Origin: Candidatus Cloacimonadota bacterium
Lineage (GTDB): Bacteria > Cloacimonadota > Cloacimonadia > Cloacimonadales > TCS61
Reading direction: 5' to 3'
Assembly (NCBI GenBank): GCA_018400535.1
Contig: JAGYMQ010000034.1
Span: 10,137 to 74,136 of the forward strand
DNA: 64,000 nucleotides
Below, in pieces: positions 1-64,000 of the stretch; within the stretch, counting starts at the first letter, position 1; every line of letters starts with the position of its first letter. The notes under the pieces were generated by a model. It was not told the DNA's origin. It saw only the letters and a program-made list of their open reading frames with translations, and did no database searches. The position numbers were made by a program, and so were the translations under genes.

Positions 1-610
1 GAATCTCGGATTGATTGATCGTTATCTTTGCTCAGCAAAAATTGAAAATATCAAGCCGATAATTCTCATCAACAAGATAGATCTTTTGCCAGAATTGGAG
101 CAACTCAAGCAGAAACTTCATTTTTATGAAGAACTTGGCTATTTGATCTTATGGACTTCAGCAAAAACGAAAAGTGGAATTTCCAGATTGAAGGATATTT
201 TGCGTGGTAAAGATTCTGTTTTTTCGGGTCATTCTGGAACGGGAAAATCTTCTTTGATCAATGTCTTACAACCGAATTTGAAATTATCGATCGCCAAGAT
301 CAGTGCTTCTTCGCATAAAGGAACGCATACCACGAGCTCCGCCAAATTACTTTCCTGGGATTTTGGTGGCTATTTGGTCGATACGCCGGGAATCAAAACA
401 TTTGGTTTAAAACGAGAAGATGTAGAATTGATCCCGCGTATTTTTCCGGGTTTCAACGAGTTGAGAAAAAGCTGTAAATTTAATAATTGCACGCATTCCC
501 ACGAAACTGATTGTGCGATCAAAAGAGCTGTTGAAAACCAAGATTTGCCAGCAGAAAGATATGAATCTTATTTGCGTATCCTGGATTCTTTGCAGAAGGA
601 GAAATTTTGA
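1..610 (+). CDS. rsgA: Ribosome small-subunit-dependent GTPase A (RsgA/YjeQ), 5'-truncated by the window edge
   Basis: The frame is open from nt 2 with no stop. It has the circularly permuted GTPase motif order: NKIDL (G4), then GHSGTGKSSLIN (P-loop), then DTPG (G3). A C-terminal zinc knuckle CKFNNCTHSHETDC is present. Confidence 0.85.
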   Translation, partial: NLGLIDRYLCSAKIENIKPIILINKIDLLPELEQLKQKLHFYEELGYLILWTSAKTKSGISRLKDILRGKDSVFSGHSGTGKSSLINVLQPNLKLSIAKISASSHKGTHTTSSAKLLSWDFGGYLVDTPGIKTFGLKREDVELIPRIFPGFNELRKSCKFNNCTHSHETDCAIKRAVENQDLPAERYESYLRILDSLQKEKF

Positions 611-1461
611 AAAATTTTGGCATCTTTTTTAATCCCCACTATCAGGAAAAAAATCCTATCTTCAAACTTTTGCAGAAAATCCACCAAAACAAAGAGCTCA
701 ATTTTTACAAATTTGAAGCACAGAAAGAACTTTTGCCAGATTTCATAGAACTTATTCCAGAAAAAAAATTTCCAAAACTGGATTGCATTTTTTCTTTCGG
801 AGGAGATGGAACTTTTTTGCAAGCCGTGAAATATTCTCTGAAAACGAACGCTCCGCTTCTTGGCATCAATCTTGGAAAGTTGGGGTTCCTTTCCGATTCC
901 AGCATTTCGGAACTGGCAAAATCGGTCGATGACCTGAAAAACAACAAATTTAAAGTGCAAAAAAGAATGATGTTGCGTGCTGTCGTGAAGAGAAAAAACA
1001 AGATGATCGCTTCGGCAATTGCGCTCAATGATGCGGTGATTTATAAAGGTGAAACGCCAAAATTGATCGATCTTCGCTTTTATGCTGATCGCAGATTTGT
1101 GATGGAAACACGCTGCGACGGAATTATCATCGCAACTCCGACCGGCTCGACTGCCTATTCGCTTTCTGCTGGCGGTCCCATCATTTCACCTTTGATGAAC
1201 GCTTTCATCGTTGCACCGCTCAATCCGCATATTCTAAGTGTCCGTCCAATGGTTTTTGCTGAAAATAATAAATTGACTTTTCGCTTGAAAAATTCTGATT
1301 CAACCAGCGTTTTGCAATTGGATGGCATCAACATCAAAAAATTGAAAGCGGAAGATGAGATCGCAATATCCGTCGCTTCCCAAAAAGTGAATTTTATCAA
1401 ATTGACGAATAAAACATTTTATCAGATTTTGCGCAAAAAGATCCATATGGGAAAAAAATAG
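607..1461 (+). CDS. nadK: NAD(+) kinase
   Basis: TTG start 5 nt after AAGGAG, overlapping the rsgA stop. Motifs GGDGT, NLGKLGFL and TPTGSTAYSLSAGGPI. Confidence 0.9.
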   Translation: MKNFGIFFNPHYQEKNPIFKLLQKIHQNKELNFYKFEAQKELLPDFIELIPEKKFPKLDCIFSFGGDGTFLQAVKYSLKTNAPLLGINLGKLGFLSDSSISELAKSVDDLKNNKFKVQKRMMLRAVVKRKNKMIASAIALNDAVIYKGETPKLIDLRFYADRRFVMETRCDGIIIATPTGSTAYSLSAGGPIISPLMNAFIVAPLNPHILSVRPMVFAENNKLTFRLKNSDSTSVLQLDGINIKKLKAEDEIAISVASQKVNFIKLTNKTFYQILRKKIHMGKK

Positions 1462-3165
1462 ATGCTAACAGATCTCAGATTGAAAAATTTCATAATCGTT
1501 CCTGAACTTGAAATCAATTTTTCGGAAGGATTACAAGTCATAACAGGTGAGACAGGTGCAGGGAAATCGATAATCGTGGGTGCGATCGATATCATTTTCG
1601 GAGCAGAAATACAAGCTGATATCAGATTGGATGAAAAGCACAAAACGATTCTGGAAGCAACTTTTGACATTCGAAAAAGTAAGCTGGAATTAAAAGAATT
1701 ATTGGAAAAACACGCGGTTGACCAGAAAGAAAATGAACTTTTTTTTACCAAAGAAATTGATGAAAATCTGCGCAGCAAGATCTTTTTGAACGGACGTCGC
1801 ATCTCAATTCCCATCGCCAAAGAATTCCGTGAAAAATTGATCGATTTCCACAGTCAACGCGATCAACAGAAATTATTCGATCAAGAATACCAATTAGAAA
1901 TTTTGGATCATTATGGTGGATTGTTAAAACAACGAAAAGATTTTGAAGCTGATCTTGCTGATTTTCAAGAAAAAAAGGAAAAGCTTCTGAATCTGAAAAA
2001 GGAAGATCAAGAAAATAGGGAGCGCATCGAGCTCTATGACTATCAATTGAACGAATTGGAAAACGTTGCCCTCCAGAAAGGAGAAGATGAGGTTCTGAAA
2101 AATGATATTGATCTGCTTTCCAACGCAGAAATTATTTTGCAAAAATCGAGTGAGATCGAACAGCGTGTTTTTGAAGAAGAAAATTCTGTGTATGATGTGA
2201 TCGGCAATTTTGTGAAAGAATTAGAACCTTTTGCTGGAAAGGATGATCACTTGCAATCTGCTCTTTCATTTTTACGCGATGCTCTCTCCAATCTTGATGA
2301 AGCAGTTCAATCATTACTGGATTTGAGTGATTTTATCGATGTTGATCAGGAACGGAAGGAAAAATTGGAACAGCGCTTTGATGAGATCAATAAATTGCTT
2401 CAAAAGTATAAAAAGACAATTCCTGAAATTTTGGCTTATCAAGAAAAGATCAGGCAGGAGATAAAATCTTATTCTTCGCAGAAAGAAAAAATTTCGCAGC
2501 TGGAAAAGAAATTGACAGAAAAGGAAAATAATTTATGGAAAAAAGCTGTTAAATTAAGTGGTAAAAGGAAAAAAGCTGCCGCCAGATTTGAAAAAGAGAT
2601 CGCAGAAAATATCAGGAAATTAGCAATTCCGGAAGCAAAAGTAAAGATTAGATTTGACAAAGAAAGCGGGGGAAAAGTTTTTTTATCCAGAGATATTTCT
2701 CTGAAAAAGAGTGGAATTGATGTCGTAGATTATCTATTTTCAGCAAATAGAGGTGTGAAAATGCAGCCTTTCAGAATGATCGCTTCTGGCGGTGAAGTTT
2801 CCCGGTTTCTGCTTACCGTGAAGAAAATTTTATCAGATCGGATGGAGAAACGAACGATCATCTTTGATGAGATCGACCAAGGAATAGGCGGGAAGACTTC
2901 GCAATTGCTGGCTGATTTCATTCATCGTATCGGAGATTTTCATCAGATCATCTGCATCACACATCTACCGCAGATCGCTGCCGCCGCCGATGATCATTAT
3001 TCCATTCAAAAAAATAATGTTGGAAAAAATTCCAATGTAACAATAAAAAAATTAAATAAAGATAAAAGGCAAAAAGAAATTGCCAGAATGCTGGCAGGTT
3101 CCAAAACGAAACGAGCGTTGGAACATGCTGCAGAATTATTAGGAAAAAAAAGGAGTCAGTTATGA
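1462..3165 (+). CDS. recN: DNA repair protein RecN
   Basis: N-terminal Walker A GETGAGKS, a long central coiled coil and a C-terminal SMC-like signature region. The ATG directly follows the nadK TAG. Confidence 0.9.
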   Translation: MLTDLRLKNFIIVPELEINFSEGLQVITGETGAGKSIIVGAIDIIFGAEIQADIRLDEKHKTILEATFDIRKSKLELKELLEKHAVDQKENELFFTKEIDENLRSKIFLNGRRISIPIAKEFREKLIDFHSQRDQQKLFDQEYQLEILDHYGGLLKQRKDFEADLADFQEKKEKLLNLKKEDQENRERIELYDYQLNELENVALQKGEDEVLKNDIDLLSNAEIILQKSSEIEQRVFEEENSVYDVIGNFVKELEPFAGKDDHLQSALSFLRDALSNLDEAVQSLLDLSDFIDVDQERKEKLEQRFDEINKLLQKYKKTIPEILAYQEKIRQEIKSYSSQKEKISQLEKKLTEKENNLWKKAVKLSGKRKKAAARFEKEIAENIRKLAIPEAKVKIRFDKESGGKVFLSRDISLKKSGIDVVDYLFSANRGVKMQPFRMIASGGEVSRFLLTVKKILSDRMEKRTIIFDEIDQGIGGKTSQLLADFIHRIGDFHQIICITHLPQIAAAADDHYSIQKNNVGKNSNVTIKKLNKDKRQKEIARMLAGSKTKRALEHAAELLGKKRSQL

Positions 3166-4055
3166 TCAGGATGAGGAGAGAATCGAAATATATCATCATT
3201 ATTGTGGTTATTGTAATATCGCTATTTTTGGGCTTAAAAAAATCCAATTTATTGAATTCTTTTCAGGATAAAAAACAAATTGTGGAAAATAAAGAAGCTA
3301 AAAAAATATTCAATGCTGCAGAAAACAAAAAAAAGATCGCTTTAGAATTCAGAATGGATGATCCGACAAAGATAGATCAGAAAGTTAATGAATTATTAGC
3401 AGAAGGAAAGATCGGAATGAAATATTCTGATGCAAAATCAAATCAAAAATCTTATGTTTTAGTAGTTGCAGATAGTTCCTATTCTTCAATTTTACAAGAA
3501 CTCAAGGAAATCCATTTACCACAATCAGAAAACTTGAAAACAGCACCAGACGATAAATATGCCACCAATATCAAGGCGAATGTGGAAAACCAGAAAATCG
3601 CCAAAAAAAGGATTCAAGAGCTCATCAATAAAAGCACTTCTCCAGAAAGAATGAAATTATTCCGATCTCAATTAGAAAGAATTCAAACGAAGATCGATAG
3701 CCTGGAAAATCAAATAAATATCCAAAAAGCAAATAAAGAAAATAACGCCATTCTGTTGACAGCCTTTGGCAAAATGACCGGACCTTCTATGGGCTCATCG
3801 ATCAAATCTTTTGTTAAAACCACTTTTTTGGTCTTGATTGCTCTCGTTATCGCACTGGTCATTTTCTACTATTTTATGGTCTTGATGATAAAATTAATGT
3901 CAATTTTAGGAATTAGAACAAGCCGTGGTTCTTCCTCGAGTTATGGTAGTTATGGAAATTATAATTATAATCGTTACAAATCTTATGGACGCCACGTGAA
4001 AAGAGTTTATAAAGATAAGGACGGAAAAACGAAACACGAGGAATCTGAAGGATAA
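3162..4055 (+). CDS. Hypothetical membrane-anchored coiled-coil protein
   Basis: AAGGAG RBS and an ATGA overlap with the recN stop. It has an N-terminal hydrophobic anchor, a K/E/Q-rich helical middle, a second long hydrophobic segment (FLVLIALVIALVIFYYFMVLMI) and a Y/G/S/N-rich tail. I recognise no catalytic motif. Confidence 0.5.
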   Translation: MIRMRRESKYIIIIVVIVISLFLGLKKSNLLNSFQDKKQIVENKEAKKIFNAAENKKKIALEFRMDDPTKIDQKVNELLAEGKIGMKYSDAKSNQKSYVLVVADSSYSSILQELKEIHLPQSENLKTAPDDKYATNIKANVENQKIAKKRIQELINKSTSPERMKLFRSQLERIQTKIDSLENQINIQKANKENNAILLTAFGKMTGPSMGSSIKSFVKTTFLVLIALVIALVIFYYFMVLMIKLMSILGIRTSRGSSSSYGSYGNYNYNRYKSYGRHVKRVYKDKDGKTKHEESEG

Positions 4056-4125
4056 TTTCGAAATTAAAACTCCGTGAAATATTTTCGGAATGAAGCTGAT
4101 CTAACGAATTTTTTTCGAGGTTGAT

Positions 4126-4563
4126 ATGGAAGCTTGGATGATCTGGTTCGCTGTCGGTATTATTTGCGTGATCATTGAAATTTTCACACCAGGATTTCTT
4201 TTTATGAGTTTCGGGATCGGAGCGATGCTGACAGGTTTGTTTGCACTTTTAGTAGATAATTTGCTTTGGCAAATATTTTTCTTTGCTTGTGCTACCTTGA
4301 TCTTGTTTATTTTCTTGAGAAAATTGAGTAATAAAGTCCTGTCCAAGGAATCTGAACCGACTAATTTTCAAGCTCTGGTCGGGAAAAAAGGAACTGTGGT
4401 CGAAGCAATTCCTGAAGACGGAAAAGGTTATGTCAGGATCGATAGCGAAGAATGGTCTGCTGCTTCTGAAGATGAAACTTCTTTAGCCGTCGGGCAAAAG
4501 ATCGTAGTTGAAAAAGTCGAAGGAAACAAAGTGATCGTTAAAAAATCAGAAAAAGGGGAATGA
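4126..4563 (+). CDS. NfeD-family membrane protein (partner of the SPFH protein)
   Basis: Three N-terminal hydrophobic helices and a C-terminal soluble OB-like domain (GKKGTVVEAI...GYVRIDSEEWSA). It lies immediately upstream of a band-7 gene, which is the classic NfeD-SPFH pairing. Confidence 0.75.
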   Translation: MEAWMIWFAVGIICVIIEIFTPGFLFMSFGIGAMLTGLFALLVDNLLWQIFFFACATLILFIFLRKLSNKVLSKESEPTNFQALVGKKGTVVEAIPEDGKGYVRIDSEEWSAASEDETSLAVGQKIVVEKVEGNKVIVKKSEKGE

Positions 4564-4564
4564 A

Positions 4565-5500
4565 ATGGAAATATTATTAATTATTTTAGCGATTCTGGTC
4601 ATTATTCTGATCTCAAAAGGAATTGTTGTGATCAAACAAGCTGAAGTGATGATCATTGAAAGATTGGGAAGATACAGCAGAACTCTCGATAGTGGATTGC
4701 ATATCATCTGGCCGATCGTTGACAAGCGAAGGTCGATCGAATGGCGCTACGTCAAAACAGATCTGAAAGGAAATAAATATACACAAGTACGCACTCAGAC
4801 GCGCATCGATCTGCGTGAAACAGTTTATGATTTTCCTCGTCAAAACGTGATCACCAGCGATAATGTTTCCATCGAAATTGATGCGCTTCTCTATTTCCAG
4901 ATAACCGATCCCAAAAAGGCGGTTTACGAGATCAATAATCTTCCCAATGCGATCGAGAAGATCACGCAAACAACACTCAGAAATGTGATCGGTGAATTGG
5001 AGTTGGATAAGACGCTAACTTCCCGCGATACGATCAATTCCAAATTAAGAGTAATTCTGGATGAAGCTACGGATAAATGGGGCGTGAAAGTGAATCGCGT
5101 CGAATTGCAAGATATCACACCGCCACACGAAGTGAAAGTTGCAATGGAAAAACAGATGCGAGCAGAGCGTGATCGCCGAGCAAAAATATTGGAAGCAGAA
5201 GGCGAAAAGAAATCTCAAATTCTGGTGGCTGAAGGCGAAAAAGAAGCACAGATAGCGCGTGCAGAAGGCGAAGCAAAAGCTAAATATCTGGTTGCTGAAG
5301 CAGAATCTCGAGCCATCAAAAAAGTGGCAGAAGCTGTAGGAACTACAGGAACTGATCCTTCTCAATATCTGATCGCTGTGAAATATATCAAGGCGTTCAA
5401 TGAAATCGTGCAGAAAAATGATAAAACTGTCGTCGTTCCCTATGAATCTTCGGCAATGCTCGGTTCTTTGAAAGCGATGGAAAAGATCTTTAAAAGTTAA
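4565..5500 (+). CDS. SPFH/band-7 (stomatin/prohibitin-like) protein
   Basis: An N-terminal TM helix and a PHB-domain sequence (VDKRRSIEW...FPRQNVITSDNVSIEIDALLYFQITDP), followed by an A/E/K-rich coiled coil. Confidence 0.85.
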   Translation: MEILLIILAILVIILISKGIVVIKQAEVMIIERLGRYSRTLDSGLHIIWPIVDKRRSIEWRYVKTDLKGNKYTQVRTQTRIDLRETVYDFPRQNVITSDNVSIEIDALLYFQITDPKKAVYEINNLPNAIEKITQTTLRNVIGELELDKTLTSRDTINSKLRVILDEATDKWGVKVNRVELQDITPPHEVKVAMEKQMRAERDRRAKILEAEGEKKSQILVAEGEKEAQIARAEGEAKAKYLVAEAESRAIKKVAEAVGTTGTDPSQYLIAVKYIKAFNEIVQKNDKTVVVPYESSAMLGSLKAMEKIFKS

Positions 5501-5508
5501 TAAACTGA

Positions 5509-7474
<1,966 letters not shown>

Positions 7475-7491
7475 GCTTTTCAAAAAAAAAA

Positions 7492-7521
7492 ATCGTTCAC
7501 AAGAAAAAAATTGTGAACGAT
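7492..7521. terminator. Bidirectional Rho-independent terminator between convergent genes
   Basis: A perfect 11-bp stem atcgttcacaa/ttgtgaacgat, flanked by an A-run upstream and a T-rich run downstream. Confidence 0.7.
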
Positions 7522-7541
7522 TTTGTGATTATTGATATTTG

Positions 7542-8669
7542 TTAATCTTCTATTATTTCCACGTTTGCTCTTGGAATAATTACCTTTTTTCCATTTTCCA
7601 GTTCTGCTTCCAAAATCCTGACCAGAGTTTCACTTTCCACTTTAGTCAGTTGTTCTGGCAATCCCGTAACCTTTCCGATAATACCAAAATTCGGTTCGCG
7701 GATCACACGGATAGTTGTGCCGATCTCCAAAGTGGACATTGTTTCTTTTTCGGCTTTCAATTCGGATTCTTTGAATTCTTTGGGGATAATGATTTCAGGG
7801 CGCATCACTCCAGCGCGGATTTGAGTGAAACCATGAATTGAAACACGTTCGCCCTCATGTTCTTTGAGAAGATCATAGGTCTTTTTTGCCATTTTAATTT
7901 TGCCAAAACCTTCTGTGACAACGATGGTCAAACCAATTTCTTCGTGTCCAGTGATCGCCACTCCAATATTATATCCGAGTAATTCTTTCAGATCACGATC
8001 ATCGATCCCACCGGTGATGATTCCAGTAACGTTCATTTTTTGAGCTTTTTTGATCGCTGCCAGTGAAACTAAAGAGCCGCAAACAATAACTTTATCTTTG
8101 CAGGATTCATCGATATCATCTACAGAAACTTCTTCTTCTGGTGTGGAGACCAGTGTTTTTAAGGTGCTAAAACGTTCTCCGCCAATTCCAAAAATACCTT
8201 GAATGTAGGCAGATTTATTTTCGATGATGACGCCTTCTTCTTCGATCACTTCGACGACCATTCCATCGATAAAAGCTTTGACTTGCACAGGAATGCGTGG
8301 TTCACGCAAAAGCATCTGACCGGTGATCTTTGAAATGTTTTCGATTTCACCTTCGATCGGAGAGCGAATTGAAGTCTTGAACATACCCAAAAATCCATTT
8401 GTTTGAGCGATCATTTGTTTTTTTGTGATCTTATCTCCAGCTTTCACTTTCAGAAATTTGTGAACCATATTTGGGGTAACACCCAGCTTATTTGCCAGAT
8501 TGAAAGGAACAACTTTTCCAGGTAGAAGTGTTTCAGCTACAATATCCTGCGATTTGACAATATCGCCTTTTTTGACTTTCACATTTCCTTTGAGGGGTAA
8601 GATCCTTTCTTTTCGCAGAACTAAATTATCGGTGCATTTTAGACCGGGAGAATATGCTTGTGCCATCAT
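7542..8669 (-). CDS. Conserved hypothetical protein with barrel-sandwich (lipoyl/biotinyl-like) segments, translationally coupled to the GlmL-like ATPase
   Basis: GGAGG RBS and an ATGA overlap with the upstream stop. It has segments such as KGNVKVKKGDIVKSQDIVAE and SPIEGEIENI. I saw no B12 motif (DxHxxG) or other cofactor motif. Confidence 0.6.
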   Translation of the reverse strand: MMAQAYSPGLKCTDNLVLRKERILPLKGNVKVKKGDIVKSQDIVAETLLPGKVVPFNLANKLGVTPNMVHKFLKVKAGDKITKKQMIAQTNGFLGMFKTSIRSPIEGEIENISKITGQMLLREPRIPVQVKAFIDGMVVEVIEEEGVIIENKSAYIQGIFGIGGERFSTLKTLVSTPEEEVSVDDIDESCKDKVIVCGSLVSLAAIKKAQKMNVTGIITGGIDDRDLKELLGYNIGVAITGHEEIGLTIVVTEGFGKIKMAKKTYDLLKEHEGERVSIHGFTQIRAGVMRPEIIIPKEFKESELKAEKETMSTLEIGTTIRVIREPNFGIIGKVTGLPEQLTKVESETLVRILEAELENGKKVIIPRANVEIIED

Positions 8670-10543
8670 TTACCTCCTTCGAATGTATTTTCAGGATAGG
8701 CTTTGAACTCAGCTAACCATTTCTTTAGATACTTGACGCGTTCTGATTTTTCTGCTGGTAAAACAAATGGTTGTCTGCCGCGTGTGTCTAAAATAATTCC
8801 CACGACTCCACCAGTTAATTCAGTATTAATTTCTTGATTTTTACCATTACCAATATCAAGCCCTTTGCCTGGTTTTAGATGTGTTTTTGCTTTTTCACCA
8901 ACACCCAAGGGAATCAGTCTGACTTCTCCAGTAGGAATTTCTTCTTCAAAATTTTTGCCATCAGTCAATTCGATCTTTACGGTTAAAGCAATTTTACCGG
9001 GTTTAATCGAGCCAACAGGCGCTACGCAAGTTCCCAAATGGATAAGGCAGTCTTTTTCGAAAACTTCGGTTGCCGCTTTTTCGCTGATCTCGGCTAAAAC
9101 GCCCAATTGTGGCATCATAAAAATGCTATCAACTGCGATCTTCGTGATACCTTCAGGCAGAAATGCATCGATAAGCATCATCATTGATTGGTTTCTGCGA
9201 GGTGCGTGCGAGAGAACTCCGCCACTTCCCACCAAAAGATCAAGCGACATCATATTGACGATACTTTCTCCAGAAACTGATTGAGCAAAGGCATCAGATA
9301 TTTCGCGTTGTTTTTGACCGCCTTTCAACCCAACAGCAAATTCTTTATGTTGGATAAATGCGTATTTTAGTGCTTCTTTTGCAATTGCTTGTTCCAGGAT
9401 CAATTCTCTTAGTTCTTGTGGAATAGTGGTGGGTCGGATCATCTTATTTTTGATCATATTTCGCAGTGCAGATTCATCGATATCGAAGGGAACCCAGCGA
9501 GCAATTTCACCCAAACCAGCTGTCGCCAGAACATTGGAGATACTATAGCTCATTCCCAGATTTGCACTCACGGTTCGATTGAAAACTTTTTGTTCGGAGA
9601 AGACAGAAAAAACATCAGTTGTGGCTCCGCCAATATCAACACCCAGAACTTCAATATCTTCGACATTGGCAATTGTTTGCATAATGTTTCCTACTGCTGC
9701 TGGAGTTGGCATGATCGGGATATTTTCCAGTTTTCCATTTTTTGGACCCTTTGTCCAGCCCATCAATTTGTTGTAACCGGGAGCTTGAGCCATCACGTGT
9801 TCCATAAAAAGATCGTGAATTTTATCACGCGCAGGTCCCAAATTTTCTCTTTCCAGAACTGGTCGCAGATTTTCAGTGATGATCAGGTCTGTTTTTTCTT
9901 CCAAAGTTTCTTTGATGATATCTTGAGCTTTATTATTTCCAGCGTAGATCACGGGTAATTTGTAGCTGGAGCCAAGTCTTGGTTTCGGATCAGCAGCTCC
10001 CACCAATTCTGCCAATTCTGCTACGTGTTTTGTCGTTCCGCCGTCAATTCCTCCAGCCATCAAGATCATATCTGGTCTTAATTGGCGAATTCTTTCGATC
10101 TTTTCGTAATTTGCTCGTTTATCGTTGCTGGCGATCAAATCCATCACAATCGCTCCTGCTCCGAGTGCAGCTCTTTCCGCACTTTCTCCGGTCATTTTTG
10201 CCACCACGCCAGTAACCATCATTTGCAGTCCACCGCCTGCGCTACTGGTAGAGACATAAGCATCGACGCCTTCATTTTTTTGATCGGAGAGCCAGATCGT
10301 GTCATCTTTAATAAATTTGATGCTTTTATCGTTGTATTTTAAACGCGCTAATTCTTCCAGCTCAGTCACAGCATTGATAACTCCTTTCGTAACATCGTTC
10401 AAGGGTTTTTCAACTGTGGTTGGAGCTTCGCCGCGCACCGTTTGACGATATTCACCGTCAATATACTCAATAAGGATCGATTTCGTTGTTGTGCTACCGC
10501 AATCGGTAGCAATGATCCTCTTAAGTTTCTGAGTATCGCCCAT
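8666..10543 (-). CDS. GlmL/MutL-family ASKHA ATPase (mutase-reactivase-like)
   Basis: Two ASKHA phosphate motifs are present: IATDCGSTTTK and GVDIGGATTDVFSV. The C-terminus contains GIILDTRGRQP. I prefer the ATG at 10543 because GGAGGA lies 4 nt upstream; the alternative ATG is at 10555. Confidence 0.7.
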   Translation of the reverse strand: MGDTQKLKRIIATDCGSTTTKSILIEYIDGEYRQTVRGEAPTTVEKPLNDVTKGVINAVTELEELARLKYNDKSIKFIKDDTIWLSDQKNEGVDAYVSTSSAGGGLQMMVTGVVAKMTGESAERAALGAGAIVMDLIASNDKRANYEKIERIRQLRPDMILMAGGIDGGTTKHVAELAELVGAADPKPRLGSSYKLPVIYAGNNKAQDIIKETLEEKTDLIITENLRPVLERENLGPARDKIHDLFMEHVMAQAPGYNKLMGWTKGPKNGKLENIPIMPTPAAVGNIMQTIANVEDIEVLGVDIGGATTDVFSVFSEQKVFNRTVSANLGMSYSISNVLATAGLGEIARWVPFDIDESALRNMIKNKMIRPTTIPQELRELILEQAIAKEALKYAFIQHKEFAVGLKGGQKQREISDAFAQSVSGESIVNMMSLDLLVGSGGVLSHAPRRNQSMMMLIDAFLPEGITKIAVDSIFMMPQLGVLAEISEKAATEVFEKDCLIHLGTCVAPVGSIKPGKIALTVKIELTDGKNFEEEIPTGEVRLIPLGVGEKAKTHLKPGKGLDIGNGKNQEINTELTGGVVGIILDTRGRQPFVLPAEKSERVKYLKKWLAEFKAYPENTFEGGK

Positions 10544-10555
10544 ATTTTCCTCCAT

Positions 10556-10918
10556 TTATTGTGATTTATTTTTTTTAAAAAATTTTTTAATTTTTTTTAT
10601 CTTTCGTTTGCGTAGCAGTCGCTTTTGTTTGCGCTCTTCTGCATGAAGTTCAATGTCAAGTTCATCTATTCTGCTCATCAGTGCTTTCACATTGTTCTGA
10701 TCTTCCAATAACACGGCAAATTCTTGATACTCTTTTTGATTAAAAATGATTTCGGCAAAAGGCTCGATGAAATACATTATCTGACTGCCTATCCGATGTA
10801 GTGGACGGAGTGATTCGATCATCATAATTGCTGGAGCTGCCATTTTTCTCTCAACGATAAAATGAGCAACTTTGTCGATTATTTCTTGAGCTCTTTTTTT
10901 ACTGATCTCCAAAACCAT
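10556..10918 (-). CDS. Hypothetical small protein with a strongly basic C-terminal tail
   Basis: It is the first gene of the three-gene operon and its stop abuts the next gene. It looks helical and ends in KRLLRKRKIKKIKKFFKKNKSQ. Confidence 0.5.
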   Translation of the reverse strand: MVLEISKKRAQEIIDKVAHFIVERKMAAPAIMMIESLRPLHRIGSQIMYFIEPFAEIIFNQKEYQEFAVLLEDQNNVKALMSRIDELDIELHAEERKQKRLLRKRKIKKIKKFFKKNKSQ

Positions 10919-11354
10919 TAATATTTCTTACCTCATACAATTTATTGATAATTATAAAAACTTTTTGACTGTTCTATTGTCAAGATTTAGATTTGAGAGG
11001 ATTTGTAAAAAGAAAAAAATGGAAATATCGAAAAAAATGATGACTGAATTTATCTCAAAATTCAAAAGTAAACTCATTTCTCATGAGCGGAGTTTCTATT
11101 TCAAAAAAATCCAGAAAGCAAAAGTTAGGAACAAAATTGTGATCAAGCAACCACCTTTGTAATGTTTGGGAAATAATATTTTATTCAACGGATCTTTTTT
11201 ATCAATTTTCATAAATCTAATAATTCCTATATTGTAATATGGGGCAATAAAAAAATCAGCTATTTCCGGGGTACATCATCTGCTTTGAGTACATCAAATG
11301 TGTTGCTGCAAAGCGCTTTCTTTTCTCACAACTAAACCATCTCACTTTAAAAGC

Positions 11355-11371
11355 AAAGACCCGCGGTCTTT
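11355..11371 (-). terminator. Possible terminator hairpin downstream of the SprA-like gene
   Basis: On the minus strand, aaagacc-gcg-ggtcttt is followed by gctttta. The stem is short and the T-tract weak. Confidence 0.4.
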
Positions 11372-11440
11372 AAAAGAAATACATCCTTCGACTTTGCTCA
11401 GGATGACGGTTATTTTATCATGCGTAATGGACATTTTTTA

Positions 11441-14400
11441 TCAAAATCTGATCTCGATCCAGATAGCAATGCGTACAGTTTTGATGATCTTTCCATCCTT
11501 TTTGTCATTATTCCAACTGTATTCGCCAGTGAGTCCAGCATCTACGCTACGGTTAAATTTGTAGGACGCTCCTGGTGCAATCGTATATTTCACGCGATTG
11601 TTATTAACCACTTCTTCTTGCCCGAAAGTGGTGTCATAATTTTTTTCCCAACTGAAATTGAGGTCAGTTGTCAATTCATTTTTCAGATTCGTTCTTTTCA
11701 AGAAAGGAATTTTCAAACCACGTGGATTGGAAAAAGACCAGGATAATTGTCCATTTACTGATTTTGCATCAGAATTAGAGCCGGTATTTCCAGAATTTAG
11801 AAAACGAGTATTTTGACTTGTTGTCCAATTATAGCTGATGGTGCTGGTAATATTGTGCAGCCAGTTTCCGTGCCACGAAATGAGTGGAGAATAACTGTGT
11901 CGAATGTTTTCTGATTCAGGTTCAGTAAAATCAAGGTCTCCATCTTTTGTTGTGGAACGAACATAGGTGCTTGTCAATCTGGAGCTGGTCAGAATTTTTT
12001 CGGCGTGGATCAATTTTTCAAATTCAGATAGAGTTATTGCAATATTGGGAAAGGTTGTGGTGATCTTTTCGTTGTCACGATCACCATAATTTTTTGTGAT
12101 ATTAAGGCTATAGCCAACAGTTGTGGAAAGGTAATTCAAGATTGGAAAGCCGAGTGAAGTAGAATAATCATCTGTAATTGTTTTGAGATTGATCTCGCTG
12201 TCTGGTCCTTCTTCATTCAGAATATGAGGTAAACCTAATTGATAAAGAAATTCTGGTCGTTCCTTGCGATCATCATAGGAAGTTTTGTAGTTATTGGAAT
12301 ATTGTAATTGGATATTATCCATTCTGCCGAAATAAGCAATTATCGCTGCAGCGAGATTATTTCGTCTGCTGCTAGTTTGTTCTTTCTGTTCTTCTTTTCC
12401 CTTTCTCTCTTTTTCTTCTCCAGTTTTGTCTTTTTCTTCTTTTCCTGGTAATATTTCTTTTTGTTTCTTCAGTTCTTCTTCTGTTCTATTTTTTTGTTTT
12501 TCTGCCTCTTCTCTTTTTTTTCTTTCTTCTGCAGCTTCTTCTTCGCGCCGTTTTTGTTCTTCTTCTCCACCTTTGTTTTCTTCTTTTGTTGAATCTTTTT
12601 TCTCTTCACCTGTTTTTTCTTCATCGGTTTCTTTTTTCTCCTTGTCCAGAAATTCAGCGAGAGAAAGAAGAAGTTCTTTATTTTTTAGAGTGATATTGCC
12701 AGTTAATTTTCTGGTTACATTGCCTTTATAATAAAGTGTATCTTGAGAGCTGGTTTTTTCATGAACTTCATCATAGATAGAAGAGGCAGTGCCTGAAAAA
12801 ACAAAAACATTGTCGATGTAATGAGGATCATAATTCAAGGAAATATTTTGATTACGTCTTTTTTCATCACCGATATTGATATCATGCAAATAATTTTTCC
12901 GCATCAGATCGCGATTGGTCGTTAGTTTGTAGGAAGTGCCAATATCCGAGAAAATATCATATTCAATTCTGGTGTCGGTATCAAAGGTTTTTGTATCTTG
13001 TTGATTTGGTCTTTTCACCCATTGAGGTAAGGTATCGTTATTCGTGTCCCAATAATAGCGATCAGGTTCGGAAAGCTTGAATTTGAAAGTATTTGTAAAA
13101 GATTTTGGAAAAAAATAGAAGCTGTAATTCGATAAGATTTTGATATCAGACGATTCTTTGGGAATATCCAGATCATAAGTGTGTTTTGCGTCGAAAGTGA
13201 ATGTCGTATCAGCTGAATTTGCTTGAAGCGATTGCATTCGTTCGATGCTGGAATTGACCGAAGTGTTTTTTATCATCAGTTCCAAGATTTTGCTGCGTGG
13301 CGTTTTATTCTGACTGAAATTTAGTGTTGCTCGATGAGTGAGAGATTCAGTCTTTTCTTTTTCCTTGTCTTCTTCTGTCAAATCTTTGCGCAGAATATCT
13401 GAATTTGTTTTGAATCTTGGAATAGAAAGTGATTGATTACGCGTCAGATTCAAGGGAATATTCAAGCCCCATTCTGCTGGGAAAAATTTGTTGATATTGT
13501 ATTTATTGGAAACATTGAGACTAAAGTTTTCCTTATAATCTAAATTACGTTGCCTTTTAGCAGAAGATTGAAAATTCTGAGATTTCCAATCAAGGCTGAT
13601 ATCAAAGGTTGAAAAATCGGCAAAACTTGTATGAAAAGAAGTTCGTGCTGCATAACCAATATCTTCATAAGGATCAGCTACGCGAATATCATCAAAATAG
13701 ATTCTGCCAGTAAAAGTTTCTGTTGCTTTCATGCCAAGCCACATTGTTCGAATATTGGAAAGGGTGGGGTTTCCTACTTTGATAAAGCGAGATTCACCTT
13801 TCTTGTAGCTTGTCAGATCATTACGTTCCAATGTTTTAAGATGAGAAATATCAGAAAAATCGATTTCGATTTCCTTCCAGGCATCATAATCCATTTCTGT
13901 CTGATAAGTTTGAATCGCAATCGGATGTCTGATCTCATAATAATCGGTAGAATCAGCGCCGAGACGGTAGATCAAAGAATCTGCTTCTTCTCGGCTGAAA
14001 GTATTTTCGGCTAATTCAGCATAGACCCAAAGGCGAATTTTATTGTAACTCAGCAGATTGAATGATTCCAGGAATTCTTGCATAACCAAGCCATAATGAT
14101 TTTCTTGTAAATTATTATAATCAATAATGAGAGATTGTTCCAAAGTAGATTCACCCATATCTTTGATCTCGGTATGAGGAGCGGGTGTATAATGTTGATT
14201 CTTTTGATTATCAATGATGCCGACGTTCATCGTCTCTGATTCAGAGCTAACAATATTTCCAACTTCGTTTCTGATTCCATCTTCTTCCCATTTATTTCCC
14301 ACAAGGTCAAGCGTGGCGATCTTTATTCTGGTGCTGTCTTCCACTTCGAACCACACACGAGCATAATTGATCTTTTCGATATTCGGCTGCACATTGCTTT

Positions 14401-17400
14401 GATTGGAGATGATCGAATAATTTTTTGAATTTTGCATTGGAATCCGATATAATCTCCAACCTTTGTATTCATTCAAAAGATATTCGCTGTCTTCAGTTAG
14501 GACAGTAGAATATTCGAAATAGACATCTTCCGTATTAAGAAGTCCATTAGCGTCAAGATCTTCTGTATCAAGACGGTTATTTCCTTCGGTGCCATTAATA
14601 TAGGGATATTCTTCTTCTCCATTGATAATTACTTTTTCATTACTCCAGTTATCGTAGGGATCATCGCCTGGATTGCCATCTGCTATCCGATCCAAACCCA
14701 CATCTTCTTCCAGGTCCAAAATACCATCACGATATTTCAGGCCATCTTCCATATCCAATTTACCTTCTCCGTTTTCATCGGTAAAAGTATAAAAATTTTC
14801 ATTTATATCACCCAGATTAATATGCATCGTAACAGGCTTTTGTTCGATGTTATAATTTAAAGTATCTACGCGCACCAAAAATTCGATATATTTCTTTTTC
14901 GAAAAATCCAGTTGATTACCGAGATATTTCATCAATCCCGCCCAATGTTTTGTGGTCGAACCAGGCATATTTAATTCCAGTGGTTTGATCTTGCAAGCGA
15001 GAACGGAGACCTTGTCGTTTTCTTCTTCTTCAGAAAGCGAGGATGTGTCATAAACATCTCGCATGTAAATATTTGTGGGAGAATAATAATTGATTTTTGC
15101 TCGATTATAATCAATAAAATTACCAGTGGGATAGGTTGCTGGTTTGCTGGCTGGTGACCAGGAAGTTCTGGTGACGCCAAGAGGATAAGAATCCAGAATA
15201 CCTTCCATATCATCGACATAAGCTTCTTTTTTGTCGTGTTGTTTATCGCTGCCATAGATTCTTGGAATGCTCATAGCAACTTCGCCGGTCAGGCGGATTT
15301 TCGAATCGGAATCGGTTTTGATGAGTGGTAGCCAATCGATCGCTTTTGTTAAGAATGGCACATCATATTCCAATTCTGCATCCAGATCTGCCAGAAAAAT
15401 ACTGCGATTTTCATTACCGATCTTAGGTCTGTCTTCTTTCACTTTTTCTGATTGATAGATGATCGTTCCTCCGATCTTACAATTTTGATTCAGCTGCAGA
15501 TCTGCGCGTGTTCCCAGAATGGTTTTGCTATCGACAGCAAAAAGAGGGCGGTATTGAAAATCGATTTCAATTTCTGCATCGGAATCCTTTGCTTCAGAAG
15601 AAAGAAATGTTACTATCCCAAAATCATAATCGACAATATAATCAATATTTTCTTTCAGTTCTCTTTTTTCTGGACCGAGCCGCACTGTCACACTATTGGG
15701 AAGAATATTCATCTGATTGAGGGAAATGAATTCTCGTCCGATCTCACCTTTGACGCTGATATAATTCTCTATTTCATTATAATTTACGTTTTCATCGACA
15801 TAGATCAAACTATCACCGATTGCCTCGAAAGGTCTGAGAAATGGCATTACCAGATAACCAGCTGCAAGATTGACCGTTGCATCTTCGCCATTGATCACAC
15901 CATCGCCATTGACGTCCAGGCGCAGATATTCATTGATCGTATTCCAATCGCCGAAACTGATCTCGGAAGGAAGATTGTAGTTTGGAGTATCATCAGCATT
16001 TTTGGTGAAGACGTTCAGTTCGAAACCTTCATTTTTTATATTTTGCATATTGAAATTGTAAATATTTCGGATCTGCAAATCCCAATATTCTTCATTTACA
16101 TCTTGGTTGGTGTAGCGCAATAATTTCACTTCGACTGGAGAAGATGAATCATCTCCCACTTGATTTCCATCAATGTCTGTAAAAGTTATTCCGATTGTAT
16201 ATTTTTTTTGGATCGAATTGTTCAAGATCAGGATCCCGGCGTCATAATCGATGATATAATCTGAACCTTCGATCAGAACGTCAAAATTATATAGATTATC
16301 GGGGTAACCTGTTTCAAAGCCGGAAATGGTCGTCGTGTTGTTATTAGCATTATGATCATCCAGATAAACCGTAACTTCTTTGGCTGGATCTGGTAAGATC
16401 TTTCCATTTTTTATGATCCATTCGCCTTTGTCATTGAGCTTGATCGCGTTATCTTTCCATCCGATCGGATAATCGACGCCTTCAGTTCCATCCGCATCAG
16501 AATAAAGCTGATACATACTTTCAGGCGGATATAAAAAATAGTGAGTTCTTTCCACGAAATTTCTACTCTGGATCGTCACGGAATCTGCTTGAGAAGTTCC
16601 TGTGATCTTCTGTGTGTTTTTCTTAGCTTCATCTCTTCCAATGATGCTGGTGATTTCCAGATTTCCAGCTTTCAATTCAGATTTGATCCCAAAAAGCCCT
16701 TCGGAAGAGACGCTGTAATTAAAGAATTTCGAGCCAGATAAAGCCAGCGCAATATTTCCGCCTTCGATCTTTTTCACGATCTCGTCTTCATCACCTTCGT
16801 AGCTGACGTTTATTTCTGTTGGTTCAGGAATTGCATTTTCGTCGGAAGAAGTGCGATGGTTGACGTTAACGTGAATTTTTTCTCCGATAGTTCCTTTCAG
16901 AAGGATATCAAGGTCTTGTTTCAATTCCAGATCAAAATCACCTCGAGATTCATTTTCTGCCAAAGCAGCATTATCTCGCGTTGTGTTATTTCCTGCGATC
17001 GTGAGTTTTTGACTGCCATCCAGATTCAATCTACCGGCTTTATTTCCCATGAATTTTCTAACAGCTTTTGGAAGGGCGATCTTGGGAAGTTCGATCACGA
17101 TCTCTGGAATCAAGCCACTTCCTTCTTCTCTTTCTGTATTTCCCAGAAGTTCATCGATTTTTTCTGCTAATTTTTTTTCGAAGACAGCCACAAAATTGTT
17201 TTGGAAATAGTTTTCAAGGGAAAAATATATAGGATGGAAAAGTTGAATTTCATTGATCTTTAATTCCACTTTTACTAGATTCTCATCATAAAAAACGGTT
17301 GGTTCATTTTTAGGAATGTTTCTGGTAAGTCGATTGCGATGGTGAGGAGAAATAGAAAATCCTTTATCAAAATGATAATAATTTAAAGTATTGTTTTCTA

Positions 17401-17503
17401 CCTGATAAAATCCTTCCAAGTAAATATCTGGTGCAAAACTATCTGCAGAGAGCATGCAGATAAAACTCCCAAAAAAGAATATAGATAAGAGAAATTTTCT
17501 CAT
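11441..17503 (-). CDS. sprA: Giant outer-membrane protein, SprA/Sov-like (T9SS translocon family)
   Basis: 2020 aa with a signal peptide (MRKFLLSIFFFGSFICMLSA). The block YEGDEDEIVKKIEGGNIALALSG...LFGIKSELKAGNLEITSII resembles, from memory, the SprA N-terminal repeat. The sequence is rich in beta-strand-like aromatic/polar alternation and ends in a terminal ...IRF, as in OM beta-barrels. Confidence 0.6.
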   Translation of the reverse strand: MRKFLLSIFFFGSFICMLSADSFAPDIYLEGFYQVENNTLNYYHFDKGFSISPHHRNRLTRNIPKNEPTVFYDENLVKVELKINEIQLFHPIYFSLENYFQNNFVAVFEKKLAEKIDELLGNTEREEGSGLIPEIVIELPKIALPKAVRKFMGNKAGRLNLDGSQKLTIAGNNTTRDNAALAENESRGDFDLELKQDLDILLKGTIGEKIHVNVNHRTSSDENAIPEPTEINVSYEGDEDEIVKKIEGGNIALALSGSKFFNYSVSSEGLFGIKSELKAGNLEITSIIGRDEAKKNTQKITGTSQADSVTIQSRNFVERTHYFLYPPESMYQLYSDADGTEGVDYPIGWKDNAIKLNDKGEWIIKNGKILPDPAKEVTVYLDDHNANNNTTTISGFETGYPDNLYNFDVLIEGSDYIIDYDAGILILNNSIQKKYTIGITFTDIDGNQVGDDSSSPVEVKLLRYTNQDVNEEYWDLQIRNIYNFNMQNIKNEGFELNVFTKNADDTPNYNLPSEISFGDWNTINEYLRLDVNGDGVINGEDATVNLAAGYLVMPFLRPFEAIGDSLIYVDENVNYNEIENYISVKGEIGREFISLNQMNILPNSVTVRLGPEKRELKENIDYIVDYDFGIVTFLSSEAKDSDAEIEIDFQYRPLFAVDSKTILGTRADLQLNQNCKIGGTIIYQSEKVKEDRPKIGNENRSIFLADLDAELEYDVPFLTKAIDWLPLIKTDSDSKIRLTGEVAMSIPRIYGSDKQHDKKEAYVDDMEGILDSYPLGVTRTSWSPASKPATYPTGNFIDYNRAKINYYSPTNIYMRDVYDTSSLSEEEENDKVSVLACKIKPLELNMPGSTTKHWAGLMKYLGNQLDFSKKKYIEFLVRVDTLNYNIEQKPVTMHINLGDINENFYTFTDENGEGKLDMEDGLKYRDGILDLEEDVGLDRIADGNPGDDPYDNWSNEKVIINGEEEYPYINGTEGNNRLDTEDLDANGLLNTEDVYFEYSTVLTEDSEYLLNEYKGWRLYRIPMQNSKNYSIISNQSNVQPNIEKINYARVWFEVEDSTRIKIATLDLVGNKWEEDGIRNEVGNIVSSESETMNVGIIDNQKNQHYTPAPHTEIKDMGESTLEQSLIIDYNNLQENHYGLVMQEFLESFNLLSYNKIRLWVYAELAENTFSREEADSLIYRLGADSTDYYEIRHPIAIQTYQTEMDYDAWKEIEIDFSDISHLKTLERNDLTSYKKGESRFIKVGNPTLSNIRTMWLGMKATETFTGRIYFDDIRVADPYEDIGYAARTSFHTSFADFSTFDISLDWKSQNFQSSAKRQRNLDYKENFSLNVSNKYNINKFFPAEWGLNIPLNLTRNQSLSIPRFKTNSDILRKDLTEEDKEKEKTESLTHRATLNFSQNKTPRSKILELMIKNTSVNSSIERMQSLQANSADTTFTFDAKHTYDLDIPKESSDIKILSNYSFYFFPKSFTNTFKFKLSEPDRYYWDTNNDTLPQWVKRPNQQDTKTFDTDTRIEYDIFSDIGTSYKLTTNRDLMRKNYLHDINIGDEKRRNQNISLNYDPHYIDNVFVFSGTASSIYDEVHEKTSSQDTLYYKGNVTRKLTGNITLKNKELLLSLAEFLDKEKKETDEEKTGEEKKDSTKEENKGGEEEQKRREEEAAEERKKREEAEKQKNRTEEELKKQKEILPGKEEKDKTGEEKERKGKEEQKEQTSSRRNNLAAAIIAYFGRMDNIQLQYSNNYKTSYDDRKERPEFLYQLGLPHILNEEGPDSEINLKTITDDYSTSLGFPILNYLSTTVGYSLNITKNYGDRDNEKITTTFPNIAITLSEFEKLIHAEKILTSSRLTSTYVRSTTKDGDLDFTEPESENIRHSYSPLISWHGNWLHNITSTISYNWTTSQNTRFLNSGNTGSNSDAKSVNGQLSWSFSNPRGLKIPFLKRTNLKNELTTDLNFSWEKNYDTTFGQEEVVNNNRVKYTIAPGASYKFNRSVDAGLTGEYSWNNDKKDGKIIKTVRIAIWIEIRF

Positions 17504-17513
17504 TGATAGTAAA

Positions 17514-18290
17514 TTATCGCAAACAGATCAGGTTCAATCCGTCTAAGGTCAATTCTTTATCGATCACATCGATCTCTGTTGTATTTTTACAGATCATTTC
17601 GGCAATGCCGCCCGTAGCGATAGCTTTCATTCCGCCCAATTTTTTAAAATCCGCTCTGATCTTTCTGATGAAACTATCGATCATAAAAGCATTACCGAGA
17701 ACAATTCCAGAGCGAAGAGCGTCGGCGGTTGTTCTACCCAATATATTTTCGGGTGAATTCAATTCGATCTGAGCTAATTGTGATGCAGTGCTGATCAGTT
17801 CTTTCGTGGAAGATAGTACGCCCGGAGCAATAGCAGTGCCATAGAAATATCCATTCTTTCCCACTAATTGGATCGTTGTGGCAGAGCCAAAATCGCAGAT
17901 GATTGAATTTGTATGATATTTTTCTTTGGCAGCGAAAGCATTAACAACAAGATCAGAACCGACAAAACCAGGATCAGACATTGGAAATTCTAATCCCAAT
18001 TCAGTATAGGCATTGATCAAATGCATTTTTGTGTGAGGTAAATATTTACGAATCAGATGAGAAAAACAATTGGTCAATTGTGGAACCACAGAACTCAGGG
18101 CGGTGTGAGCGATCTCTTCTTTTGTGATATTTTTCAGGATCAGCAAAGAATTGATCTTGTTAAAATATTCATCTTCGGTAGCATAATGATCTGTGTGCAA
18201 ACGCCAGGATACGAGCAAGTTTTCTTGTTCATAGACACCGATAACAGTGTGTGTGTTGCCTACGTCGATCACTAAATTCTTGGCTTTCAT
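17514..18290 (-). CDS. coaX: Type III pantothenate kinase
   Basis: LVIDVGNTHTVIGVY, DFGSATT and AIATGG motifs of CoaX. Confidence 0.85.
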   Translation of the reverse strand: MKAKNLVIDVGNTHTVIGVYEQENLLVSWRLHTDHYATEDEYFNKINSLLILKNITKEEIAHTALSSVVPQLTNCFSHLIRKYLPHTKMHLINAYTELGLEFPMSDPGFVGSDLVVNAFAAKEKYHTNSIICDFGSATTIQLVGKNGYFYGTAIAPGVLSSTKELISTASQLAQIELNSPENILGRTTADALRSGIVLGNAFMIDSFIRKIRADFKKLGGMKAIATGGIAEMICKNTTEIDVIDKELTLDGLNLICLR

Positions 18291-18393
18291 ATTTACCCCG
18301 TAAATATACTTTTTTCCTGATTTTAAAATTAGTTGTAAATATAAAAAATTATTTGTCTTAAAAATTTGAAATCAAGTTTCTTGTCAATGAAAG

Positions 18394-18420
18394 AAAGCCG
18401 ACTTTTCAAAAGCCGGCTTT
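18394..18420 (-). terminator. Rho-independent terminator after the ferredoxin gene
   Basis: On the minus strand, aaagccggc...gtcggcttt is followed by a T-rich ctttc. Confidence 0.55.
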
Positions 18421-18442
18421 AAATAGAGAGGATACTTCTGAA

Positions 18443-18613
18443 TTATAAAGAAATTGCCTCAACAGGACAAGCATCGACGCAAGCGCCACAATCGACGCAT
18501 TTTTCTTCGTCGCATTCAGCTTTGTCATCGTTCATGAAAAGAGCTTCTGTGGGACAAGTATCAATACAAGCAGAACATCCGGTGCACAGTTCTTTGTCTA
18601 TTTTCACTGCCAT
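18443..18613 (-). CDS. 2x[4Fe-4S] ferredoxin (56 aa, absent from the supplied ORF track)
   Basis: Hand translation gives MAVKIDKELCTGCSACIDTCPTEALFMNDDKAECDEEKCVDCGACVDACPVEAISL. It has two CxxCxxCxxxCP motifs and a GGAGGG RBS 8 nt upstream. Confidence 0.85.
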   Translation of the reverse strand: MAVKIDKELCTGCSACIDTCPTEALFMNDDKAECDEEKCVDCGACVDACPVEAISL

Positions 18614-18667
18614 ACTTCTACCCTCCTTTTCTTATTTTGCGCTAAATTATTAAGATCGATTATTAGT

Positions 18668-19426
18668 TCAAGCTTTTTTTGATAAGAAAAAATCAACAGC
18701 ATTCTGATAGCTCATCGCAGCAATTTTTTTGGGAGCAAGAAATTTTATTTCTGCGATTTTTTGAATGATATATTGTAGGTTCAAAGGTGAATTTCTTTTG
18801 CCTCGATTGGGCTGCGGTGAAAGATATGGCGAATCTGTCTCCACGAAAAATCGATCTGTCGGAATCATTCTTATCACATCAGCAAGCTGAGGATTTTTGT
18901 AGGTTATCGTTCCAGTGAAAGAAGCAAACCAACCTTTTTCCAAGATCTTTTCCAAAAAAATTACATTTCCTGAAAAACAATGAAAGACAACTTTTTCGGG
19001 AAGAAATTCTTCCAAAATTTCTAAAATATCTTGATGTGCATCTCGATCGTGGATCACGACAGGTTTTTCCAATTCTTTGGCGATCTTCAATTGTTCAATA
19101 AAAGCTTTTTTCTGGACTTTGGGCGGAGTAAGATTGCGGTAATAATCCAATCCGATCTCGCCGATCGCTACAACTTTTTGATGAGCAGCCAGCTGCTTAA
19201 TTTCTTGAATATCCAATTTATCAGCGTCGTGTGGATGATAGCCGACAGTAGCATAAATTTCATCATATTTTTCTGCTAATTGGATGGAAGCTCTGTTGGT
19301 TTCTTTATTAACGCCGATATTATTGATCGGAGCGATTCCTTTTTCAATACATTTTCGGATCAATATATCTCGATCTTGGTCAAATTGCGGGAAATCCAAA
19401 TGAGCATGGGTTTCATAAATTTTCAT
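18668..19426 (-). CDS. TatD-family metal-dependent hydrolase
   Basis: THAHLD, EIGLDY, HCFSG and ETDSPYL motifs. The ATG at 19426 is preceded by GAGGA. Confidence 0.85.
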   Translation of the reverse strand: MKIYETHAHLDFPQFDQDRDILIRKCIEKGIAPINNIGVNKETNRASIQLAEKYDEIYATVGYHPHDADKLDIQEIKQLAAHQKVVAIGEIGLDYYRNLTPPKVQKKAFIEQLKIAKELEKPVVIHDRDAHQDILEILEEFLPEKVVFHCFSGNVIFLEKILEKGWFASFTGTITYKNPQLADVIRMIPTDRFFVETDSPYLSPQPNRGKRNSPLNLQYIIQKIAEIKFLAPKKIAAMSYQNAVDFFLSKKA

Positions 19427-19436
19427 CTTTTTTCCT

Positions 19437-20864
19437 CTATTCATTTACATATAATTTCATCATTATCAAATCCATCTTGTATTCTTGATTGAAATGAAAA
19501 AGAATTTCTGCCAGGTCTTTTTGTTTAGAATTTTGGGCGACCAAAAAGCCTTGCAATTCGATATCGCCATTGATCTTTTTGATCTCGGTCAGACTGAAAA
19601 ATATTTGTCGATTTTCCCACCAGAAATTGAGTAGTAAAAGAAGATCAGCATAAGATGGGAGATCAAAGACTTCTCTTTTGTCAGAGCGTAGAACGAGCGT
19701 CGTGGGAATGTCGTCATGGATCAAGAGGAAATTCAACAATTTGCTGCCAAGCGCTCGATGAGCATAAACAAGCTGCGGGATAAAAGGAACGATCATATCA
19801 GTCTCGTCAGAATTTAGATTGGAAAGCGATATTTTTTCATTTGTATTTAAAATCATATTATTATCTAAGATATCATGGTCGATAGAAGGATTGATCTCAA
19901 TGCCATCATTTTGGCCGATCACTTCAAAGCGAAGATCGGAAAAGATTCTACCATCGATATTTGGACCTTTCAAAATATATTTATTTGCGATCTTGCGGAT
20001 AGAAAAATCTGGAAATTCTTTTTTGATAAAGGTATCTATATTTTCTATCTTATTGTTCAATAATTCTCTTGCTGGCGGTTGATGAAAGTTTTCGGCAATG
20101 AATTTTGCCAGTCCAAAGCGTTCTGTTTTTTGGGGTTCAGCAGGTTTTGATTCCACTAATTCTTCTGATTTCTTTGGTGTCGGTTCAATTTTATCAATAT
20201 CTGTTGGTTTGATCTTTTCTGGAATTTTTTGCTTTTCGATTTTTTTAATTTCAGTGCGTAGAGCTGTCAGGTCTAAATCAGTTTCAAATCCAATCTTGAT
20301 CTCTTTTTTTTGGGTTGGGATGATAAAGAGTATCATATTTTCTTGCACATCCAGTTTGATAGGATCAACCAGCACACGCTCATGCAAAAAAGCTTTTCGC
20401 AGAACTTCCAAAGCAGTTTGATCTACATAATTACCATAGTGCAGTTCGATCTTTTTGATATCAACAAAATCCAAAAAATATTTCTTATCAGACGCATTCA
20501 AACGATAGATCATGCTTTCCAAATATTTGATGTAGCGATCGAGTTCGATCTTTTCGGGCAACAAGAAGATGAAAGGCAAAACTTCTCTTTGATCATAGAT
20601 CTGATGATCTTTCCAATCATATTCCACTTCAATCTGATTTCCATTTTTTGTTTGAAAAGTTTTCACGATCTTTTTTGCTGAAAAACCAGCAGGAAAATCC
20701 GTTTCAAAATCATCATTTTGCAGCCATGAATGATATAATTCATACTGATAATGATTGGCAAAATCCTTTAAATCGGGTTCGAAAGCGGAACTTGAATTCA
20801 TAACGAACCACAGAGTAAAGAGAAAGAAAAGCTTTTTCAAATTAATTCCTATTTTATTTGACAT
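19437..20864 (-). CDS. Hypothetical secreted protein
   Basis: It has an N-terminal signal peptide (LFFLFTLWFVMNSSSAF). I recognise no family motif. Confidence 0.55.
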   Translation of the reverse strand: MSNKIGINLKKLFFLFTLWFVMNSSSAFEPDLKDFANHYQYELYHSWLQNDDFETDFPAGFSAKKIVKTFQTKNGNQIEVEYDWKDHQIYDQREVLPFIFLLPEKIELDRYIKYLESMIYRLNASDKKYFLDFVDIKKIELHYGNYVDQTALEVLRKAFLHERVLVDPIKLDVQENMILFIIPTQKKEIKIGFETDLDLTALRTEIKKIEKQKIPEKIKPTDIDKIEPTPKKSEELVESKPAEPQKTERFGLAKFIAENFHQPPARELLNNKIENIDTFIKKEFPDFSIRKIANKYILKGPNIDGRIFSDLRFEVIGQNDGIEINPSIDHDILDNNMILNTNEKISLSNLNSDETDMIVPFIPQLVYAHRALGSKLLNFLLIHDDIPTTLVLRSDKREVFDLPSYADLLLLLNFWWENRQIFFSLTEIKKINGDIELQGFLVAQNSKQKDLAEILFHFNQEYKMDLIMMKLYVNE

Positions 20865-20939
20865 ATCGATCTAATCCAACTTTTGTGAACGAGTAATTTT
20901 TATGAAAAAAATTGGTCAACCAATTTGAGGAGAAGATAA

Positions 20940-21227
20940 ATGGAGATGTTAGCAGAAAGAAATAAAGAAAGGATCAAAGAATTTTTTGAACTCAGCGAAA
21001 CAGATTTCAATTTGCGGAAATTTCACAAACCTGTCCTTGTTTATGCAATCGATGGAGATAAAGTGCGGTTTTCTCTTTGGGAAGAAGAAATGCTGGAAAA
21101 ATTCGGTCTGGAAAATGTCGATGGTTGGGATAGAACAGAAGAATTGATCTTTTGCCCGGATTGGATGCAAGGTAATGAAGATGACGAAGATCTGGAGGAT
21201 ATCAAGCTGGAAGACGACGATTTTTAA
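20940..21227 (+). CDS. Hypothetical small acidic protein
   Basis: GAGGAG RBS and 95 aa with an acidic C-terminus (NEDDEDLEDIKLEDDDF). It is one of only two isolated plus-strand genes after 7.5 kb. Confidence 0.5.
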   Translation: MEMLAERNKERIKEFFELSETDFNLRKFHKPVLVYAIDGDKVRFSLWEEEMLEKFGLENVDGWDRTEELIFCPDWMQGNEDDEDLEDIKLEDDDF

Positions 21228-21827
21228 CTATTTAATATATTCATATCCACGGCATAGTCGAGGTTTTAACGTTTCATCTTTCTCGATAATTGTAAAATTA
21301 CTGCGTACTTTTTCCCAATTTGCCACACGGCATGAACCCCGCAGATTCCAACAATTGAAACCCTTTTTCAGCAACTGTTTAAATAAATCTTTAGAAGCTA
21401 CGATGCTGAACTGCCAGTGTTCATCGATCTGCTTCATACCTATCTGTTCATAATATTTCTGGGCAGTCTCGTCCTGAGAATACCAGATACTTTTATCGAT
21501 CCTGAATTTCTCTTTCATAAGGTTGTGAGCTTGCTCGATTAATTTTTTGCCAATACCCTGTGAGCGAAAGTCCCGATGTACTCCAAATTCCCAGACAAAC
21601 CCGGCAGGATGATCCTTCTCATCTATCTTTGCATTCATTTCGATATCGATAAAACCAACGATCTTTGCATCGTCAACAGCAACCAATTCTATTGCATCAT
21701 TTTTATATTGCGGTTTTTGATGAAGCACCGACCACCAGGCAGGTGAATCGACCATCACGCTGGCATGAACATCTAACCAGTGTAATTCATCTGATTTTTG
21801 ATATGATCGTATCGAAAATTCAGGCAT
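21228..21827 (-). CDS. GNAT-family N-acetyltransferase
   Basis: It carries the acetyl-CoA binding motif FRSQGIGKKLIEQA. It overlaps the M20 gene by 8 nt. Confidence 0.75.
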   Translation of the reverse strand: MPEFSIRSYQKSDELHWLDVHASVMVDSPAWWSVLHQKPQYKNDAIELVAVDDAKIVGFIDIEMNAKIDEKDHPAGFVWEFGVHRDFRSQGIGKKLIEQAHNLMKEKFRIDKSIWYSQDETAQKYYEQIGMKQIDEHWQFSIVASKDLFKQLLKKGFNCWNLRGSCRVANWEKVRSNFTIIEKDETLKPRLCRGYEYIK

Positions 21828-22929
21828 TCAGTAATCTCCAGAAAATATCCACTCCTATTTCGATCGCTTTTTCATCCGGAAGAAAATTGGGAGAATGCAA
21901 ACCGATCTCTTCCTGATTTTGTGACCGACAACCCAGCCAAAAAAGTAATCCAGGATATTTTTTTGCAAAAAATCCAAAATCTTCTCCTGTAAAGACTCGT
22001 TCTGTTTCGATCAATTTGTAGTCGGTTGTGGCGATATTTTTTTTTAGTTTTGCAAAAAGCTTCGGATCATTTTCTACTTCACAATAATAGGCAAGATAGT
22101 TAATTTTGTAAGAAAGATCATATTTTTTGGAAACAAAATCTGCTGTTTTTTCGATCAAATTGCGCAATTCAATTCGGTCCGCTTGATCAAAAGCTCTATA
22201 AGTTCCGTCTAATTTACATTTTGCGGCAACGGCATTCATTGCTGTTCCACCCTTCATTTTACCGAATGCAGCGATAACTCTTTTTTTTTCGGGAAATTTT
22301 TTTTTGATCTCTTTTTGGATAGTCAGATAAAAATCGGAAGCAGCAGTGAGCGCATCTTTACCGAATTCGGGAAACGCAATATGAGCGCTTTTCCCAATAA
22401 ATTCGATTTCGATTTCTTGTGTATTAGCAAAAAAAATATTTGGTTTGGAAGCAATTTCGCCAGTTTGAAAAGCGTCGCTGACGTGTAAAGCATAAGTCTC
22501 TGAAATTTGATAATCTTCAAAAATGCCAGCATCCAATAAGTGTTTTGCACCACCGCGTCCTTCTTCAGCAGGCTGGAAAATGAAAAGAGCGTTGTGCTGC
22601 AGTTGTTTCTCTGATACTTTCTGGATCAAACCCAAAAGCACGGTCATGTGAATATCATGACCGCAAGCGTGCATCATGCCAGGATTTTTAGAAGTAAAAT
22701 CAACGTTTGTTCTTTCAGAAATGGAAAGACCGTCCATATCAGCGCGAAAAAGTTTAAATGGTTTTTCGTTCACTTTGTATTCCACCAGAATTCCGGTAGA
22801 TTCAAAAGTGATGATCTTTATATTTTTAAGTTTTTTCAATTCAGACAGCAATAATTTTTGTGTCTCGAATTCTTCAAATCCCATTTCTGGTATTTTATGT
22901 AATTCTCGTCGTAATTGCAAAAGTTGCAT
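21820..22929 (-). CDS. M20D-family amidohydrolase (aminoacylase/hippurate hydrolase-like)
   Basis: MHACGHDIHMT and PAEEGRGGA motifs typical of the M20D family. Confidence 0.8.
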   Translation of the reverse strand: MQLLQLRRELHKIPEMGFEEFETQKLLLSELKKLKNIKIITFESTGILVEYKVNEKPFKLFRADMDGLSISERTNVDFTSKNPGMMHACGHDIHMTVLLGLIQKVSEKQLQHNALFIFQPAEEGRGGAKHLLDAGIFEDYQISETYALHVSDAFQTGEIASKPNIFFANTQEIEIEFIGKSAHIAFPEFGKDALTAASDFYLTIQKEIKKKFPEKKRVIAAFGKMKGGTAMNAVAAKCKLDGTYRAFDQADRIELRNLIEKTADFVSKKYDLSYKINYLAYYCEVENDPKLFAKLKKNIATTDYKLIETERVFTGEDFGFFAKKYPGLLFWLGCRSQNQEEIGLHSPNFLPDEKAIEIGVDIFWRLLNA

Positions 22930-22965
22930 TATTTCTCCATTTTTTTGGGAAAAATTATAGATAAC

Positions 22966-24687
22966 TCATTTCAGTTTTTCTAATTCTTGACGAACAAAAT
23001 CTACCAATTCACGCACATATTCAGCTGAAAAATCAAATTTGATACCGGCGGTTTCGTAAATATCTGAAACGGGAACAGTGTATCCCAAACGCAAGAAGTT
23101 CTCATAATCTTGCAACGTTTTTTCCTTACCTTTTTCTTTGTAATTACGATACATTGCCAGAGCTCCAAGCTGTGACATTCCATATTCGATGTAGTAAAAA
23201 GGAACTTCAAAAATATGCAGTTGGAACAGCCATAAATTGCGACGAAAATCTTCTAATCCTTGCCAATTCACACCAGCATTGAAGCGCTCAGACAGATTGA
23301 CGAAGAAATCATCTCGTTCTTTTATCGTGTGTTCCGGATTAAGATAGACCCAATGCTGGAAAGCATCGACAATCATACACCAAGGCAAAAATCCTAAAGC
23401 GCTTTTCAATTGATCGCGTTTTGCTTTCTTGAAATCATCTTCATCTTGATAGTATTTATCCCATTGATCCATCGTAAAAAATTCCATGCTCATCGAAGCT
23501 AATTCAGCTACTTCACTGGGCGTGTGTTTGAAAGCGTCGATTTTAATATCTTTTGTCGCAAAGCTATGCATAGCATGACCCGATTCGTGAAGTAGGGTGA
23601 CTATGTTGCGATGCAATCCGACAGCATTCATAAAGATGAATGGTGCGCCGGTTTCTTGCAAAGGATAATTATAGCCGCCGGGTGCTTTCCCTTTCCGATT
23701 TTCCAGGTCCAATAAACCGCTGTTTTTCATCTTGTTCAAATTCTGTCCAAAATCTGGTTTTACTTCGTGTAGAATAGCGATCCCTTTATCGATGAATTCT
23801 TCGATCGTCTTGAATGGCTTGAGTGTTTTGCCATCCAGATCGACTGAAGTATCCCAGGGACGTAATTCTGACAAACCCAATTTTTCTTTTCGTTCTTCAG
23901 CCAATTCTCTCAAAAATGGAGTAACTTCATTTTCCACCGCTTTGTGAAACTCGATCAGATCATCTGGCGTGTAGGAAAATCTTCCTTTCGATTGGTGCAT
24001 ATAATCGCGATAATTGGAAAATTCGGCATTTTTTGCTTCTTTGATGCGTAGTTTTTTCATTTCATCGAAAAGCTCATTGAAATGTTCTCGCTTTTCAGCC
24101 ATTTTTTTCGCTCGCAAGGTCCAAACTTCTTCGCGCACTTTTCGATCTTGTTTTTTCAGATAAGGTGCAAGCTGGGAAAGAGTTTTTTCTTCACCGTCAT
24201 ACTGAACTGTCAGTTTGGAAAATTCGGTTCCATACTTATTTGCCAGTTCTGTTTCTTGTGCTTGCAAGGGAATGTTTTCTTCCCGAAAAAGGTCAATATC
24301 ATTGGAGATGATACGATTTAAATGTTGATATTCTTTTCCTGTCAAATTTTTGCGGTAGGGACTTTCATAGAATTTACGATTGAATTTGTGATGATAAGGC
24401 TTTGAATTTGAAACAATATCGCGATAAAATTTATTAAAATTTTCAGAATTTTTTTCCTGATCAGCAAACCGCGTCATCGTGATGTAGCGCCAGGCCATCT
24501 CTTCAGATATCATGTCGGATAATTCTCCCACTTTTTCCAAAAATTCAATAAGCTCATCTTTTGAAGCGATTTCTTCGGCTACGAGTTTTTGCAGTTCTTT
24601 TTCCACATTTTCCCATTTTGTGATGTCAAGGTCTTCCGAAAAATATTTTCGGGAAGGTTTAGAAATTTTTTCTTCCGTGTAATTCAT
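22966..24687 (-). CDS. pepF: M3-family oligoendopeptidase (PepF-like)
   Basis: HESGHAMH zinc motif (HExxH). Its length and layout fit the M3B family. Confidence 0.8.
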   Translation of the reverse strand: MNYTEEKISKPSRKYFSEDLDITKWENVEKELQKLVAEEIASKDELIEFLEKVGELSDMISEEMAWRYITMTRFADQEKNSENFNKFYRDIVSNSKPYHHKFNRKFYESPYRKNLTGKEYQHLNRIISNDIDLFREENIPLQAQETELANKYGTEFSKLTVQYDGEEKTLSQLAPYLKKQDRKVREEVWTLRAKKMAEKREHFNELFDEMKKLRIKEAKNAEFSNYRDYMHQSKGRFSYTPDDLIEFHKAVENEVTPFLRELAEERKEKLGLSELRPWDTSVDLDGKTLKPFKTIEEFIDKGIAILHEVKPDFGQNLNKMKNSGLLDLENRKGKAPGGYNYPLQETGAPFIFMNAVGLHRNIVTLLHESGHAMHSFATKDIKIDAFKHTPSEVAELASMSMEFFTMDQWDKYYQDEDDFKKAKRDQLKSALGFLPWCMIVDAFQHWVYLNPEHTIKERDDFFVNLSERFNAGVNWQGLEDFRRNLWLFQLHIFEVPFYYIEYGMSQLGALAMYRNYKEKGKEKTLQDYENFLRLGYTVPVSDIYETAGIKFDFSAEYVRELVDFVRQELEKLK

Positions 24688-24950
24688 ATTTTTCTCCTGA
24701 TTAATTTTTTTTCACAAACTTTTCTTTGTAAAATATGACAAGTTTTTTCTAAATAATCTCTGAATATCATCAAATATCCAAAAAGAATAATTTTTTGCTA
24801 AAAAAAAGGATTTTGAGATTCAAGAAAAAATGTGAAAGATACTTTGGGCGAACACACTTTCACCAGATACATTGAAGCAATAAAAGAATGGCAAGTCTAT
24901 GCGATTCGTTTCAAACTTGGGAATAGAGCAGTATATGGAACTTTTTGATC

Positions 24951-24989
24951 GAAAAAACCTTCCGAAGCGTTTTCATACTTCGGAAGGTT
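24951..24989 (-). terminator. Rho-independent terminator of the aconitase-family operon
   Basis: A 12-bp stem aaccttccgaag/cttcggaaggtt is followed on the minus strand by tttttt. Confidence 0.75.
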
Positions 24990-24998
24990 AATATTTCT

Positions 24999-26774
24999 CT
25001 AATTGTTTTTGATCCAATTCACCAAACCTTTGGCGGCAAAGATCTCCATTAATTCATCGGGTAGTGGTGCAAATTCATAAGTTTCATCATTGATCTGGAT
25101 GGTGCCGTCTTCCAAGCTGACCGCAACGTTATCACCAGCTTGATATTTTTCTACGATCTCTGGTAGAACAATTATGGGTAAGCCTTGATTGACAGAAGAA
25201 CGATAGAAAATCCGATTCACAGATTTCACGATCACAGCTTTCACACCGATATGTGCCAAGCCGACTGCTGGATGCTCGCGGGAGCTTCCACAACCAAAAT
25301 TGTCTCCTGCTATGATAATATCGCCTTTTTGCACGTTTTTGGCGAAATTCTCATCGAATCCTTTAAAAAGATGCGGAATGATCGTTTCGGGTTCGGAGCT
25401 CAGAATTTTATAAGTGAGATCGCCAGCGAACATTTGATCGGTGTTCAGATTATCTACATCAGCATAATTCCAGACACCATTTTGACGTCGATTTTCATCA
25501 GTTGAAATTTCATTTGTAGCACTTTGTTCTTTTACAAAAGGATATTGATCTTTTGTGGGATTTTGGCGCGGATCGGTAATTTCTCCTGAAATAGCCGAAT
25601 GAGCTACACAGGCTGGCGAAGCAAGATAAATCTCTGCATTTTTATTTCCCATTCTGCCTTTGAAATTGCGATTTGCTGTGGAAATTACCGTGTAACCATC
25701 CGCTGGAATTCCCTGTCCTGTTCCCAGACACGGACCGCAGGAAACCGCCAGAACGCTTGCTCCAGCATTCATCAATTTTTCAGTCAATCCTTCTTCGATC
25801 ATTTGTAGATAGATTTTTTTGGAAGCTGGGATAACGAGAAGCTGGAAACCATTTGCGATCTTTTTCCCGTCCAAGATTTCAGCTGCGATACGAATGTCTT
25901 CCAGTCTTCCATTAGTACAAGTTCCGATCAAACCTTGATGGACTTTTTTGCCAGCGACTTCTGACACAGCTTTCACATTATCCACGTGATGTGGAGCAGC
26001 CACGAGTGGAAATATTTCATTCAGATCAATTTCAATTTCTCTGGAATAAACAGCATTTTCGTCTGCCCAAATACCATTTTCGATCTTGTTTCCTATAAAA
26101 TTTTCCAGAACTTCGTCTGGTGGGAAAACAGCATTTTTTGCGCCCATTTCCGAAGCGAGATTTGCCAGCGTCATTCGTTCGGAAATCGAAAGTGTTTTCA
26201 CGCCGTCGCCGTGATATTCAATGCTCATATAATTAGCACCAGCAGAACCGATCATACCGATTATCCAGAGCGAAATATCTTTGGCAAAGACGCCTTCGCG
26301 CAATTTCCCTTTCAAGGTAATTTTCATTGATTCAGGAACACGAAACCAGGTTTTCCCTCGCTTCCAGATTCCTGCTGATTCGGTGCGATCAATTCCTGCG
26401 GACAATGCGTTGAATGCGCCAGCCGTGCAGGTGTGGCTGTCGCTGCCCACGATGATCATTCCCGGTTTTGCGTGATAGCTCATCACTTGATGACAAATTC
26501 CTTCGCCCACATCGTGGAAATTTTTTATTCTTTGTTCGGTTACAAAATCACGTATCGTCTGATATTGATTTGCCAGTTTGGCGTTCGTTGGTGGTGCATT
26601 GTGATCCAAAACTACTAAAAGCTGATTTGGATCTGCAACTTTTTCACCGCCCATTTTTTGAAAAGTGCCTTTGATGCTGGCAGTGTTATCGTGTGTCAAA
26701 ACAATGTTCGGTTTTTTAAAAACGATCGAACCTGTTTTTGCTCCTAATATTTTTTCGACAAAAGTGTTTCCCAT
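24999..26774 (-). CDS. Aconitase-superfamily hydro-lyase with fused LeuC-like and LeuD-like domains (putative aconitate hydratase, copy 1)
   Basis: The large domain has GSDSHT, GTCTNGR and SCGPCLG (Fe-S ligands). The C-terminal swivel domain has GDNFGCGSSREHPA. AAGGAG RBS. Confidence 0.75.
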   Translation of the reverse strand: MGNTFVEKILGAKTGSIVFKKPNIVLTHDNTASIKGTFQKMGGEKVADPNQLLVVLDHNAPPTNAKLANQYQTIRDFVTEQRIKNFHDVGEGICHQVMSYHAKPGMIIVGSDSHTCTAGAFNALSAGIDRTESAGIWKRGKTWFRVPESMKITLKGKLREGVFAKDISLWIIGMIGSAGANYMSIEYHGDGVKTLSISERMTLANLASEMGAKNAVFPPDEVLENFIGNKIENGIWADENAVYSREIEIDLNEIFPLVAAPHHVDNVKAVSEVAGKKVHQGLIGTCTNGRLEDIRIAAEILDGKKIANGFQLLVIPASKKIYLQMIEEGLTEKLMNAGASVLAVSCGPCLGTGQGIPADGYTVISTANRNFKGRMGNKNAEIYLASPACVAHSAISGEITDPRQNPTKDQYPFVKEQSATNEISTDENRRQNGVWNYADVDNLNTDQMFAGDLTYKILSSEPETIIPHLFKGFDENFAKNVQKGDIIIAGDNFGCGSSREHPAVGLAHIGVKAVIVKSVNRIFYRSSVNQGLPIIVLPEIVEKYQAGDNVAVSLEDGTIQINDETYEFAPLPDELMEIFAAKGLVNWIKNN

Positions 26775-27173
26775 TTTTACTCCTTTTAAAAATTTAATTT
26801 TTACAATATCTACAAATTTTTTTTGCTGGAAGTACTCCAGTTATCTGGATATGGATGGCGAAGACCATTGTCCCCGTAAGGGGATTTATTATCGTAACTT
26901 TTTCATTCTGTAACCATACTGTTTATTTCCTTTCTACGAAAAATAACTGGATCATCAGGATGTTGGCCTAAAAAAGCTGGTTTTGATTTTTTTCGTATCA
27001 GAGTGCAATACATTTCTTGCGTAACTAAAAGACATAATTACACTTGTTCATGTTAAGAACCGATGATTTAGATTATCTGAGCTTTTCAAGTTAGAATTTC
27101 CAGTTTCATCAATATAGACTGGATATTTAATCACTTCTCACAGTTTAAATCAGCTATTTAATCTAAATATCAG

Positions 27174-28982
27174 TTAACTCAAAAGACCATCTCGCTGATA
27201 GATTTCCATCTGTACATCGAAGAAAGGATTTATCTTGATGGATTTTTTATTCTGCAAATTGGTCAATTCTCCTGTTTCCAGATTTAATCTGATCTTATCG
27301 CGCTGCTGCAATTCCAATTCGGATAGATCGGAATAGGTCAGGATGGGAAAGGCTGCGTTGATTGCATTACGTTCATAGATCGCACCAAAAGATTCTGCCA
27401 GGATCGCCTGCACACCGAGTGATTTGAAACAATCAACAGCTTGCTGACGCGAACTTCCTGCCCCAAAATTTTTTCCGGTAATAATGATGTCGCCTTTTTC
27501 TGCTTTTTTGGCGAAATTTTCCCAACCTTCCAGATTATCGAAAGCGTATTGTCCCATTTCTTCAATATCTGTAATGGTGAGATAGCGATTGTGAAAGATC
27601 ATATCGGTGTCAATATTATCTTTTTCGATGATCCAGATTTTTCCTTCCAGAATTTTTGCTACTTTTTTTTGTGTTGATTTTGCTGATTTTTGTGAAGAAA
27701 GGAATTTTGTTGTTTCCTCGAATTCAGCAGGAATTTCGGGAATTTTATCTGGCGTGGTGATAACGCCGGCGACAGCAGAAGCAGCAACTTCAGCTGGCGA
27801 ACCAAGATATACTTCTCCCTTTCCCTGTTTTCCAACGAAATTTCGATTTCCTGTGCTGATCGTTACTTCGCCCGGTCCATTTTGACCAACTTGTCCAGCA
27901 GCGCAGCCGGCACAACCAGCATTACTCACCAAAGCGCCAGCATCTTTGAAAATTTTGATATAACCAGCAGCCAGGCATTTTTGCCAGACTTCATCGGTGG
28001 AAGGAACGATTTTCAGAACGACGCCGGGAGCAACCTGACGATTTTCCAGAATTTTTGCAGCAATTTCCAGATCTTCAAATCTTCCATTCGTGCAACTGCC
28101 GATGAAAGCAGAGTCGATTTTCTTTCCCTGAACAGTCGTTATATCTACCGAATCATCAGGATGACCGGGACGAGAAACCATCGGTTTGAAGGTGGAAATG
28201 TCCAGTTCCAATTCTTTTGCATAAATTGCTTTTTCATCAGCAAAAACACCTTCAACTTTTTTCTGTGATTTTTCGGAACAATAATTCAAAATTTCTTCTG
28301 AAGGTGGGATCAAAACGGAGATCGCTCCCATTTCGGTTGCCATAGAAGAGATCGTGATCCTTTCATCCAAATGTAAATTGTCTATCGCTTCGCCATAAAG
28401 TTCCACGGCATATCCCAACAAGGTGTTTGCGCCGAAACGATTGAGCAGGTTCAGAACGATATCTTTGGCGGAGATATTTTCAGGACGTTTTCCAGTGAAA
28501 GTCAATTTTACAGATTTTGGAACTTTGAACCAGCTTTTTCCTGAAGACCAGGCCTTGGCGATATCTTTATCGCCCATTCCTTGACCAAAGGCACCGATAG
28601 CTCCCAGAATATTGGCGTGTGAATCGGTGGAAACGACTGTCGAACCTGGCAACGCCAATCCTTTTTCGATGACGAGATGCGTACCGATCCCGGAATTGAT
28701 ATCATAAACTTTAATGCCTTTTTCACGGGCATATTCGCGGCAGAATTGTTGATTTTCTGCATATTTTTGGTCAGAGCCGGTTGGATTACAATCGAAAGTG
28801 AAAAATGTTTTGGAAACATTATCAATTTCCAGGTCAAAATTCAACAGATTTTTCACCACATTTGCTCCACCAAAATCACGAGCTACGCGCACATCGATCA
28901 CAATGTCGATGATCTCACCTGGTTTCACAACTTCTTTTCCGCTGTGATTTGCCAGGATTTTTTCAATTAATGTTAAAGCCAT
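27174..28982 (-). CDS. Aconitase-superfamily hydro-lyase with fused LeuC-like and LeuD-like domains (divergent paralog, copy 2)
   Basis: It has the same architecture as copy 1 but diverged motifs: STDSHAN, GSCTNGR, AGCAGCAAG and GKNFGAGSSRQQAV. Confidence 0.75.
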   Translation of the reverse strand: MALTLIEKILANHSGKEVVKPGEIIDIVIDVRVARDFGGANVVKNLLNFDLEIDNVSKTFFTFDCNPTGSDQKYAENQQFCREYAREKGIKVYDINSGIGTHLVIEKGLALPGSTVVSTDSHANILGAIGAFGQGMGDKDIAKAWSSGKSWFKVPKSVKLTFTGKRPENISAKDIVLNLLNRFGANTLLGYAVELYGEAIDNLHLDERITISSMATEMGAISVLIPPSEEILNYCSEKSQKKVEGVFADEKAIYAKELELDISTFKPMVSRPGHPDDSVDITTVQGKKIDSAFIGSCTNGRFEDLEIAAKILENRQVAPGVVLKIVPSTDEVWQKCLAAGYIKIFKDAGALVSNAGCAGCAAGQVGQNGPGEVTISTGNRNFVGKQGKGEVYLGSPAEVAASAVAGVITTPDKIPEIPAEFEETTKFLSSQKSAKSTQKKVAKILEGKIWIIEKDNIDTDMIFHNRYLTITDIEEMGQYAFDNLEGWENFAKKAEKGDIIITGKNFGAGSSRQQAVDCFKSLGVQAILAESFGAIYERNAINAAFPILTYSDLSELELQQRDKIRLNLETGELTNLQNKKSIKINPFFDVQMEIYQRDGLLS

Positions 28983-29110
28983 AATTTCTCCTGTATATGT
29001 TTAAAAATTTTTTCCCACAGCTGAATTCGTGAGTGATATTCCAGATCATTTTATCCAAATTCAGCTTATGAATTTATTCGTGGGAGATTTATCAGACATA
29101 GGCAATAAAT

Positions 29111-29656
29111 TTAGATTTGCAATCTTTCTTTGAAGGGTAAAAACGTCATGAAATCCGCATGATGGACGAGATAGGCTTCGGTGGTGCGTTTCACCATATT
29201 TCCTTCTCCAGCGTGTGTGGCAATGATATGACAAACTTCAGCTGGAACATCAAATTCTTCCGCCAAAGAAACTCCGCTGAAAGGATGACGCAAATATTTT
29301 CCATAAATGCCTTGAACTGCTTTCCCTTTTTCGTCCAACACATATTCCAATAATTTTCCCACATCTGCTAAAATCGCTCCAGCGATCAATACATCCATAT
29401 TAACTTTCAATTCACCATGATAGAATTCGTTCACTTTTTCGCCAGCAGCTCTGGCAATGTGAACGACGCTGCGTTTGTGATCCATAAAAGTTACTTTTAG
29501 ATCGGGGCCTGCCAGGAGAGTGAAGGGAATAATTTTTAGGTCTTCAGCTGTAAGCACGCTTCGTTCCAAGGCAGCTTCCCATGTTTTTTTCACACTCTCA
29601 CGCAATTTTTTGTCTTTGATCCATTCAATTTCGGGCCATAATTTTACGATTTCCAT
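29111..29656 (-). CDS. HD-superfamily-like protein with an atypical metal motif
   Basis: It has an HD-domain-like layout (DHKRSVVHIA ... ILADVGK ... IATHAG ... HHADF). AD sits where the canonical HD doublet is expected. Confidence 0.55.
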   Translation of the reverse strand: MEIVKLWPEIEWIKDKKLRESVKKTWEAALERSVLTAEDLKIIPFTLLAGPDLKVTFMDHKRSVVHIARAAGEKVNEFYHGELKVNMDVLIAGAILADVGKLLEYVLDEKGKAVQGIYGKYLRHPFSGVSLAEEFDVPAEVCHIIATHAGEGNMVKRTTEAYLVHHADFMTFLPFKERLQI

Positions 29657-30021
29657 TTGAACTCCTTATTTATTTATTTGTGTATAAGATTTTTAAAATA
29701 TCTTTGTATTTTATTTTCCAGATAGGATATTGTGAACATTTTAAAATTATCTATTCGATAATAATTTAAAATTGATTTTGAATATTCTCATCAAAATATT
29801 CTTTTTTTGAATCTAAATTTACCATCATTGTTAGTGGGAATGATCAATTTGATTTGACTTTTTTCACTTTTGATTTTCATGTTGCTCAATTTTTTTACCT
29901 CACAACTTATTTCGGGATATAAAATGAACATACTCAAAATAAATTTATATATCTTGATTTCGTCAATGTCTTTTTAACAAATCTATTTGACACAACACAG
30001 GTTTTCTAAAATACAATTTAT

Positions 30022-30070
30022 GAAAAAACAAGTAGAATAGATAAATCAAAATTTACTTATCTATTCTACT
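30022..30070 (-). terminator. Rho-independent terminator ending the metabolic supercluster
   Basis: A perfect 14-bp stem agtagaatagataa/ttatctattctact is followed on the minus strand by gttttttc. Confidence 0.8.
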
Positions 30071-30100
30071 TAAATTAGTTTTTCAATTTAATATTTTTTT

Positions 30101-30655
30101 CTATTTCTTAAATCTTTTCACACCTTCTTGATAAATATCATTGCCGTTGACGTCATTAGCCACGATGCAAGGAAAATCTTCTACTTCCAATTTACGGATC
30201 GCTTCTGTGCCCAGATCTTCATAAGCGATCACTTCTGCTTTCTTGATAGCACTTGCTACGACAACCGCAGCTCCACCGATCGCTGCCAGATAAACAGCTT
30301 GATTCTTTTTCATTGAATTGATGACTTCCTCGCTGCGTGGTCCTTTTCCGATCATTCCTTTTAGACCGACATCCATCAGAGCTGGAGCGTAAGGATCCAT
30401 GCGATAACTCGTGGTCGGTCCAGCAGAACCGATCGGTTTTCCGGGAGGAGCTGGAGCCGGTCCCACATAATAAATGACAGCGCCTGCGATATCAAAAGGC
30501 AATTCTTTATTCTGTTCTAACAAATCTACAAGTCTCTTGTGGGCTGCATCGCGCGCTGTGTAAATCGTTCCCGAAAGATATACTTTATCACCGATTTCCA
30601 ATTTTGCCAGATCTTCTACTTTTAACGGAGTTCTCAATTTTATCGTTTTTGCCAT
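30101..30655 (-). CDS. Class I Fe-S hydro-lyase beta subunit (fumarate hydratase FumB/TtdB type)
   Basis: LSGTIYTARDAAHKRL and GKGPRS motifs. The ATG at 30655 is preceded by AGGAGGA, so the track start at 30712 is probably too long. Confidence 0.8.
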   Translation of the reverse strand: MAKTIKLRTPLKVEDLAKLEIGDKVYLSGTIYTARDAAHKRLVDLLEQNKELPFDIAGAVIYYVGPAPAPPGKPIGSAGPTTSYRMDPYAPALMDVGLKGMIGKGPRSEEVINSMKKNQAVYLAAIGGAAVVVASAIKKAEVIAYEDLGTEAIRKLEVEDFPCIVANDVNGNDIYQEGVKRFKK

Positions 30656-30668
30656 TTTGTTCCTCCTT

Positions 30669-31514
30669 TCAAATCGTTGCTGTTTTGTGTCTGTCTGCAT
30701 GACATTGTACATTCACGGCGACAGGCATTGAAGCGATGTGACAAGGTTTGTGCAGGATATGAACCGCCAGAGCTGTCGTTCTGCCGCCCAAACCTTGTGG
30801 TCCGATTCCTAAATCATTGACTTTTTTCAAAATTTCTGCTTCCACTTCTGCCCATTTCGGGTCTGGATTTTCTTCGTTTAAAGAACGCAGTAGAGATTTT
30901 TTTGCCAGAAGTGCACTTTGCTCAAAATTTCCGCCCAAACCGACTCCAACAACGACAGGCGGGCAGGGATTTCCTCCAGACCGCTTGATGCGATCTACCA
31001 CGAAATCGATGACGCCTTCGATCCCGTCTGCTGCTTTCATCATTTTCACTTCGCTCATATTTTCGCTTCCGCCACCTTTGGGAGCAACGGTTATCTTCAA
31101 TTTTTCTCCGGGCACAATATCGGTATAGATCAAAGCTGGAGTATTATCTTTCGTGTTTTTTCTTTCAATGATCGGATCATCGACCATAGATTTGCGCAGA
31201 TAGCCATCTTGGTAGCCTTGTCGCACACCTTCATTGATCGCTTCCTCAAAATTTCCACCTGTGATATGAACATCCTGTCCTATTTCGATAAAAATAACAG
31301 CAACGCCAGTATCCTGGCAGATCGGCATTTTTTCCTGAGCAGAAAGTTCATAATTTTCCAATAAAATATCCAGAACTTCTTTTGCCGTTTCCGATTCTTC
31401 CTTTGCCTTAAATTCTTTGATCTTGTCGATCACATCATCGCCGATATAATAATTCGAATCAATACACAATTTTTTTACTATCGGGATGATCTCCTTCACG
31501 TCAATGGTTCGCAT
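30669..31514 (-). CDS. Class I Fe-S hydro-lyase alpha subunit (fumarate hydratase FumA/TtdA type)
   Basis: It has a CQDTG cluster-ligand motif. Its length and sequence fit the N-terminal domain of the two-subunit fumarase family. Confidence 0.8.
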   Translation of the reverse strand: MRTIDVKEIIPIVKKLCIDSNYYIGDDVIDKIKEFKAKEESETAKEVLDILLENYELSAQEKMPICQDTGVAVIFIEIGQDVHITGGNFEEAINEGVRQGYQDGYLRKSMVDDPIIERKNTKDNTPALIYTDIVPGEKLKITVAPKGGGSENMSEVKMMKAADGIEGVIDFVVDRIKRSGGNPCPPVVVGVGLGGNFEQSALLAKKSLLRSLNEENPDPKWAEVEAEILKKVNDLGIGPQGLGGRTTALAVHILHKPCHIASMPVAVNVQCHADRHKTATI

Positions 31515-31908
31515 TAGAACTCCTTATTTTAATTTTTTTTAGATGTAGTTCAATCAGGGTTTTTCCCAATTGCAACATAATATCATCAAATGATCTCAAT
31601 ATCTTATTTTCTGGGAAACGAATAAATTGATAATCAAAATGTTCAAGCAAGATCCTACGATTGATTTTGTATTCTGGCTGCAAGCTGTGAATTCCTTGAT
31701 CCAATTCAATGATGAGGTTGTGATCAGGACAATAGAAATCTACCAGGAGAAATCTTTTTTCTCCTTGATGATCAAACAAAATGGGATGACAACGCTGAAA
31801 TTTCTTGTTGAGAAAATTCCCGTCCTTCAAATGTTCCCAGATCAGATGATGACTATTTGCTTCATTTTGACAATACTTTTCAACGGTTGTTTTGATCTTT
31901 TTTTTCAT
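31501..31908 (-). CDS. DUF559 endonuclease-like domain protein
   Basis: [20 protein letters not shown]...FIRFPENKI matches the DUF559 (Vsr/restriction-endonuclease-like fold) pattern. It overlaps the sucD stop by 4 nt and the fumarase alpha start by 14 nt. Confidence 0.7.
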
Positions 31909-32780
31909 GGTCTTGCCATAATTTTTTTCACACTTTTTCCAATATCAGCAGGAGATTCTGTGACGGTTACGCCAGCTTTTTCGAGAGCTTTCATTTTTTC
32001 GCGAGCTGTGCCTTTGCTACCAGCAATGATCGCGCCTGCATGTCCCATTCGCTTGCCTTTGGGAGCAGTTTGCCCGGCGATGAAAGCAACAACAGGTTTG
32101 TGAAATTCTTCTTTGATGAATTTTGCAGCTTGGATCTCCATATCGCCACCAATTTCTCCGATCATCACTACTGCCTTTGTTTCATCATCTTCTGCAAAGA
32201 GTTTTAGTAGATCAACGAAAGAAGAGCCGATGATAGGATCTCCGCCGATCCCGATTGCTGTGGTGATGCCGAATCCAGCTTCCACTACTTGATTTGCTGC
32301 TTCATAGGTTAGAGTTCCTGATTTGGAGATCAAACCGATTTTCCCTTTTTTGAAAACAAAACCTGGCATAATTCCTACTTTGGCTTCTTCTGCAGAAATA
32401 ATTCCCGGACAATTTGGTCCGATCAATCTTACATTCTGCTCTTTACAAAATTTCTTTGCTAACATCATATCTGAAGTTGGAATGCCTTCTGTGATACAAA
32501 CGATAACTTCAATCTCTGATTCAGCAGCTTCCATCACAGCATCTGCGGCGAAAGAAGGTGGAACAAAGATCAGGCTCACATTTGCTGCTGTTTCCTTTTT
32601 GGCTTCTGCCACAGTATTGAAAACCGGTTTTCCGAGGTGAATCTTTCCGCCTTTTCCAGGGGTGACGCCGCCCACGATTTTTGTGCCAAAATCTAAACAT
32701 TGCTGAGCATGGAAACTGCCTTCTTTACCGGTGAAGCCTTGCACGATAACACGAGAATTTTTATTTACAAGGATGCTCAT
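31905..32780 (-). CDS. sucD: Succinate--CoA ligase (ADP-forming) alpha subunit
   Basis: [10 protein letters not shown] and the phosphohistidine loop MGHAGAII. Confidence 0.92.
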
Positions 32781-33952
32781 TTTTGTTCTCCCTTTGCTGC
32801 GATTACCGCTTTCTGTGCGCCATCAGCCAGATTGGAAGCATAGATAATGTTCTTGATTTTAGCGTTTTTCAGGATCTGGGCAGCTTTTTCGGAATTTGTA
32901 CCATCCAGACGAACAATTAAAGGAACAGCCACTTCAGTTTTTTGGGTCGCTTCCAAGATACCATTGGCGATGCGGTCACAGCGCACAATCCCGCCAAAGA
33001 TATTGATAAAGATCGCTTTTACATTCGGGTCTCGCAATATTATATCAAAGCCTTTAGCGACGGTTTCGGCGCTGGCATTTCCACCCACATCCAAAAAATT
33101 TGCTGGTTCACCTTGATAATATTTGATGATATCCATCGTGGACATGGCAAGACCTGCGCCATTAACCATACAGCCGACATTTCCATCCAGTTTGACATAG
33201 CTCAGATTAAATTTTTTTGCTTCGATCTCGCTGGGTTCTTCTTCGTCTAGATCGCGCAATTTTATTATTTCTGGATGACGAAACAGAGCGTTATCATCGA
33301 AATTTATCTTTGCATCCAAAGCGATAAAGTTGTTTTCCTGGGTGAGTACCAGTGGATTGATCTCGATCAAACTTGCGTCTGTTTCCAAATAGACTTTGTA
33401 TAATGTGCTGGCGAATTTAGAGAATTCTCGCTGCTGTTCTTTGGTAAGTTTCAGACCGAAAGCCAATTTTCTGGCGTGGAAATTTTGGAAACCGGTTAAA
33501 GGATCGATCGCAATTTTTATGATCTTCTCTGGATTTTTTTCAGCTACTTTTTCGATTTCCATACCGCCTTCTGTGGAAGTTATCATCACGGGTTTTTCCA
33601 GCGTCCGATCTAAAACGATTCCCAGATAAAATTCAGTTTGGATGGCGACTCCACCTTCGAGATAGACTTTTTTAACGATTTTACCTGCATCTCCAGTTTG
33701 GTGTGTGATGAGTCTCATTCCCAAAATTTCTGATACGAATTTTTTTACTTCTTCGATGTTTTTAGCAATTTTAACGCCGCCTGCTTTTCCGCGTCCACCA
33801 GCGTGTACCTGTGCTTTCACCGCCCAGATGTTTCCGCCGATTTCCTTGGCGGCAGCTTCGGCTTTTTCTTCTTGTGAGATTATTTTGCCAGGCGGAATTG
33901 GAACTCCGTATTGTGCAAAAATCTCTTTCGCTTGATACTCATGAACTTTCAT
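32777..33952 (-). CDS. sucC: Succinate--CoA ligase (ADP-forming) beta subunit
   Basis: The N-terminus [18 protein letters not shown] and an ATP-grasp region. It overlaps sucD by 4 nt. Confidence 0.92.
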
Positions 33953-33959
33953 AACACCT

Positions 33960-34412
33960 CTATTTCAGATTTTGTTGTTCAATAATTGTTTTGACTAAAT
34001 TGGGAATTTTTGCTTCGATTTTGGGAGTGCATCTTTCGGAAAATGTGAAAGTATCTTTTACTTCGATACCGTAAATCTCGATTTCTGCTGGTAATTTACA
34101 ATTTTCCTTTTTCATGATCTCGAAAGCTTCGAAAAGACTGATATCATGCGGAGAAGAATGATGCAATGTGTTCTGAAATTCCTGCCTGTCAAAATGATGT
34201 AGTGTGCCAAATTCTGCCTTTCCAGTTTTCACCGAATCGATCAAGATAAGCTTGTCATATCCGATAATTTCGTCAATCACGCGAAAACCAGCAGCGCTTG
34301 CTTCTTTCACGTCACATTGGAAACATTTCTGCTGGATATGATTTGCCACGTGAATTCCCACGCCGTCATCAGAAAGAATCGTATTACCCAAACCCAAAAC
34401 CAGCGTTCTCAT
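33960..34412 (-). CDS. [NiFe]-hydrogenase maturation endopeptidase
   Basis: LVLGLGNTILSDDGVG motif, 150 aa, directly downstream of the large-subunit gene. Confidence 0.8.
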   Translation of the reverse strand: MRTLVLGLGNTILSDDGVGIHVANHIQQKCFQCDVKEASAAGFRVIDEIIGYDKLILIDSVKTGKAEFGTLHHFDRQEFQNTLHHSSPHDISLFEAFEIMKKENCKLPAEIEIYGIEVKDTFTFSERCTPKIEAKIPNLVKTIIEQQNLK

Positions 34413-34419
34413 GAATGAA

Positions 34420-35883
34420 TTAATCTCGTTTCAAAGTCTGAATTTTATTTTTCTCATTATCATAGATATTCACGATCAAAGGAGTTTTGCCCGGAAGTGA
34501 ATGCGTAGCGCAAGCAAGACAAGGATCATAGGGACGGAAAGCCATCTCGACCATGTTTAATATCTCGTCAGTAACCTTTCCTTTTTTAATCAATTTTTGG
34601 GCAGCCTTGGCAATGGACATCGACATAGCGGCAGAATTTCCTACAGTTGCCACAATTAAATTTACGGCTGTGACCAAGCCTTTTTCATCAGTTTTATAAT
34701 GATGGATCAAAGTTCCGCGCGGAGCTTCTACAACTCCGACTCCTTCATCAGGAATCGAAGTGGGAATATTGCGGATATTGGGATTTGTGATCGATTTATC
34801 GGAGAGAAGTTGTTCCAATCTTTCTGCCAGATTCACGACTTCGATCAAACGAGCCCAATGAAAAGCTAATGTATTATGAGCTGGTTTTCCGCCCAAAATA
34901 TCATACATTTTTTCAAATTCTTGCTGTGCGATCGGTGTTCCCATCGCATCGGCGACGTTCAATCTTGCCAAAGGTGCGACGCGATAGACTCCACTTTCTT
35001 TTCCATCTTGAAATCCTTTCCAGCCAATATTTTTCAGATAGGGGAACTTCATATAACTCCAGGGTTCGACACGCTCTTTGATGTGATCAAGATAATTTTC
35101 TGATGAGAATTTGGCGATCTCTTTTCCTTCAGGATCGACGACACGAATTTTTCCATCATAAAGGTCAGGATAGTTATTTTCGTCAACCAAGCCCATATAA
35201 TAGGTTTTGTGTTTGTAAATATCACCGACAACGAGATCAACATATTTATCATTTTTCAAAACGATATCATCGAAAATTTGCATGGCGAATTTGGAAAACT
35301 CTACTGTTTTTTTGGCGATTTGAAGATATTCCTGTCTTTTCTCTTCGGTAATGCCTTTGGAGACTCCGCCGGGAAGACCACAAACAGGATGGATCACACG
35401 TCCACCAAGTTCAGTTATGATGCGTCTTAGATCGCGACGTGCTGCGATCACTTTCTTTCCGATCTCAGTTCCCACTTTTCCCACAACGCCCAGAATATTT
35501 CTTTCGGCAGGAGGTGCGTCGGGCCCGACCACGAAATCAGGACCTCCCAGGAAGAAGAAATGCAAAAGATGATCTTCCATTACAAAAGCGCTATTGATCA
35601 CCCTGCGGATCTTGACAGCAGTTTCGGTTGGTTTCACTTGATAGACGGCATCGACAGTTTTTGTGGAAGCCATGTGATGCGTTGTCGGACAAACACCGCA
35701 GATACGTGGAGTGATTCGTGGAAGTTCTTCGACGGGTCGGCCGATACAAAATTGTTCAAAGCCTTTTAATTCAGGAACTTGTAAATAAGCATTTTTGGCG
35801 TTGCCTTCATCATCCAGAAATATTTCTATTTTGCCGTGTCCTTCCAATCTCGTGATTGGATCAATTGTTACTTTTTTTGTCAT
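34420..35883 (-). CDS. mvhA: [NiFe]-hydrogenase large subunit, cytoplasmic Mvh type (group 3c-like)
   Basis: ITRLEGHG and RICGVCPTTH near the N-terminus and DPCLACATH near the C-terminus. A roughly 26-aa tail after the His would be removed by the protease. Confidence 0.88.
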   Translation of the reverse strand: MTKKVTIDPITRLEGHGKIEIFLDDEGNAKNAYLQVPELKGFEQFCIGRPVEELPRITPRICGVCPTTHHMASTKTVDAVYQVKPTETAVKIRRVINSAFVMEDHLLHFFFLGGPDFVVGPDAPPAERNILGVVGKVGTEIGKKVIAARRDLRRIITELGGRVIHPVCGLPGGVSKGITEEKRQEYLQIAKKTVEFSKFAMQIFDDIVLKNDKYVDLVVGDIYKHKTYYMGLVDENNYPDLYDGKIRVVDPEGKEIAKFSSENYLDHIKERVEPWSYMKFPYLKNIGWKGFQDGKESGVYRVAPLARLNVADAMGTPIAQQEFEKMYDILGGKPAHNTLAFHWARLIEVVNLAERLEQLLSDKSITNPNIRNIPTSIPDEGVGVVEAPRGTLIHHYKTDEKGLVTAVNLIVATVGNSAAMSMSIAKAAQKLIKKGKVTDEILNMVEMAFRPYDPCLACATHSLPGKTPLIVNIYDNEKNKIQTLKRD

Positions 35884-35894
35884 AAGAAATCCTC

Positions 35895-36899
35895 TTAAAT
35901 TTGTTTTTCGCTACGAGTTCTGTGCAACATTGAGACGGGCAAAGAAAAGCGATAGAATGTGCCAGCTGGATCAACGATTTGATCCATCAATTTTGTGATC
36001 TTTTCTTCATCATAATCTTCTTCATTTTCCACTCCCAAAATTGATGCAAGAGCTGAAACCATTTTTCCTCCGACATCTTTGACATTGTTCGGCGCTCCGT
36101 AGCAACCGCGACACGGCATATTCACCGTGATACATCTGCCATCACCCTCTTTTCGGCAACCAGCTCGTGTGACTGGCCCCATACAGATAATACCTTGCGC
36201 TAGAAAGCATTTTTCCGGGTCAGCATCGACGAGAGATATGCGATTGATCTCATCGAGCATTAGCTTTTCAGGTTTTGTGTCATTACGAGAGCAGACATCG
36301 CACAGTGATTTATCGGGAGCCAAAACAGATCCTTTTGCTGGAAGATCATTAGCCAATATTTTATGGATCGCTTCCAAAGTGAGATAGGGAGCTGGCGAAC
36401 AGCCAGGAATGTAATAATCTACAGTCACAACTTGATCCAAGCTTTTCACTGTATTATGAAAAGCAGGAAGCGTCAATTCTCCTTCAGGTACTTTCACTTT
36501 TGTTTCAGGGACAATATTTTCTGGGTTTTCGATAGAAGGGCAGGCAGCTTTGTAGGAAACATCAAAAATAGAATGTTTATCATAGAAATTTGCTAATCCT
36601 GGAATTCCGCCGAGATGGGAACAAGCTCCGAACGAAATGACCATTTTAGATTTTTTTCGCAAAAGTTTTGCCATTTCCAATTGTTCATCAGTTCTGATCG
36701 CACCATTGATAAAGCAGGCATCAATTTCCTGATCAGCCATTTTTCTAACATCAGCATATTTAAAATCCATAGCGCAGGGCCAAAATACAATATTTATCAG
36801 ATCAGCGACTTCCAATATTTTTTCGTTTAGATCGATGATCGCTTCTTCACAACCACCACAGGAAGCGCACCAATAAAAAGCAACTTTTGGTTTTGCCAT
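35895..36899 (-). CDS. mvhG: [NiFe]-hydrogenase small subunit, Mvh type
   Basis: FYWCASCGGCEE, GACSHLGGIPG and C-terminal Cys clusters (CMGPVTRAGC, PCRGCYG). It has no twin-arginine signal. The ATG at 36899 is preceded by GAGGAGG. Confidence 0.8.
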   Translation of the reverse strand: MAKPKVAFYWCASCGGCEEAIIDLNEKILEVADLINIVFWPCAMDFKYADVRKMADQEIDACFINGAIRTDEQLEMAKLLRKKSKMVISFGACSHLGGIPGLANFYDKHSIFDVSYKAACPSIENPENIVPETKVKVPEGELTLPAFHNTVKSLDQVVTVDYYIPGCSPAPYLTLEAIHKILANDLPAKGSVLAPDKSLCDVCSRNDTKPEKLMLDEINRISLVDADPEKCFLAQGIICMGPVTRAGCRKEGDGRCITVNMPCRGCYGAPNNVKDVGGKMVSALASILGVENEEDYDEEKITKLMDQIVDPAGTFYRFSLPVSMLHRTRSEKQI

Positions 36900-36975
36900 T
36901 AACCGAACCTCCTCTATATTAACAAGAAACTTTTTTTTCAAACTTTATTGTGATCAAATGCAAATGAACTCTCCG

Positions 36976-38646
36976 CTAAAACAACGTTCCGTGATAGGTT
37001 GTAGTCAATTGTTTTGCTTTGACATGTGTCGGAATGTAGTCGGGTAATAAGATTGGAGATATTCTTTTTTCATCAATTCCGAGTTCTTTCACTTCTTTGG
37101 CATATTTATCGATATGTTCGAGCATCATTTTACCAATTTGAATTCCGTCCAGAATTTTCTCTGCAGCGAATTTTCCCGCTCTTCTACCGAAAACTACAAC
37201 ATCCAATTGAGAATTTCCCATCAAGCGATTGCGACCGTGCACACCACCAGAACTTTCTCCAGCAACAAAAAGTCCAGGAACGCGGGTTTCAGCTTTTGCG
37301 TTGATCTCAATTCCACCATTTTGATAATGTAAAGTGGGATAGACCAGCATTGGATATTTGCGGATATCGATATCAAAACGATGATATTGTCGAAGCATCG
37401 CTGGTAGGTTTTTCTCTATCGTTCCAGGTCCAGACAATGATTCGATGAGCGGACTATCTAACCAAATTCCCTTTAGGCCGGAAGGTGTCGTCACTCCCAT
37501 ATCATTTTCACATTCGCGGATAAAAGCAGAAGCTTCGATATCACGTGGTTCAAGTGGAAAAACAAAGAGCTCGCCATCTTTATTCACAGGCTGTGCACCA
37601 AGTCCGCGGATTTTTTCTGTGCAAAGAAATCCAACGATCTGTTCAGGAAAAACAGCGCCAGTAGGATGGTATTGAACAGAATCCATATAAAGTAAATTTG
37701 CACCTGCGCGATAGGCCATAACGAGTCCATCAGCTGTCGCGCCATAATGATTTGTGGTTTCGAAACCTCGCACATGCAATCTACCAAAGCCACCTGTAGC
37801 GATGATGACGCTTTTTGCTTTGACTACAAAATATTTTTTCAGTTCCAAATGATAAACGATCGCACCAGCAGTTTGCCCTTTTTCATCCAGAATGATCTCT
37901 GTGGCAGCGCAATATTCCAGAAATTTAACTTTATCAGGACGATTTTGCACTTCGTCGCGCAAGACGCGGCAAATTCCAGCACCAGTATAATCTCGCGTGG
38001 AATGCATCCGATTTCGGCAAGTTCCTCCTCCCGATTTGACCATCATTCTACCATCTTCATATTTATCGAACATAACGCCGTTTTTTTCCAGCCATCTGAT
38101 CGTTTTAGGAGCATCCATCACAAGAGCTTCTGCCAGTTCCGGTTTGTTATCAAAATGACCACCACCCATCACATCGAGATAATGTAGAACGGGAGAATCA
38201 TCGGGTTGGTCAGCAGCTTGAATACCACCTTGAGCCATCATTGAATTGGAATCACCCAATCTTAATTTCGTGATGATCATGGTTTCAACGTTTTTATTTG
38301 AAGCTTCGATCGCGGCAGATAATCCAGCTGAGCCAGCTCCGATAATGAGAACGTCTGTTTCATAGTCAGGTTGAGAAAGATCGAATGTTTGGGAAAGATT
38401 GCGCGGATAAGATTCCAAAACATCGACTACTTCATTGATGATCTTCTCACCTTTGTTTGGTCCGAGATGTACTTCTTTCAAAGCATCATCTTTATAGTCT
38501 GGATGATAGGTATTGAGAATGTCGCCTCGCTCTTTTTCTGTCATCGGCTCATAAACTTGTTTGCCAAATTTTTTCGCCAGTTCCAATCTTTTATTGCGCG
38601 TTTTTTCTACTTTTTTTATTGATTCTAACATATAATCTGGATACAT
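36976..38646 (-). CDS. SdhA/FrdA-family flavoprotein (soluble fumarate reductase/succinate dehydrogenase-like)
   Basis: DVLIIGAGSAGLSAAIEA FAD fold, AQGGI, ATGGFG and YHPTG motifs. It has a roughly 95-aa N-terminal extension. Asn replaces the His that is flavinylated in SdhA/FrdA. Confidence 0.75.
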   Translation of the reverse strand: MYPDYMLESIKKVEKTRNKRLELAKKFGKQVYEPMTEKERGDILNTYHPDYKDDALKEVHLGPNKGEKIINEVVDVLESYPRNLSQTFDLSQPDYETDVLIIGAGSAGLSAAIEASNKNVETMIITKLRLGDSNSMMAQGGIQAADQPDDSPVLHYLDVMGGGHFDNKPELAEALVMDAPKTIRWLEKNGVMFDKYEDGRMMVKSGGGTCRNRMHSTRDYTGAGICRVLRDEVQNRPDKVKFLEYCAATEIILDEKGQTAGAIVYHLELKKYFVVKAKSVIIATGGFGRLHVRGFETTNHYGATADGLVMAYRAGANLLYMDSVQYHPTGAVFPEQIVGFLCTEKIRGLGAQPVNKDGELFVFPLEPRDIEASAFIRECENDMGVTTPSGLKGIWLDSPLIESLSGPGTIEKNLPAMLRQYHRFDIDIRKYPMLVYPTLHYQNGGIEINAKAETRVPGLFVAGESSGGVHGRNRLMGNSQLDVVVFGRRAGKFAAEKILDGIQIGKMMLEHIDKYAKEVKELGIDEKRISPILLPDYIPTHVKAKQLTTTYHGTLF

Positions 38647-38658
38647 ATTTTCTCCTGT

Positions 38659-39348
38659 TTAGGAAATTTTGATTTCTCTTTTATAATAAGTTTCAGAAAG
38701 TTCTTTTCTGCCCATTTTTTTTAGTTTGTCCATTTCTTGGTCAAATTTGCCTTCTGAGATCTCTTTTAACCTTTTTTCCAGTTCAGGGCTTTTGCGGGAA
38801 AGATATTTGCCATAAAGTCTGCGAGCTAATGTGGCATTGTTATATTGGACGATCTCAGCAGGGCATCTCAGAGCGCATAAACCGCAACGAATACAGTCGA
38901 AAGAAAGATCAGCTGCTTTAGCGATGTCGCCGCGGATCAGCGCTTGAACGTAATCCATAACTTGGATATCTTGCGGACAGGCTTTGGTGCAGGTGTTGCA
39001 AGCAACGCAGCGAAAGACGCTGGGAAAAAGCTCCATGAATGTGCTCACATCTGGTGACAATTTATCAAGATCATAAGTTGGTTTTTCTGCTGGAACAAAA
39101 GGGATTTGGGTCAAGGCCATTCCGTCTGTGACAACTGTTTGACAGGCGAGGCCACCTTTCAATTTATAATCACCTTTTTCGCGATAGACAGTAGCGCACG
39201 CCCCGCAATATCCTTCGCGACAGCCGACTCCTCGTTTCAATTGAAAGCCTGCATATTCCATCGCTGTAACGATCGTTGAACCTTCTGGCACTTCAAAAAG
39301 TTCCCCTGAAATGTAAACTTTAACCATTTTTCTTTTTTCTTCAGCCAT
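38659..39348 (-). CDS. Iron-sulfur protein with [2Fe-2S] and two [4Fe-4S] motifs (SdhB/FrdB-like partner)
   Basis: CREGYCGACA...C (plant-type 2Fe-2S) followed by CVACNTCTKACP and CIRCGLCALRCP. The ATG at 39348 is preceded by AGGAGG. It overlaps the mvhD stop by 8 nt. Confidence 0.65.
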   Translation of the reverse strand: MAEEKRKMVKVYISGELFEVPEGSTIVTAMEYAGFQLKRGVGCREGYCGACATVYREKGDYKLKGGLACQTVVTDGMALTQIPFVPAEKPTYDLDKLSPDVSTFMELFPSVFRCVACNTCTKACPQDIQVMDYVQALIRGDIAKAADLSFDCIRCGLCALRCPAEIVQYNNATLARRLYGKYLSRKSPELEKRLKEISEGKFDQEMDKLKKMGRKELSETYYKREIKIS

Positions 39349-39775
39349 TAGATATATCCTCCTTGCGGTCATATTTTGGGATGGGGCCGAGAGCTCTGAT
39401 CTGCTCGGTGAAGTCTGTCATCTGACGAGCAAATTTATTTCCTTCGCTGGCAGATATCCATTCCAATCTTAATCTATCAGGATTGATTCCCATTTGTTCG
39501 AGAACTCGCTTCAATAATACAATTCTACGTTTTGTTTTATAATTTCCTGTTTGATAGTGACAATCTCCTGGATGGCAACCACCGATAAAGATACCATCGC
39601 TGCCACGGGCAAAAGCATGCAAAATGTGTTCACTATCAATTCGGGATGAACAGAGTGTCTTGATGACTATACCATTTGCTGGATATTTCAAGCGAGATGT
39701 TCCAGCCAAGTCTGCTCCGGCGTAGGTGCACCATTTACAAAGGAAACAGACGATCTTTGGTTCAAATCTTTTCAT
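39341..39775 (-). CDS. mvhD: Methyl-viologen-reducing hydrogenase delta subunit (MvhD)
   Basis: KIVCFLCKWCTYAGADLAG...GGCHPGDCHY pattern typical of MvhD/FlpD. ATGA overlap with the hdrA stop. Confidence 0.8.
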   Translation of the reverse strand: MKRFEPKIVCFLCKWCTYAGADLAGTSRLKYPANGIVIKTLCSSRIDSEHILHAFARGSDGIFIGGCHPGDCHYQTGNYKTKRRIVLLKRVLEQMGINPDRLRLEWISASEGNKFARQMTDFTEQIRALGPIPKYDRKEDISNG

Positions 39776-41757
39776 ATCATATCCTCTTTTTCCAAACTAT
39801 TTTCCAAATTATCCTGAAGAATTATATCGATCATGTTGTTGATTTGATCATCGGTGAGATTTCGCTGTTGTGAAGCGCTGGATGGACAGGCTGAAATGCA
39901 AGCTCCACAACCTTCACACAAAACTTCATTTACTTCGGCAATTCCGTCAAAATTCAAAGCACGAGCTCCGTAGGGACAGGTAGAAATACATATTCCACAG
40001 CCAGAACATTTTTCTTCATCAACCCAGGCGATGATCGGCTCATGATAGATCTCTTGTTGTGACATCAAGGCCAGAACTTTTGCAGCTGCGCCAGATGCTT
40101 GCGCGACAGAATCTGGAATGTCTTTCGGCCCTTGCGCTGCACCAGTGAGGTAAAAACCTGATTGAATGCTTTCCAAAGGACGCAATTTCGGATGTGCTTC
40201 ATTCAAGAATCCATGTTCGTCTGTACTCAATTTGAGATTCTGGATCAATTTGTTCACGCCTTCGCTTGGAATCATCGATTGTGCGAGAACGACGAGATCG
40301 GCTTTGATCTCGATTTTTTTCCCAGTCAGCGTATCCATTCCGTGCACAATCATTTTATCGTCTTCTTTGTAAATCTTTGCTACTTTTCCTCTAATATAAA
40401 TGACGCCATCTTCGGACACAGCTTGTTGGATAAATTCTTCATAACGCTTTCCACCAGATCGGATATCAATGTAAAATATGTATGGTTGCCCATCATGAAC
40501 TTTGTGTTTATATAACTTTGCGTGTTTCAACGAATACATGCAGCATATTTTTGAGCAATAGGAATTGTGTCTTTCGGGATCACGTGAACCCGAGCACTGA
40601 ATAAAAACGATTTCTTTAGGAATTTTGCCGTCGGAAGGACGAAGCATTTTTCCACCGGTAGGTCCAGTGGCAGAAAGAATTCGTTCAAATTGTAATCCAT
40701 TGAGGACGTCAGGAAATTTTCCATAGCCATATTCAGCCATTTTTTCGACAGGATAAAGGTCATAGCCAGTTGCAAGAATGATCGCACCGATCTTTTCTTC
40801 AAAAGTTTCTGGTTTTTTATCATAATTAATTGCTTCTGGTTTGCAAGCTTTTCGACATTCACCGCAGGCGATAGGATCAAAACCGAGACAATTTTCTGTG
40901 TCGATGGTGAACGTAGCTGGAATTGCTTGTGGAAATGGAACATAGATCGCTTTGCGCCAGGAAAGACCTTCATCGTATTCGCTGGGAACGACGACAGGAC
41001 AATTGTCAATGCAATCTCCGCACATTGTGCAGATATCTGGATTCACATATTGCGGTTTACGATTGATCTTTGCCGTGAAGTTTCCTACAAAGCCTTCTAC
41101 TTTTTCCACTTCGCTATTCACGTATAATTTAATATTTTTATGTTTGGCAAGCTGCACCATTTTAGGCGTCAGAATGCATTGCGAACAATCGAGCGTGGGG
41201 AAGGTTTCCGAAAGCTGGATCATGTGTCCGCCAATAGATGGCTTTTTTTCAACCAGGAGCACTTCATAGCCTCCGTCTGCGATATCAAGTGCTGCTTGGA
41301 TGCCAGCGATGCCACCACCGATCACCATTACTCTTTTAGTCATCGGAGAAGAAACTGGCGATAGAGATTCATTCAGGCGCAGTTTTTCCAAAGCTGTCTT
41401 GATGATGAGATTTGCTTTACGAGTTGCTTCTTCTTTATCATTGTGTACCCAGCTGCATTGTTCGCGAATATTAGCGATCTCCAATTGATATTTATTGATG
41501 CCCATTTCTTCTATCACATTCTGAAAAGTTGATTCGTGTAAGGTGGGAGAACAAGCGGCGATGACTACACCATCCAGTTTATTTTCTTCGATAGCTGCTT
41601 TGATCTGGTTCTGTCCTGGATCGGAGCACATGAACATATAGTTCTCGATATGCACCACGCCTGGATAGTTTTCCAATTGTTCTGTCAACAATTCCACATC
41701 AACAGTATCTTTGATATTCACACCGCAATGACAAATAAAAACACCGATTCTTTTCAT
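39772..41757 (-). CDS. hdrA: Heterodisulfide reductase subunit A-like flavoprotein
   Basis: IGVFICHCGVNI N-terminal Cys motif, VIGGGIAGIQAALD FAD fold, an internal CTMCGDCIDNCP and a C-terminal CSGCGICISTCP...CEGCGACISACP ferredoxin domain. Confidence 0.85.
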   Translation of the reverse strand: MKRIGVFICHCGVNIKDTVDVELLTEQLENYPGVVHIENYMFMCSDPGQNQIKAAIEENKLDGVVIAACSPTLHESTFQNVIEEMGINKYQLEIANIREQCSWVHNDKEEATRKANLIIKTALEKLRLNESLSPVSSPMTKRVMVIGGGIAGIQAALDIADGGYEVLLVEKKPSIGGHMIQLSETFPTLDCSQCILTPKMVQLAKHKNIKLYVNSEVEKVEGFVGNFTAKINRKPQYVNPDICTMCGDCIDNCPVVVPSEYDEGLSWRKAIYVPFPQAIPATFTIDTENCLGFDPIACGECRKACKPEAINYDKKPETFEEKIGAIILATGYDLYPVEKMAEYGYGKFPDVLNGLQFERILSATGPTGGKMLRPSDGKIPKEIVFIQCSGSRDPERHNSYCSKICCMYSLKHAKLYKHKVHDGQPYIFYIDIRSGGKRYEEFIQQAVSEDGVIYIRGKVAKIYKEDDKMIVHGMDTLTGKKIEIKADLVVLAQSMIPSEGVNKLIQNLKLSTDEHGFLNEAHPKLRPLESIQSGFYLTGAAQGPKDIPDSVAQASGAAAKVLALMSQQEIYHEPIIAWVDEEKCSGCGICISTCPYGARALNFDGIAEVNEVLCEGCGACISACPSSASQQRNLTDDQINNMIDIILQDNLENSLEKEDMI

Positions 41758-41767
41758 TTTAGCCTCT

Positions 41768-42649
41768 TTAGATCAATTGCTTATCTTTTAACAAAGGCAA
41801 CGGGTCAACTGCATGCAATTCACTCCACGAAGCTTCCCACGTGTGTCCTAATGCTAAAGCCAATAATTCTGTAAAGTAGAAAACAGGAATATTTACAAAT
41901 CCGACATATTCTTTTTCGATCTCTTTTTGCAGGAAATCAAGATTATAAGCACAAAGTGGGCAACTCGTGACGATCGCATCGCAGTTTGCTTTTTTGGCTG
42001 AATTTAAAATTTCATAACATCGTTTGACGCTGACGTCCTTTTGAGTCAAAGTTTGATAAGCACCACAGCATTCTAACTTGTATGGATAATCGATCGCTTC
42101 AGCACCCAAAATTCTGAGGAAGTCTTCAATGATAGTTGGTTCTTCAAAATCATCGATAGCAAATTCTTTTGGACGTACCAGCAGACAACCATAATATGCG
42201 CCTAACCTTAAAGATTTTAAGGGATTGTGCACCAGCTTTTCTATCGTCTCATATTTGATCCTATCCTTAAGAATATTAAAAAGATGATAGACTTGGATAT
42301 CTTGATCATATTCAATATTTTCTCGATACATAAAATCGGTAACTTTTTTTAGATTATCGGGATCAGAATCGATGAAAGCTTTGGATCGGTTCAAAGTGTT
42401 ATAGCACATACTGCAGAGTGTAACCAATTCATCAAAACCTTGTTCTTTGGCACGTAATAGATTTCGAATGGAAGCAAGATGCAGCATCAGATCATCATCT
42501 GTTTGAGAAAAGACAGTGCCACAACAGACCCAATCCTTCATTTCAACCAGTTGATGTCCCAGAATTTCCATTGCTTTGATAGCAGAATCTTCAAAATGGC
42601 TGGCATTTGCTTTCAGAGTGCAACCTGGATAATAGGGTAAATTCATCAT
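41768..42649 (-). CDS. hdrB: Heterodisulfide reductase subunit B-like protein (two CCG domains)
   Basis: YYPGCTL at the N-terminus plus the motifs WVCCGT and LECCGA. Confidence 0.8.
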   Translation of the reverse strand: MMNLPYYPGCTLKANASHFEDSAIKAMEILGHQLVEMKDWVCCGTVFSQTDDDLMLHLASIRNLLRAKEQGFDELVTLCSMCYNTLNRSKAFIDSDPDNLKKVTDFMYRENIEYDQDIQVYHLFNILKDRIKYETIEKLVHNPLKSLRLGAYYGCLLVRPKEFAIDDFEEPTIIEDFLRILGAEAIDYPYKLECCGAYQTLTQKDVSVKRCYEILNSAKKANCDAIVTSCPLCAYNLDFLQKEIEKEYVGFVNIPVFYFTELLALALGHTWEASWSELHAVDPLPLLKDKQLI

Positions 42650-42688
42650 ATTCCTCTTTTTTGCTTTGATCTCATTATTCTCATTTTT

Positions 42689-43096
42689 TCAACCTGTCAT
42701 TTTACGCATCGCACTAACCAACAAGATAGGAGGTGTTTCTTTTATGTTCTGGATCTGTGTTTTATTTGGTTCAACTTTACTAAATCTTTTTCGCAAATTG
42801 ATCGCACGAAAAGCTTCCATAACCTTGGAGACATCAATTCCTTTTGGGCAACGCGAAGAGCATTGCAAACAAGTAGAACAGATCCAAATAGTTTCGCTAT
42901 CCAGAATTTCTTGAATCGCACCAAATTGTGCTAATCGCATAACCTGATTTGGAGAAATGTCCATATAGTCAACGACTGGGCAACCAGATGAGCAATTTCC
43001 GCATTGATAACAATCGAACACATTTTGAGCAGATATTTCTTGAACTTGTTCTGACAGAGAATTTTTGATCGCTTTATTGTTCAATTTGTAGAACAT
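42689..43096 (-). CDS. hdrC: Heterodisulfide reductase subunit C-like 2x[4Fe-4S] protein
   Basis: CYQCGNCSSGCP and CSTCLQCSSRCP with the HdrC-type spacing (...PNQVMRL...). Confidence 0.75.
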   Translation of the reverse strand: MFYKLNNKAIKNSLSEQVQEISAQNVFDCYQCGNCSSGCPVVDYMDISPNQVMRLAQFGAIQEILDSETIWICSTCLQCSSRCPKGIDVSKVMEAFRAINLRKRFSKVEPNKTQIQNIKETPPILLVSAMRKMTG

Positions 43097-43098
43097 AA

Positions 43099-43635
43099 CT
43101 ATTCTCCTTTGTAATTGTAACCATAATCAAAAGCTTTGATATTCAAATCTTTAAATTTTGCTGGAACTGAGCCGATGATCGCTTGTTTCATTGCTTCTGG
43201 TGATGCGATCTTTGCTTGTGCGGTAGCGAATCCCAACATCACAATGTTTGCCACGATCTTTTTTCCCAGTTCTTCTGCGATCCTGGTAGCAGGAATTTTT
43301 TTTGCTTTGAAATTTTTATGAGATTGTAGATTTGTCACAAGATCGCTATCGTAAAGCAAAATTCCATCTTCAAGCAAGATATGCAAAAATTTGTCATATC
43401 CTTCCTGGGACATTGCGATTAAAATCTCTGTTTCATCTACTAACGGATAATCTACTTCTTGTGGGGAAATAACTACTTGAGAACTGCAGGCACCACCGCG
43501 AGCTTCTGGCCCATAAGCTTGTGTCATCGAAGCATTTTTCCCATCGAAAATGGAAGCTGCTTTTCCTACAATGTATGAGGAAAGGATTATGCCCTGTCCG
43601 CCAAATCCAGATATTTTCACTCTCAATTCTTTCAT
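43099..43635 (-). CDS. 2-oxoacid:ferredoxin oxidoreductase gamma subunit (set 1, KorG/OorC-like)
   Basis: ISGFGGQGIILS motif. The ATG at 43635 is preceded by AAGGAGA. Confidence 0.85.
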   Translation of the reverse strand: MKELRVKISGFGGQGIILSSYIVGKAASIFDGKNASMTQAYGPEARGGACSSQVVISPQEVDYPLVDETEILIAMSQEGYDKFLHILLEDGILLYDSDLVTNLQSHKNFKAKKIPATRIAEELGKKIVANIVMLGFATAQAKIASPEAMKQAIIGSVPAKFKDLNIKAFDYGYNYKGE

Positions 43636-43648
43636 GCATTCTCCTTTT

Positions 43649-44524
43649 TCAAACAACGCTCTCACGATTTTTGATAACTTTATAATTTTTGGTTTTCACG
43701 ACTCTTTTTTCAATTCCCTTTTGCACATTTTCCCAAAAGGTCGGCCTGTCTTCATTAATGAAAACACCGCAAATGATCTCACCGTTCATTCCAAGAGGAA
43801 TTTTTTGTGGATCAGCTTCATGATCGATTATTGATCGATCTTTGTATTCTCGCAGAATATCGAGCCCGGTTCCACCTTTGTTTTTGCGTGCAAAAACTGT
43901 CGAGCAGGGAGAAACCACTTCTAAAAAGCAAAATCCCTTTTTCTTTGCCATTTCTTTGATCGTATCGGTCAAACGGTGAAAATGAAGCGCTGTCCATCTT
44001 GCCACATAAGATGCTCCAGCAGCAGCAGCAACGCCCACTAAATTGAAGGGTTGTTCATAATTTCCATAAGGTGCTGTGGAGCTGTATGCGCCTAAAGGTG
44101 TGGTGGGAGCATTTTGTCCGCCTGTCATTCCATAAATGAAATTATTTACGCAGATCACATTCATATCGACATTGCGACGAGCGGCATGAATGAGATGATT
44201 ACCACCGATTGCAAAAAGATCACCGTCACCGGAAATGACAGCGACCGTTAGATCACGATTTGCCAATTTCAAACCAGAAGCAAAAGGAATGGCTCTGCCG
44301 TGCGTTGTGTGATAGGAATCCAATTTAATGTAGCCTGCCACTCTGCCTGTGCAACCAATACCAGAGACGACAGCAACTTTGTTTGTGTCAATTCCAGCAT
44401 TTTTGATTCCTTTCATGAAAGAGTTCACAATCGTTCCCAGACCACAAGAAGAACACCAAATATGCGGCATTCTATCCATTCTCAGATATTTTTCCATCGG
44501 ATGATGAGCTGCGTTATTTTGCAT
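43649..44524 (-). CDS. 2-oxoacid:ferredoxin oxidoreductase beta subunit (set 1, TPP-binding)
   Basis: WCSSCG plus the TPP motif GDGD...NN (ISGDGDLFAIGGNH...CVNNFIYGMTGGQ). The ATG at 44524 is preceded by GAGGAGG. Confidence 0.88.
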   Translation of the reverse strand: MQNNAAHHPMEKYLRMDRMPHIWCSSCGLGTIVNSFMKGIKNAGIDTNKVAVVSGIGCTGRVAGYIKLDSYHTTHGRAIPFASGLKLANRDLTVAVISGDGDLFAIGGNHLIHAARRNVDMNVICVNNFIYGMTGGQNAPTTPLGAYSSTAPYGNYEQPFNLVGVAAAAGASYVARWTALHFHRLTDTIKEMAKKKGFCFLEVVSPCSTVFARKNKGGTGLDILREYKDRSIIDHEADPQKIPLGMNGEIICGVFINEDRPTFWENVQKGIEKRVVKTKNYKVIKNRESVV

Positions 44525-45668
44525 GTGCCACCTCCTCGATTGCTTTAATAATTTCACTTTGACTGTGCATACCGCCGCCAGGATGGGGAAGCCATTTTGT
44601 GGTGCAATATTTAGCGCAACGATCCACTTCCAGAGCGACCTGTCCCATATTTAATTCTGCCACTACAAAGCCTGCTACTTTTTTGGATAGTTCCAAGATC
44701 AATTTTTCTGGAAAGGGCCATACCGTTATCAAGCGTAGATATCCAATTTTTATGCCTTTTTTCTTTGCTTTTTCGATCGCCGGAATGACCGTTCTGGATG
44801 TGATGCCATAGGAAATCACGATTACATCTGCATCATCGATATCCCGTTTTTCCAATAGAATTATCTCTTCAGAATTATCGCGTATTTTATTGATCAATCG
44901 ATTCACCAGCTTGATATGAGTTTCCACAGACATATCCGGATAACCTTTTTCGTTGTGGGTGAGACCTGTAGAATGATAAAGATGACCATCGCCAGCTTTA
45001 GCAAAATCTGGAACAAATTCATCATCACAACATTCATAAGGCTTGTATTGATCACCTTTTTTATTAGTGTATTTCCTTTCGATCAATTCCAATTCTTCGG
45101 AAGGTGGGATCACGACTTTTTCTGTCATGTGTCCCACAACGGCATCTGCCATAATGAAAACTGGAAGTCGATATTTTTCTGAAAAATTAAATGCTTTGAT
45201 CGTTAGGTCAAAATATTCTTGCGGAGATTTTGGACAAAGTGCTATCGATCCATAATCTCCGTGTGAGCCCCATCTTGCTTGCATCATGTCGGATTGACCC
45301 CAGGAAGTGGGCAGTCCAGTCGAAGGAGATCCTCTTTGGACATTAACGACCACGCAGGGAGTTTCCATCATCATGCCCAATCCGATATTTTCCAGCATCA
45401 AGGAAATACCTGGTCCGGAAGTCGCTGTCATTGATTTCACGCCAGCCCAAGATGCACCCAATATTGAAGCCATCGAAGCGATCTCGTCTTCAAATTGCAC
45501 AAATACTCCGTCCAATTGTGGAAGTCGATAGGACATTCTTTCAGCTATTTCAGAAGCAGGCGTGATGGGATATGCGCCAAAAAACCTGCATCCAGCTGAG
45601 ATCGCTGCTTCAGCGCAAGCATAATTACCCTGTAAAAAAAATTCACCGTGCATATCACTGATTCTCAT
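44514..45668 (-). CDS. 2-oxoacid:ferredoxin oxidoreductase alpha subunit (set 1)
   Basis: GAYPITPASEIAE and ATSGPGISLM motifs. ATGA overlap with the delta gene. Confidence 0.88.
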   Translation of the reverse strand: MRISDMHGEFFLQGNYACAEAAISAGCRFFGAYPITPASEIAERMSYRLPQLDGVFVQFEDEIASMASILGASWAGVKSMTATSGPGISLMLENIGLGMMMETPCVVVNVQRGSPSTGLPTSWGQSDMMQARWGSHGDYGSIALCPKSPQEYFDLTIKAFNFSEKYRLPVFIMADAVVGHMTEKVVIPPSEELELIERKYTNKKGDQYKPYECCDDEFVPDFAKAGDGHLYHSTGLTHNEKGYPDMSVETHIKLVNRLINKIRDNSEEIILLEKRDIDDADVIVISYGITSRTVIPAIEKAKKKGIKIGYLRLITVWPFPEKLILELSKKVAGFVVAELNMGQVALEVDRCAKYCTTKWLPHPGGGMHSQSEIIKAIEEVAHAK

Positions 45669-45925
45669 TTCACCTCCTCACGAATAACAAAAATTGCCGA
45701 ATCGGGGCAAATGGATTCACACAGACCGCAGTAGGTACACTTTTTTGTAAAAATGATCTCGGGTGGATGATAGCCTTTTTTGTTAAATTCATTTGAAAAA
45801 TCTAAGACATTATTTGGACAGAATTCAATACAGAAACCACAGCCTTTGCAGCGATCTTTGAAGATATTAATCGAGCCTTGAAAGACTTGAGGCTTTTCTC
45901 TACCAAAGGGTTTTTCCCAATATTT
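45665..45925 (-). CDS. 2-oxoacid:ferredoxin oxidoreductase delta subunit (set 1, 2x[4Fe-4S] ferredoxin-like)
   Basis: CKGCGFCIEFCP and CTYCGLCESICP. I prefer the ATG at 45925 (GGGAG RBS). The track start at 45958 would place a terminator 6 nt upstream of the gene. Confidence 0.75.
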   Translation of the reverse strand, partial: KYWEKPFGREKPQVFQGSINIFKDRCKGCGFCIEFCPNNVLDFSNEFNKKGYHPPEIIFTKKCTYCGLCESICPDSAIFVIREEVK

Positions 45926-45963
45926 CATAGCAACTCCCGTCATCTCAAATTTTAACATTTACC

Positions 45964-45997
45964 AAATAAAAAAAGCAGTCCACTAAACAGACTGCTT
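45964..45997 (-). terminator. Intrinsic terminator at the 3' end of the 280-nt mce-to-OFOR spacer
   Basis: On the minus strand, aagcagtc-tgtttagtg-gactgctt is followed by tttttttattt. Confidence 0.7.
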
Positions 45998-46272
45998 CAC
46001 TGAAATTTTGCATTTTTCTATGCAAAAGAAAGGTTTGCTCCTGAAAGGAGAAAAACCTTAATCTTATATTTCTAATCAGCTTTATTGACTGATCTAATAT
46101 CAAAATAATCCCCTTTTGTGAGAACTAATATTTCTTGAAAACTCCTCACAATATGGCGGATTAAATTGTGAATTGAGAATTAATTGTCAATTAGAAAATC
46201 CAAAATTCAACATTTTTTTTTATATTGCATAACATTTATAGCTGACAACAAACTATAATATAACGAAATACA

Positions 46273-46677
46273 TTAATTATCATTTTCTTCGCACAATTCA
46301 ACTAAAACTCCATGCGTAAATTTTGGATGAAGAAATCCAATATTTGCACCGTGTGCTCCTAAACGTGGAAGTTTATCGATCAAGCGAATTCCCTTTTCTT
46401 CGATTTCTTTTAATCTATCACGGATATTATCTGTGCTGAACGCAATATGATGGATACCTTCGCCCTTTTTCGCGATGAACTTGGCGATCGTACTATGCTC
46501 TGAGGTAGCTTCCAGAAGCTCGATGCGAACTTCTCCGACAGGCAGAAAAGCAACTTTCACTTTTTGAGATTCAACGATTTCAGTTGCTTCCAATTCCAAT
46601 CCCAATTTCTGATAAAATTTCATAGCTTCATCGATGCTATGCACAGCTATTCCAATGTGACTGATCTTATTAACCAC
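46273..46677 (-). CDS. mce: Methylmalonyl-CoA epimerase (VOC family)
   Basis: ISHIGIAV...IELLE...GEGIHHIAF...PRLGAHGANIGFLHPK...GVLVELCE matches the MCE pattern. I prefer the GTG at 46677 (AGGAGA RBS, 8-nt overlap with the upstream stop). The alternative ATG is at 46713. Confidence 0.8.
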   Translation of the reverse strand: MVNKISHIGIAVHSIDEAMKFYQKLGLELEATEIVESQKVKVAFLPVGEVRIELLEATSEHSTIAKFIAKKGEGIHHIAFSTDNIRDRLKEIEEKGIRLIDKLPRLGAHGANIGFLHPKFTHGVLVELCEENDN

Positions 46678-47239
46678 TATTTTCTCCTGAATATTTGGCT
46701 GGATCATTAGCAAGCCGGAATCCGATCTTTAATGCTTTTGTATTCAGATCGACATACTGCTTTTTTACATAATCTTGGACAGCTTTTTTCAGGGAAACTT
46801 GGGTGACGACTTTGGTTAATTTGACCATAAATCCGAGAGACATAATATTTGTGGGAAGAGCAGTTCCCAGCTCTTTTTTGGCAATATTGGTAAAGGGGAT
46901 TTCATAGATATTTGCTTCTTGCACGATGATATCTTTGACAAAGGTCGTATCTGCTATGAGAATGCTATTTTCTTCCAGGTTGGGAGAATATTTATCACAG
47001 GCTTCTTGAGTGAGAGCTAAAAGCACATCAAATTTTGTGGCTTCTGGATAATAAAACTTTTCTTTGCTGATGATCACGTCTGCGCGCGATGCTCCACCTC
47101 TTGATTCAGGACCGTAGCTTTGTGATTGTGTGACGCGATAACCATCAATAACGGCGGCTTTTGCCAGAATAATTCCAGCAGTGATCAAACCTTGGCCACC
47201 GCTTCCACTTAAACGAATTTCCTTCATATTATTGTTCAT
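46670..47239 (-). CDS. 2-oxoacid:ferredoxin oxidoreductase gamma subunit (set 2)
   Basis: LSGSGGQGLITAG motif. It is a paralog of 43099-43635. Confidence 0.85.
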   Translation of the reverse strand: MNNNMKEIRLSGSGGQGLITAGIILAKAAVIDGYRVTQSQSYGPESRGGASRADVIISKEKFYYPEATKFDVLLALTQEACDKYSPNLEENSILIADTTFVKDIIVQEANIYEIPFTNIAKKELGTALPTNIMSLGFMVKLTKVVTQVSLKKAVQDYVKKQYVDLNTKALKIGFRLANDPAKYSGENSG

Positions 47240-48078
47240 TTTTTTTGTTCCTTTGCAATAGATTGGATCAATTTCTCGTATTCATCTGTATATTCAGGTT
47301 TTTCTATTTCACGGAAAATTCCTCTTTGGACCTTTCCTTTTTTCTGTTCTTCAGTCAATTTATCAAAAGCTTTGATCGGGATCACATTGTCTTTCATTTC
47401 TCTCATCATATCAGGAGCTGTGCCTTTCTTATTCAAGCGTCCATAGATAACTGGACAGGCGCTGATGATCTCAACGATAGAAAATCCTTTGTGAGATAGA
47501 GCTTTACGAATGAAATTCTGAGCTTCGACAGAATGAAAAGCTGTGGAGCGCGCCACAAAAGTAGCTCCTGCGCCCAAAGCCAGTTCGCAAATGTCAAAAA
47601 CAGGATCAATATTCCCATAGGGCGTTGTAGTCGCTTTGTCGCCAGTTGGAGTGGTCGGTGAATATTGTCCACCTGTCATTCCATAAATATGATTATTGAT
47701 AAGAATTACGGAGAGATTAATATTTCTGCGTGCTGCATGAATAAAATGATTTCCGCCGATCGCTGTAGCATCTCCATCGCCGGTGACGACCATCACATCC
47801 ATTTTCGGATTCTGCATTTTGATACCGGTGGCAAAGGCGATCGCTCTTCCGTGAAGCGTGTGCAAGGTGTTAAAATCAACATAAACGGGCATTCTGCTGG
47901 AGCATCCGATTCCAGAAACCATTGCTGTGTTACTACGTTTCCAGCCTAATTGATTTACCGCACGAATGATATTTCCCAGCACAATTCCATTGCTACAACC
48001 AGGACACCAAACGTGTGGAAATTTTTTCCGATGTCTGAGATAATGGTTATGAACGATTTTTTGTGGAACTTTTTGCAT
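47236..48078 (-). CDS. 2-oxoacid:ferredoxin oxidoreductase beta subunit (set 2, TPP-binding)
   Basis: WCPGCS and VTGDGDATAIGGNH...LINNHIYGMTGGQ. Confidence 0.88.
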   Translation of the reverse strand: MQKVPQKIVHNHYLRHRKKFPHVWCPGCSNGIVLGNIIRAVNQLGWKRSNTAMVSGIGCSSRMPVYVDFNTLHTLHGRAIAFATGIKMQNPKMDVMVVTGDGDATAIGGNHFIHAARRNINLSVILINNHIYGMTGGQYSPTTPTGDKATTTPYGNIDPVFDICELALGAGATFVARSTAFHSVEAQNFIRKALSHKGFSIVEIISACPVIYGRLNKKGTAPDMMREMKDNVIPIKAFDKLTEEQKKGKVQRGIFREIEKPEYTDEYEKLIQSIAKEQKK

Positions 48079-48079
48079 C

Positions 48080-49252
48080 TTACTTCACCTCCTTCATAGT
48101 AGATATGATCTCTTGGGGAGTGATCAATTCTCCATTGTTCTTTTGAATAGGAACGATGTTACGTGTTTTTCGACTTTCATAATTCCAAACACTTCCCATC
48201 GCTCGTTTCACCTCGTTAAGAAGTTGTCCTTGATTTAATTCTGGAACAAAAACTGTTCTCACGTTATGAAAATATTTGCGTAATGCGTCATCAGGAAAGG
48301 GCCAAATTGTGAGTGGACGGATCAAGCCGACTTTTTTACCGGATTTCCGTGCTTTGACAACGGCTGATTTTGCTGCTCTTGCTGTTATCCCAGCGGCAAA
48401 GATAGCTGAACGGGCATCCTCCATCATAAATGTTTCAAACTGGATCAATTCCCGCAGATGGTGAGTGATCTTTTTTTTCAGACGATCCATCATCACAGCA
48501 GCTTCATCAGAGCGATTGGTCGGGAAACCATAGGCATCATGGGCAAGACCTGTAACATGAAAGCGATAGCCTTCTCCATAACTCGCCATGGGTGAAATGT
48601 ATTTGGGATTTTCTTCGTAATGTTTATACCATTCAGGAGGTATTGTGGGATGAATTCGATGTATCAATTTCACGTTTTTCAGATCTGGAAGCATTACTGA
48701 TTCCCTCATATGCGCAAGCACTTCATCCGTGAGAAGCACGACGCAAGTACGGTATTTTTCTGCCAGATTGAATGCGCGGATCGTCAATTGATAGCTTTCC
48801 AGAACTGATTCGGGGTAAAGAACGATCGCCGGCGAATCACCGTGACTTCCCCAGCGGGTTTGCATAATATCGCCTTGTGATGGTTTGGTTGGAAGTCCGG
48901 TGCTGGGACCACCACGCATCACGTTGACAACAACGCAGGGAGTTTCAGTCATTTTGGCGAAGCCGATTCCTTCTTGCATCAATGAAAAACCGGGGCCGCT
49001 GGTGGCGGTCATAGCTTTTGCTCCAGCAAGAGAAGCACCGATAATAGCTGCGATACTAGCGATCTCGTCTTCCATCTGGATGAATCTGTTTCCCTTTTTG
49101 GGAAGTTCTTCGGAAAGTATCTCCGCGATCTCAGTCGAAGGTGTGATCGGATAACCTGCGAAAAAGTCAAGTCCGGCAGCTAACGCACCTTTTGCGATAG
49201 CTTCATTTCCTTGCATTAAAACAACAGGGTTTTTCTTTGAATATTTTGCCAT
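48080..49252 (-). CDS. 2-oxoacid:ferredoxin oxidoreductase alpha subunit (set 2)
   Basis: GYPITPSTEIAE and ATSGPGFSLM. The ATG at 49252 is preceded by AAGGAGA, so the track start at 49363 is an upstream extension that overlaps the delta gene. Confidence 0.88.
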   Translation of the reverse strand: MAKYSKKNPVVLMQGNEAIAKGALAAGLDFFAGYPITPSTEIAEILSEELPKKGNRFIQMEDEIASIAAIIGASLAGAKAMTATSGPGFSLMQEGIGFAKMTETPCVVVNVMRGGPSTGLPTKPSQGDIMQTRWGSHGDSPAIVLYPESVLESYQLTIRAFNLAEKYRTCVVLLTDEVLAHMRESVMLPDLKNVKLIHRIHPTIPPEWYKHYEENPKYISPMASYGEGYRFHVTGLAHDAYGFPTNRSDEAAVMMDRLKKKITHHLRELIQFETFMMEDARSAIFAAGITARAAKSAVVKARKSGKKVGLIRPLTIWPFPDDALRKYFHNVRTVFVPELNQGQLLNEVKRAMGSVWNYESRKTRNIVPIQKNNGELITPQEIISTMKEVK

Positions 49253-49262
49253 TTTTTCTCCT

Positions 49263-49583
49263 TCACTTTTCTTTTGCGCCGGTGATGGCGAAATTTGGAC
49301 ACAGGCGATCGCAGGTTTCACAATGAATACAGTTGTCAGGATTTTTGACATAAGGTGAACCATCGGGTTTTGCGGCTAAAACATTTGTGGGACAGAAAGC
49401 GATGCAAATTCCACATTTGACACACCAGTCATGGTAGATATAGACAGGAGATTTTTTATAATCTCCTTCAGTTTTGATGTCAGTATCCTCGACTTCCATT
49501 TTCGCGGTAGCATCATCAGATTTGATGACGATACCTTCAGGATTTTTCTCCACGTTTTTGGGCTCTTTCTCTTCTGGTCTCAT
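49263..49583 (-). CDS. 2-oxoacid:ferredoxin oxidoreductase delta subunit (set 2) with an acidic N-terminal extension
   Basis: CVKCGICIAFCP and CIHCETCDRLCP, preceded by roughly 50 charged residues. Confidence 0.75.
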   Translation of the reverse strand: MRPEEKEPKNVEKNPEGIVIKSDDATAKMEVEDTDIKTEGDYKKSPVYIYHDWCVKCGICIAFCPTNVLAAKPDGSPYVKNPDNCIHCETCDRLCPNFAITGAKEK

Positions 49584-49654
49584 TCCTTCTCCTAATATAT
49601 TTTTATTAAAAACAAAATAAATGAGAATTGGGTGGTTGATAAATTCATTGTAAT

Positions 49655-51649
49655 TTAAAGCTTTTTTAATTCGTAAATTCGATCCCTTATGGTTGCAGCC
49701 CGTTCGAAATCTAATTCGTTAGCTGCTGATTTCATCTCTTTCTCGAGTAAATTCATTATATCTTCTTTTGAGTCTAAGTGCAGATAATCTAAAAAGTTAT
49801 CCTTATCTGAACTCTCCTTTTTATTTACTTTTTTTCGATAACCGTCTGCCACGCTCGTAGAAGCCATTATGTCGTCAATATTTTTTTTGATTGTTTTGGG
49901 AGTTATGTTATTCTCTTGATTATAACGTAATTGTTTCTCTCTACGTCGTTCTGTTTCAGATATCGTTTCTTTCAAAGCTGGAGTGATCGTGTCCGCATAA
50001 AATATCACTTTGCCGTTTATGTTGCGCGCTGCCCTACCCGAAGTCTGGATAAGTGACCGAGTGGATCTTAAAAATCCAGCTTTGTCTGCATCCAGAATGG
50101 CGACCAGGGAAACTTCTGGCAAATCCAAGCCTTCTCGTAATAAATTTATTCCTACCAGCACATCGAATTTATCCAAACGAAGATCGCGGATAATGCGAGA
50201 ACGTTCGATCGTATCGATCTCGCTGTGAAGATAGCGCACGCGAATTCCTGCTTTATCCAGATATTTACTCAAATCTTCTGCCATTCTTTTGGTCAAAGTT
50301 GTTACCAATATTTTTTCTTTTTGAGGAGTGCGAATCCTGATCTGTTCCATCAGATCATCAACCTGATTTTGTATTGGTTTGATCTCAACTTGTGGATCAA
50401 CGAGTCCAGTCGGACGAATAACTTGTTCGGTAAAGACTCCAGCTGTTTTTTCCAATTCGTAGGGAGCGGGAGTTGCAGAAACATAGATGACTTGATGTAA
50501 ATGAGCTTCGAATTCATGAAATTTCAAAGGGCGATTATCAAAGGCTGAAGGAAGCCGGAATCCGTATTCCACCAGATTTTTTTTGCGAGTATAATCTCCG
50601 CCATACATAGCGCGGATCTGGGGAATCGTAGCGTGGGATTCGTCGATGAACATCAAAAAATCGTCGGGAAAATAATCTAAAAGGCAGTTAGGGGGATCGC
50701 CTTTTTTTGCTCCGGTAAGATGACGCGAATAATTTTCGATTCCAGAACAATATCCAATTTCATTCAGCATTTCCAGATCGAAATTTGTGCGTTGTTCGAT
50801 GCGTTGAGCTTCCAGAAGTTGATTATTTTTCTGGAAATGGGCGATGCGTTCTTTCAATTCTGTTTTGATAGAATTTATTGCTCGATGCAAAGAATTTTTG
50901 CTGGTGATAAAATGATTGGCTGGATAGATCGGATATTCTTCCACTTCTTCCAAAATTCTGTTACCAAGGGGATTTATCCGCGAAATACGTTCTATCTCAT
51001 CACCAAAAAATTCAATACGTATTGAATTTTCCAGATAAGCTGGATAGATATCTACAATATCGCCTTGGACACGGAAAGCACCTCGTTCAAATTCGATGTC
51101 ATTTCGGCCATAATGAATTGCGATCAATTGTTTGAGCAGATCATCGCGATCGATTGTCATGCCACATTTTATCCTGATGAGAGCGTCACGATATTCTTCG
51201 GGAGTGCCCAATCCATAAATGCAGGAAACGCTGGCAACGATGATCACATCATTTCTTTCCATCAAACTCATCGTGGCGTGCAAGCGCAATTTCTCGATCT
51301 GCTGATTGATGTCAGAATCTTTTTCGATGTAAATATCTTGACCTGGAATATAAGCTTCCGGTTGATAATAATCGTAGTAACTGATAAAATATTCTACTGC
51401 ATTGTGAGGAAAAAGTTGCTTGAATTCTCCGTATAACTGCGCTGCCAGAGTTTTATTGTGTGAGAGAACGAGTGTGGGTTTATTCACTTGTTCGATGACT
51501 TTTGCCATTGTGAAAGTTTTACCAGATCCGGTCACGCCCAGCAAAACTTGGTGTTTCTCACCAGTTTCGATCCCTTGAACAAGTTCGGAGATCGCTTGTG
51601 GCTGATCGCCAGTTGGCTCATAATTGGATAGGACTTTGAATTTTTTCAT
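49655..51649 (-). CDS. uvrB: Excinuclease ABC subunit B
   Basis: GVTGSGKTF Walker A, helicase motifs and a C-terminal UVR domain ([14 protein letters not shown]). Confidence 0.95.
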
Positions 51650-51739
51650 AACCGATAAATTCTTTTGAATAGTAAATAATGCAACTAATATTTCTATTTA
51701 TCGATTTTTTTTTGCTCTATTGCAGATTTTAGATGATTG

Positions 51740-51782
51740 TAAAAAATAAGAATCCCAAAAGATTTTATTTTCTTTTGGGATT
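51740..51782 (-). terminator. Rho-independent terminator after cca
   Basis: A 12-bp stem gaatcccaaaag/cttttgggattc is followed on the minus strand by ttatttttt. Confidence 0.8.
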
Positions 51783-51801
51783 CATTGATCTTTTGAGAAA
51801 A

Positions 51802-53541
51802 TTATTCGGTTTCTTTTTTGTCTTTTTCTGAATCAGTTTTGTGTTGCTTCTTCTCTGCTAAAAAGTCTTTTGTTCCACTCACGATGCCTTGATAAATCTC
51901 TTGAGCAAAATGAGCAACTTTGGGAGCATTTTCTTTGATCGTTTCATTGATCGTTTTGGATGCTTTCTTCAAAAATTCTTCTGTTGGTGGTTTTGCTTTA
52001 GTATAGCCATCTTTTGCTCCCTGCAGAGCTTCTTTGGTCAAAGTTTCCACTTTTTCTTTTGTGCTCAATTCTTCAGCTTTTGAAGTCGTGATGATCTCTT
52101 TGGTGATATTTCTAACTGCTTTCAACACATCTTCTCCAGCGTGAATTGCTTTGACTACTGCATCATGAACTTTTTCTCTGGTTTTACTGTCGTTCATTTT
52201 TCCTCCTCGACTAATAAAATTTAAGATCTTTTCTTTATCCCAAGTTGGATTTTCAAGCCAGATATCCGTTGCTTTTTTCAATATATTTCCAACTTTCTTT
52301 CCCGGTTCAATACCAAAATGGAAAATAACATCTTTCCCTGAAACTGGCAACTTTTTTTCTGTAATTTCTTTTTCTAGTTCGGCTAATTTTTTTTTTATTT
52401 TTGGAATCTGTTCAGGCATCGAATGCGCTGAGGCGTGCGCCAGATTATCGGCATGCATCAATTCTAATAGCAAGTCAGAATCTTTTCTTACTTTGAACAA
52501 AAATTTACGTAAATGTTTATTTTTCAGATTCTTAAGATTTTTGCCAAAAGATTTGAAAGCAAGATGATAGTGTATCAATTTGGAAACGAGCGCAATGGTT
52601 TCTTTCGAATATTTCATTCTTTTTAAAATCGTGTGCGCCATTATGGCTCCCACTTTTTCATGATTATAAAAGTGCACGCCTGTTTCATTTACGCTGCGTG
52701 TGTTCGGTTTGGCAATGTCATGAAATAACGCAGCCAAGCGCAATTCAAGATCGGCTCTGGTATTTTTCAAAACTGCTAAAGTGTGTTCAAAAACATCTTT
52801 GTCGTGATATTTGTTTTGTTGGACATTTTTCATGCTGGAAATTTCTGGAATAAACTGATCTATCAGTTTTGAGTTCATCAAGAGCTGTATTCCCCGTAGC
52901 GGATCGGGAGAAAGCAAGATCAAATTGAATTCATCGCGAATTCTTTCTGTAGAAATATTATTTATTTTTTTTGAATTGAAAATGATCGCTCGCCAGGTAT
53001 TTTCGATAATTCTAAAATCTAATTGCACCGCAAAACGGATCGCTCTCAACATTCTCAATGGATCTTCTGTAAATACTTTCGCTGGGTCAGAAATTGTGCG
53101 AATAATTTTATTTTGGATATCTTTTTTCCCAAGTTTTGTCATATCTATAATTTCACCAGTAGCAATGTTTTTCAGCAAACTGTTGATCGTGAAATCCCGT
53201 CTTTTGATATCTTCTTCCAGACTGGCGTGTTGCACTTCTGGCTTTCGATCTTTTGCACGATAAGATTCAGAACGCGTCATCACAAATTCAAGTTCATAAT
53301 CCCGAATTCGAACTTGTGATGTGCCAAAGTTCTTGAATATAATTGGTTGTGAACTTATTCCTTTTTTATAAAGAAAATTTGCTAACTTGATTCCACCATT
53401 ATCGAGATCAACTACCAGATCAATATCTTTACTTTCTTTTCCTATTATCTGGTCTCGCACATAGCCGCCGACGAGGAAAACGTGATTTTCAAAATTTGTT
53501 CCAGAAATTGTTTTTACAAGTAACTTTTCGATTTGTTTCAT
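51802..53541 (-). CDS. cca: CCA-adding tRNA nucleotidyltransferase (class II, HD domain) with a long C-terminal extension
   Basis: GGYVRDQIIGKESKDIDLVV nucleotidyltransferase motif, RRDFTINS and the HD motif ALFHDIAKP. A roughly 130-aa K/E/T-rich tail follows. Confidence 0.8.
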   Translation of the reverse strand: MKQIEKLLVKTISGTNFENHVFLVGGYVRDQIIGKESKDIDLVVDLDNGGIKLANFLYKKGISSQPIIFKNFGTSQVRIRDYELEFVMTRSESYRAKDRKPEVQHASLEEDIKRRDFTINSLLKNIATGEIIDMTKLGKKDIQNKIIRTISDPAKVFTEDPLRMLRAIRFAVQLDFRIIENTWRAIIFNSKKINNISTERIRDEFNLILLSPDPLRGIQLLMNSKLIDQFIPEISSMKNVQQNKYHDKDVFEHTLAVLKNTRADLELRLAALFHDIAKPNTRSVNETGVHFYNHEKVGAIMAHTILKRMKYSKETIALVSKLIHYHLAFKSFGKNLKNLKNKHLRKFLFKVRKDSDLLLELMHADNLAHASAHSMPEQIPKIKKKLAELEKEITEKKLPVSGKDVIFHFGIEPGKKVGNILKKATDIWLENPTWDKEKILNFISRGGKMNDSKTREKVHDAVVKAIHAGEDVLKAVRNITKEIITTSKAEELSTKEKVETLTKEALQGAKDGYTKAKPPTEEFLKKASKTINETIKENAPKVAHFAQEIYQGIVSGTKDFLAEKKQHKTDSEKDKKETE

Positions 53542-53542
53542 A

Positions 53543-54274
53543 TTAGTAGTAAAACTTATTTTTCTCTAATTGGAAAGCAAGAAATTGAGAAACAGTAGCG
53601 ATTGCGGCAGTTTCAGCCCGCACGATATGATTTCCCAGCGAAAATGTTGGAATTTCTTTTTCTGCAAAAAGATCGATCTCTTGCGAAGTGAATCCGCCTT
53701 CCGGTCCGATTATCAGACAAAATTTTTCAGCAGGATTTTGTTTCAAACGATCGCGTAAATTTTGTTGTGCTTTTGTTTCTAAGCCAACTAGAGCTTGATA
53801 GGATTTCAAATTATCGAGCAAGTCGGGCAGTTTTTGCACTTTGGCAATTTCTGGCAAAAAAGCATTATCACATTGTTTGATAGCTGAAATTGCTACCTTG
53901 GTAAATTTCTGAAGAGTGTTTTTGTTTGGCTTGCGCATTGTCCTTTCAGTTTGGATAGGGAAGAATGCTTTCACTCCAAGTTCTGTCAATTTTTCCACGA
54001 TCAGATTGTCGTGTTTGTTTTTCAAAAGAGAAAAAGCAACTGCCAGTTTTGGTGAGCCAAACTTCTGCGGCAAAACATTTTCGATCAGGGCTTTGATGAT
54101 ATTTTTTTCAATCTTATCGATTTTTGCAGTTGCCAGAAGTCCTTTGCCGTTCGTGAGCAAAATTTCGTTGCCCGGTTTTTTGCGCAGGACGTGAGCCAAA
54201 TGATGAAATTCTGTGCCAGAAATTTCGATCTTTTCCATTTTGGAATAAAGTTCGGGTGTATAAAAACAGGGCAT
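53543..54274 (-). CDS. rsmE: 16S rRNA (uracil1498-N3)-methyltransferase RsmE
   Basis: GTEFHHLAHVLRKKPG and IIGPEGGFTSQEI motifs. The ATG at 54274 is preceded by GGAGA. Confidence 0.8.
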   Translation of the reverse strand: MPCFYTPELYSKMEKIEISGTEFHHLAHVLRKKPGNEILLTNGKGLLATAKIDKIEKNIIKALIENVLPQKFGSPKLAVAFSLLKNKHDNLIVEKLTELGVKAFFPIQTERTMRKPNKNTLQKFTKVAISAIKQCDNAFLPEIAKVQKLPDLLDNLKSYQALVGLETKAQQNLRDRLKQNPAEKFCLIIGPEGGFTSQEIDLFAEKEIPTFSLGNHIVRAETAAIATVSQFLAFQLEKNKFYY

Positions 54275-54347
54275 ATTTTCTCCAAAAATCAGGAACAATT
54301 TAAAAAGGCGATAAATTAATTATCTTCCAAAAAGAAGGAAGAAAATA

Positions 54348-55505
54348 TCAGTAAAAAAAGTCTTTGATTTTTCCCAAAATACTTTTACCAGGCTGCAATT
54401 TTTTTTCTGAGTCGAATTTTGCCAGCTCTTGAAAAAGTTGCTTTTCTTCTGATCTCAATCTTGTGGGAGTGATCACTCTCATTTTCACATAAAGATCGCC
54501 ATGGTAGGAGCTATTTACATGAGGCAAGCCTTGAGCTCGCAGGCGAAAGACTTTACCCGATTGAGTTCCAGCCGGGATCTTCATTTTCACTTTTCCCGAT
54601 AGGGTGGGAACTTTTATCTCTGTTCCCAAAGCAGCTTGCGAAAAACTGATCGGAAATTCGCAGATGAGATCAGCTTCATTGCGCTCAAAAATTTCATGCT
54701 CTTTTTCTCTGATGTGAACAAGAATATCGCCTTTTGCACCTTGATTTGGACCCACGTTTCCTTGCCCGCGCATTCTGATGTATTGTCCTTCAGAAACTCC
54801 AGCTGGAATTGATATGGTTACAGTTTTTACGTGCTTAATTCTGCCTTCGCCATGACATTGTGGACATTTATTTTTGATGATCTTTCCAGAACCATGACAG
54901 GATGGACATTCCACGACCGTCTGCATATGACCGAAAAGGGATCGTGTCGTTTGTTTGACGCGGCCAGAACCGCGGCATTGATCACAAGTGGCAACTTTTC
55001 CATCAGCAGAACCCGTTCCGTTGCAGGCTTTACAAGTATCCTGCACATTAATTTTGATCTTTTTTTCCACACCTTTGGCGATTTCTTCCAGCGTGAGAGA
55101 AAGCGAGATCTGAAGGTCTTCGCCACGATTGGATTGTTGTGATCTTCGTCCAGCTCCACCAAAACCGGCTCCGAAAAGATGTTCGAAAATGCTGCCGAAT
55201 CCGCTATCTCCGAAGATATCCGAAAAATCGGAAGCGTGTGTAAAATTTTCCCAGCTGAAACCGCCACCGCCGAATGCACCTTCCAAGCCGGCATGACCAT
55301 ATTGATCATATTTTTGTCGTTTATCTTTATCGCTCAGAACTTCGTAGGCTTCGGATGCTTCCTTGAATTTATTCTCTGCTTCTTTGTCGTTTTTTGTTTT
55401 ATCTGGATGATATTTCATTGCCAGACGACGGTAGGCTTTTTTTATCTCTGCCTGACTGGCATTTTTATCCAGACCCAGAACTTCGTAATAATCTCTTTTT
55501 GACAT
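54348..55505 (-). CDS. dnaJ: Molecular chaperone DnaJ
   Basis: J-domain with HPD, a G/F region and four CxxCxGxG zinc-finger repeats. Confidence 0.95.
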
Positions 55506-55520
55506 TCAAATTCCTATTTA

Positions 55521-55553
55521 ACAAAAATTGGTCGGACCTTTTCAGATCCGACC
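55521..55553 (-). terminator. Intergenic hairpin (partial terminator or processing site) between dnaK and dnaJ
   Basis: Stem ggtcgga/tccgacc, followed on the minus strand by aatttttgtt. Confidence 0.55.
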
Positions 55554-55562
55554 TTTTTTTAT

Positions 55563-57557
55563 CTATTTTTCGTCATCATCATCGACGACTTCATAATCTG
55601 CATCTACTGCTTCGTCATCTTTATTCTCTTGCTTGTTTTGTTCTTGTTGCTGACGCATATTCTCCGCATTGAATTCTGCGTTGCTCGTGTTTTGTTCACC
55701 TGCTCCACCACTTTGTGCAGCTTGTTGCTTTTGCATTTCAGCATAAACGATCTCACCGATCTTACGAGATTTTTCAGCAAGTTCATTTTTGACTTTTTCG
55801 TATTCATCTTTGGAAGCGTTTTGTTTGTTCATTTCTTCCATTTTCTCTTTTGCTTCTTTGATGGCGTCCTCGATTTGCTTTTTCTCATTTTCTTTCAATT
55901 TATCACCATGTTCTTTCAAGCTTTTTTCGGTAGAGAAAATGAGAGTATCCAATTCGTTGCGAGATTGAATGGATTCCTTTTTCTTTTTGTCTTCTTCAGC
56001 ATGAGCTTCAGCGTCTTTCACCATTCTGTCGATCTCTTCTTCGTCCAAAGTTCCCGTGCGCTCTATTTTGATCGATTGTTCTTTGCCTGTTCCTTTATCT
56101 TTGGCGTTCACATGAAGAATACCGTTTGCATCGATATCAAAAGTTACTTCGATCTGTGGAACGCCCCGCGGAGCTGGTGGGATGCCAGTCAATTCAAAAT
56201 TTCCTAAGCGCCGATTATCTTTTGCCATCGATCTTTCACCTTGCAAAACAACAATAGAAACAGCTGGTTGATTATCTTGTGCTGTAGAAAAAACCTGACT
56301 TTTCTTGGTGGGAATTGTTGTGTTTCTTTCGATGAGTGTGGTCATCACGCCGCCCAAAGTTTCGATTCCGAGAGAAAGAGGAGTCACATCCAGAAGCAGA
56401 ATATCATTCAGGTCTTCATCGCCTGCCAGAATTCCGCCTTGAATCGCAGCTCCGATCGCCACAACTTCATCTGGATTAACGCCTTTATTCGGTTTTTTCT
56501 CAAAAAATTTCTCTACTGCTTCGATCACGGCTGGAACGCGTGTGCTGCCGCCAACAAGCAGGATTTCATCGACATCATTGACCGATAATTTTGCGTCTTT
56601 TAAAGCTAATTTACAAGGTTCGATCGAACGATCGATAAGATCCGATATCATGCGATTGAATTGGGAACGAGAAAGCTCCAGATTCAAGTGTTTTGGGCCG
56701 GATGAATCAGCTGTGATAAAGGGTAGATTGATGCTGGTAGATTGTGTGCCAGAAAGTTCGATCTTTGCTTTTTCTGCTGCTTCACGAATTCGTTGTAAAG
56801 CCATTGCATCTTTGGAAAGATCGATTCCTTCTTGTTTTTTAAATTCACTCAGGATCCAGTCCATGATCTTTTTATCAAAGTCATCGCCACCCAGATGAGT
56901 ATCACCATTTGTAGAGAGAACTTCGACGACGCCTTCAGCAACTTCCAGAATGGAGATATCAAAAGTTCCACCGCCAAGATCATAAACAGCGACCTTTTCT
57001 TCTTTTTTGCTATCAAGGCCATAAGCGAGAGCTGCTGCTGTCGGTTCATTGATAATCCTTTTTACATCCAAACCAGCGATCTTGCCAGCATCTTTGGTTG
57101 CTTGTCTTTGTGCGTCATTGAAATAAGCAGGAACAGTGATGACAGCTTCTTTGATTTCAGAGCCAAGATGAGATTCTGCTGTTTCTTTCATTTTTGTCAG
57201 GATCATCGCTGAAATTTCTTGTGGTGTAAAATCTTTATTTTCCAGATCAATGTGGACAACGACATCTCCGTGATTGCCCGATTTTACGACATAACTGACA
57301 TTATCCTTTTCTGATCCAACTTCGTTCAATTGACGACCCATGAATCTTTTGATCGACGAGATCGTGTTTTTGGGATTGGTCACCGCTTGATGTTTAGCCA
57401 GCTGTCCGACCAATCTTTGTTTATCTTTTGTAAATCCAACGACAGATGGCGTTGTGCGTGTGCCTTCTGCATTTTGGATTACAGTGGGTTTACCACCTTC
57501 CATAACGCTAACGCAGGAATTTGTGGTGCCCAGATCGATTCCGATTATTTTACCCAT
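55563..57557 (-). CDS. dnaK: Molecular chaperone DnaK (Hsp70)
   Basis: [21 protein letters not shown] and a full-length Hsp70 sequence. Confidence 0.97.
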
Positions 57558-57565
57558 GTTTCCTC

Positions 57566-58165
57566 CTATTTATCCTTTTTTTTGTCATTTAGTTTTTCGC
57601 CGTTTGAAACTGCAACACGCGCTGGTCTGATCACTTTTTCATTCATCATATAGCCATTTCGAATGACAGCAGTGACGATATTTTCCTTTTTATCGGAAGG
57701 AATATGAGCCAGTGCTTCGTGCAGTTGTGGATCGAATTCTTTATTTTCTGCTTCGATTTTTTTTACGCCTTCTTTCTTAATGAGATCATTTAGTTGATCA
57801 AAAATTAGTCCGATACCTTTTTCAAAAGCTTCTCGATTATTTTCTGTATCAGGATGTAAAGCTCTTTCAAAATTATCTACCACATCACAGATCTCCAAAA
57901 TAAGGCGTTTATTAGCATTCTTGATCCAATCTGCTTTTTCCACGAAAGAGCGTTTGCGGAAATTTTCAAATTCGGCTGCACGGCGCAGCAGTTTTTCTTT
58001 CAATTCGGCATTTTCTTTTTTTAATAACTCAAATTTTTCTTCCAAAGAAAGTTCTTTTTTTTCTTCTTCATTTTCGGATACTTCTTTTTTTGTTTCTTCT
58101 AAGGATGATTCTTTCGTTTCTTGATCCGGTTTTTTCTTTTTATCTTTTTTATCTTTTTTGCTCAT
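57566..58165 (-). CDS. grpE: Nucleotide exchange factor GrpE
   Basis: AEFENFRKR motif and position between hrcA and dnaK. Confidence 0.9.
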
Positions 58166-59210
58166 TTTTGATTACCACCATTCCTTTTTTCGTCGTTTTT
58201 GTGATCACATCGGCGATATTGCTGATAATTGGGATGTTATTCTTGTAATCCATTCGAACGGGACCCAAGATTCCCAAATATCCAGGAACGCCGAAAAGTT
58301 CATATTTAGCGAAGATCAATGAATAATCTGAAAGTTCAGGTTGCCCCAGTTCTTCGCCCATCAAAATATGATATTTTGCTTTTTGCTCATATTTCTGCAT
58401 TAATTTGATGAGGTGATCCTGTCTTTGAATGAAACCAAGAAAATTCAAGATCGAAGTTTTCATATCAAATTCAGGCTGTTCCAAAAAGCTGATATTTCCG
58501 TCAAAATGAATATAATAGCTGCTGATCTCGGTGAGTGCATTTTGAAATTCGTCCAAAAACATTCGCAATAATTTATTCTCGTCGCTGATGTGATCAGACG
58601 TTTCTTCCAGATATTTATTTTGAATGTCATAGATCCGAGAACCGGAAAATTTGTCGTTCACATAGCGCACGATCGCTTTTAGTTGCTGTCCCGAAAGAGT
58701 GTAGTCGCATTTAAAAATGACTGTCTTGTCCAAACCTGAATCCAAACTGACAACGAAAAGCAGCTTATTATCAGAAATTTTAAAAACATCCAATTTATTC
58801 AGAGTTCCGTAAGAAATTTCTGGTTCTGCCACAAAACTGAGCTGGTCAGTTTCTTTTGCCAGGATCTGCATGATATAGTGCAAAGCCAACGGCGTGTCTT
58901 TATAATATTTTATCAATAATTGACGCAACGTTTCCGTCTTGTCATAATCGCTGTTTTCAATTTCTTTTTTGATTAAGTGAACGTAATTACGATAGCCTTC
59001 GATTGTGGGAATTCTACCGCCAGAGGTGTGTTGCTGATAGATGAGGTTTTCCTTTTCCAGCTTGCTCAGATCAATGCGGATCGTGGCAGAACTGGAATCG
59101 GTGATATATTCTTTGCTGATCACTCTGGAAGAGATCGGCTCTACTTTGCGAATATATTCTTCCACTAAATATCTCAAGACTTTTTTTCGACGACTTTCTG
59201 TTTTTTTCAT
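58149..59210 (-). CDS. hrcA: Heat-inducible transcription repressor HrcA
   Basis: SSATIRIDLSKLEKENLIYQQHTSGGRIPT matches the HrcA signature. I prefer the ATG at 59210 (MKKTESRRKKVL); the track start at 59273 would extend into the promoter region. Confidence 0.85.
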   Translation of the reverse strand: MKKTESRRKKVLRYLVEEYIRKVEPISSRVISKEYITDSSSATIRIDLSKLEKENLIYQQHTSGGRIPTIEGYRNYVHLIKKEIENSDYDKTETLRQLLIKYYKDTPLALHYIMQILAKETDQLSFVAEPEISYGTLNKLDVFKISDNKLLFVVSLDSGLDKTVIFKCDYTLSGQQLKAIVRYVNDKFSGSRIYDIQNKYLEETSDHISDENKLLRMFLDEFQNALTEISSYYIHFDGNISFLEQPEFDMKTSILNFLGFIQRQDHLIKLMQKYEQKAKYHILMGEELGQPELSDYSLIFAKYELFGVPGYLGILGPVRMDYKNNIPIISNIADVITKTTKKGMVVIKNEQKR

Positions 59211-59280
59211 AATTACAATACCTATATATTTTCTAATGCAAAGACAAATTAATAAACACGTTTCATTTGTCAAACTAAAT

Positions 59281-59307
59281 TTAGCAGACTTTTCCTTTGA
59301 GTGCTAA
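59281..59307 (-). promoter_or_regulatory. CIRCE operator (HrcA binding site)
   Basis: TTAGCAGAC-N9-GAGTGCTAA compared with the consensus TTAGCACTC-N9-GAGTGCTAA. It lies 71 nt upstream of the hrcA ATG. Confidence 0.85.
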
Positions 59308-59311
59308 TTAA

Positions 59312-59341
59312 TTTATGCGGCTTTGATATCACTATCGTCAA
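59312..59341 (-). promoter_or_regulatory. Candidate sigma-70-type promoter of the hrcA operon
   Basis: On the minus strand, TTGACG (59341-59336), 18 nt, then CATAAA (59317-59312). This would put CIRCE at the transcript start. It is a weak, by-eye call. Confidence 0.4.
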
Positions 59342-59427
59342 GCTATTCAAGATTAGATATTGACAACAAAAAGGTTAAATTTACGCAAGGTTTGTGTCAC
59401 ATAATTTATGAAAATTCAGGAGTGAAT

Positions 59428-59778
59428 ATGAATGGGATAATTTTTTTTAGAAGTCAGAAATTAGAAAAGATCAAAGATTTTTATTTGAACAAGATCGGAT
59501 GTAAGCTCTGGTTGAAACAGACAGATTGCCTCATTTTCCAGGCCGGAAATATGTTATTGGGATTTTGCGATCGCGAGAATGTTGATCAAAATGGAATCAT
59601 CACATTTTTTTATCCAACCAGAAAAGAAGTGGACGCAATGTATAGAGAATTGATTGATATTGCTCAGAAAGCCCCGATCATGAATTCCAAATATAATATT
59701 TATCAGTTTTTTGCACTCGATCCTGAAGGCAGAACTCTAGAATTTCAGTGGTTTAAGAATAAGATGAAAGCGATTTGA
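59428..59778 (+). CDS. VOC (glyoxalase/bleomycin-resistance fold) family protein
   Basis: The ATG at 59428 is preceded by AGGAG. It is about 116 aa with a beta-alpha-beta-beta-beta-like pattern ending in ALDPEGRTLEF. Confidence 0.55.
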   Translation: MNGIIFFRSQKLEKIKDFYLNKIGCKLWLKQTDCLIFQAGNMLLGFCDRENVDQNGIITFFYPTRKEVDAMYRELIDIAQKAPIMNSKYNIYQFFALDPEGRTLEFQWFKNKMKAI

Positions 59779-59781
59779 TCT

Positions 59782-62163
59782 CTATTTGTTTTTCACGTGT
59801 TTTTCAAACCATTCGATCATTTCTGCCAGGACGTGCAGACCAGATTTTTTTGCTCGATAGCTATGACCTTCTAACGGCAAAAGAACCAATCTGGCTGTTG
59901 CCCCATTTCCTTTGAGCGCATGATAAAATCGTTTTGATTGGAGAGGATAAGTTCCTGAATTTGGATCTTCTTCGCCATGAATAAGCAATATTGGCTCTTT
60001 GATCTTTTCAGCATGGGCAAGGGGAGAAACTTCCAGATAAAAATCTCTGGCTTCCCAGAATGTTCTTCTTTCGCTTTGGAAACCAAAAGGTGTGAGTGTT
60101 CGATTGTAAGCACCACTTCTGGCAATTCCAGCTTTGCAGATATTGCTGTTAGCCAGCACGTTTGCAACCATGAAAGCACCATAACTATGACCGGTTATGC
60201 CAACTCGATCAGGATCGATAATTCCGCGTTTATCTAAATAGTCTATAGCTGCCTGCACGCTGTTAACGGTTTGTTCGATAAATGTATCGTTCACAGTTTG
60301 TGGATCGCCGACGATAGGAATCGAAGCTTTGGTAAGCACAGCATAACCTTCCAAAGCAAAATAGCGCACCGAAGTTCCCCAAAATCTGATAAATTTATTT
60401 GGAGTGGAAACGATTTGGCCAGCAGTTGAATCATCGGTATATTCTTCGGGATAGGCATTGATGACAAGCGGCAGTCTTTTTCCTTTCTGATAGTTTGCAG
60501 GTAGATATAGTTCTCCGGAAAGCGGAATGCTATCCGCTCTTGAGTATTTTACTAATTCTTTTTTTAATGCTGTCAGTTCCTGAAAATTATTAGGATAAAA
60601 AGTGAGCTGCTTTTTTTCTGCATTTTTCAAATCGATCAAGAAATAATTTGGTTGTATTTTATTACTTTCACTGCGGATTAAAATTTGGGAAAGATCTTTT
60701 TTTGTGAAACCTTGAATTGTTTCGTGTTTTCCTTTTTCGCAGCGAAATAAATATATCGTTTTTTTAGAAGTGAGGTCATATTGCGAAAGGAAAGGATAAT
60801 TTCCTTCCGGAGTAGCCCCCGTATTATTGATATAAAATATTTTCCCTTGTTTTTTCACAAAAACCCATTTCCCGTGCTTTGTCTCTTTTTTCACCAAATA
60901 GCCTGGATCGTTATACTCGTCACGAATGCTGAGATCATAGATTAATTCTTTTTCCTTTCCTATCTGGAAAAGCCAGCCTTTTCGCCATAAATTATCACGA
61001 TCATATTCATAGACGATCATTTCATTTTTTTCCTGTGACCAATCAATGCCGGAATATCGCTCTTCCAGACGCAGGATTTCTTTTGGCTCTGGCGCAAGAG
61101 GTTGTATTAATCGCATGATCTTATCGCGATGTTCCACTTCCTTTTTTGGATCACCTTCATCGAGAGCTTCGACCCAGATCAGTGCGGCATCTTGCAGCGG
61201 TTGCCAGCTGAAATAACGCGGGCCGATATAGGTTCCGCCGATCGGTACTTCTTCTTGCAATGGTCTTTTATAAAGTGTTTTCAGCTTTTTCCCTTGCAGA
61301 TCCCAAATTTCAAAAGTTTTGGGAAAGCGATAGTAAGGAACATTATAGGAATAGGGTTTTTCGATTCGAGTGATCAGAAGAAAATTATTATCCGGTGAAA
61401 TTTCTACATCGTCATAAATTGCTGTTTTTCCGACTGTTTTATATTTACCGGTTTCAATATCCAACAAGATCAACTGTGAGGAAAAATAGTGTTCAAACAA
61501 TTTTTTGTCATATTCGTTTTTAAGTAAATTCTGATAAGTTCGCACTTTGCTTTCTTTGCCGGAAGTTTCTTCCATAATGGGAGAATCAGGAATTGCAGAT
61601 CTTTGCGGTTCTGTGGCTCTTTCGGGTGGAATGATCTTCAAGAGAATATGTCTATCATCGTTGAGCCAACCGATGAATCCATCGCCAAAGATGTCATTGA
61701 GTTTGAATTCGGAAAATTTTTTTAGTTTGGATTTTCCGAGTTCGTTAATTAACAGTTCAATGCCAGCATCGGTTTCATTGAGCAAGGCCAATTTTTTTTG
61801 GTTCGGTGAAACTTGAGTTTCTCTGATGCGTGCTTTTGATGGTAATTTGATCCCAATTCTGCTTTTATTATCAAGATCGAAAAGATTGATCATATTTGTC
61901 GGATAAAAATCTTTTTGCGCATTGATCTTTTTAGTGAAAGATTTGCCTGCCAATTTCAGCTTTTCATCTGCCAAATCCTGCAGTGATGGATGCATTTCGT
62001 ATTGTTTTTCCAGACCAAAATTACTATAATGAATGATTTCAATGTAAGGATTTCGCTTTTGTTCATAGATTTTTCTAACATTCTCAGGTGGTAATTTATA
62101 GCCTGTTTTTGAAAATAAATTCATACTAACTCCCAATAAAAGGATCATAATAACATTTTTCAT
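59782..62163 (-). CDS. S9-family serine peptidase (prolyl oligopeptidase/dipeptidyl peptidase-like), secreted
   Basis: Signal peptide from the ATG at 62163, an N-terminal propeller-like region and a C-terminal alpha/beta hydrolase with GHSYGA (nucleophile) and LEGHSY. Confidence 0.8.
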   Translation of the reverse strand: MKNVIMILLLGVSMNLFSKTGYKLPPENVRKIYEQKRNPYIEIIHYSNFGLEKQYEMHPSLQDLADEKLKLAGKSFTKKINAQKDFYPTNMINLFDLDNKSRIGIKLPSKARIRETQVSPNQKKLALLNETDAGIELLINELGKSKLKKFSEFKLNDIFGDGFIGWLNDDRHILLKIIPPERATEPQRSAIPDSPIMEETSGKESKVRTYQNLLKNEYDKKLFEHYFSSQLILLDIETGKYKTVGKTAIYDDVEISPDNNFLLITRIEKPYSYNVPYYRFPKTFEIWDLQGKKLKTLYKRPLQEEVPIGGTYIGPRYFSWQPLQDAALIWVEALDEGDPKKEVEHRDKIMRLIQPLAPEPKEILRLEERYSGIDWSQEKNEMIVYEYDRDNLWRKGWLFQIGKEKELIYDLSIRDEYNDPGYLVKKETKHGKWVFVKKQGKIFYINNTGATPEGNYPFLSQYDLTSKKTIYLFRCEKGKHETIQGFTKKDLSQILIRSESNKIQPNYFLIDLKNAEKKQLTFYPNNFQELTALKKELVKYSRADSIPLSGELYLPANYQKGKRLPLVINAYPEEYTDDSTAGQIVSTPNKFIRFWGTSVRYFALEGYAVLTKASIPIVGDPQTVNDTFIEQTVNSVQAAIDYLDKRGIIDPDRVGITGHSYGAFMVANVLANSNICKAGIARSGAYNRTLTPFGFQSERRTFWEARDFYLEVSPLAHAEKIKEPILLIHGEEDPNSGTYPLQSKRFYHALKGNGATARLVLLPLEGHSYRAKKSGLHVLAEMIEWFEKHVKNK

Positions 62164-62256
62164 AGATTCACCTTTTGTGTGTAATTTATTGGTCAAAATT
62201 TTGTTTAATGCTGATCTGTCAAAAAATATTATTTTTAGCAGAAGGATAAAAACGCG

Positions 62257-64000
62257 TTATTTATTAAACTTATCTAATTTTTTTTGAGCAAGTTCTTTCA
62301 TCATTTCATCATCAGCGAATTGCAGGACGAGTTGATAGAAATTCAGCGCTTTTTCTTTTACATCCAATTTCCAATAGATCTCGGCAAGATGAAAGGCGAT
62401 CTCAGCGTGTTCAATTTTATATTGTAAGGGAATTTGCATTGCTGCCAAAGCCTGTTCATAATTTCCTTTGCGAAATTGTAGCCAGGCATAACTATCCCAG
62501 ATCATGATGCTTTCTGGTTCTAATTTTGTTGCTTTTGAAAGCATCTCTTCCGCCAGCGGGAATTTATCCTGCAGATTTTCATCAGCGATAAAATAGCCTA
62601 AGCTGTTCAATATATCGGCATTATCGGGAAATAAATCCACACCTTTTTGCATGATCTGAAGATATTCTGTTTGATTGATCTGATCTTGATATCTGGAAAA
62701 CAGGATGAATAGTACTGGTGCTGGTTGCTTTTGAGTTTGGAATATATTCTGAAGATAATGTATTGCCAGCGAATCTTTGTGTAATTCGTATAATAATTGA
62801 GCAATTAAAATTTCCGAATTTTCTTTTATTTCGGGGTCATTTTGTAGAATTTTTTCAGCAGCAACAATATCATCATTGATATCGAGATGAGCTGACGCGA
62901 TCAGCGTATTAAGTTTATGCTCTTGAATAAATGCTGGTTTGATCTTAGAAAAAAAGGAATTGGCTGTTTCCTTTTCTCCAAATTTCCAGTGAAAAAGTAG
63001 CAGAAGAAAATTTGCTAATTCGTTGTTTTCCAGTGATAATTGAGAAAAGGTAGCTAGTAATTTCTCTTGATAGACAGTGATGTTTTTTAAGCTATATTTT
63101 GAGATCAATCTTACTAGATCAGATTTTGGATTGTAGTCTTGTATCTTTTCAACAGCTTGTTCAAATTTGTCTAAAACGATATTGAAAAAAATGATGTTTA
63201 GTTCCAATTCCAATATTACATCGTTCGGAAGTTCAAAAGAATGCAGGGTCTGTTCAACGGCTTTCAGGGCAAGTCTGAAATCTTCGAGTTCCCAGGCAGC
63301 GATCATCAGGTAGATGAGATCATCTCTTATTTGTGAAGCAAAACAGATTTCCTGATTTTCCACAATTTCGGCAAAGGCAGATTCTTTGAATAGCAGTGAG
63401 ATAAAATGGGATTTCAGACTTTCCGAGATCTTACTGATGGAAGCTAATCTTTTGCGTAGTAAAGCAAGCGCTGTTTGATTATCATTTTGTTGATCATAGA
63501 TTCTCAATAATGCGGTTAAAACTTCTTCTGAATTCCATTTCTGATAAGTTTTTTCCAGAATATCTAATTTTTTGCTGGGATTGAATTCTCCGTATAGTTC
63601 AGCGATGTCGATCAAGATTTTTTCTTCTTCCCAAGGCAAAGACAATGCTTTGGACAGAAGCGTGCTATCTTGAATACCTTGTTGCTTTTTGAAGCGATAA
63701 AACTGGATGAAATGGGGCATCGTCTTTTCTGTTTGCAAAGTCAAGCGATAAAATTTGTCAGCTTTTTCGAAATCTTCCAGTTGCTCTGAAGCAAGAGCTA
63801 TTAAAAAAAGGATTTTGCCAGAAAATGAATTCTTTTCATAATAGGATTCGCCAATATCGACGATTTCATTCAACAATCTAATATTATCATCATAAATAGA
63901 ATTCGTGAAAAGTATTCTCAATAATTTTTCTTTTAAATAGATGCTGGAATCATATTCAATTGCTTTTTTCAAGAAATTAATTGCGCTGTCAATATCGCCG
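62257..64000 (-). CDS. TPR-repeat protein, 5'-truncated by the window edge
   Basis: It carries repeated TPR-like A/Y/L helical pairs. The frame stays open upstream of the TTG at 63972 (GDIDSAINFLKKAIEYD), so the gene starts beyond nt 64000. Confidence 0.7.
   Translation of the reverse strand, partial: GDIDSAINFLKKAIEYDSSIYLKEKLLRILFTNSIYDDNIRLLNEIVDIGESYYEKNSFSGKILFLIALASEQLEDFEKADKFYRLTLQTEKTMPHFIQFYRFKKQQGIQDSTLLSKALSLPWEEEKILIDIAELYGEFNPSKKLDILEKTYQKWNSEEVLTALLRIYDQQNDNQTALALLRKRLASISKISESLKSHFISLLFKESAFAEIVENQEICFASQIRDDLIYLMIAAWELEDFRLALKAVEQTLHSFELPNDVILELELNIIFFNIVLDKFEQAVEKIQDYNPKSDLVRLISKYSLKNITVYQEKLLATFSQLSLENNELANFLLLLFHWKFGEKETANSFFSKIKPAFIQEHKLNTLIASAHLDINDDIVAAEKILQNDPEIKENSEILIAQLLYELHKDSLAIHYLQNIFQTQKQPAPVLFILFSRYQDQINQTEYLQIMQKGVDLFPDNADILNSLGYFIADENLQDKFPLAEEMLSKATKLEPESIMIWDSYAWLQFRKGNYEQALAAMQIPLQYKIEHAEIAFHLAEIYWKLDVKEKALNFYQLVLQFADDEMMKELAQKKLDKFNK

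Follow-up and report, generated by a model that had tools for sequence, protein, structure and literature searches.

A locus of a Candidatus Cloacimonadota bacterium raises the question of why a fumarate-reductase-type gene pair, frdBA, lies inside the genes of an Mvh hydrogenase and an Hdr, in the midst of carbon enzymes. The window, i.e. the whole stretch of 64,000 nt that was analysed (GCA_018400535.1 JAGYMQ010000034.1:10137-74136), was examined by ORF listing and by Pfam and NCBIfam scans. All 23 genes named by a first-pass annotation were recovered where it had placed them and in the same order, all on the minus strand and with intact cofactor motifs (Table 1). From 5' to 3' on this strand, they run as OFOR2 delta-alpha-beta-gamma (49583-46670), mce, a spacer, OFOR1 delta-alpha-beta-gamma (45928-43099), hdrC, hdrB and hdrA (43096-39772), mvhD, frdB-frdA (39372-36976), mvhG and mvhA (36941-34420), a protease gene, sucC and sucD (33952-31905), the DUF559 gene, and the alpha and beta genes of a two-subunit class I fumarase (31514-30101). 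The redox genes are indeed embedded among those of the carbon enzymes, with frdBA between mvhD and mvhG at overlaps or gaps of at most 34 nt. From OFOR1 delta to fumB, the genes overlap or are spaced by no more than 39 nt, which counts for a coupled complex. The shared strand, which had been taken as a sign of a supercluster, says little, because all credible genes between 7542 and 63972 (approximately 56 kb of the window) are on the minus strand.

Table 1. Features of the cluster, in the direction of transcription.
Feature	Position	Strand	Evidence
OFOR2 delta, 106 aa, 2x[4Fe-4S] ferredoxin-like	49263..49583	-	Pfam Fer4 families; two CxxCxxCxxxC motifs; weak OorD match
OFOR2 alpha	48080..49363	-	POR_N, PFOR_II; NF006412 544 bits (cut-off 411)
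OFOR2 beta, TPP-binding	47236..48078	-	TPP_enzyme_C
OFOR2 gamma	46670..47239	-	Pfam POR, 126 bits
mce, methylmalonyl-CoA epimerase, VOC fold	46273..46713	-	TIGR03081 155 bits (cut-off 115)
Non-coding spacer, ~344 nt	45929..46272	-	sequence between mce and OFOR1 delta
OFOR1 delta, 87 aa from ATG at 45928 (likely start)	45665..45928	-	Fer4 families
OFOR1 alpha	44514..45668	-	POR_N, PFOR_II; NF006412 547 bits (cut-off 411)
OFOR1 beta	43649..44557	-	TPP_enzyme_C
OFOR1 gamma	43099..43665	-	Pfam POR
HdrC-like, 2x[4Fe-4S]	42689..43096	-	Fer4_17, Fer4_8; best NCBIfam CoB_CoM_SS_C; two CxxCxxCxxxCP motifs
HdrB-like, two CCG domains	41768..42649	-	Pfam CCG, two copies
HdrA, bifurcating-type FAD/Fe-S subunit	39772..41757	-	NCBIfam HdrA2 model 826 bits
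MvhD, [2Fe-2S] connector	39341..39775	-	Pfam FlpD 177 bits; VhuD model 123 bits
FrdB, Fe-S partner of flavoprotein	38659..39372	-	Fer2, Fer4 families; 1x[2Fe-2S] + 2x[4Fe-4S] motifs
FrdA, soluble fumarate-reductase-type flavoprotein	36976..38646	-	FAD_binding_2, 245 bits
MvhG, [NiFe]-hydrogenase small subunit	35895..36941	-	Oxidored_q6; best NCBIfam match VhuG
MvhA, group 3c-type [NiFe]-hydrogenase large subunit	34420..35883	-	RxCGxC, DPCxxCxxH motifs
Hydrogenase maturation endopeptidase	33960..34412	-	Pfam HycI; TIGR00072 102 bits (cut-off 47)
SucC, succinyl-CoA synthetase beta	32777..33952	-	ATP-grasp_2 264 bits, Ligase_CoA
SucD, succinyl-CoA synthetase alpha	31905..32780	-	CoA_binding, Ligase_CoA
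DUF559 protein, endonuclease-related fold	31501..31908	-	PF04480 56.6 bits
Class I fumarate hydratase alpha	30669..31514	-	Pfam Fumerase 396 bits
Class I fumarate hydratase beta	30101..30712	-	Pfam Fumerase_C 222 bits
Terminator-like hairpin closing the 18-gene unit	30029..30072	-	18-bp stem, only 3 G-C pairs, then T-run

The region, annotated as one unit with a spacer of 280 nt, appears to be divided. The spacer is longer than had been given, since OFOR1 delta is likely to start at the ATG at 45928, which has GGGAG upstream. A terminator scan found a terminator-like hairpin inside the spacer (45998-45972), immediately before the ribosome-binding site of OFOR1 delta. The spacer RNA folds with z = -3.55, blocks of the spacer are conserved in the close relatives L012 and L053, and the hairpin is kept with compensatory changes in L012, L053, and L088 (four genomes with the window); a search against Rfam matched no family. 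This conserved hairpin splits OFOR2-mce from an 18-gene unit running from OFOR1 to fumarase, and the spacer is predicted to be either the boundary of two transcription units or an attenuator/leader. A terminator-like hairpin does lie at the cluster end, as had been proposed, and is followed by a 444-nt gap before the next gene.

None of the six Mvh/Hdr subunits is missing and their motifs are intact, which counts for a coupled complex. HdrA can be aligned over its full length with the methanogen HdrA in solved Mvh-Hdr complexes (8rvu_a, 703 bits; 5odc_A, 699 bits), and MvhA, also aligned end to end, has its best solved relative in the MvhA subunit of such a complex (5odc_F, 418 bits); MvhA carries a 26-aa C-terminal extension. 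The Cys patterns of HdrB, C10-x31-CC-x35-CxxC and C155-x38-CC-x34-CxxC, are sites for non-cubane [4Fe-4S] clusters. The earlier label SdhB-like suits FrdB only in part: the SdhB and TfrB models match weakly, and the protein has a 2Fe-2S motif and two complete four-Cys [4Fe-4S] motifs. FrdA keeps the residues matching His232, Arg287, His355, and Arg390 of E. coli FrdA (dicarboxylate-binding/catalytic), whereas E. coli His44, the site of covalent FAD attachment, is replaced with Asn. FrdA also begins with a domain of 95 aa that is specific to the family, and it lacks a Succ_DH_flav_C domain at the C-terminus. Matches to the N-terminal domain number 294 cluster representatives, and in nearly all of the 150 listed the match is N-terminal or close to it; the AlphaFold model of FrdA (pLDDT 49) was unusable. 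No convincing membrane segment, anchor subunit, or Tat signal was found among the cluster proteins, nor an RR motif in the N-terminal sequence of MvhG; the redox proteins are soluble.

The arrangement is real and conserved. Three other Cloacimonadota contigs (L012, L053, and L088) show the same gene order, and sub-modules recur across at least six phyla. The frdB and frdA genes are adjacent in 72 of 72 loci, and Hdr genes stand beside them in 25 of the 30 loci with at least 6 kb of flank on both sides. The nesting of frdBA in mvh/hdr genes is kept in Cloacimonadota, Omnitrophota, and other MAGs; in Marinimicrobia, frdBA also adjoins this module, but the gene order differs. What changes between loci is the donor module (Mvh, Flx NADH dehydrogenase, or none), while Hdr and FrdAB are constant: Cloacimonadota, Marinimicrobia, and Omnitrophota have Mvh, deltaproteobacterial loci have Flx-like NAD-binding and Fe-S genes, and other loci have an HdrA-MvhD fusion alone. 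That the embedding is kept across genomes and phyla argues for a functional link of the redox and carbon genes. Counting against a coupled complex, four close relatives (L002, L007, L045, and L064) carry frdBA-sucCD-fumAB with no Hdr/Mvh genes nearby, and FrdAB can therefore get electrons another way.

The locus had been called unusually complete; it is not novel, because this cluster type has been described at the genome level from related genomes (Williams 2021), with Flx analogues (Rubin-Blum 2019, Koendjbiharie 2020). In Ca. Celaenobacter, the same cluster type was read as an H2-driven reductive TCA (rTCA) cycle with ATP-citrate lyase (ACL) encoded elsewhere in the genome (PMC8542988), and ACL was reported in genomes with this cluster type (Williams 2021). 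The homologous clusters of Endoriftia and Thioflavicoccus were read as reductive, and the cultured succinate producer P. thermosuccinogenes expresses a 'succinate operon' made up of fumarase, Flx-Hdr, and FRD genes (PMC7282089). Every homologous cluster with a published reading has been read as reductive, which counts for the coupled complex.

The reading that we favour, albeit tentatively, is a soluble MvhAGD-HdrABC-FrdAB electron-bifurcating complex driving an H2-dependent reductive C4-to-C5 branch of the TCA cycle. The group-3c [NiFe] hydrogenase MvhAG, MvhD, HdrABC, and FrdAB would assemble into one cytoplasmic machine, in which MvhA would oxidise H2 and electron pairs would pass through MvhG and MvhD to the HdrA flavin to be bifurcated there. 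The high-potential electron would travel via HdrC and HdrB to the FrdB clusters and the FrdA flavin, reducing fumarate to succinate, and the low-potential electron would reduce ferredoxin; fumarate would take the role that the CoM-S-S-CoB heterodisulfide has in methanogens. Two H2 would reduce fumarate and ferredoxin, providing one reduced ferredoxin per fumarate, to be used 1:1 by the adjacent four-subunit OFOR. Fumarase would make fumarate from malate, SucCD would activate succinate, and the OFOR would carboxylate succinyl-CoA to 2-oxoglutarate with the reduced ferredoxin, so that fumarate, 2 H2, ATP, and CO2 would give 2-oxoglutarate with ferredoxin cycling internally. In relatives, a malic enzyme is encoded as well. 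The branch would serve a full rTCA cycle or 2-oxoglutarate supply. The reductive reaction is strongly exergonic (-79 kJ/mol standard, -34 kJ/mol at 10 Pa H2), which counts for the coupled complex. Counting against the favoured reading, the window encodes no ATP-citrate lyase, pyruvate synthase, or malate dehydrogenase, and Cloacimonadota are generally seen as fermenters or syntrophs (PMC12590816).

The OFOR models also count against it. Both alpha subunits pass only the generic NF006412 and miss the cut-off (579) of the 2-oxoglutarate-specific NF007206 (384 bits for OFOR1, 400 bits for OFOR2). The top NCBIfam matches of OFOR2 beta and OFOR1 delta are the 2-oxoglutarate Fd oxidoreductase beta model (326 bits, cut-off 364) and OGOR_delta (65 bits, cut-off 125), respectively. 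From the NCBIfam models, neither OFOR appears assignable to 2-oxoglutarate, and the annotated coverage of malate, fumarate, succinate, succinyl-CoA, and 2-oxoglutarate holds as far as a 2-oxoacid. The two sets share 46% identity in alpha and 42% in beta. OFOR1 would be the better candidate for succinyl-CoA carboxylation. In Cloacimonadota and Omnitrophota, OFORs of this type accompany the Mvh-Hdr-Frd module, which counts for the coupled complex and has a parallel in korABCD embedded in the hdr genes of Endoriftia (PMC11636981). OFOR2-mce would be a separate upstream unit tying the succinyl-CoA pool to the methylmalonyl-CoA/propionyl-CoA route; mce follows the OFOR2 gamma gene also in L002, L006, L007, L045, and L088.

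An alternative that we consider rather unlikely keeps the complex and its direction, with H2 or another reductant, but assigns to it energy conservation or redox balance in a fermenter instead of CO2 fixation. Fumarate from malate or aspartate would be an electron sink, reduced ferredoxin would feed an Rnf-type pump or biosynthesis, and carbon would leave as succinate or, via succinyl-CoA and methylmalonyl-CoA (mce), as propionate, with the OFORs oxidising amino-acid-derived 2-oxoacids. The expressed operon of P. thermosuccinogenes (PMC7282089) fits such a fermenter, as do the six Cloacimonadota loci that keep mce beside OFOR2, an Omnitrophota locus (L063) in which genes for B12-binding and HMGL-like (carboxyltransferase-type) proteins lie close to the module, several peptidases encoded in the window flanks, and the description of the phylum as amino-acid fermenting. 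However, the window lacks methylmalonyl-CoA mutase and decarboxylase or carboxyltransferase genes (the first-pass annotation had correctly noted that mutase, carboxyltransferase, and malate dehydrogenase are missing), an uptake-type bifurcating hydrogenase is odd for a fermenter disposing of reductant, and the ACL in genomes with this cluster (Williams 2021) also speaks against it.

It is improbable that Mvh-Hdr and FrdAB are two enzymes joined by a diffusible thiol. Mvh-Hdr would then reduce ferredoxin and a disulfide (of a low-molecular-weight thiol or a DsrC/TusA-like protein), and FrdAB would be a thiol:fumarate reductase re-oxidising the thiol; Tfr of Methanothermobacter re-oxidises CoM-SH and CoB-SH with fumarate. 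Both CCG motifs, those of disulfide-reducing clusters, are kept in HdrB, which counts against the direct complex. Moreover, database annotators and two papers call the flavoprotein 'thiol:fumarate reductase', and one of the two proposals made for Endoriftia is a DsrC-like carrier. On the other hand, TfrB has a CCG domain of its own whereas FrdB has none, HdrC and HdrB cover no more of the TfrB model than positions 118-233 and 264-480, the TfrA and TfrB models score far under their cut-offs (TfrA on FrdA, 326 bits against 718), and the cluster holds no carrier protein gene. As a single HdrBC set is encoded, one site would have to serve both thiol oxidation and disulfide reduction. Bacteria are not known to contain CoM and CoB, which also counts against a thiol link.

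Distinctly improbable is the reverse, electron-confurcating operation, in which 2 H2 would be formed by oxidising succinate (+33 mV) together with the reduced ferredoxin that 2-oxoacid oxidation supplies. It would serve cytoplasmic succinate oxidation in syntrophic propionate or glutamate degradation, from 2-oxoglutarate or propionyl-CoA through succinyl-CoA, succinate, fumarate, and malate to pyruvate. The 1:1 stoichiometry fits this direction too, each 2-oxoglutarate giving one succinate and one reduced ferredoxin; in 27 related loci the cluster is followed by a decarboxylating malic enzyme, mce is present, and Cloacimonadota are discussed as syntrophic propionate oxidisers. H2 evolution would be feasible below about 2.7 Pa if succinate exceeded fumarate 1000-fold and ferredoxin stood at -500 mV, but at standard potentials a pH2 below about 0.01 Pa is needed. 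Of the two roles suggested by the first-pass annotation, the rTCA branch agrees with the published reading of the Ca. Celaenobacter cluster (PMC8542988), and syntrophic oxidation is thermodynamically disfavoured by these H2 limits and further weakened by the reductive reading given to all published relatives. In a 2025 survey, Mvh-Hdr marks clade B of the phylum, and clade A instead uses an Hnd-type [FeFe] hydrogenase. The Flx (NADH) variants, which occur in organisms read as CO2-fixing or succinate-producing, likewise argue against reversal. Those Cloacimonadota for which propionate oxidation has been proposed fall in the clade A group, and group 3c hydrogenases are H2-oxidising partners of Hdr; both points count against confurcation.

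That independent central-metabolism operons lie side by side through strand bias and genome compaction, with the hydrogenase/Hdr serving another acceptor, is hardly credible: although the 56-kb minus-strand stretch, the terminator hairpin within the region, and the close relatives without the Hdr/Mvh part suit it, frdBA is nested with overlaps inside the mvh/hdr genes, its nesting or (in Marinimicrobia) adjacency extends across lineages, Hdr adjoins it in most of the 30 loci, and the association persists with a different donor module.

Two details of the annotation concern single genes. The OFOR2 alpha ORF has 101 nt in common with the delta gene, and its true start therefore probably lies about 40 codons downstream; the homologue in L081 has 387 aa. 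The DUF559 gene occurs, among the loci compared, only in the window and L001, and is a lineage-specific insertion outside the pathway.

The gene list and gene order proposed in the first-pass annotation, with every gene on the minus strand, were reproduced by ORF listing and by Pfam and NCBIfam scans. The fumarase is a class I (Fe-S) enzyme of two subunits encoded by adjoining genes (Pfam Fumerase, 396 bits; Fumerase_C, 222 bits). The earlier observation is confirmed, and its interpretation as one 19.5-kb supercluster (30101-49583) of carbon and redox enzymes is partly supported. Co-directionality, which had been counted as evidence for the cluster, carries no weight, because every credible gene from 7542 to 63972 also lies on the minus strand. 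Plus-strand genes occur only at 11-7474, and the GC skew is negative across 7542-63972; either replication-strand bias is strong over this minus-strand run of about 56 kb, or its genes form one very long co-oriented block. A single unit is also not the simplest reading of the cluster. The 18 genes from OFOR1 delta to fumB are separated by gaps of at most 39 nt or overlap, and a hairpin lies between this unit and the genes of the second 2-oxoacid:ferredoxin oxidoreductase (OFOR2) and mce, so that two transcription units, OFOR2-mce and the 18-gene unit, would be the simplest arrangement.

Features of the carbon and redox gene cluster (window coordinates; OFOR, 2-oxoacid:ferredoxin oxidoreductase)
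Feature	Position	Strand	Remark
OFOR set 2, delta-alpha-beta-gamma	49583-46670	minus	
Methylmalonyl-CoA epimerase (mce)	46713-46273	minus	TIGR03081, 155.3 bits, above the cut-off of 114.95
OFOR set 1, delta-alpha-beta-gamma	45928-43099	minus	
hdrC, hdrB, hdrA, mvhD, mvhG, mvhA	within 43096-34420	minus	all six subunits encoded together
Fe-S protein and fumarate-reductase-type flavoprotein (frdB, frdA)	39372-36976	minus	
Hydrogenase maturation protease, sucC, sucD, DUF559, class I fumarase pair, in this order after mvhG-mvhA	end at 30101	minus	

Judged by its domains and motifs, the fumarate reductase encoded within the cluster is neither complex II (quinol:fumarate reductase/succinate dehydrogenase) nor an archaeal TfrAB. 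FrdA shares with complex II the FAD_binding_2 fold and the catalytic His/Arg set: H327, R347, H440, and R474 align with H232, R287, H355, and R390 of E. coli FrdA, indicating a fumarate-type active site. Unlike complex II, however, the set lacks an anchor, a [3Fe-4S] motif, the Succ_DH_flav_C domain (PF02910, no Pfam match in FrdA), and the covalent-FAD histidine, the position of E. coli His44 being occupied by Asn134. FrdB (237 aa) carries one plant-type [2Fe-2S] motif (Fer2) and two complete [4Fe-4S] motifs, and Pfam and motif inspection showed that it has no CCG domain. No convincing membrane or hydrophobic segment was found in any cluster protein, and no anchor family was detected by Pfam; the fumarate reductase is therefore soluble. 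L-Aspartate oxidase was rejected as an identity for FrdA, as the NadB models give lower scores than those for TfrA and Sdh, and the gene has a constant Fe-S partner and fumarase and SucCD neighbors.

The thiol:fumarate reductase TfrAB of Methanothermobacter, reportedly described by Heim et al. in 1998, resembles the window enzyme in being a soluble fumarate reductase without a membrane anchor. FrdA likewise has no covalent-FAD histidine, and the Fer2, HdrC-like, and HdrB-like parts of TfrB correspond to the set FrdB, HdrC, and HdrB. In contrast, TfrB is one polypeptide with Fe-S and two CCG domains, whereas FrdB has no CCG domain and FrdA possesses an additional N-terminal domain of 95 aa. The scores reflect these differences: FrdA reached 326.5 bits with the TfrA model NF004900 (cut-off 718), its match ending at model position 426 of 546 with about 35 C-terminal FrdA residues unmatched, and FrdB reached 33 bits with the TfrB model NF004898 (cut-off 385). 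The TfrB model was matched piecewise by FrdB, HdrC, and HdrB (NCBIfam), suggesting that the window encodes as separate proteins the domains that are fused in Tfr.

The N-terminal domain of FrdA (residues 1-95) is cysteine-free and largely helical, starts with a conserved MYPEYM, and has no Pfam match. It matches 294 cluster representatives. Of the 150 listed, almost all have it at the N-terminus or close to it; a 1584-residue protein with 13 matched stretches is the exception. We regard it as a candidate Hdr-docking domain. An AlphaFold2 model of FrdA built on a 13-sequence alignment had a mean pLDDT of 49 and did not resolve the domain. The closest homolog of FrdA is 98% identical and lies on a short contig; all others are at most about 82% identical, the closest labelled ones (about 76-82%) being from Cloacimonadota/Cloacimonetes MAGs. 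At 56-75% identity, the family extends to contigs labelled Neomarinimicrobiota, Delongbacteria, Aminicenantes, Omnitrophota, WOR-3, Thermodesulfobacteriota/Deltaproteobacteria, and Nitrospirae.

The hydrogenase and heterodisulfide-reductase subunits resemble the methanogen MvhAGD-HdrABC complex with its group 3c [NiFe] hydrogenase (5ODC, 8RVU) in all six subunits, in their NiFe, CCG, and Fe-S motifs, and in the accompanying maturation protease. MvhA contains both Ni-Fe ligand motifs (RICGVC at 60-65 for RxCGxC; DPCLACATH at 453-461 for DPCxxCxxH), followed by a 26-residue C-terminal tail of the kind cleaved by a maturation protease, whose gene lies downstream in the cluster. Among solved structures, its nearest counterpart is MvhA from the methanogen Mvh-Hdr complex (5odc_F, 418 bits, end-to-end). 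MvhG has no twin-arginine signal. HdrA is of the full-length bifurcating type, its residues 3-648 aligning with residues 13-654 of 8rvu_a (703 bits). With two CX31-39CCX35-36CXXC motifs (non-cubane clusters) taken as the criterion for HdrB, both five-Cys CCG motifs were counted as intact (Cys 10/42/43/79/82 and 155/194/195/230/233), the second having x34 instead of x35-36 before CxxC. HdrC retains its two ferredoxin motifs. The methanogen complex differs in its acceptor, CoM-S-S-CoB, whose components CoM and CoB bacteria are not known to make, whereas the window operon has FrdAB encoded inside. All NCBIfam equivalog scores of the window subunits, including those with the CoB-CoM-specific models, are below the cut-offs.

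The conservation of the cluster was examined in a comparative set of 80 loci, obtained from a scan at one genome per species, onto which the window proteins were mapped. The frdB gene precedes frdA in all 72 loci with room for it. Among the 30 loci flanked by at least 6 kb on each side, Hdr/MvhD genes were present in 25, sucCD in 18, fumarase in 17, malic enzyme in 15, and OFOR in 10; a hydrogenase was found in six and a Flx-type module, the NADH-dehydrogenase donor, in five. In the window, the order hdrCBA-mvhD-frdBA places frdAB directly beside hdrABC and the MvhD/FlxD connector. Related genomes, in which conservation had been suggested as a check, yielded the window-type layout OFOR1-hdrCBA-mvhD-frdBA-mvhGA-protease-sucCD-fumAB in three loci (L012, L053, and L088); in the last, OFOR2-mce and a spacer precede this layout, and a GIY-YIG gene and a malic enzyme gene follow it. 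The layout is partial in L013, L043, L044, and L049, and rearranged in Marinimicrobia and Omnitrophota. A hydrogenase-free layout (L081) has an HdrA::MvhD fusion, HdrC, HdrB, and FrdBA between OFOR2 and sucCD-fumAB-malic enzyme, and a bare layout without Hdr genes, uvrB-OFOR2-mce-frdBA-sucCD-fumAB, occurs in L002, L007, L045 (labelled Ca. Tenebribacter mawsonii), and L064. The deltaproteobacterial layout, with a Flx-type donor module in L069-L080, runs fumAB-hdrCBA-mvhD, a protein without Pfam match, a Fer4_22 protein, a Flx-like NAD_binding_1/DHODB_Fe-S protein, and frdBA-sucCD-OFOR. The constant core is Hdr plus this specific FrdAB in at least six phyla, and the donor module (hydrogenase, NADH dehydrogenase, or none) is exchangeable. 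Such a pattern is expected of an Hdr-type bifurcation whose exergonic half is the reduction of fumarate.

Several further genes accompany the cluster. In 27 related loci (L081, 15148-16599; L012, 18235-19683; L088, 19088-20542; and 24 others), the gene immediately after the cluster or after frdA encodes a malic enzyme (Pfam malic, Malic_M), and the usual neighbor is this enzyme, not malate dehydrogenase. At this place the window instead has the terminator, an HDIG-domain gene, and two aconitase-family genes. In L069 (17199-20731; also in L070, L074, L077, and L078), a second, canonical fumarate reductase set, only 34% identical in L069, comes right after Flx-Hdr-FrdAB-sucCD-OFOR, comprising a flavoprotein with the C-terminal domain, a Fer2_3 Fe-S subunit (SdhB), and a CCG-domain protein. 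In L063, an Omnitrophota locus with Mvh-Hdr-Frd-OFOR, B12-binding-domain and HMGL-like (carboxyltransferase-type) genes lie nearby (646-1398 and 18962-20743), which again hints at a connection with the methylmalonyl-CoA route. Small nuclease-fold genes inside or beside the cluster are confined to individual genomes: the DUF559 gene (31501-31908) between sucD and fumA, which overlaps both and is also found in L001, and the GIY-YIG gene of L088 (18630-18926) between fumB and the malic enzyme. Their appearance is that of selfish insertions which the operon tolerates.

We propose H2-driven electron bifurcation with fumarate as the acceptor as a candidate function, carried out by a predicted physical complex. 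Electrons from H2 would pass through MvhAG and MvhD to the HdrA flavin, where the pair would split; one electron would travel via HdrC, HdrB, and FrdB to FrdA and reduce fumarate, and the other would reduce ferredoxin. Energies calculated from textbook potentials are -79 kJ/mol for this H2/fumarate/ferredoxin reaction under standard conditions and -34 kJ/mol at 10 Pa H2; with heterodisulfide as the acceptor, the value is -46 kJ/mol, less favorable than with fumarate. One reduced ferredoxin would be made per fumarate and one used per succinyl-CoA carboxylated, and therefore Frd, SucCD, and an OFOR set would be self-contained for ferredoxin. We see in the module a good candidate for a novel class of bifurcating acceptor. 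If the complex exists, fumarate would be added to the few high-potential acceptors of bifurcation, among them heterodisulfide and crotonyl-CoA. It would also explain the very low-potential ferredoxin for 2-oxoglutarate synthase in strict anaerobes without a quinone-linked fumarate reductase, with one ferredoxin per C4 unit made exactly at the place of use.

As for the physiological role, a reductive branch feeding 2-oxoglutarate ranks first among the readings, and we favor it tentatively. ATP-citrate lyase (ACL), pyruvate synthase, isocitrate dehydrogenase (IDH), and malate dehydrogenase are all absent from the 64-kb window, and methylmalonyl-CoA mutase was likewise not found in it, as the first-pass annotation had stated for the mutase and malate dehydrogenase. 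A search of the remainder of the window for ACL, IDH, the mutase, or Rnf gave only housekeeping genes, peptidases, enolase, an SprA-like protein, and two aconitase-family proteins. A fermentative electron sink with a role in succinate or propionate formation is rather unlikely but is the next in rank; the decarboxylating malic enzyme in 27 relatives, the presence of mce, and the peptidase-rich flanks speak for it. A thiol-mediated two-enzyme scheme is improbable.

In the opposite direction, a reversible Mvh-Hdr-FrdAB would run as a confurcating enzyme in these fermentative or syntrophic bacteria, and both electron pairs would leave as H2; we consider this reading disfavored and improbable, ranking just behind the thiol-mediated scheme. 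Succinate oxidation to fumarate, otherwise impossible, would be pulled by the one reduced ferredoxin that the neighboring OFOR releases; the conserved leader and terminator that precede the OFOR1 unit could be a switch. Such a direction would serve syntrophic oxidation and, if true, would be an entirely cytoplasmic, membrane-independent answer to the succinate-oxidation barrier in syntrophic propionate and glutamate degradation. It is disfavored because the H2 pressure needed is very low: the calculation gave a pH2 below about 0.01 Pa at standard potentials and, when the assumptions were generous, no more than about 2.7 Pa. In addition, the published homologs are all read reductively. Coincidental adjacency of the genes is very improbable beside a core retained across phyla.

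The OFOR sets were also compared as to substrate. Both belong to the KorA/KorB branch with the order delta-alpha-beta-gamma; the alpha subunits of OFOR1 and OFOR2 pass only the generic alpha-subunit model NF006412 (547 and 544 bits, respectively; cut-off 411), and the PorA/VorA models gave at most 113 bits. The 2-oxoglutarate-specific models stayed below their cut-offs for OFOR1 and OFOR2, respectively: NF007206 (384 and 400 bits; cut-off 579), NF007207 (256 and 326 bits; cut-off 364), and OGOR_delta (65 and 33 bits; cut-off 125). The solved 2-oxoglutarate:ferredoxin oxidoreductases (OGORs) 8ys5 and 6n2n are similar to the two sets to about the same degree, and no published OGOR specificity residues were found in accessible papers. 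The two sets are 46% (alpha) and 42% (beta) identical. OFOR1 is the better candidate for a 2-oxoglutarate synthase, the substrate being predicted, because its type accompanies the Mvh-Hdr-Frd module in both Cloacimonadota and Omnitrophota. A four-subunit Kor is likewise embedded among the hdr genes of Endoriftia (PMC11636981). The start of the OFOR2 alpha ORF is probably mis-called, since it overlaps the delta gene by 101 nt; the L081 homolog has 387 aa.

The cluster type is already in the literature at the genome level, and the window provides a further member of a kind that is hypothetical. In the same phylum, Williams et al. 2021 (PMC8542988) described a Ca. Celaenobacter cluster that likewise comprises a 'thiol:fumarate reductase', OGOR, fumarate hydratase, succinyl-CoA synthetase, group 3c [NiFe] Mvh, and Hdr, and read it as an H2-driven reductive TCA (rTCA) cycle, with the functional link inferred and ACL located elsewhere in the genome; ACL is also reported for related genera. 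That description is a gene inventory in which a second OFOR, the spacer and terminator, and the nesting of frdBA in mvh are unmentioned; 'methylmalonyl' does not occur in the paper, and mce is not mentioned. The flxABCD-hdrABC/korABCD/tfrAB cluster of Ca. Endoriftia persephone and Thioflavicoccus mobilis (Rubin-Blum 2019, PMC6315080; Mitchell 2024, PMC11636981) was assigned to an NADH-driven rTCA cycle, and its genes are co-expressed in an operon-like manner. There, too, genes for a soluble fumarate reductase of two subunits and for a four-subunit OGOR are scattered among those for HdrABC and a connector resembling MvhD, and flavin-based bifurcation is proposed to feed both fumarate reduction and the ferredoxin for OGOR. 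Flx-Hdr with tfrAB and korABCD had been proposed as a bifurcating rTCA supplier in 2019 (PMC6315080). Unlike the window, where the donor is a [NiFe] hydrogenase, that cluster uses the NADH dehydrogenase FlxABC, and it includes ACL, aconitase, IDH, MDH, PntAB, and Rnf, which the window cluster lacks. The 'succinate operon' of Pseudoclostridium thermosuccinogenes (Koendjbiharie et al. 2020, PMC7282089; a 2019 preprint is cited there), proposed to encode an electron-bifurcating fumarate reductase that also reduces ferredoxin, is by description similar in combining fumarate hydratase, Flx-Hdr, and fumarate reductase, but belongs to a cultured Clostridium relative, a fermentative succinate producer, with NADH as the donor, and contains no OFOR, SucCD, or hydrogenase. 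The idea of a bifurcating fumarate reductase reappears in a 2026 survey. Our work adds the swapping of modules across phyla, an N-terminal domain specific to this FrdA family, the split-Tfr logic, a second OFOR accompanied by mce, a conserved terminator inside the cluster, and malic enzyme as a neighbor. No biochemical test of any Hdr-linked fumarate reductase was found in the published literature, and the FrdAB-Hdr survey yields a clear construct set for such testing.

The boundaries of the 18-gene unit were also inspected. The spacer claimed ahead of OFOR1 is present, its length being about 344 nt (45929-46272) instead of 280 nt, with the likely delta start at the ATG at 45928, preceded by GGGAG. 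Its counterparts are at 2470-2766 in L012, 1-227 in L053, and 2440-2755 in L088. A terminator-like hairpin with a T-run (45998-45972) lies about 40 nt before the OFOR1 delta start and is found in all four sequences, its stem varying by compensatory changes. It would be the terminator of the OFOR2-mce unit or an attenuator ahead of the 18-gene unit. The upstream blocks, compared in three sequences only, are conserved between the window and L012 and, up to the end of its contig, L053. Among them are TTTCTAATTGACAAkTAATTCTCAATT, CCATATTGTGAGGA, AAGGGGA...TTGA, and TCAGTCAATrAArCTGATT; a TTGACA and the near-palindrome TAATTGACAATTA belong to the conserved sequence. Compared with shuffled sequence, the spacer folds more stably (z = -3.55). 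No Rfam family reached its gathering score in the whole window, or in the spacer at a permissive setting, and sigma-70 promoter matches were no more numerous than in shuffled sequence. The spacer could be a promoter/operator with an attenuator, or a small RNA gene. A metagenome pattern scan for the conserved blocks gave six matches, all unrelated chance matches in coding or foreign sequence. The terminator said to close the cluster is present as a hairpin with a T-run at 30072-30029, and is long and A+T-rich.

Beyond this terminator lie an HDIG-domain protein gene (181 aa, 29111-29656) and, following it, two tandem aconitase/isopropylmalate-isomerase paralogs with fused large and small subunits (27174-28982 and 24999-26774, minus strand; 602 and 591 aa), which pass generic models only and score below the aconitate hydratase cut-off. 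These genes are not conserved beside the cluster in relatives. A GlmL/MutL-family protein (629 aa, 8666-10555, minus strand) scores below all NCBIfam cut-offs; this family comprises accessory proteins of B12-dependent mutases. The gene is flanked by ORFs at 7542-8669 and 10556-10918, both without a family match, one of them with a faint RnfC-like stretch. A giant ORF of 2020 aa (11441-17503, minus strand) carries SprA_N (type IX secretion/gliding), and such an SprA-like protein in the flank fits the FCB group.

Follow-up and report, generated by a model that had tools for sequence, protein, structure and literature searches.

Does a flavoprotein/FeS pair inserted into an Mvh hydrogenase-Hdr gene set make fumarate the high-potential electron acceptor of that set, and in which direction would such a system run? 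The question is raised by an operon in the window examined here, a stretch of 64,000 nucleotides of DNA from a Candidatus Cloacimonadota bacterium. The operon joins a cytoplasmic hydrogenase, an Hdr-type electron-splitting module, a membrane-free fumarate reductase and TCA-cycle enzymes, and on balance it probably represents a membrane-free, H2-dependent fumarate-reducing system on an Mvh-Hdr electron-bifurcation scaffold. The preliminary description had placed nine genes in a cluster at 33960-43096; these genes, their quoted motifs and every junction distance were reproduced from open reading frames, translations and recomputed junctions, and the domain matches of the nine leave no ambiguity, but the limits were too narrow. 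The packed unit on the minus strand comprises 18 genes from korD (45958) to fumB (30101), in the order korDABG-hdrCBA-mvhD-frdBA-mvhGA-protease-sucCD-DUF559-fumAB:

Conserved leader upstream of the operon: 45962..46195, minus strand, comprising a box that includes TTGACA, a conserved hairpin, and a terminator-like hairpin followed by a U-run
korD: 45665..45958, minus strand, 2x[4Fe-4S] delta subunit of a 2-oxoacid:ferredoxin oxidoreductase (Pfam Fer4 families)
korA: 44514..45668, minus strand, 2-oxoacid:acceptor oxidoreductase alpha subunit (NF006412, 547 bits, above the cut-off of 411)
korB: 43649..44557, minus strand, TPP-binding beta subunit (PF02775)
korG: 43099..43665, minus strand, gamma subunit (PF01558, 1.1e-34)
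hdrC: 42689..43096, minus strand, 2x[4Fe-4S] subunit (Fer4 dicluster, Pfam Fer4_17/Fer4_8)
hdrB: 41768..42649, minus strand, subunit with two intact CCG domains (PF02754 x2)
hdrA: 39772..41757, minus strand, FAD and FeS subunit (HdrA-type FAD plus Fer4)
mvhD: 39341..39775, minus strand, [2Fe-2S] connector (FlpD, PF02662, 1.5e-52)
frdB: 38659..39348, minus strand, [2Fe-2S] plus 2x[4Fe-4S] protein (Pfam Fer2 plus Fer4 dicluster)
frdA: 36976..38646, minus strand, 556-aa flavoprotein (FAD_binding_2, PF00890, 1.9e-72, residues 98-479)
mvhG: 35895..36899, minus strand, [NiFe]-hydrogenase small subunit (PF01058, Oxidored_q6)
mvhA: 34420..35883, minus strand, [NiFe]-hydrogenase large subunit (NiFeSe_Hases)
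Protease: 33960..34412, minus strand, hydrogenase maturation endopeptidase, HycI (TIGR00072, 102 bits, above the cut-off of 47)
sucC: 32777..33952, minus strand, succinyl-CoA synthetase beta subunit (NF001913, 579.5 bits, above the cut-off of 370)
sucD: 31905..32780, minus strand, succinyl-CoA synthetase alpha subunit (Pfam CoA_binding plus Ligase_CoA)
DUF559 ORF: 31501..31908, minus strand, between sucD and fumA (PF04480, 2.8e-15)
fumA and fumB: 30101..31514, minus strand, class I fumarate hydratase alpha and beta subunits (PF05681, PF05683)
Terminator-like hairpin at the unit end: 30029..30072, minus strand, 18-bp stem plus T-run

All junction gaps across the unit are 76 nt or less. korG and hdrC are separated by 2 nt, hdrC and hdrB by 39 nt and hdrB and hdrA by 10 nt; hdrA and mvhD share a 4-nt ATGA overlap, mvhD and frdB overlap by 8 nt, and frdB is translationally coupled to mvhD. 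Gaps of 12 nt (frdB-frdA), 76 nt (frdA-mvhG), 11 nt (mvhG-mvhA), 7 nt (mvhA-protease) and 7 nt (protease-sucC) follow. AGGAGG-type ribosome-binding sites precede the frdB start at 39348 and the mvhG start at 36899, which backs the earlier choice of these positions over the alternatives at 39372 and 36941. As described before, the cluster holds no convincing terminator, its only hairpins being of 5-6 bp and inside coding sequence, and no membrane-anchor-like profile, the Kyte-Doolittle 19-residue mean peaking at 1.75 in the nine genes and at 1.88 in fumB.

Spacers of 314 nt and 444 nt flank the unit, each with a terminator-like hairpin (45998-45972 and 30072-30029). The former, with its U-run at 45998-45962, lies directly ahead of korD and belongs to the leader, which has a minimum free energy of -53.4 kcal/mol (z = -3.3) and occurs, with the stem retained, in two related loci (L006 and L050); an Rfam search of the leader gave no family above its gathering score. 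The true start of korD is probably the ATG at 45927, after a GGGAG ribosome-binding site. Both loci also share the gene order of the window apart from the DUF559 ORF, which has no match there (sucD-fumA gaps of 93 and 5 nt), is found in locus L001 and is probably a passenger rather than a pathway member. Other Mvh-type relatives are packed as tightly. A methylmalonyl-CoA epimerase gene lies nearby upstream (TIGR03081, 155 bits, above the cut-off of 115) and is as compatible with a succinate/propionate branch as with autotrophy.

MvhA is by sequence a group-3c-type [NiFe]-hydrogenase large subunit, with MvhA 5odc_F as top PDB match (418 bits) and VhuA as top family (425 bits). The motifs RICGVCP and DPCLACATH reported for it can be read directly in the translation, and MvhG (N-terminus MAKPKVAFYWCASCGGC; top family VhuG, 167 bits) shows no RRxF, in keeping with the small subunit without a twin-arginine leader that had been described. 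HdrA, the presumed electron-bifurcating site, aligns over its full length (3-648) with methanogen HdrA 8rvu_a at 703 bits, retains the TLDCSxCIL motif and scores 826 bits with the HdrA2 model. HdrC has two CxxCxxCxxxCP motifs (TIGR03290, 74 bits, under the cut-off of 160). The CCG motifs noted earlier in HdrB proved to be two complete C-X31-39-CC-X34-35-CXXC motifs in the translation; the protein matches methanogen HdrB 8rvv_B at 128 bits and, below both cut-offs, TIGR03288 (163 bits) and SdhE (144 bits). It is the sole CCG protein of the operon by Pfam and family models.

The inserted pair is supported as a soluble fumarate-reductase-type enzyme, as had been suggested, although FrdA and FrdB fall so far under the TfrA and TfrB equivalog cut-offs that their substrate is assigned from residues and context. 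The flavoprotein has the FAD fold noted earlier and a QYHPTG motif. All catalytic residues of fumarate reductase are retained, at positions matching H232, T244, E245, R248, R287, H355 and R390 of E. coli FrdA; the histidine that binds FAD covalently there (His44) is replaced by Asn. Its top-scoring family is TfrA (326.5 bits, cut-off 718), and its nearest classical relative in a search of 1.84 billion proteins reaches 765 bits with TfrA, above that cut-off. Foldseek matches of its AF2 model are led by FrdA and Sdh1 SdhA. FrdB weakly resembles SdhB; no CCG domain was found in it by Pfam or family models, and the TfrB model matches only the 2Fe-2S part (33 bits against a cut-off of 385).

Based on this gene content, H2 would be oxidised by MvhAG and its electrons passed by MvhD to the HdrA flavin of an associated complex. 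HdrA would divide each electron pair, sending the low-potential electron to ferredoxin and the high-potential electron along the FeS chain of HdrC, HdrB and FrdB to a non-covalent FAD in FrdA, where fumarate would be reduced to succinate (net 2 H2 + fumarate + Fd(ox) -> succinate + Fd(red) + 2 H+). Fumarase, with 417 bits for the fumarate hydratase model NF004885 (cut-off 276), would deliver fumarate, succinyl-CoA synthetase would activate succinate and the 2-oxoacid:ferredoxin oxidoreductase would use up reduced ferredoxin. Since co-transcribed enzymes would use the products, the unit may form a self-contained reductive TCA segment from malate via fumarate, succinate and succinyl-CoA to 2-oxoglutarate. 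Specificity of kor for 2-oxoglutarate is suggested only by best matches under their cut-offs, namely 384 bits for korA with 2-oxoglutarate synthase alpha (cut-off 579) and 256 bits for korB with its best NCBIfam, 2-oxoglutarate:ferredoxin oxidoreductase beta. With E0' values of -414 mV for H2, +33 mV for fumarate and about -500 mV for ferredoxin, the bifurcating direction was calculated to yield about -70 kJ/mol under standard conditions and about -24 kJ/mol at 10 Pa H2.

That the flavoprotein might instead be an L-aspartate oxidase or another FAD_binding_2 superfamily enzyme is highly improbable. It does miss every curated family model including TfrA, NadB models score just modestly lower (270 bits against 326), and the architecture is odd, with a 95-aa N-terminal extension, a truncated C-terminal region and no Pfam match to Succ_DH_flav_C. 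However, the nadB cut-off of 452.75 is also missed, the position of what we take to be NadB Glu121 is Ser and variable in the family, TfrA and Sdh1-type proteins, not NadB, are its closest classical relatives, and the FeS partner is always present, often with fumarase and succinyl-CoA synthetase adjoining. Synteny across the 41 related loci whose flanks are complete also bears on whether Mvh-HdrABC and FrdAB are separate enzymes that share only their regulation, the former with its own acceptor and the latter fed by ferredoxin or another carrier. frdB and frdA are adjacent in all 41, accompanied by hdrA in 40, hdrB in 38 and kor in 24. The electron-input module is interchangeable: Mvh (10/41) and Flx-like NAD(P)H modules (13/41) occupy the same place and exclude each other, as expected if HdrA/MvhD-HdrBC-FrdAB is a constant core whose donor is swapped. 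Separate enzymes would suit the 18 loci with neither module, a locus (L008) with frdBA and no hdr within 10 kb, and compact variants with only a fused HdrA-MvhD plus HdrCB, in which ferredoxin may be the only electron donor of the core. Yet the hdrA-frdBA linkage spans many phyla and three gene orders, frdB overlaps mvhD, and frdBA keeps its place between mvhD and mvhG in relatives, as anticipated, rather than at the operon edge, which makes this reading distinctly unlikely.

A thiol-mediated route, in which Mvh-HdrABC bifurcates to ferredoxin and a disulfide, be it a small heterodisulfide or one on a DsrC/TusA-type protein, and the thiols reduce fumarate via FrdAB, is unlikely. Where Hdr and Tfr enzymes have been characterised, their CCG sites use thiols or disulfides. 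Both HdrB motifs are intact, so the transfer could still run through a thiol or a DsrC/TusA-like protein; HdrB also aligns with methanogen HdrB, and TfrA is the top-scoring family of FrdA. On the other hand, the CCG domain at which TfrB oxidises thiols is missing from FrdB, and HdrB is single-copy here and in almost all relatives; a methanogen-style cycle thus has no second site, which favours fumarate as direct high-potential acceptor. The operon shows no gene for a thiol cofactor or a DsrC-like protein, and neither CoM nor CoB is known to occur beyond methanogens and related organisms. The route is nevertheless the published reading for Ca. Celaenobacter (Williams et al. 2021, PMC8542988) and was weighed for Endoriftia (PMC11636981). 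As for direction, the preliminary description had also allowed a confurcation in which succinate and reduced ferredoxin supply the electrons for H2, giving membrane-free succinate oxidation in syntrophic growth on propionate, succinate or glutamate. Kor working oxidatively would yield reduced ferredoxin and succinate in a one-to-one ratio, the steps of kor, sucCD and fumAB can each run both ways, the upstream epimerase would suit it, and Cloacimonadota have been discussed as syntrophs (PMC8892533). This part was not supported: the reverse reaction is thermodynamically marginal, at a calculated value of about +12.5 kJ/mol with 1 Pa H2 and ferredoxin at -500 mV, and has no energy margin since zero is reached only below a fumarate/succinate ratio of about 1:160. 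Digester Cloacimonadota proposed to oxidise propionate are reported without succinate dehydrogenase and sucCD (PMC8892533), and Clade B members with Mvh-Hdr form a separate group (PMC12590816). Succinate oxidation is therefore very unlikely, and the kor, sucCD and fumAB context together with published homologues, tied to the rTCA cycle in Celaenobacter and Endoriftia and to succinate production in P. thermosuccinogenes (PMC8542988, PMC6315080, PMC7282089), points to the reductive direction.

A point against direct fumarate reduction is that a +33 mV acceptor dissipates far more energy than the heterodisulfide. In line with the earlier statement, the literature searched contains no biochemical characterisation of an Mvh-Hdr-Frd module of this kind. 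The suggestion of novelty in that description does not hold: although real and conserved, the arrangement had already been noted, as an Mvh-Hdr-Tfr-OGOR-fumarase-SCS cluster was described in Ca. Celaenobacter (Williams 2021, PMC8542988), whose MAG is locus L030. A bifurcating Hdr-fumarate reductase in a Flx version was likewise proposed (Rubin-Blum 2019; Koendjbiharie 2019/2020; PMC6315080, PMC7282089, PMC11636981), with about 4-fold upregulation of the operon reported for a succinate producer (PMC7282089), co-expression and the same logic in PMC11636981, and this logic again in PMC13147460.

All nine open reading frames of the preliminary description, which had placed a fumarate-reductase-like pair inside an Mvh-Hdr gene set, are present on the minus strand between 33960 and 43096, and on domain content their identities can be regarded as secure. 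They encode a HycI-type protease, the large and small subunits of a [NiFe]-hydrogenase, an FAD_binding_2 flavoprotein (FrdA; E 1.9e-72), its partner with a Fer2 domain and two [4Fe-4S] clusters (FrdB), an MvhD/FlpD protein (PF02662; E 1.5e-52), an HdrA-type flavo-iron-sulfur protein, an HdrB with two CCG motifs and a dicluster HdrC. Each gap and overlap length reported earlier was reproduced on recomputation, among them the ATGA overlap of hdrA and mvhD, and the RICGVCP, DPCLACATH, CCG and HPTG motifs were all found in the translations. The claim that the cluster lacks a membrane anchor also held, as no open reading frame in the region has an anchor-like hydropathy profile. The boundaries, on the other hand, were drawn too narrowly around these nine genes. 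The packed unit is larger and runs from korD (45958) to fumB (30101) in the order korDABG-hdrCBA-mvhD-frdBA-mvhGA-protease-sucCD-DUF559-fumAB, with genes that overlap or lie no more than 76 nt apart at all 17 junctions; korG and hdrC are 2 nt apart, the protease gene and sucC 7 nt. The spacers that bound it measure 314 and 444 nt, and each contains a terminator-like minus-strand hairpin (45998-45972 and 30072-30029). The starts of frdB (39348) and mvhG (36899), both ambiguous, are each preceded by an AGGAGG-like ribosome-binding site. Curated cut-offs were passed by fumarate hydratase (417 against 276), SucC (579 against 370) and the alpha subunit of the 2-oxoacid:acceptor oxidoreductase, KorA (547 against 411).

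Further features in and around the unit
8666-10555, minus strand: MutL-family protein (PF13941), a type linked with glutamate mutase
24999-26774 and 27174-28982, minus strand: two paralogous fusions (~600 aa) of large and small subunits of the aconitase/homoaconitase/isopropylmalate-isomerase family, just downstream of the unit
31501-31908, minus strand: DUF559 open reading frame with an endonuclease-like domain, between sucD and fumA and overlapping both
45962-46195, minus strand: conserved leader of ~230 nt upstream of the operon, also present at L006:2500-2760 and L050:1-225 (the two closest related loci)
46273-49363, minus strand: second three-subunit 2-oxoacid:ferredoxin oxidoreductase, then methylmalonyl-CoA epimerase (155 against a cut-off of 115), upstream of the unit

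The remainder of the window is ordinary chromosome (hrcA-grpE-dnaK-dnaJ, uvrB, enolase, recN and a SprA-like protein). Together with the SprA-like gene, the G+C content of the window (~39%) makes a Cloacimonadota bacterium its most probable source. The MutL-family gene may point to glutamate fermentation by the host, and the second oxidoreductase together with the methylmalonyl-CoA epimerase hints at a succinate/propionate branch. In some related loci (L002 and L004), this second oxidoreductase lies directly upstream of the hdr and frd genes, where it replaces korDABG. The DUF559 frame looks like a small insertion within a metabolic operon; no match to it was found in L006 or L050, where the gap between sucD and fumA is 93 and 5 nt, respectively. 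A 39%-identical copy occupies the same position in a further related locus, L001.

The hydrogenase fits group 3c (Mvh/Vhu), given the matches of its large subunit and the presence of MvhD and HdrA alongside. MvhA contains both the N-terminal and the C-terminal CxxC Ni-Fe ligand motifs, and among solved structures it best matches the MvhA subunit in the methanogen Mvh-Hdr complex (5odc_F, 418 bits), with the NAD-reducing type at 336 bits. Among NCBIfam models it scores highest on VhuA (425 bits, cut-off 800), and MvhG reaches 167 against 450 for VhuG. As these models are tuned to methanogens, the missed cut-offs mean that the proteins are not methanogen orthologs rather than that they fall outside group 3c. 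The N-terminus of MvhG (MAKPKVAFYWCASCGGC) is that of a cytoplasmic small subunit, which bears out the reported absence of a twin-arginine leader. Residues 3-648 of HdrA align end to end with methanogen HdrA (8rvu_a, 703 bits), and the protein has the features by which the family is recognized, namely the N-terminal CxCG cluster, the FAD domain, and the inserted and C-terminal ferredoxin domains. HdrB comprises two PF02754 domains in which both CCG motifs are complete (10/10 Cys present) and matches methanogen HdrB (8rvv_B) at 128 bits, while HdrC shows the two [4Fe-4S] motifs characteristic of that subunit. Both missed their equivalog cut-offs (163 against 345 for HdrB and 74 against 160 for HdrC).

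The 556-aa FrdA has the active-site signature of a fumarate reductase. Aligned with E. coli FrdA, it conserves H232, T244, E245, R248, R287, H355 and R390; the residues at H232, T244, E245, R287, H355 and R390 are invariant in an alignment of 41 family sequences. The covalent-FAD His44 of the E. coli enzyme is replaced by Asn (DSNSMMAQGG), as expected of a soluble enzyme. In an AlphaFold2 single-chain model (pLDDT 75, pTM 0.81), the best Foldseek matches are E. coli FrdA and SdhA of M. smegmatis Sdh1, with L-aspartate oxidase (NadB) at rank 35. Curated families rank in the order TfrA (thiol:fumarate reductase, 326.5 bits), Sdh/Frd (298) and NadB (270), all below their cut-offs; the TfrA model covers profile positions 6-426 of 546. 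FrdA further possesses a conserved N-terminal extension of 95 residues and ~35 unaligned residues past the end of the match at residue 521, and no Succ_DH_flav_C domain was detected in it. An exact-sequence look-up of FrdA returned no match. Full-length homologues share 69-98% identity, and those with a named source come from Cloacimonadota, Marinimicrobia and Delongbacteria MAGs. In a search of 1.84 billion representative proteins, clustering at 50% left the family with hardly more than a single full-length representative, and sibling families share its N-terminal extension. When ten full-length relatives from that search were classified with NCBIfam, one (P0197) passed the TfrA cut-off (765 against 718), two scored best on the Sdh/Frd model below its cut-off, and none qualified as NadB.

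FrdB is 229-237 aa long, depending on the start chosen, and consists of Fer2 and Fer4 domains only. A CxxxxCxxC...C motif for a [2Fe-2S] cluster is present along with two CxxCxxCxxxCP motifs, and because of the latter FrdB is expected to hold two [4Fe-4S] clusters instead of the [3Fe-4S] cluster of classical SdhB. There is no CCG domain, and the TfrB model gives 33 bits against a cut-off of 385.

Three known enzyme types were set aside for this pair. NadB is rejected on the TIGR00551 score of FrdA (269.7 against 452.75) and on the absence of NadB among the ten relatives. The alignment of Glu121 of E. coli NadB with FrdA Ser205, a position variable in the family, serves as a lead only. A quinone-linked complex II does not agree with the missing covalent-FAD His, the 4-Cys motif of the second cluster or the lack of an anchor, none of the 22 open reading frames from 30101 to 49363 being anchor-like. 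Strict membership in TfrAB is likewise rejected, with FrdA at 326.5 against a TfrA cut-off of 718, FrdB far below that for TfrB, and no CCG in FrdB.

From a collection with a single genome for each species, 276 confirmed relatives of FrdA were obtained. Eighty loci were fetched, from Cloacimonadota, Neomarinimicrobiota, Delongbacteria, Aminicenantes, Sumerlaeota and others, and the window proteins were mapped onto them by tblastn; 41 loci had full flanks (at least 6 kb upstream and at least 3 kb downstream).

Genes found with frdA in the 41 full-flank loci
frdB, beside frdA: 41/41
hdrA: 40/41
hdrB: 38/41
kor: 24/41
fumarase: 14/41
sucCD: 9/41

Ten loci are of the Mvh type, with frdBA flanked by mvhD and mvhG just as in the window, and two of the related loci (L006 and L050) retain the order of the window from kor to fumB, apart from DUF559. 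Genes are packed equally tightly in the Mvh-type relatives. Because of this recurrent placement and packing, what had been described as an insertion is a conserved feature of these gene sets. In several Cloacimonadota, including Ca. Celaenobacter, two tandem hdrA-mvhD pairs precede frdBA with a single hdrCB pair (L028, L030, L032, L033 and L043). Thirteen other loci, none of which contains Mvh, are of the Flx type, where two Fer4 proteins and a protein with NAD_binding_1 and DHODB_Fe-S domains lie between mvhD and frdB; this architecture was recovered in Aminicenantes, 'Eubacteriales' and Bacteroidales MAGs with FrdA identities of 62-65%. A compact type consists of a fused HdrA-MvhD (794 aa) followed by hdrC-hdrB-frdB-frdA (L010:5574-7958, and similarly L004, L013 and L020). 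No hydrogenase or Flx donor module is in view near these compact loci, which may receive their electrons from ferredoxin of the neighbouring oxidoreductase. Judged by gene content, HdrA/MvhD-HdrBC-FrdAB is the constant core of the system, with an interchangeable donor module for either H2 or NAD(P)H.

The entire operon may be under the control of the leader upstream of korD, acting as a transcription attenuator or in the manner of a riboswitch. The elements of this leader are a box that includes TTGACA, a hairpin that is conserved (AUCAGUCAAUAAAGCUGAU) and a terminator-like hairpin with a U-run; its fold has a z-score of -3.3. The terminator stem is retained in the two closest relatives although the inner sequence differs. 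Since the terminator-like hairpin ends only ~35 nt before the likely korD start, a promoter could not fit between the two. The ATG at 45958, the mechanical start of korD, has no ribosome-binding site and abuts the U-run. A GGGAG precedes the ATG at 45927, which is the more likely start. No Rfam family matches the leader, and a pattern scan of metagenome contigs gave no matches, the element being known from three sequences only. Sigma-70 promoter matches were about as numerous as shuffled sequence gives (48 against 47.2 +/- 6.5) and were not used.

The best explanation for this arrangement is a soluble complex that bifurcates electrons from H2 to fumarate and ferredoxin. H2 would be oxidised at MvhAG, and MvhD would relay the electrons to the flavin of HdrA, where they would bifurcate, one branch reducing ferredoxin and the other running by way of HdrC, HdrB and FrdB to the flavin of FrdA and from there to fumarate. 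We infer that the subunits associate, that HdrA bifurcates, that the route runs through HdrBC and that this is the physiological direction. In a thiol cycle of the methanogen style, the CCG site of HdrB reduces a disulfide, and the thiols are re-oxidised at a second CCG site that lies in the C-terminal half of TfrB. A version of the forward reaction mediated by thiols in this way could draw on the complete CCG motifs of HdrB, but it needs two such sites, and FrdB has none next to the single HdrB. Direct transfer is therefore favoured over the thiol-mediated variant, which we consider rather doubtful. That mvhD overlaps a well-initiated frdB by 8 nt also points to a direct path. Forward bifurcation with direct coupling is the most economical reading and the one towards which we lean. 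Compared with a reversal of the complex, treated next, it would be a more modest step, as yet unproven, if fumarate were the direct terminal acceptor of an Hdr-type bifurcating complex and the non-cubane clusters of HdrB served as a relay instead of reducing a disulfide.

The preliminary description had also allowed for the complex to run backwards, with electrons from succinate and reduced ferredoxin being confurcated to H2, and had connected this with syntrophic propionate oxidation. Such a system, fed with ferredoxin reduced by the co-encoded kor enzyme, would be reversible in vivo at very low fumarate and would offer a membrane-independent succinate oxidation in syntrophic degradation of amino acids and organic acids. 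By our own estimate (E0' of -414 mV for H2, ~-500 mV for ferredoxin and, as cited in PMC5861303, +33 mV for fumarate), the forward reaction yields ~-70 kJ/mol under standard conditions and ~-24 kJ/mol at 10 Pa H2, whereas the reverse reaction costs ~+12.5 kJ/mol at 1 Pa H2 and is feasible only at fumarate/succinate ratios below ~1:160. Moreover, a review of syntrophic propionate oxidisers reports digester Cloacimonadota to be without succinate dehydrogenase and sucCD (PMC8892533), which removes the main motivation for this direction. Between the review and the thermodynamic estimate, the link with propionate oxidation finds no support, and we regard the reverse direction as improbable.

If the forward chemistry is true, a single soluble machine would let H2 oxidation drive two steps of the reductive TCA cycle, by reducing fumarate and by supplying low-potential ferredoxin for the reductive carboxylation of succinyl-CoA, without recourse to a membrane, to quinone or to reverse electron flow driven by ATP. 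Fumarate would then join the high-potential acceptors of flavin-based electron bifurcation, and the fumarate step could be explained in the many anaerobes that have no quinone-linked fumarate reductase. Our literature searches found no purified enzyme or biochemical report of such a complex, and the Mvh-Hdr-Frd system is an attractive target for enzymology.

Compared with methanogen MvhAGD-HdrABC (5odc, 8rvu), the window has an MvhD as well as an HdrA that aligns over its full length (703 bits), an MvhA (418 bits) and an HdrB (128 bits), and its hydrogenase is likewise cytoplasmic without a Tat signal. It differs in carrying an Sdh/Frd-type pair between mvhD and mvhG where the methanogen acceptor is CoM-S-S-CoB, and its host is an FCB-group bacterium, not a hydrogenotrophic methanogen. 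The pair itself resembles Methanothermobacter TfrAB in being soluble, in having no anchor, in an iron-sulfur subunit with a [2Fe-2S] and two 4-Cys cluster motifs, and in TfrA being its best family. Unlike TfrAB, its FrdA reaches 326 against 718 and bears the 95-aa extension, while the C-terminal CCG half of TfrB has no counterpart in FrdB, the CCG domains of the window coming only from the separate HdrB. The five-subunit fumarate reductase of Hydrogenobacter thermophilus (Miura 2008, via PMC13147460), compared here by its description in that source, is also a soluble, multi-subunit enzyme of the reductive TCA cycle; there, the donor is NADH and the genes are dispersed.

Closer counterparts are found in genomes. 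With frdBA beside hdrA-mvhD and hdrBC, and with kor, fum and suc, the window belongs among the Hdr-linked fumarate reductase clusters. The FlxABCD-HdrABC clusters with tfrAB and korABCD of tubeworm symbionts and Thioflavicoccus (PMC6315080, PMC11636981) and the cluster of Pseudoclostridium thermosuccinogenes (PMC7282089) share its core of HdrA, MvhD/FlxD, HdrBC and frdBA, often occur with kor and fumarase, and were likewise proposed to reduce fumarate and ferredoxin jointly. Their donor is, in contrast, an NAD(P)H-binding Flx-like set (NAD_binding_1/DHODB_Fe-S and two Fer4 proteins) instead of MvhAG. Rubin-Blum et al. (2019; PMC6315080) described korABCD and tfrAB interspersed with flxABCD-hdrABC and suggested a complex passing electrons directly to OGOR (the 2-oxoglutarate type of kor) and fumarate reductase, and Mitchell et al. 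(2024; PMC11636981) found the Flx-Hdr/kor/tfr cluster to be co-expressed. According to Koendjbiharie et al. (PMC7282089, citing their own 2019 preprint), the 'succinate operon' of P. thermosuccinogenes comprises fumarase, Flx-Hdr and fumarate reductase, and the latter is proposed to couple succinate formation with ferredoxin reduction. The hypothesis of an Hdr-fumarate reductase is repeated in a 2026 survey (PMC13147460), and a 2025 phylum survey (PMC12590816) lists Mvh-Hdr in Cloacimonadota clade B without the link to fumarate.

The nearest published case is the Mvh-Hdr-Tfr-OGOR cluster of Ca. Celaenobacter, for which Williams et al. (2021; PMC8542988) proposed an H2-driven reverse TCA cycle. 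It shares with the window the phylum, a group 3c Mvh, HdrABC, frdBA (annotated there as 'TFR'), OGOR, fumarase and succinyl-CoA synthetase, and in Ca. Celaenobacter antarcticus (L030) frdBA again lies between mvhD and mvhG, in the order korABG-hdrCB-hdrA-mvhD-hdrA-mvhD-frdBA-mvhGA-protease. The window represents another lineage (67% FrdA identity), has one hdrA-mvhD pair instead of two, and carries sucCD and fumAB directly downstream. While that study assumed a heterodisulfide intermediate, the lack of a CCG domain in the FrdB of the window argues for direct transfer. The novelty suggested for the module in the preliminary description thus gives way to earlier genomic reports (PMC8542988, PMC6315080, PMC7282089): the window is a clean and complete example of a kind known from genomes, and the idea behind it was already in print and is not a discovery.
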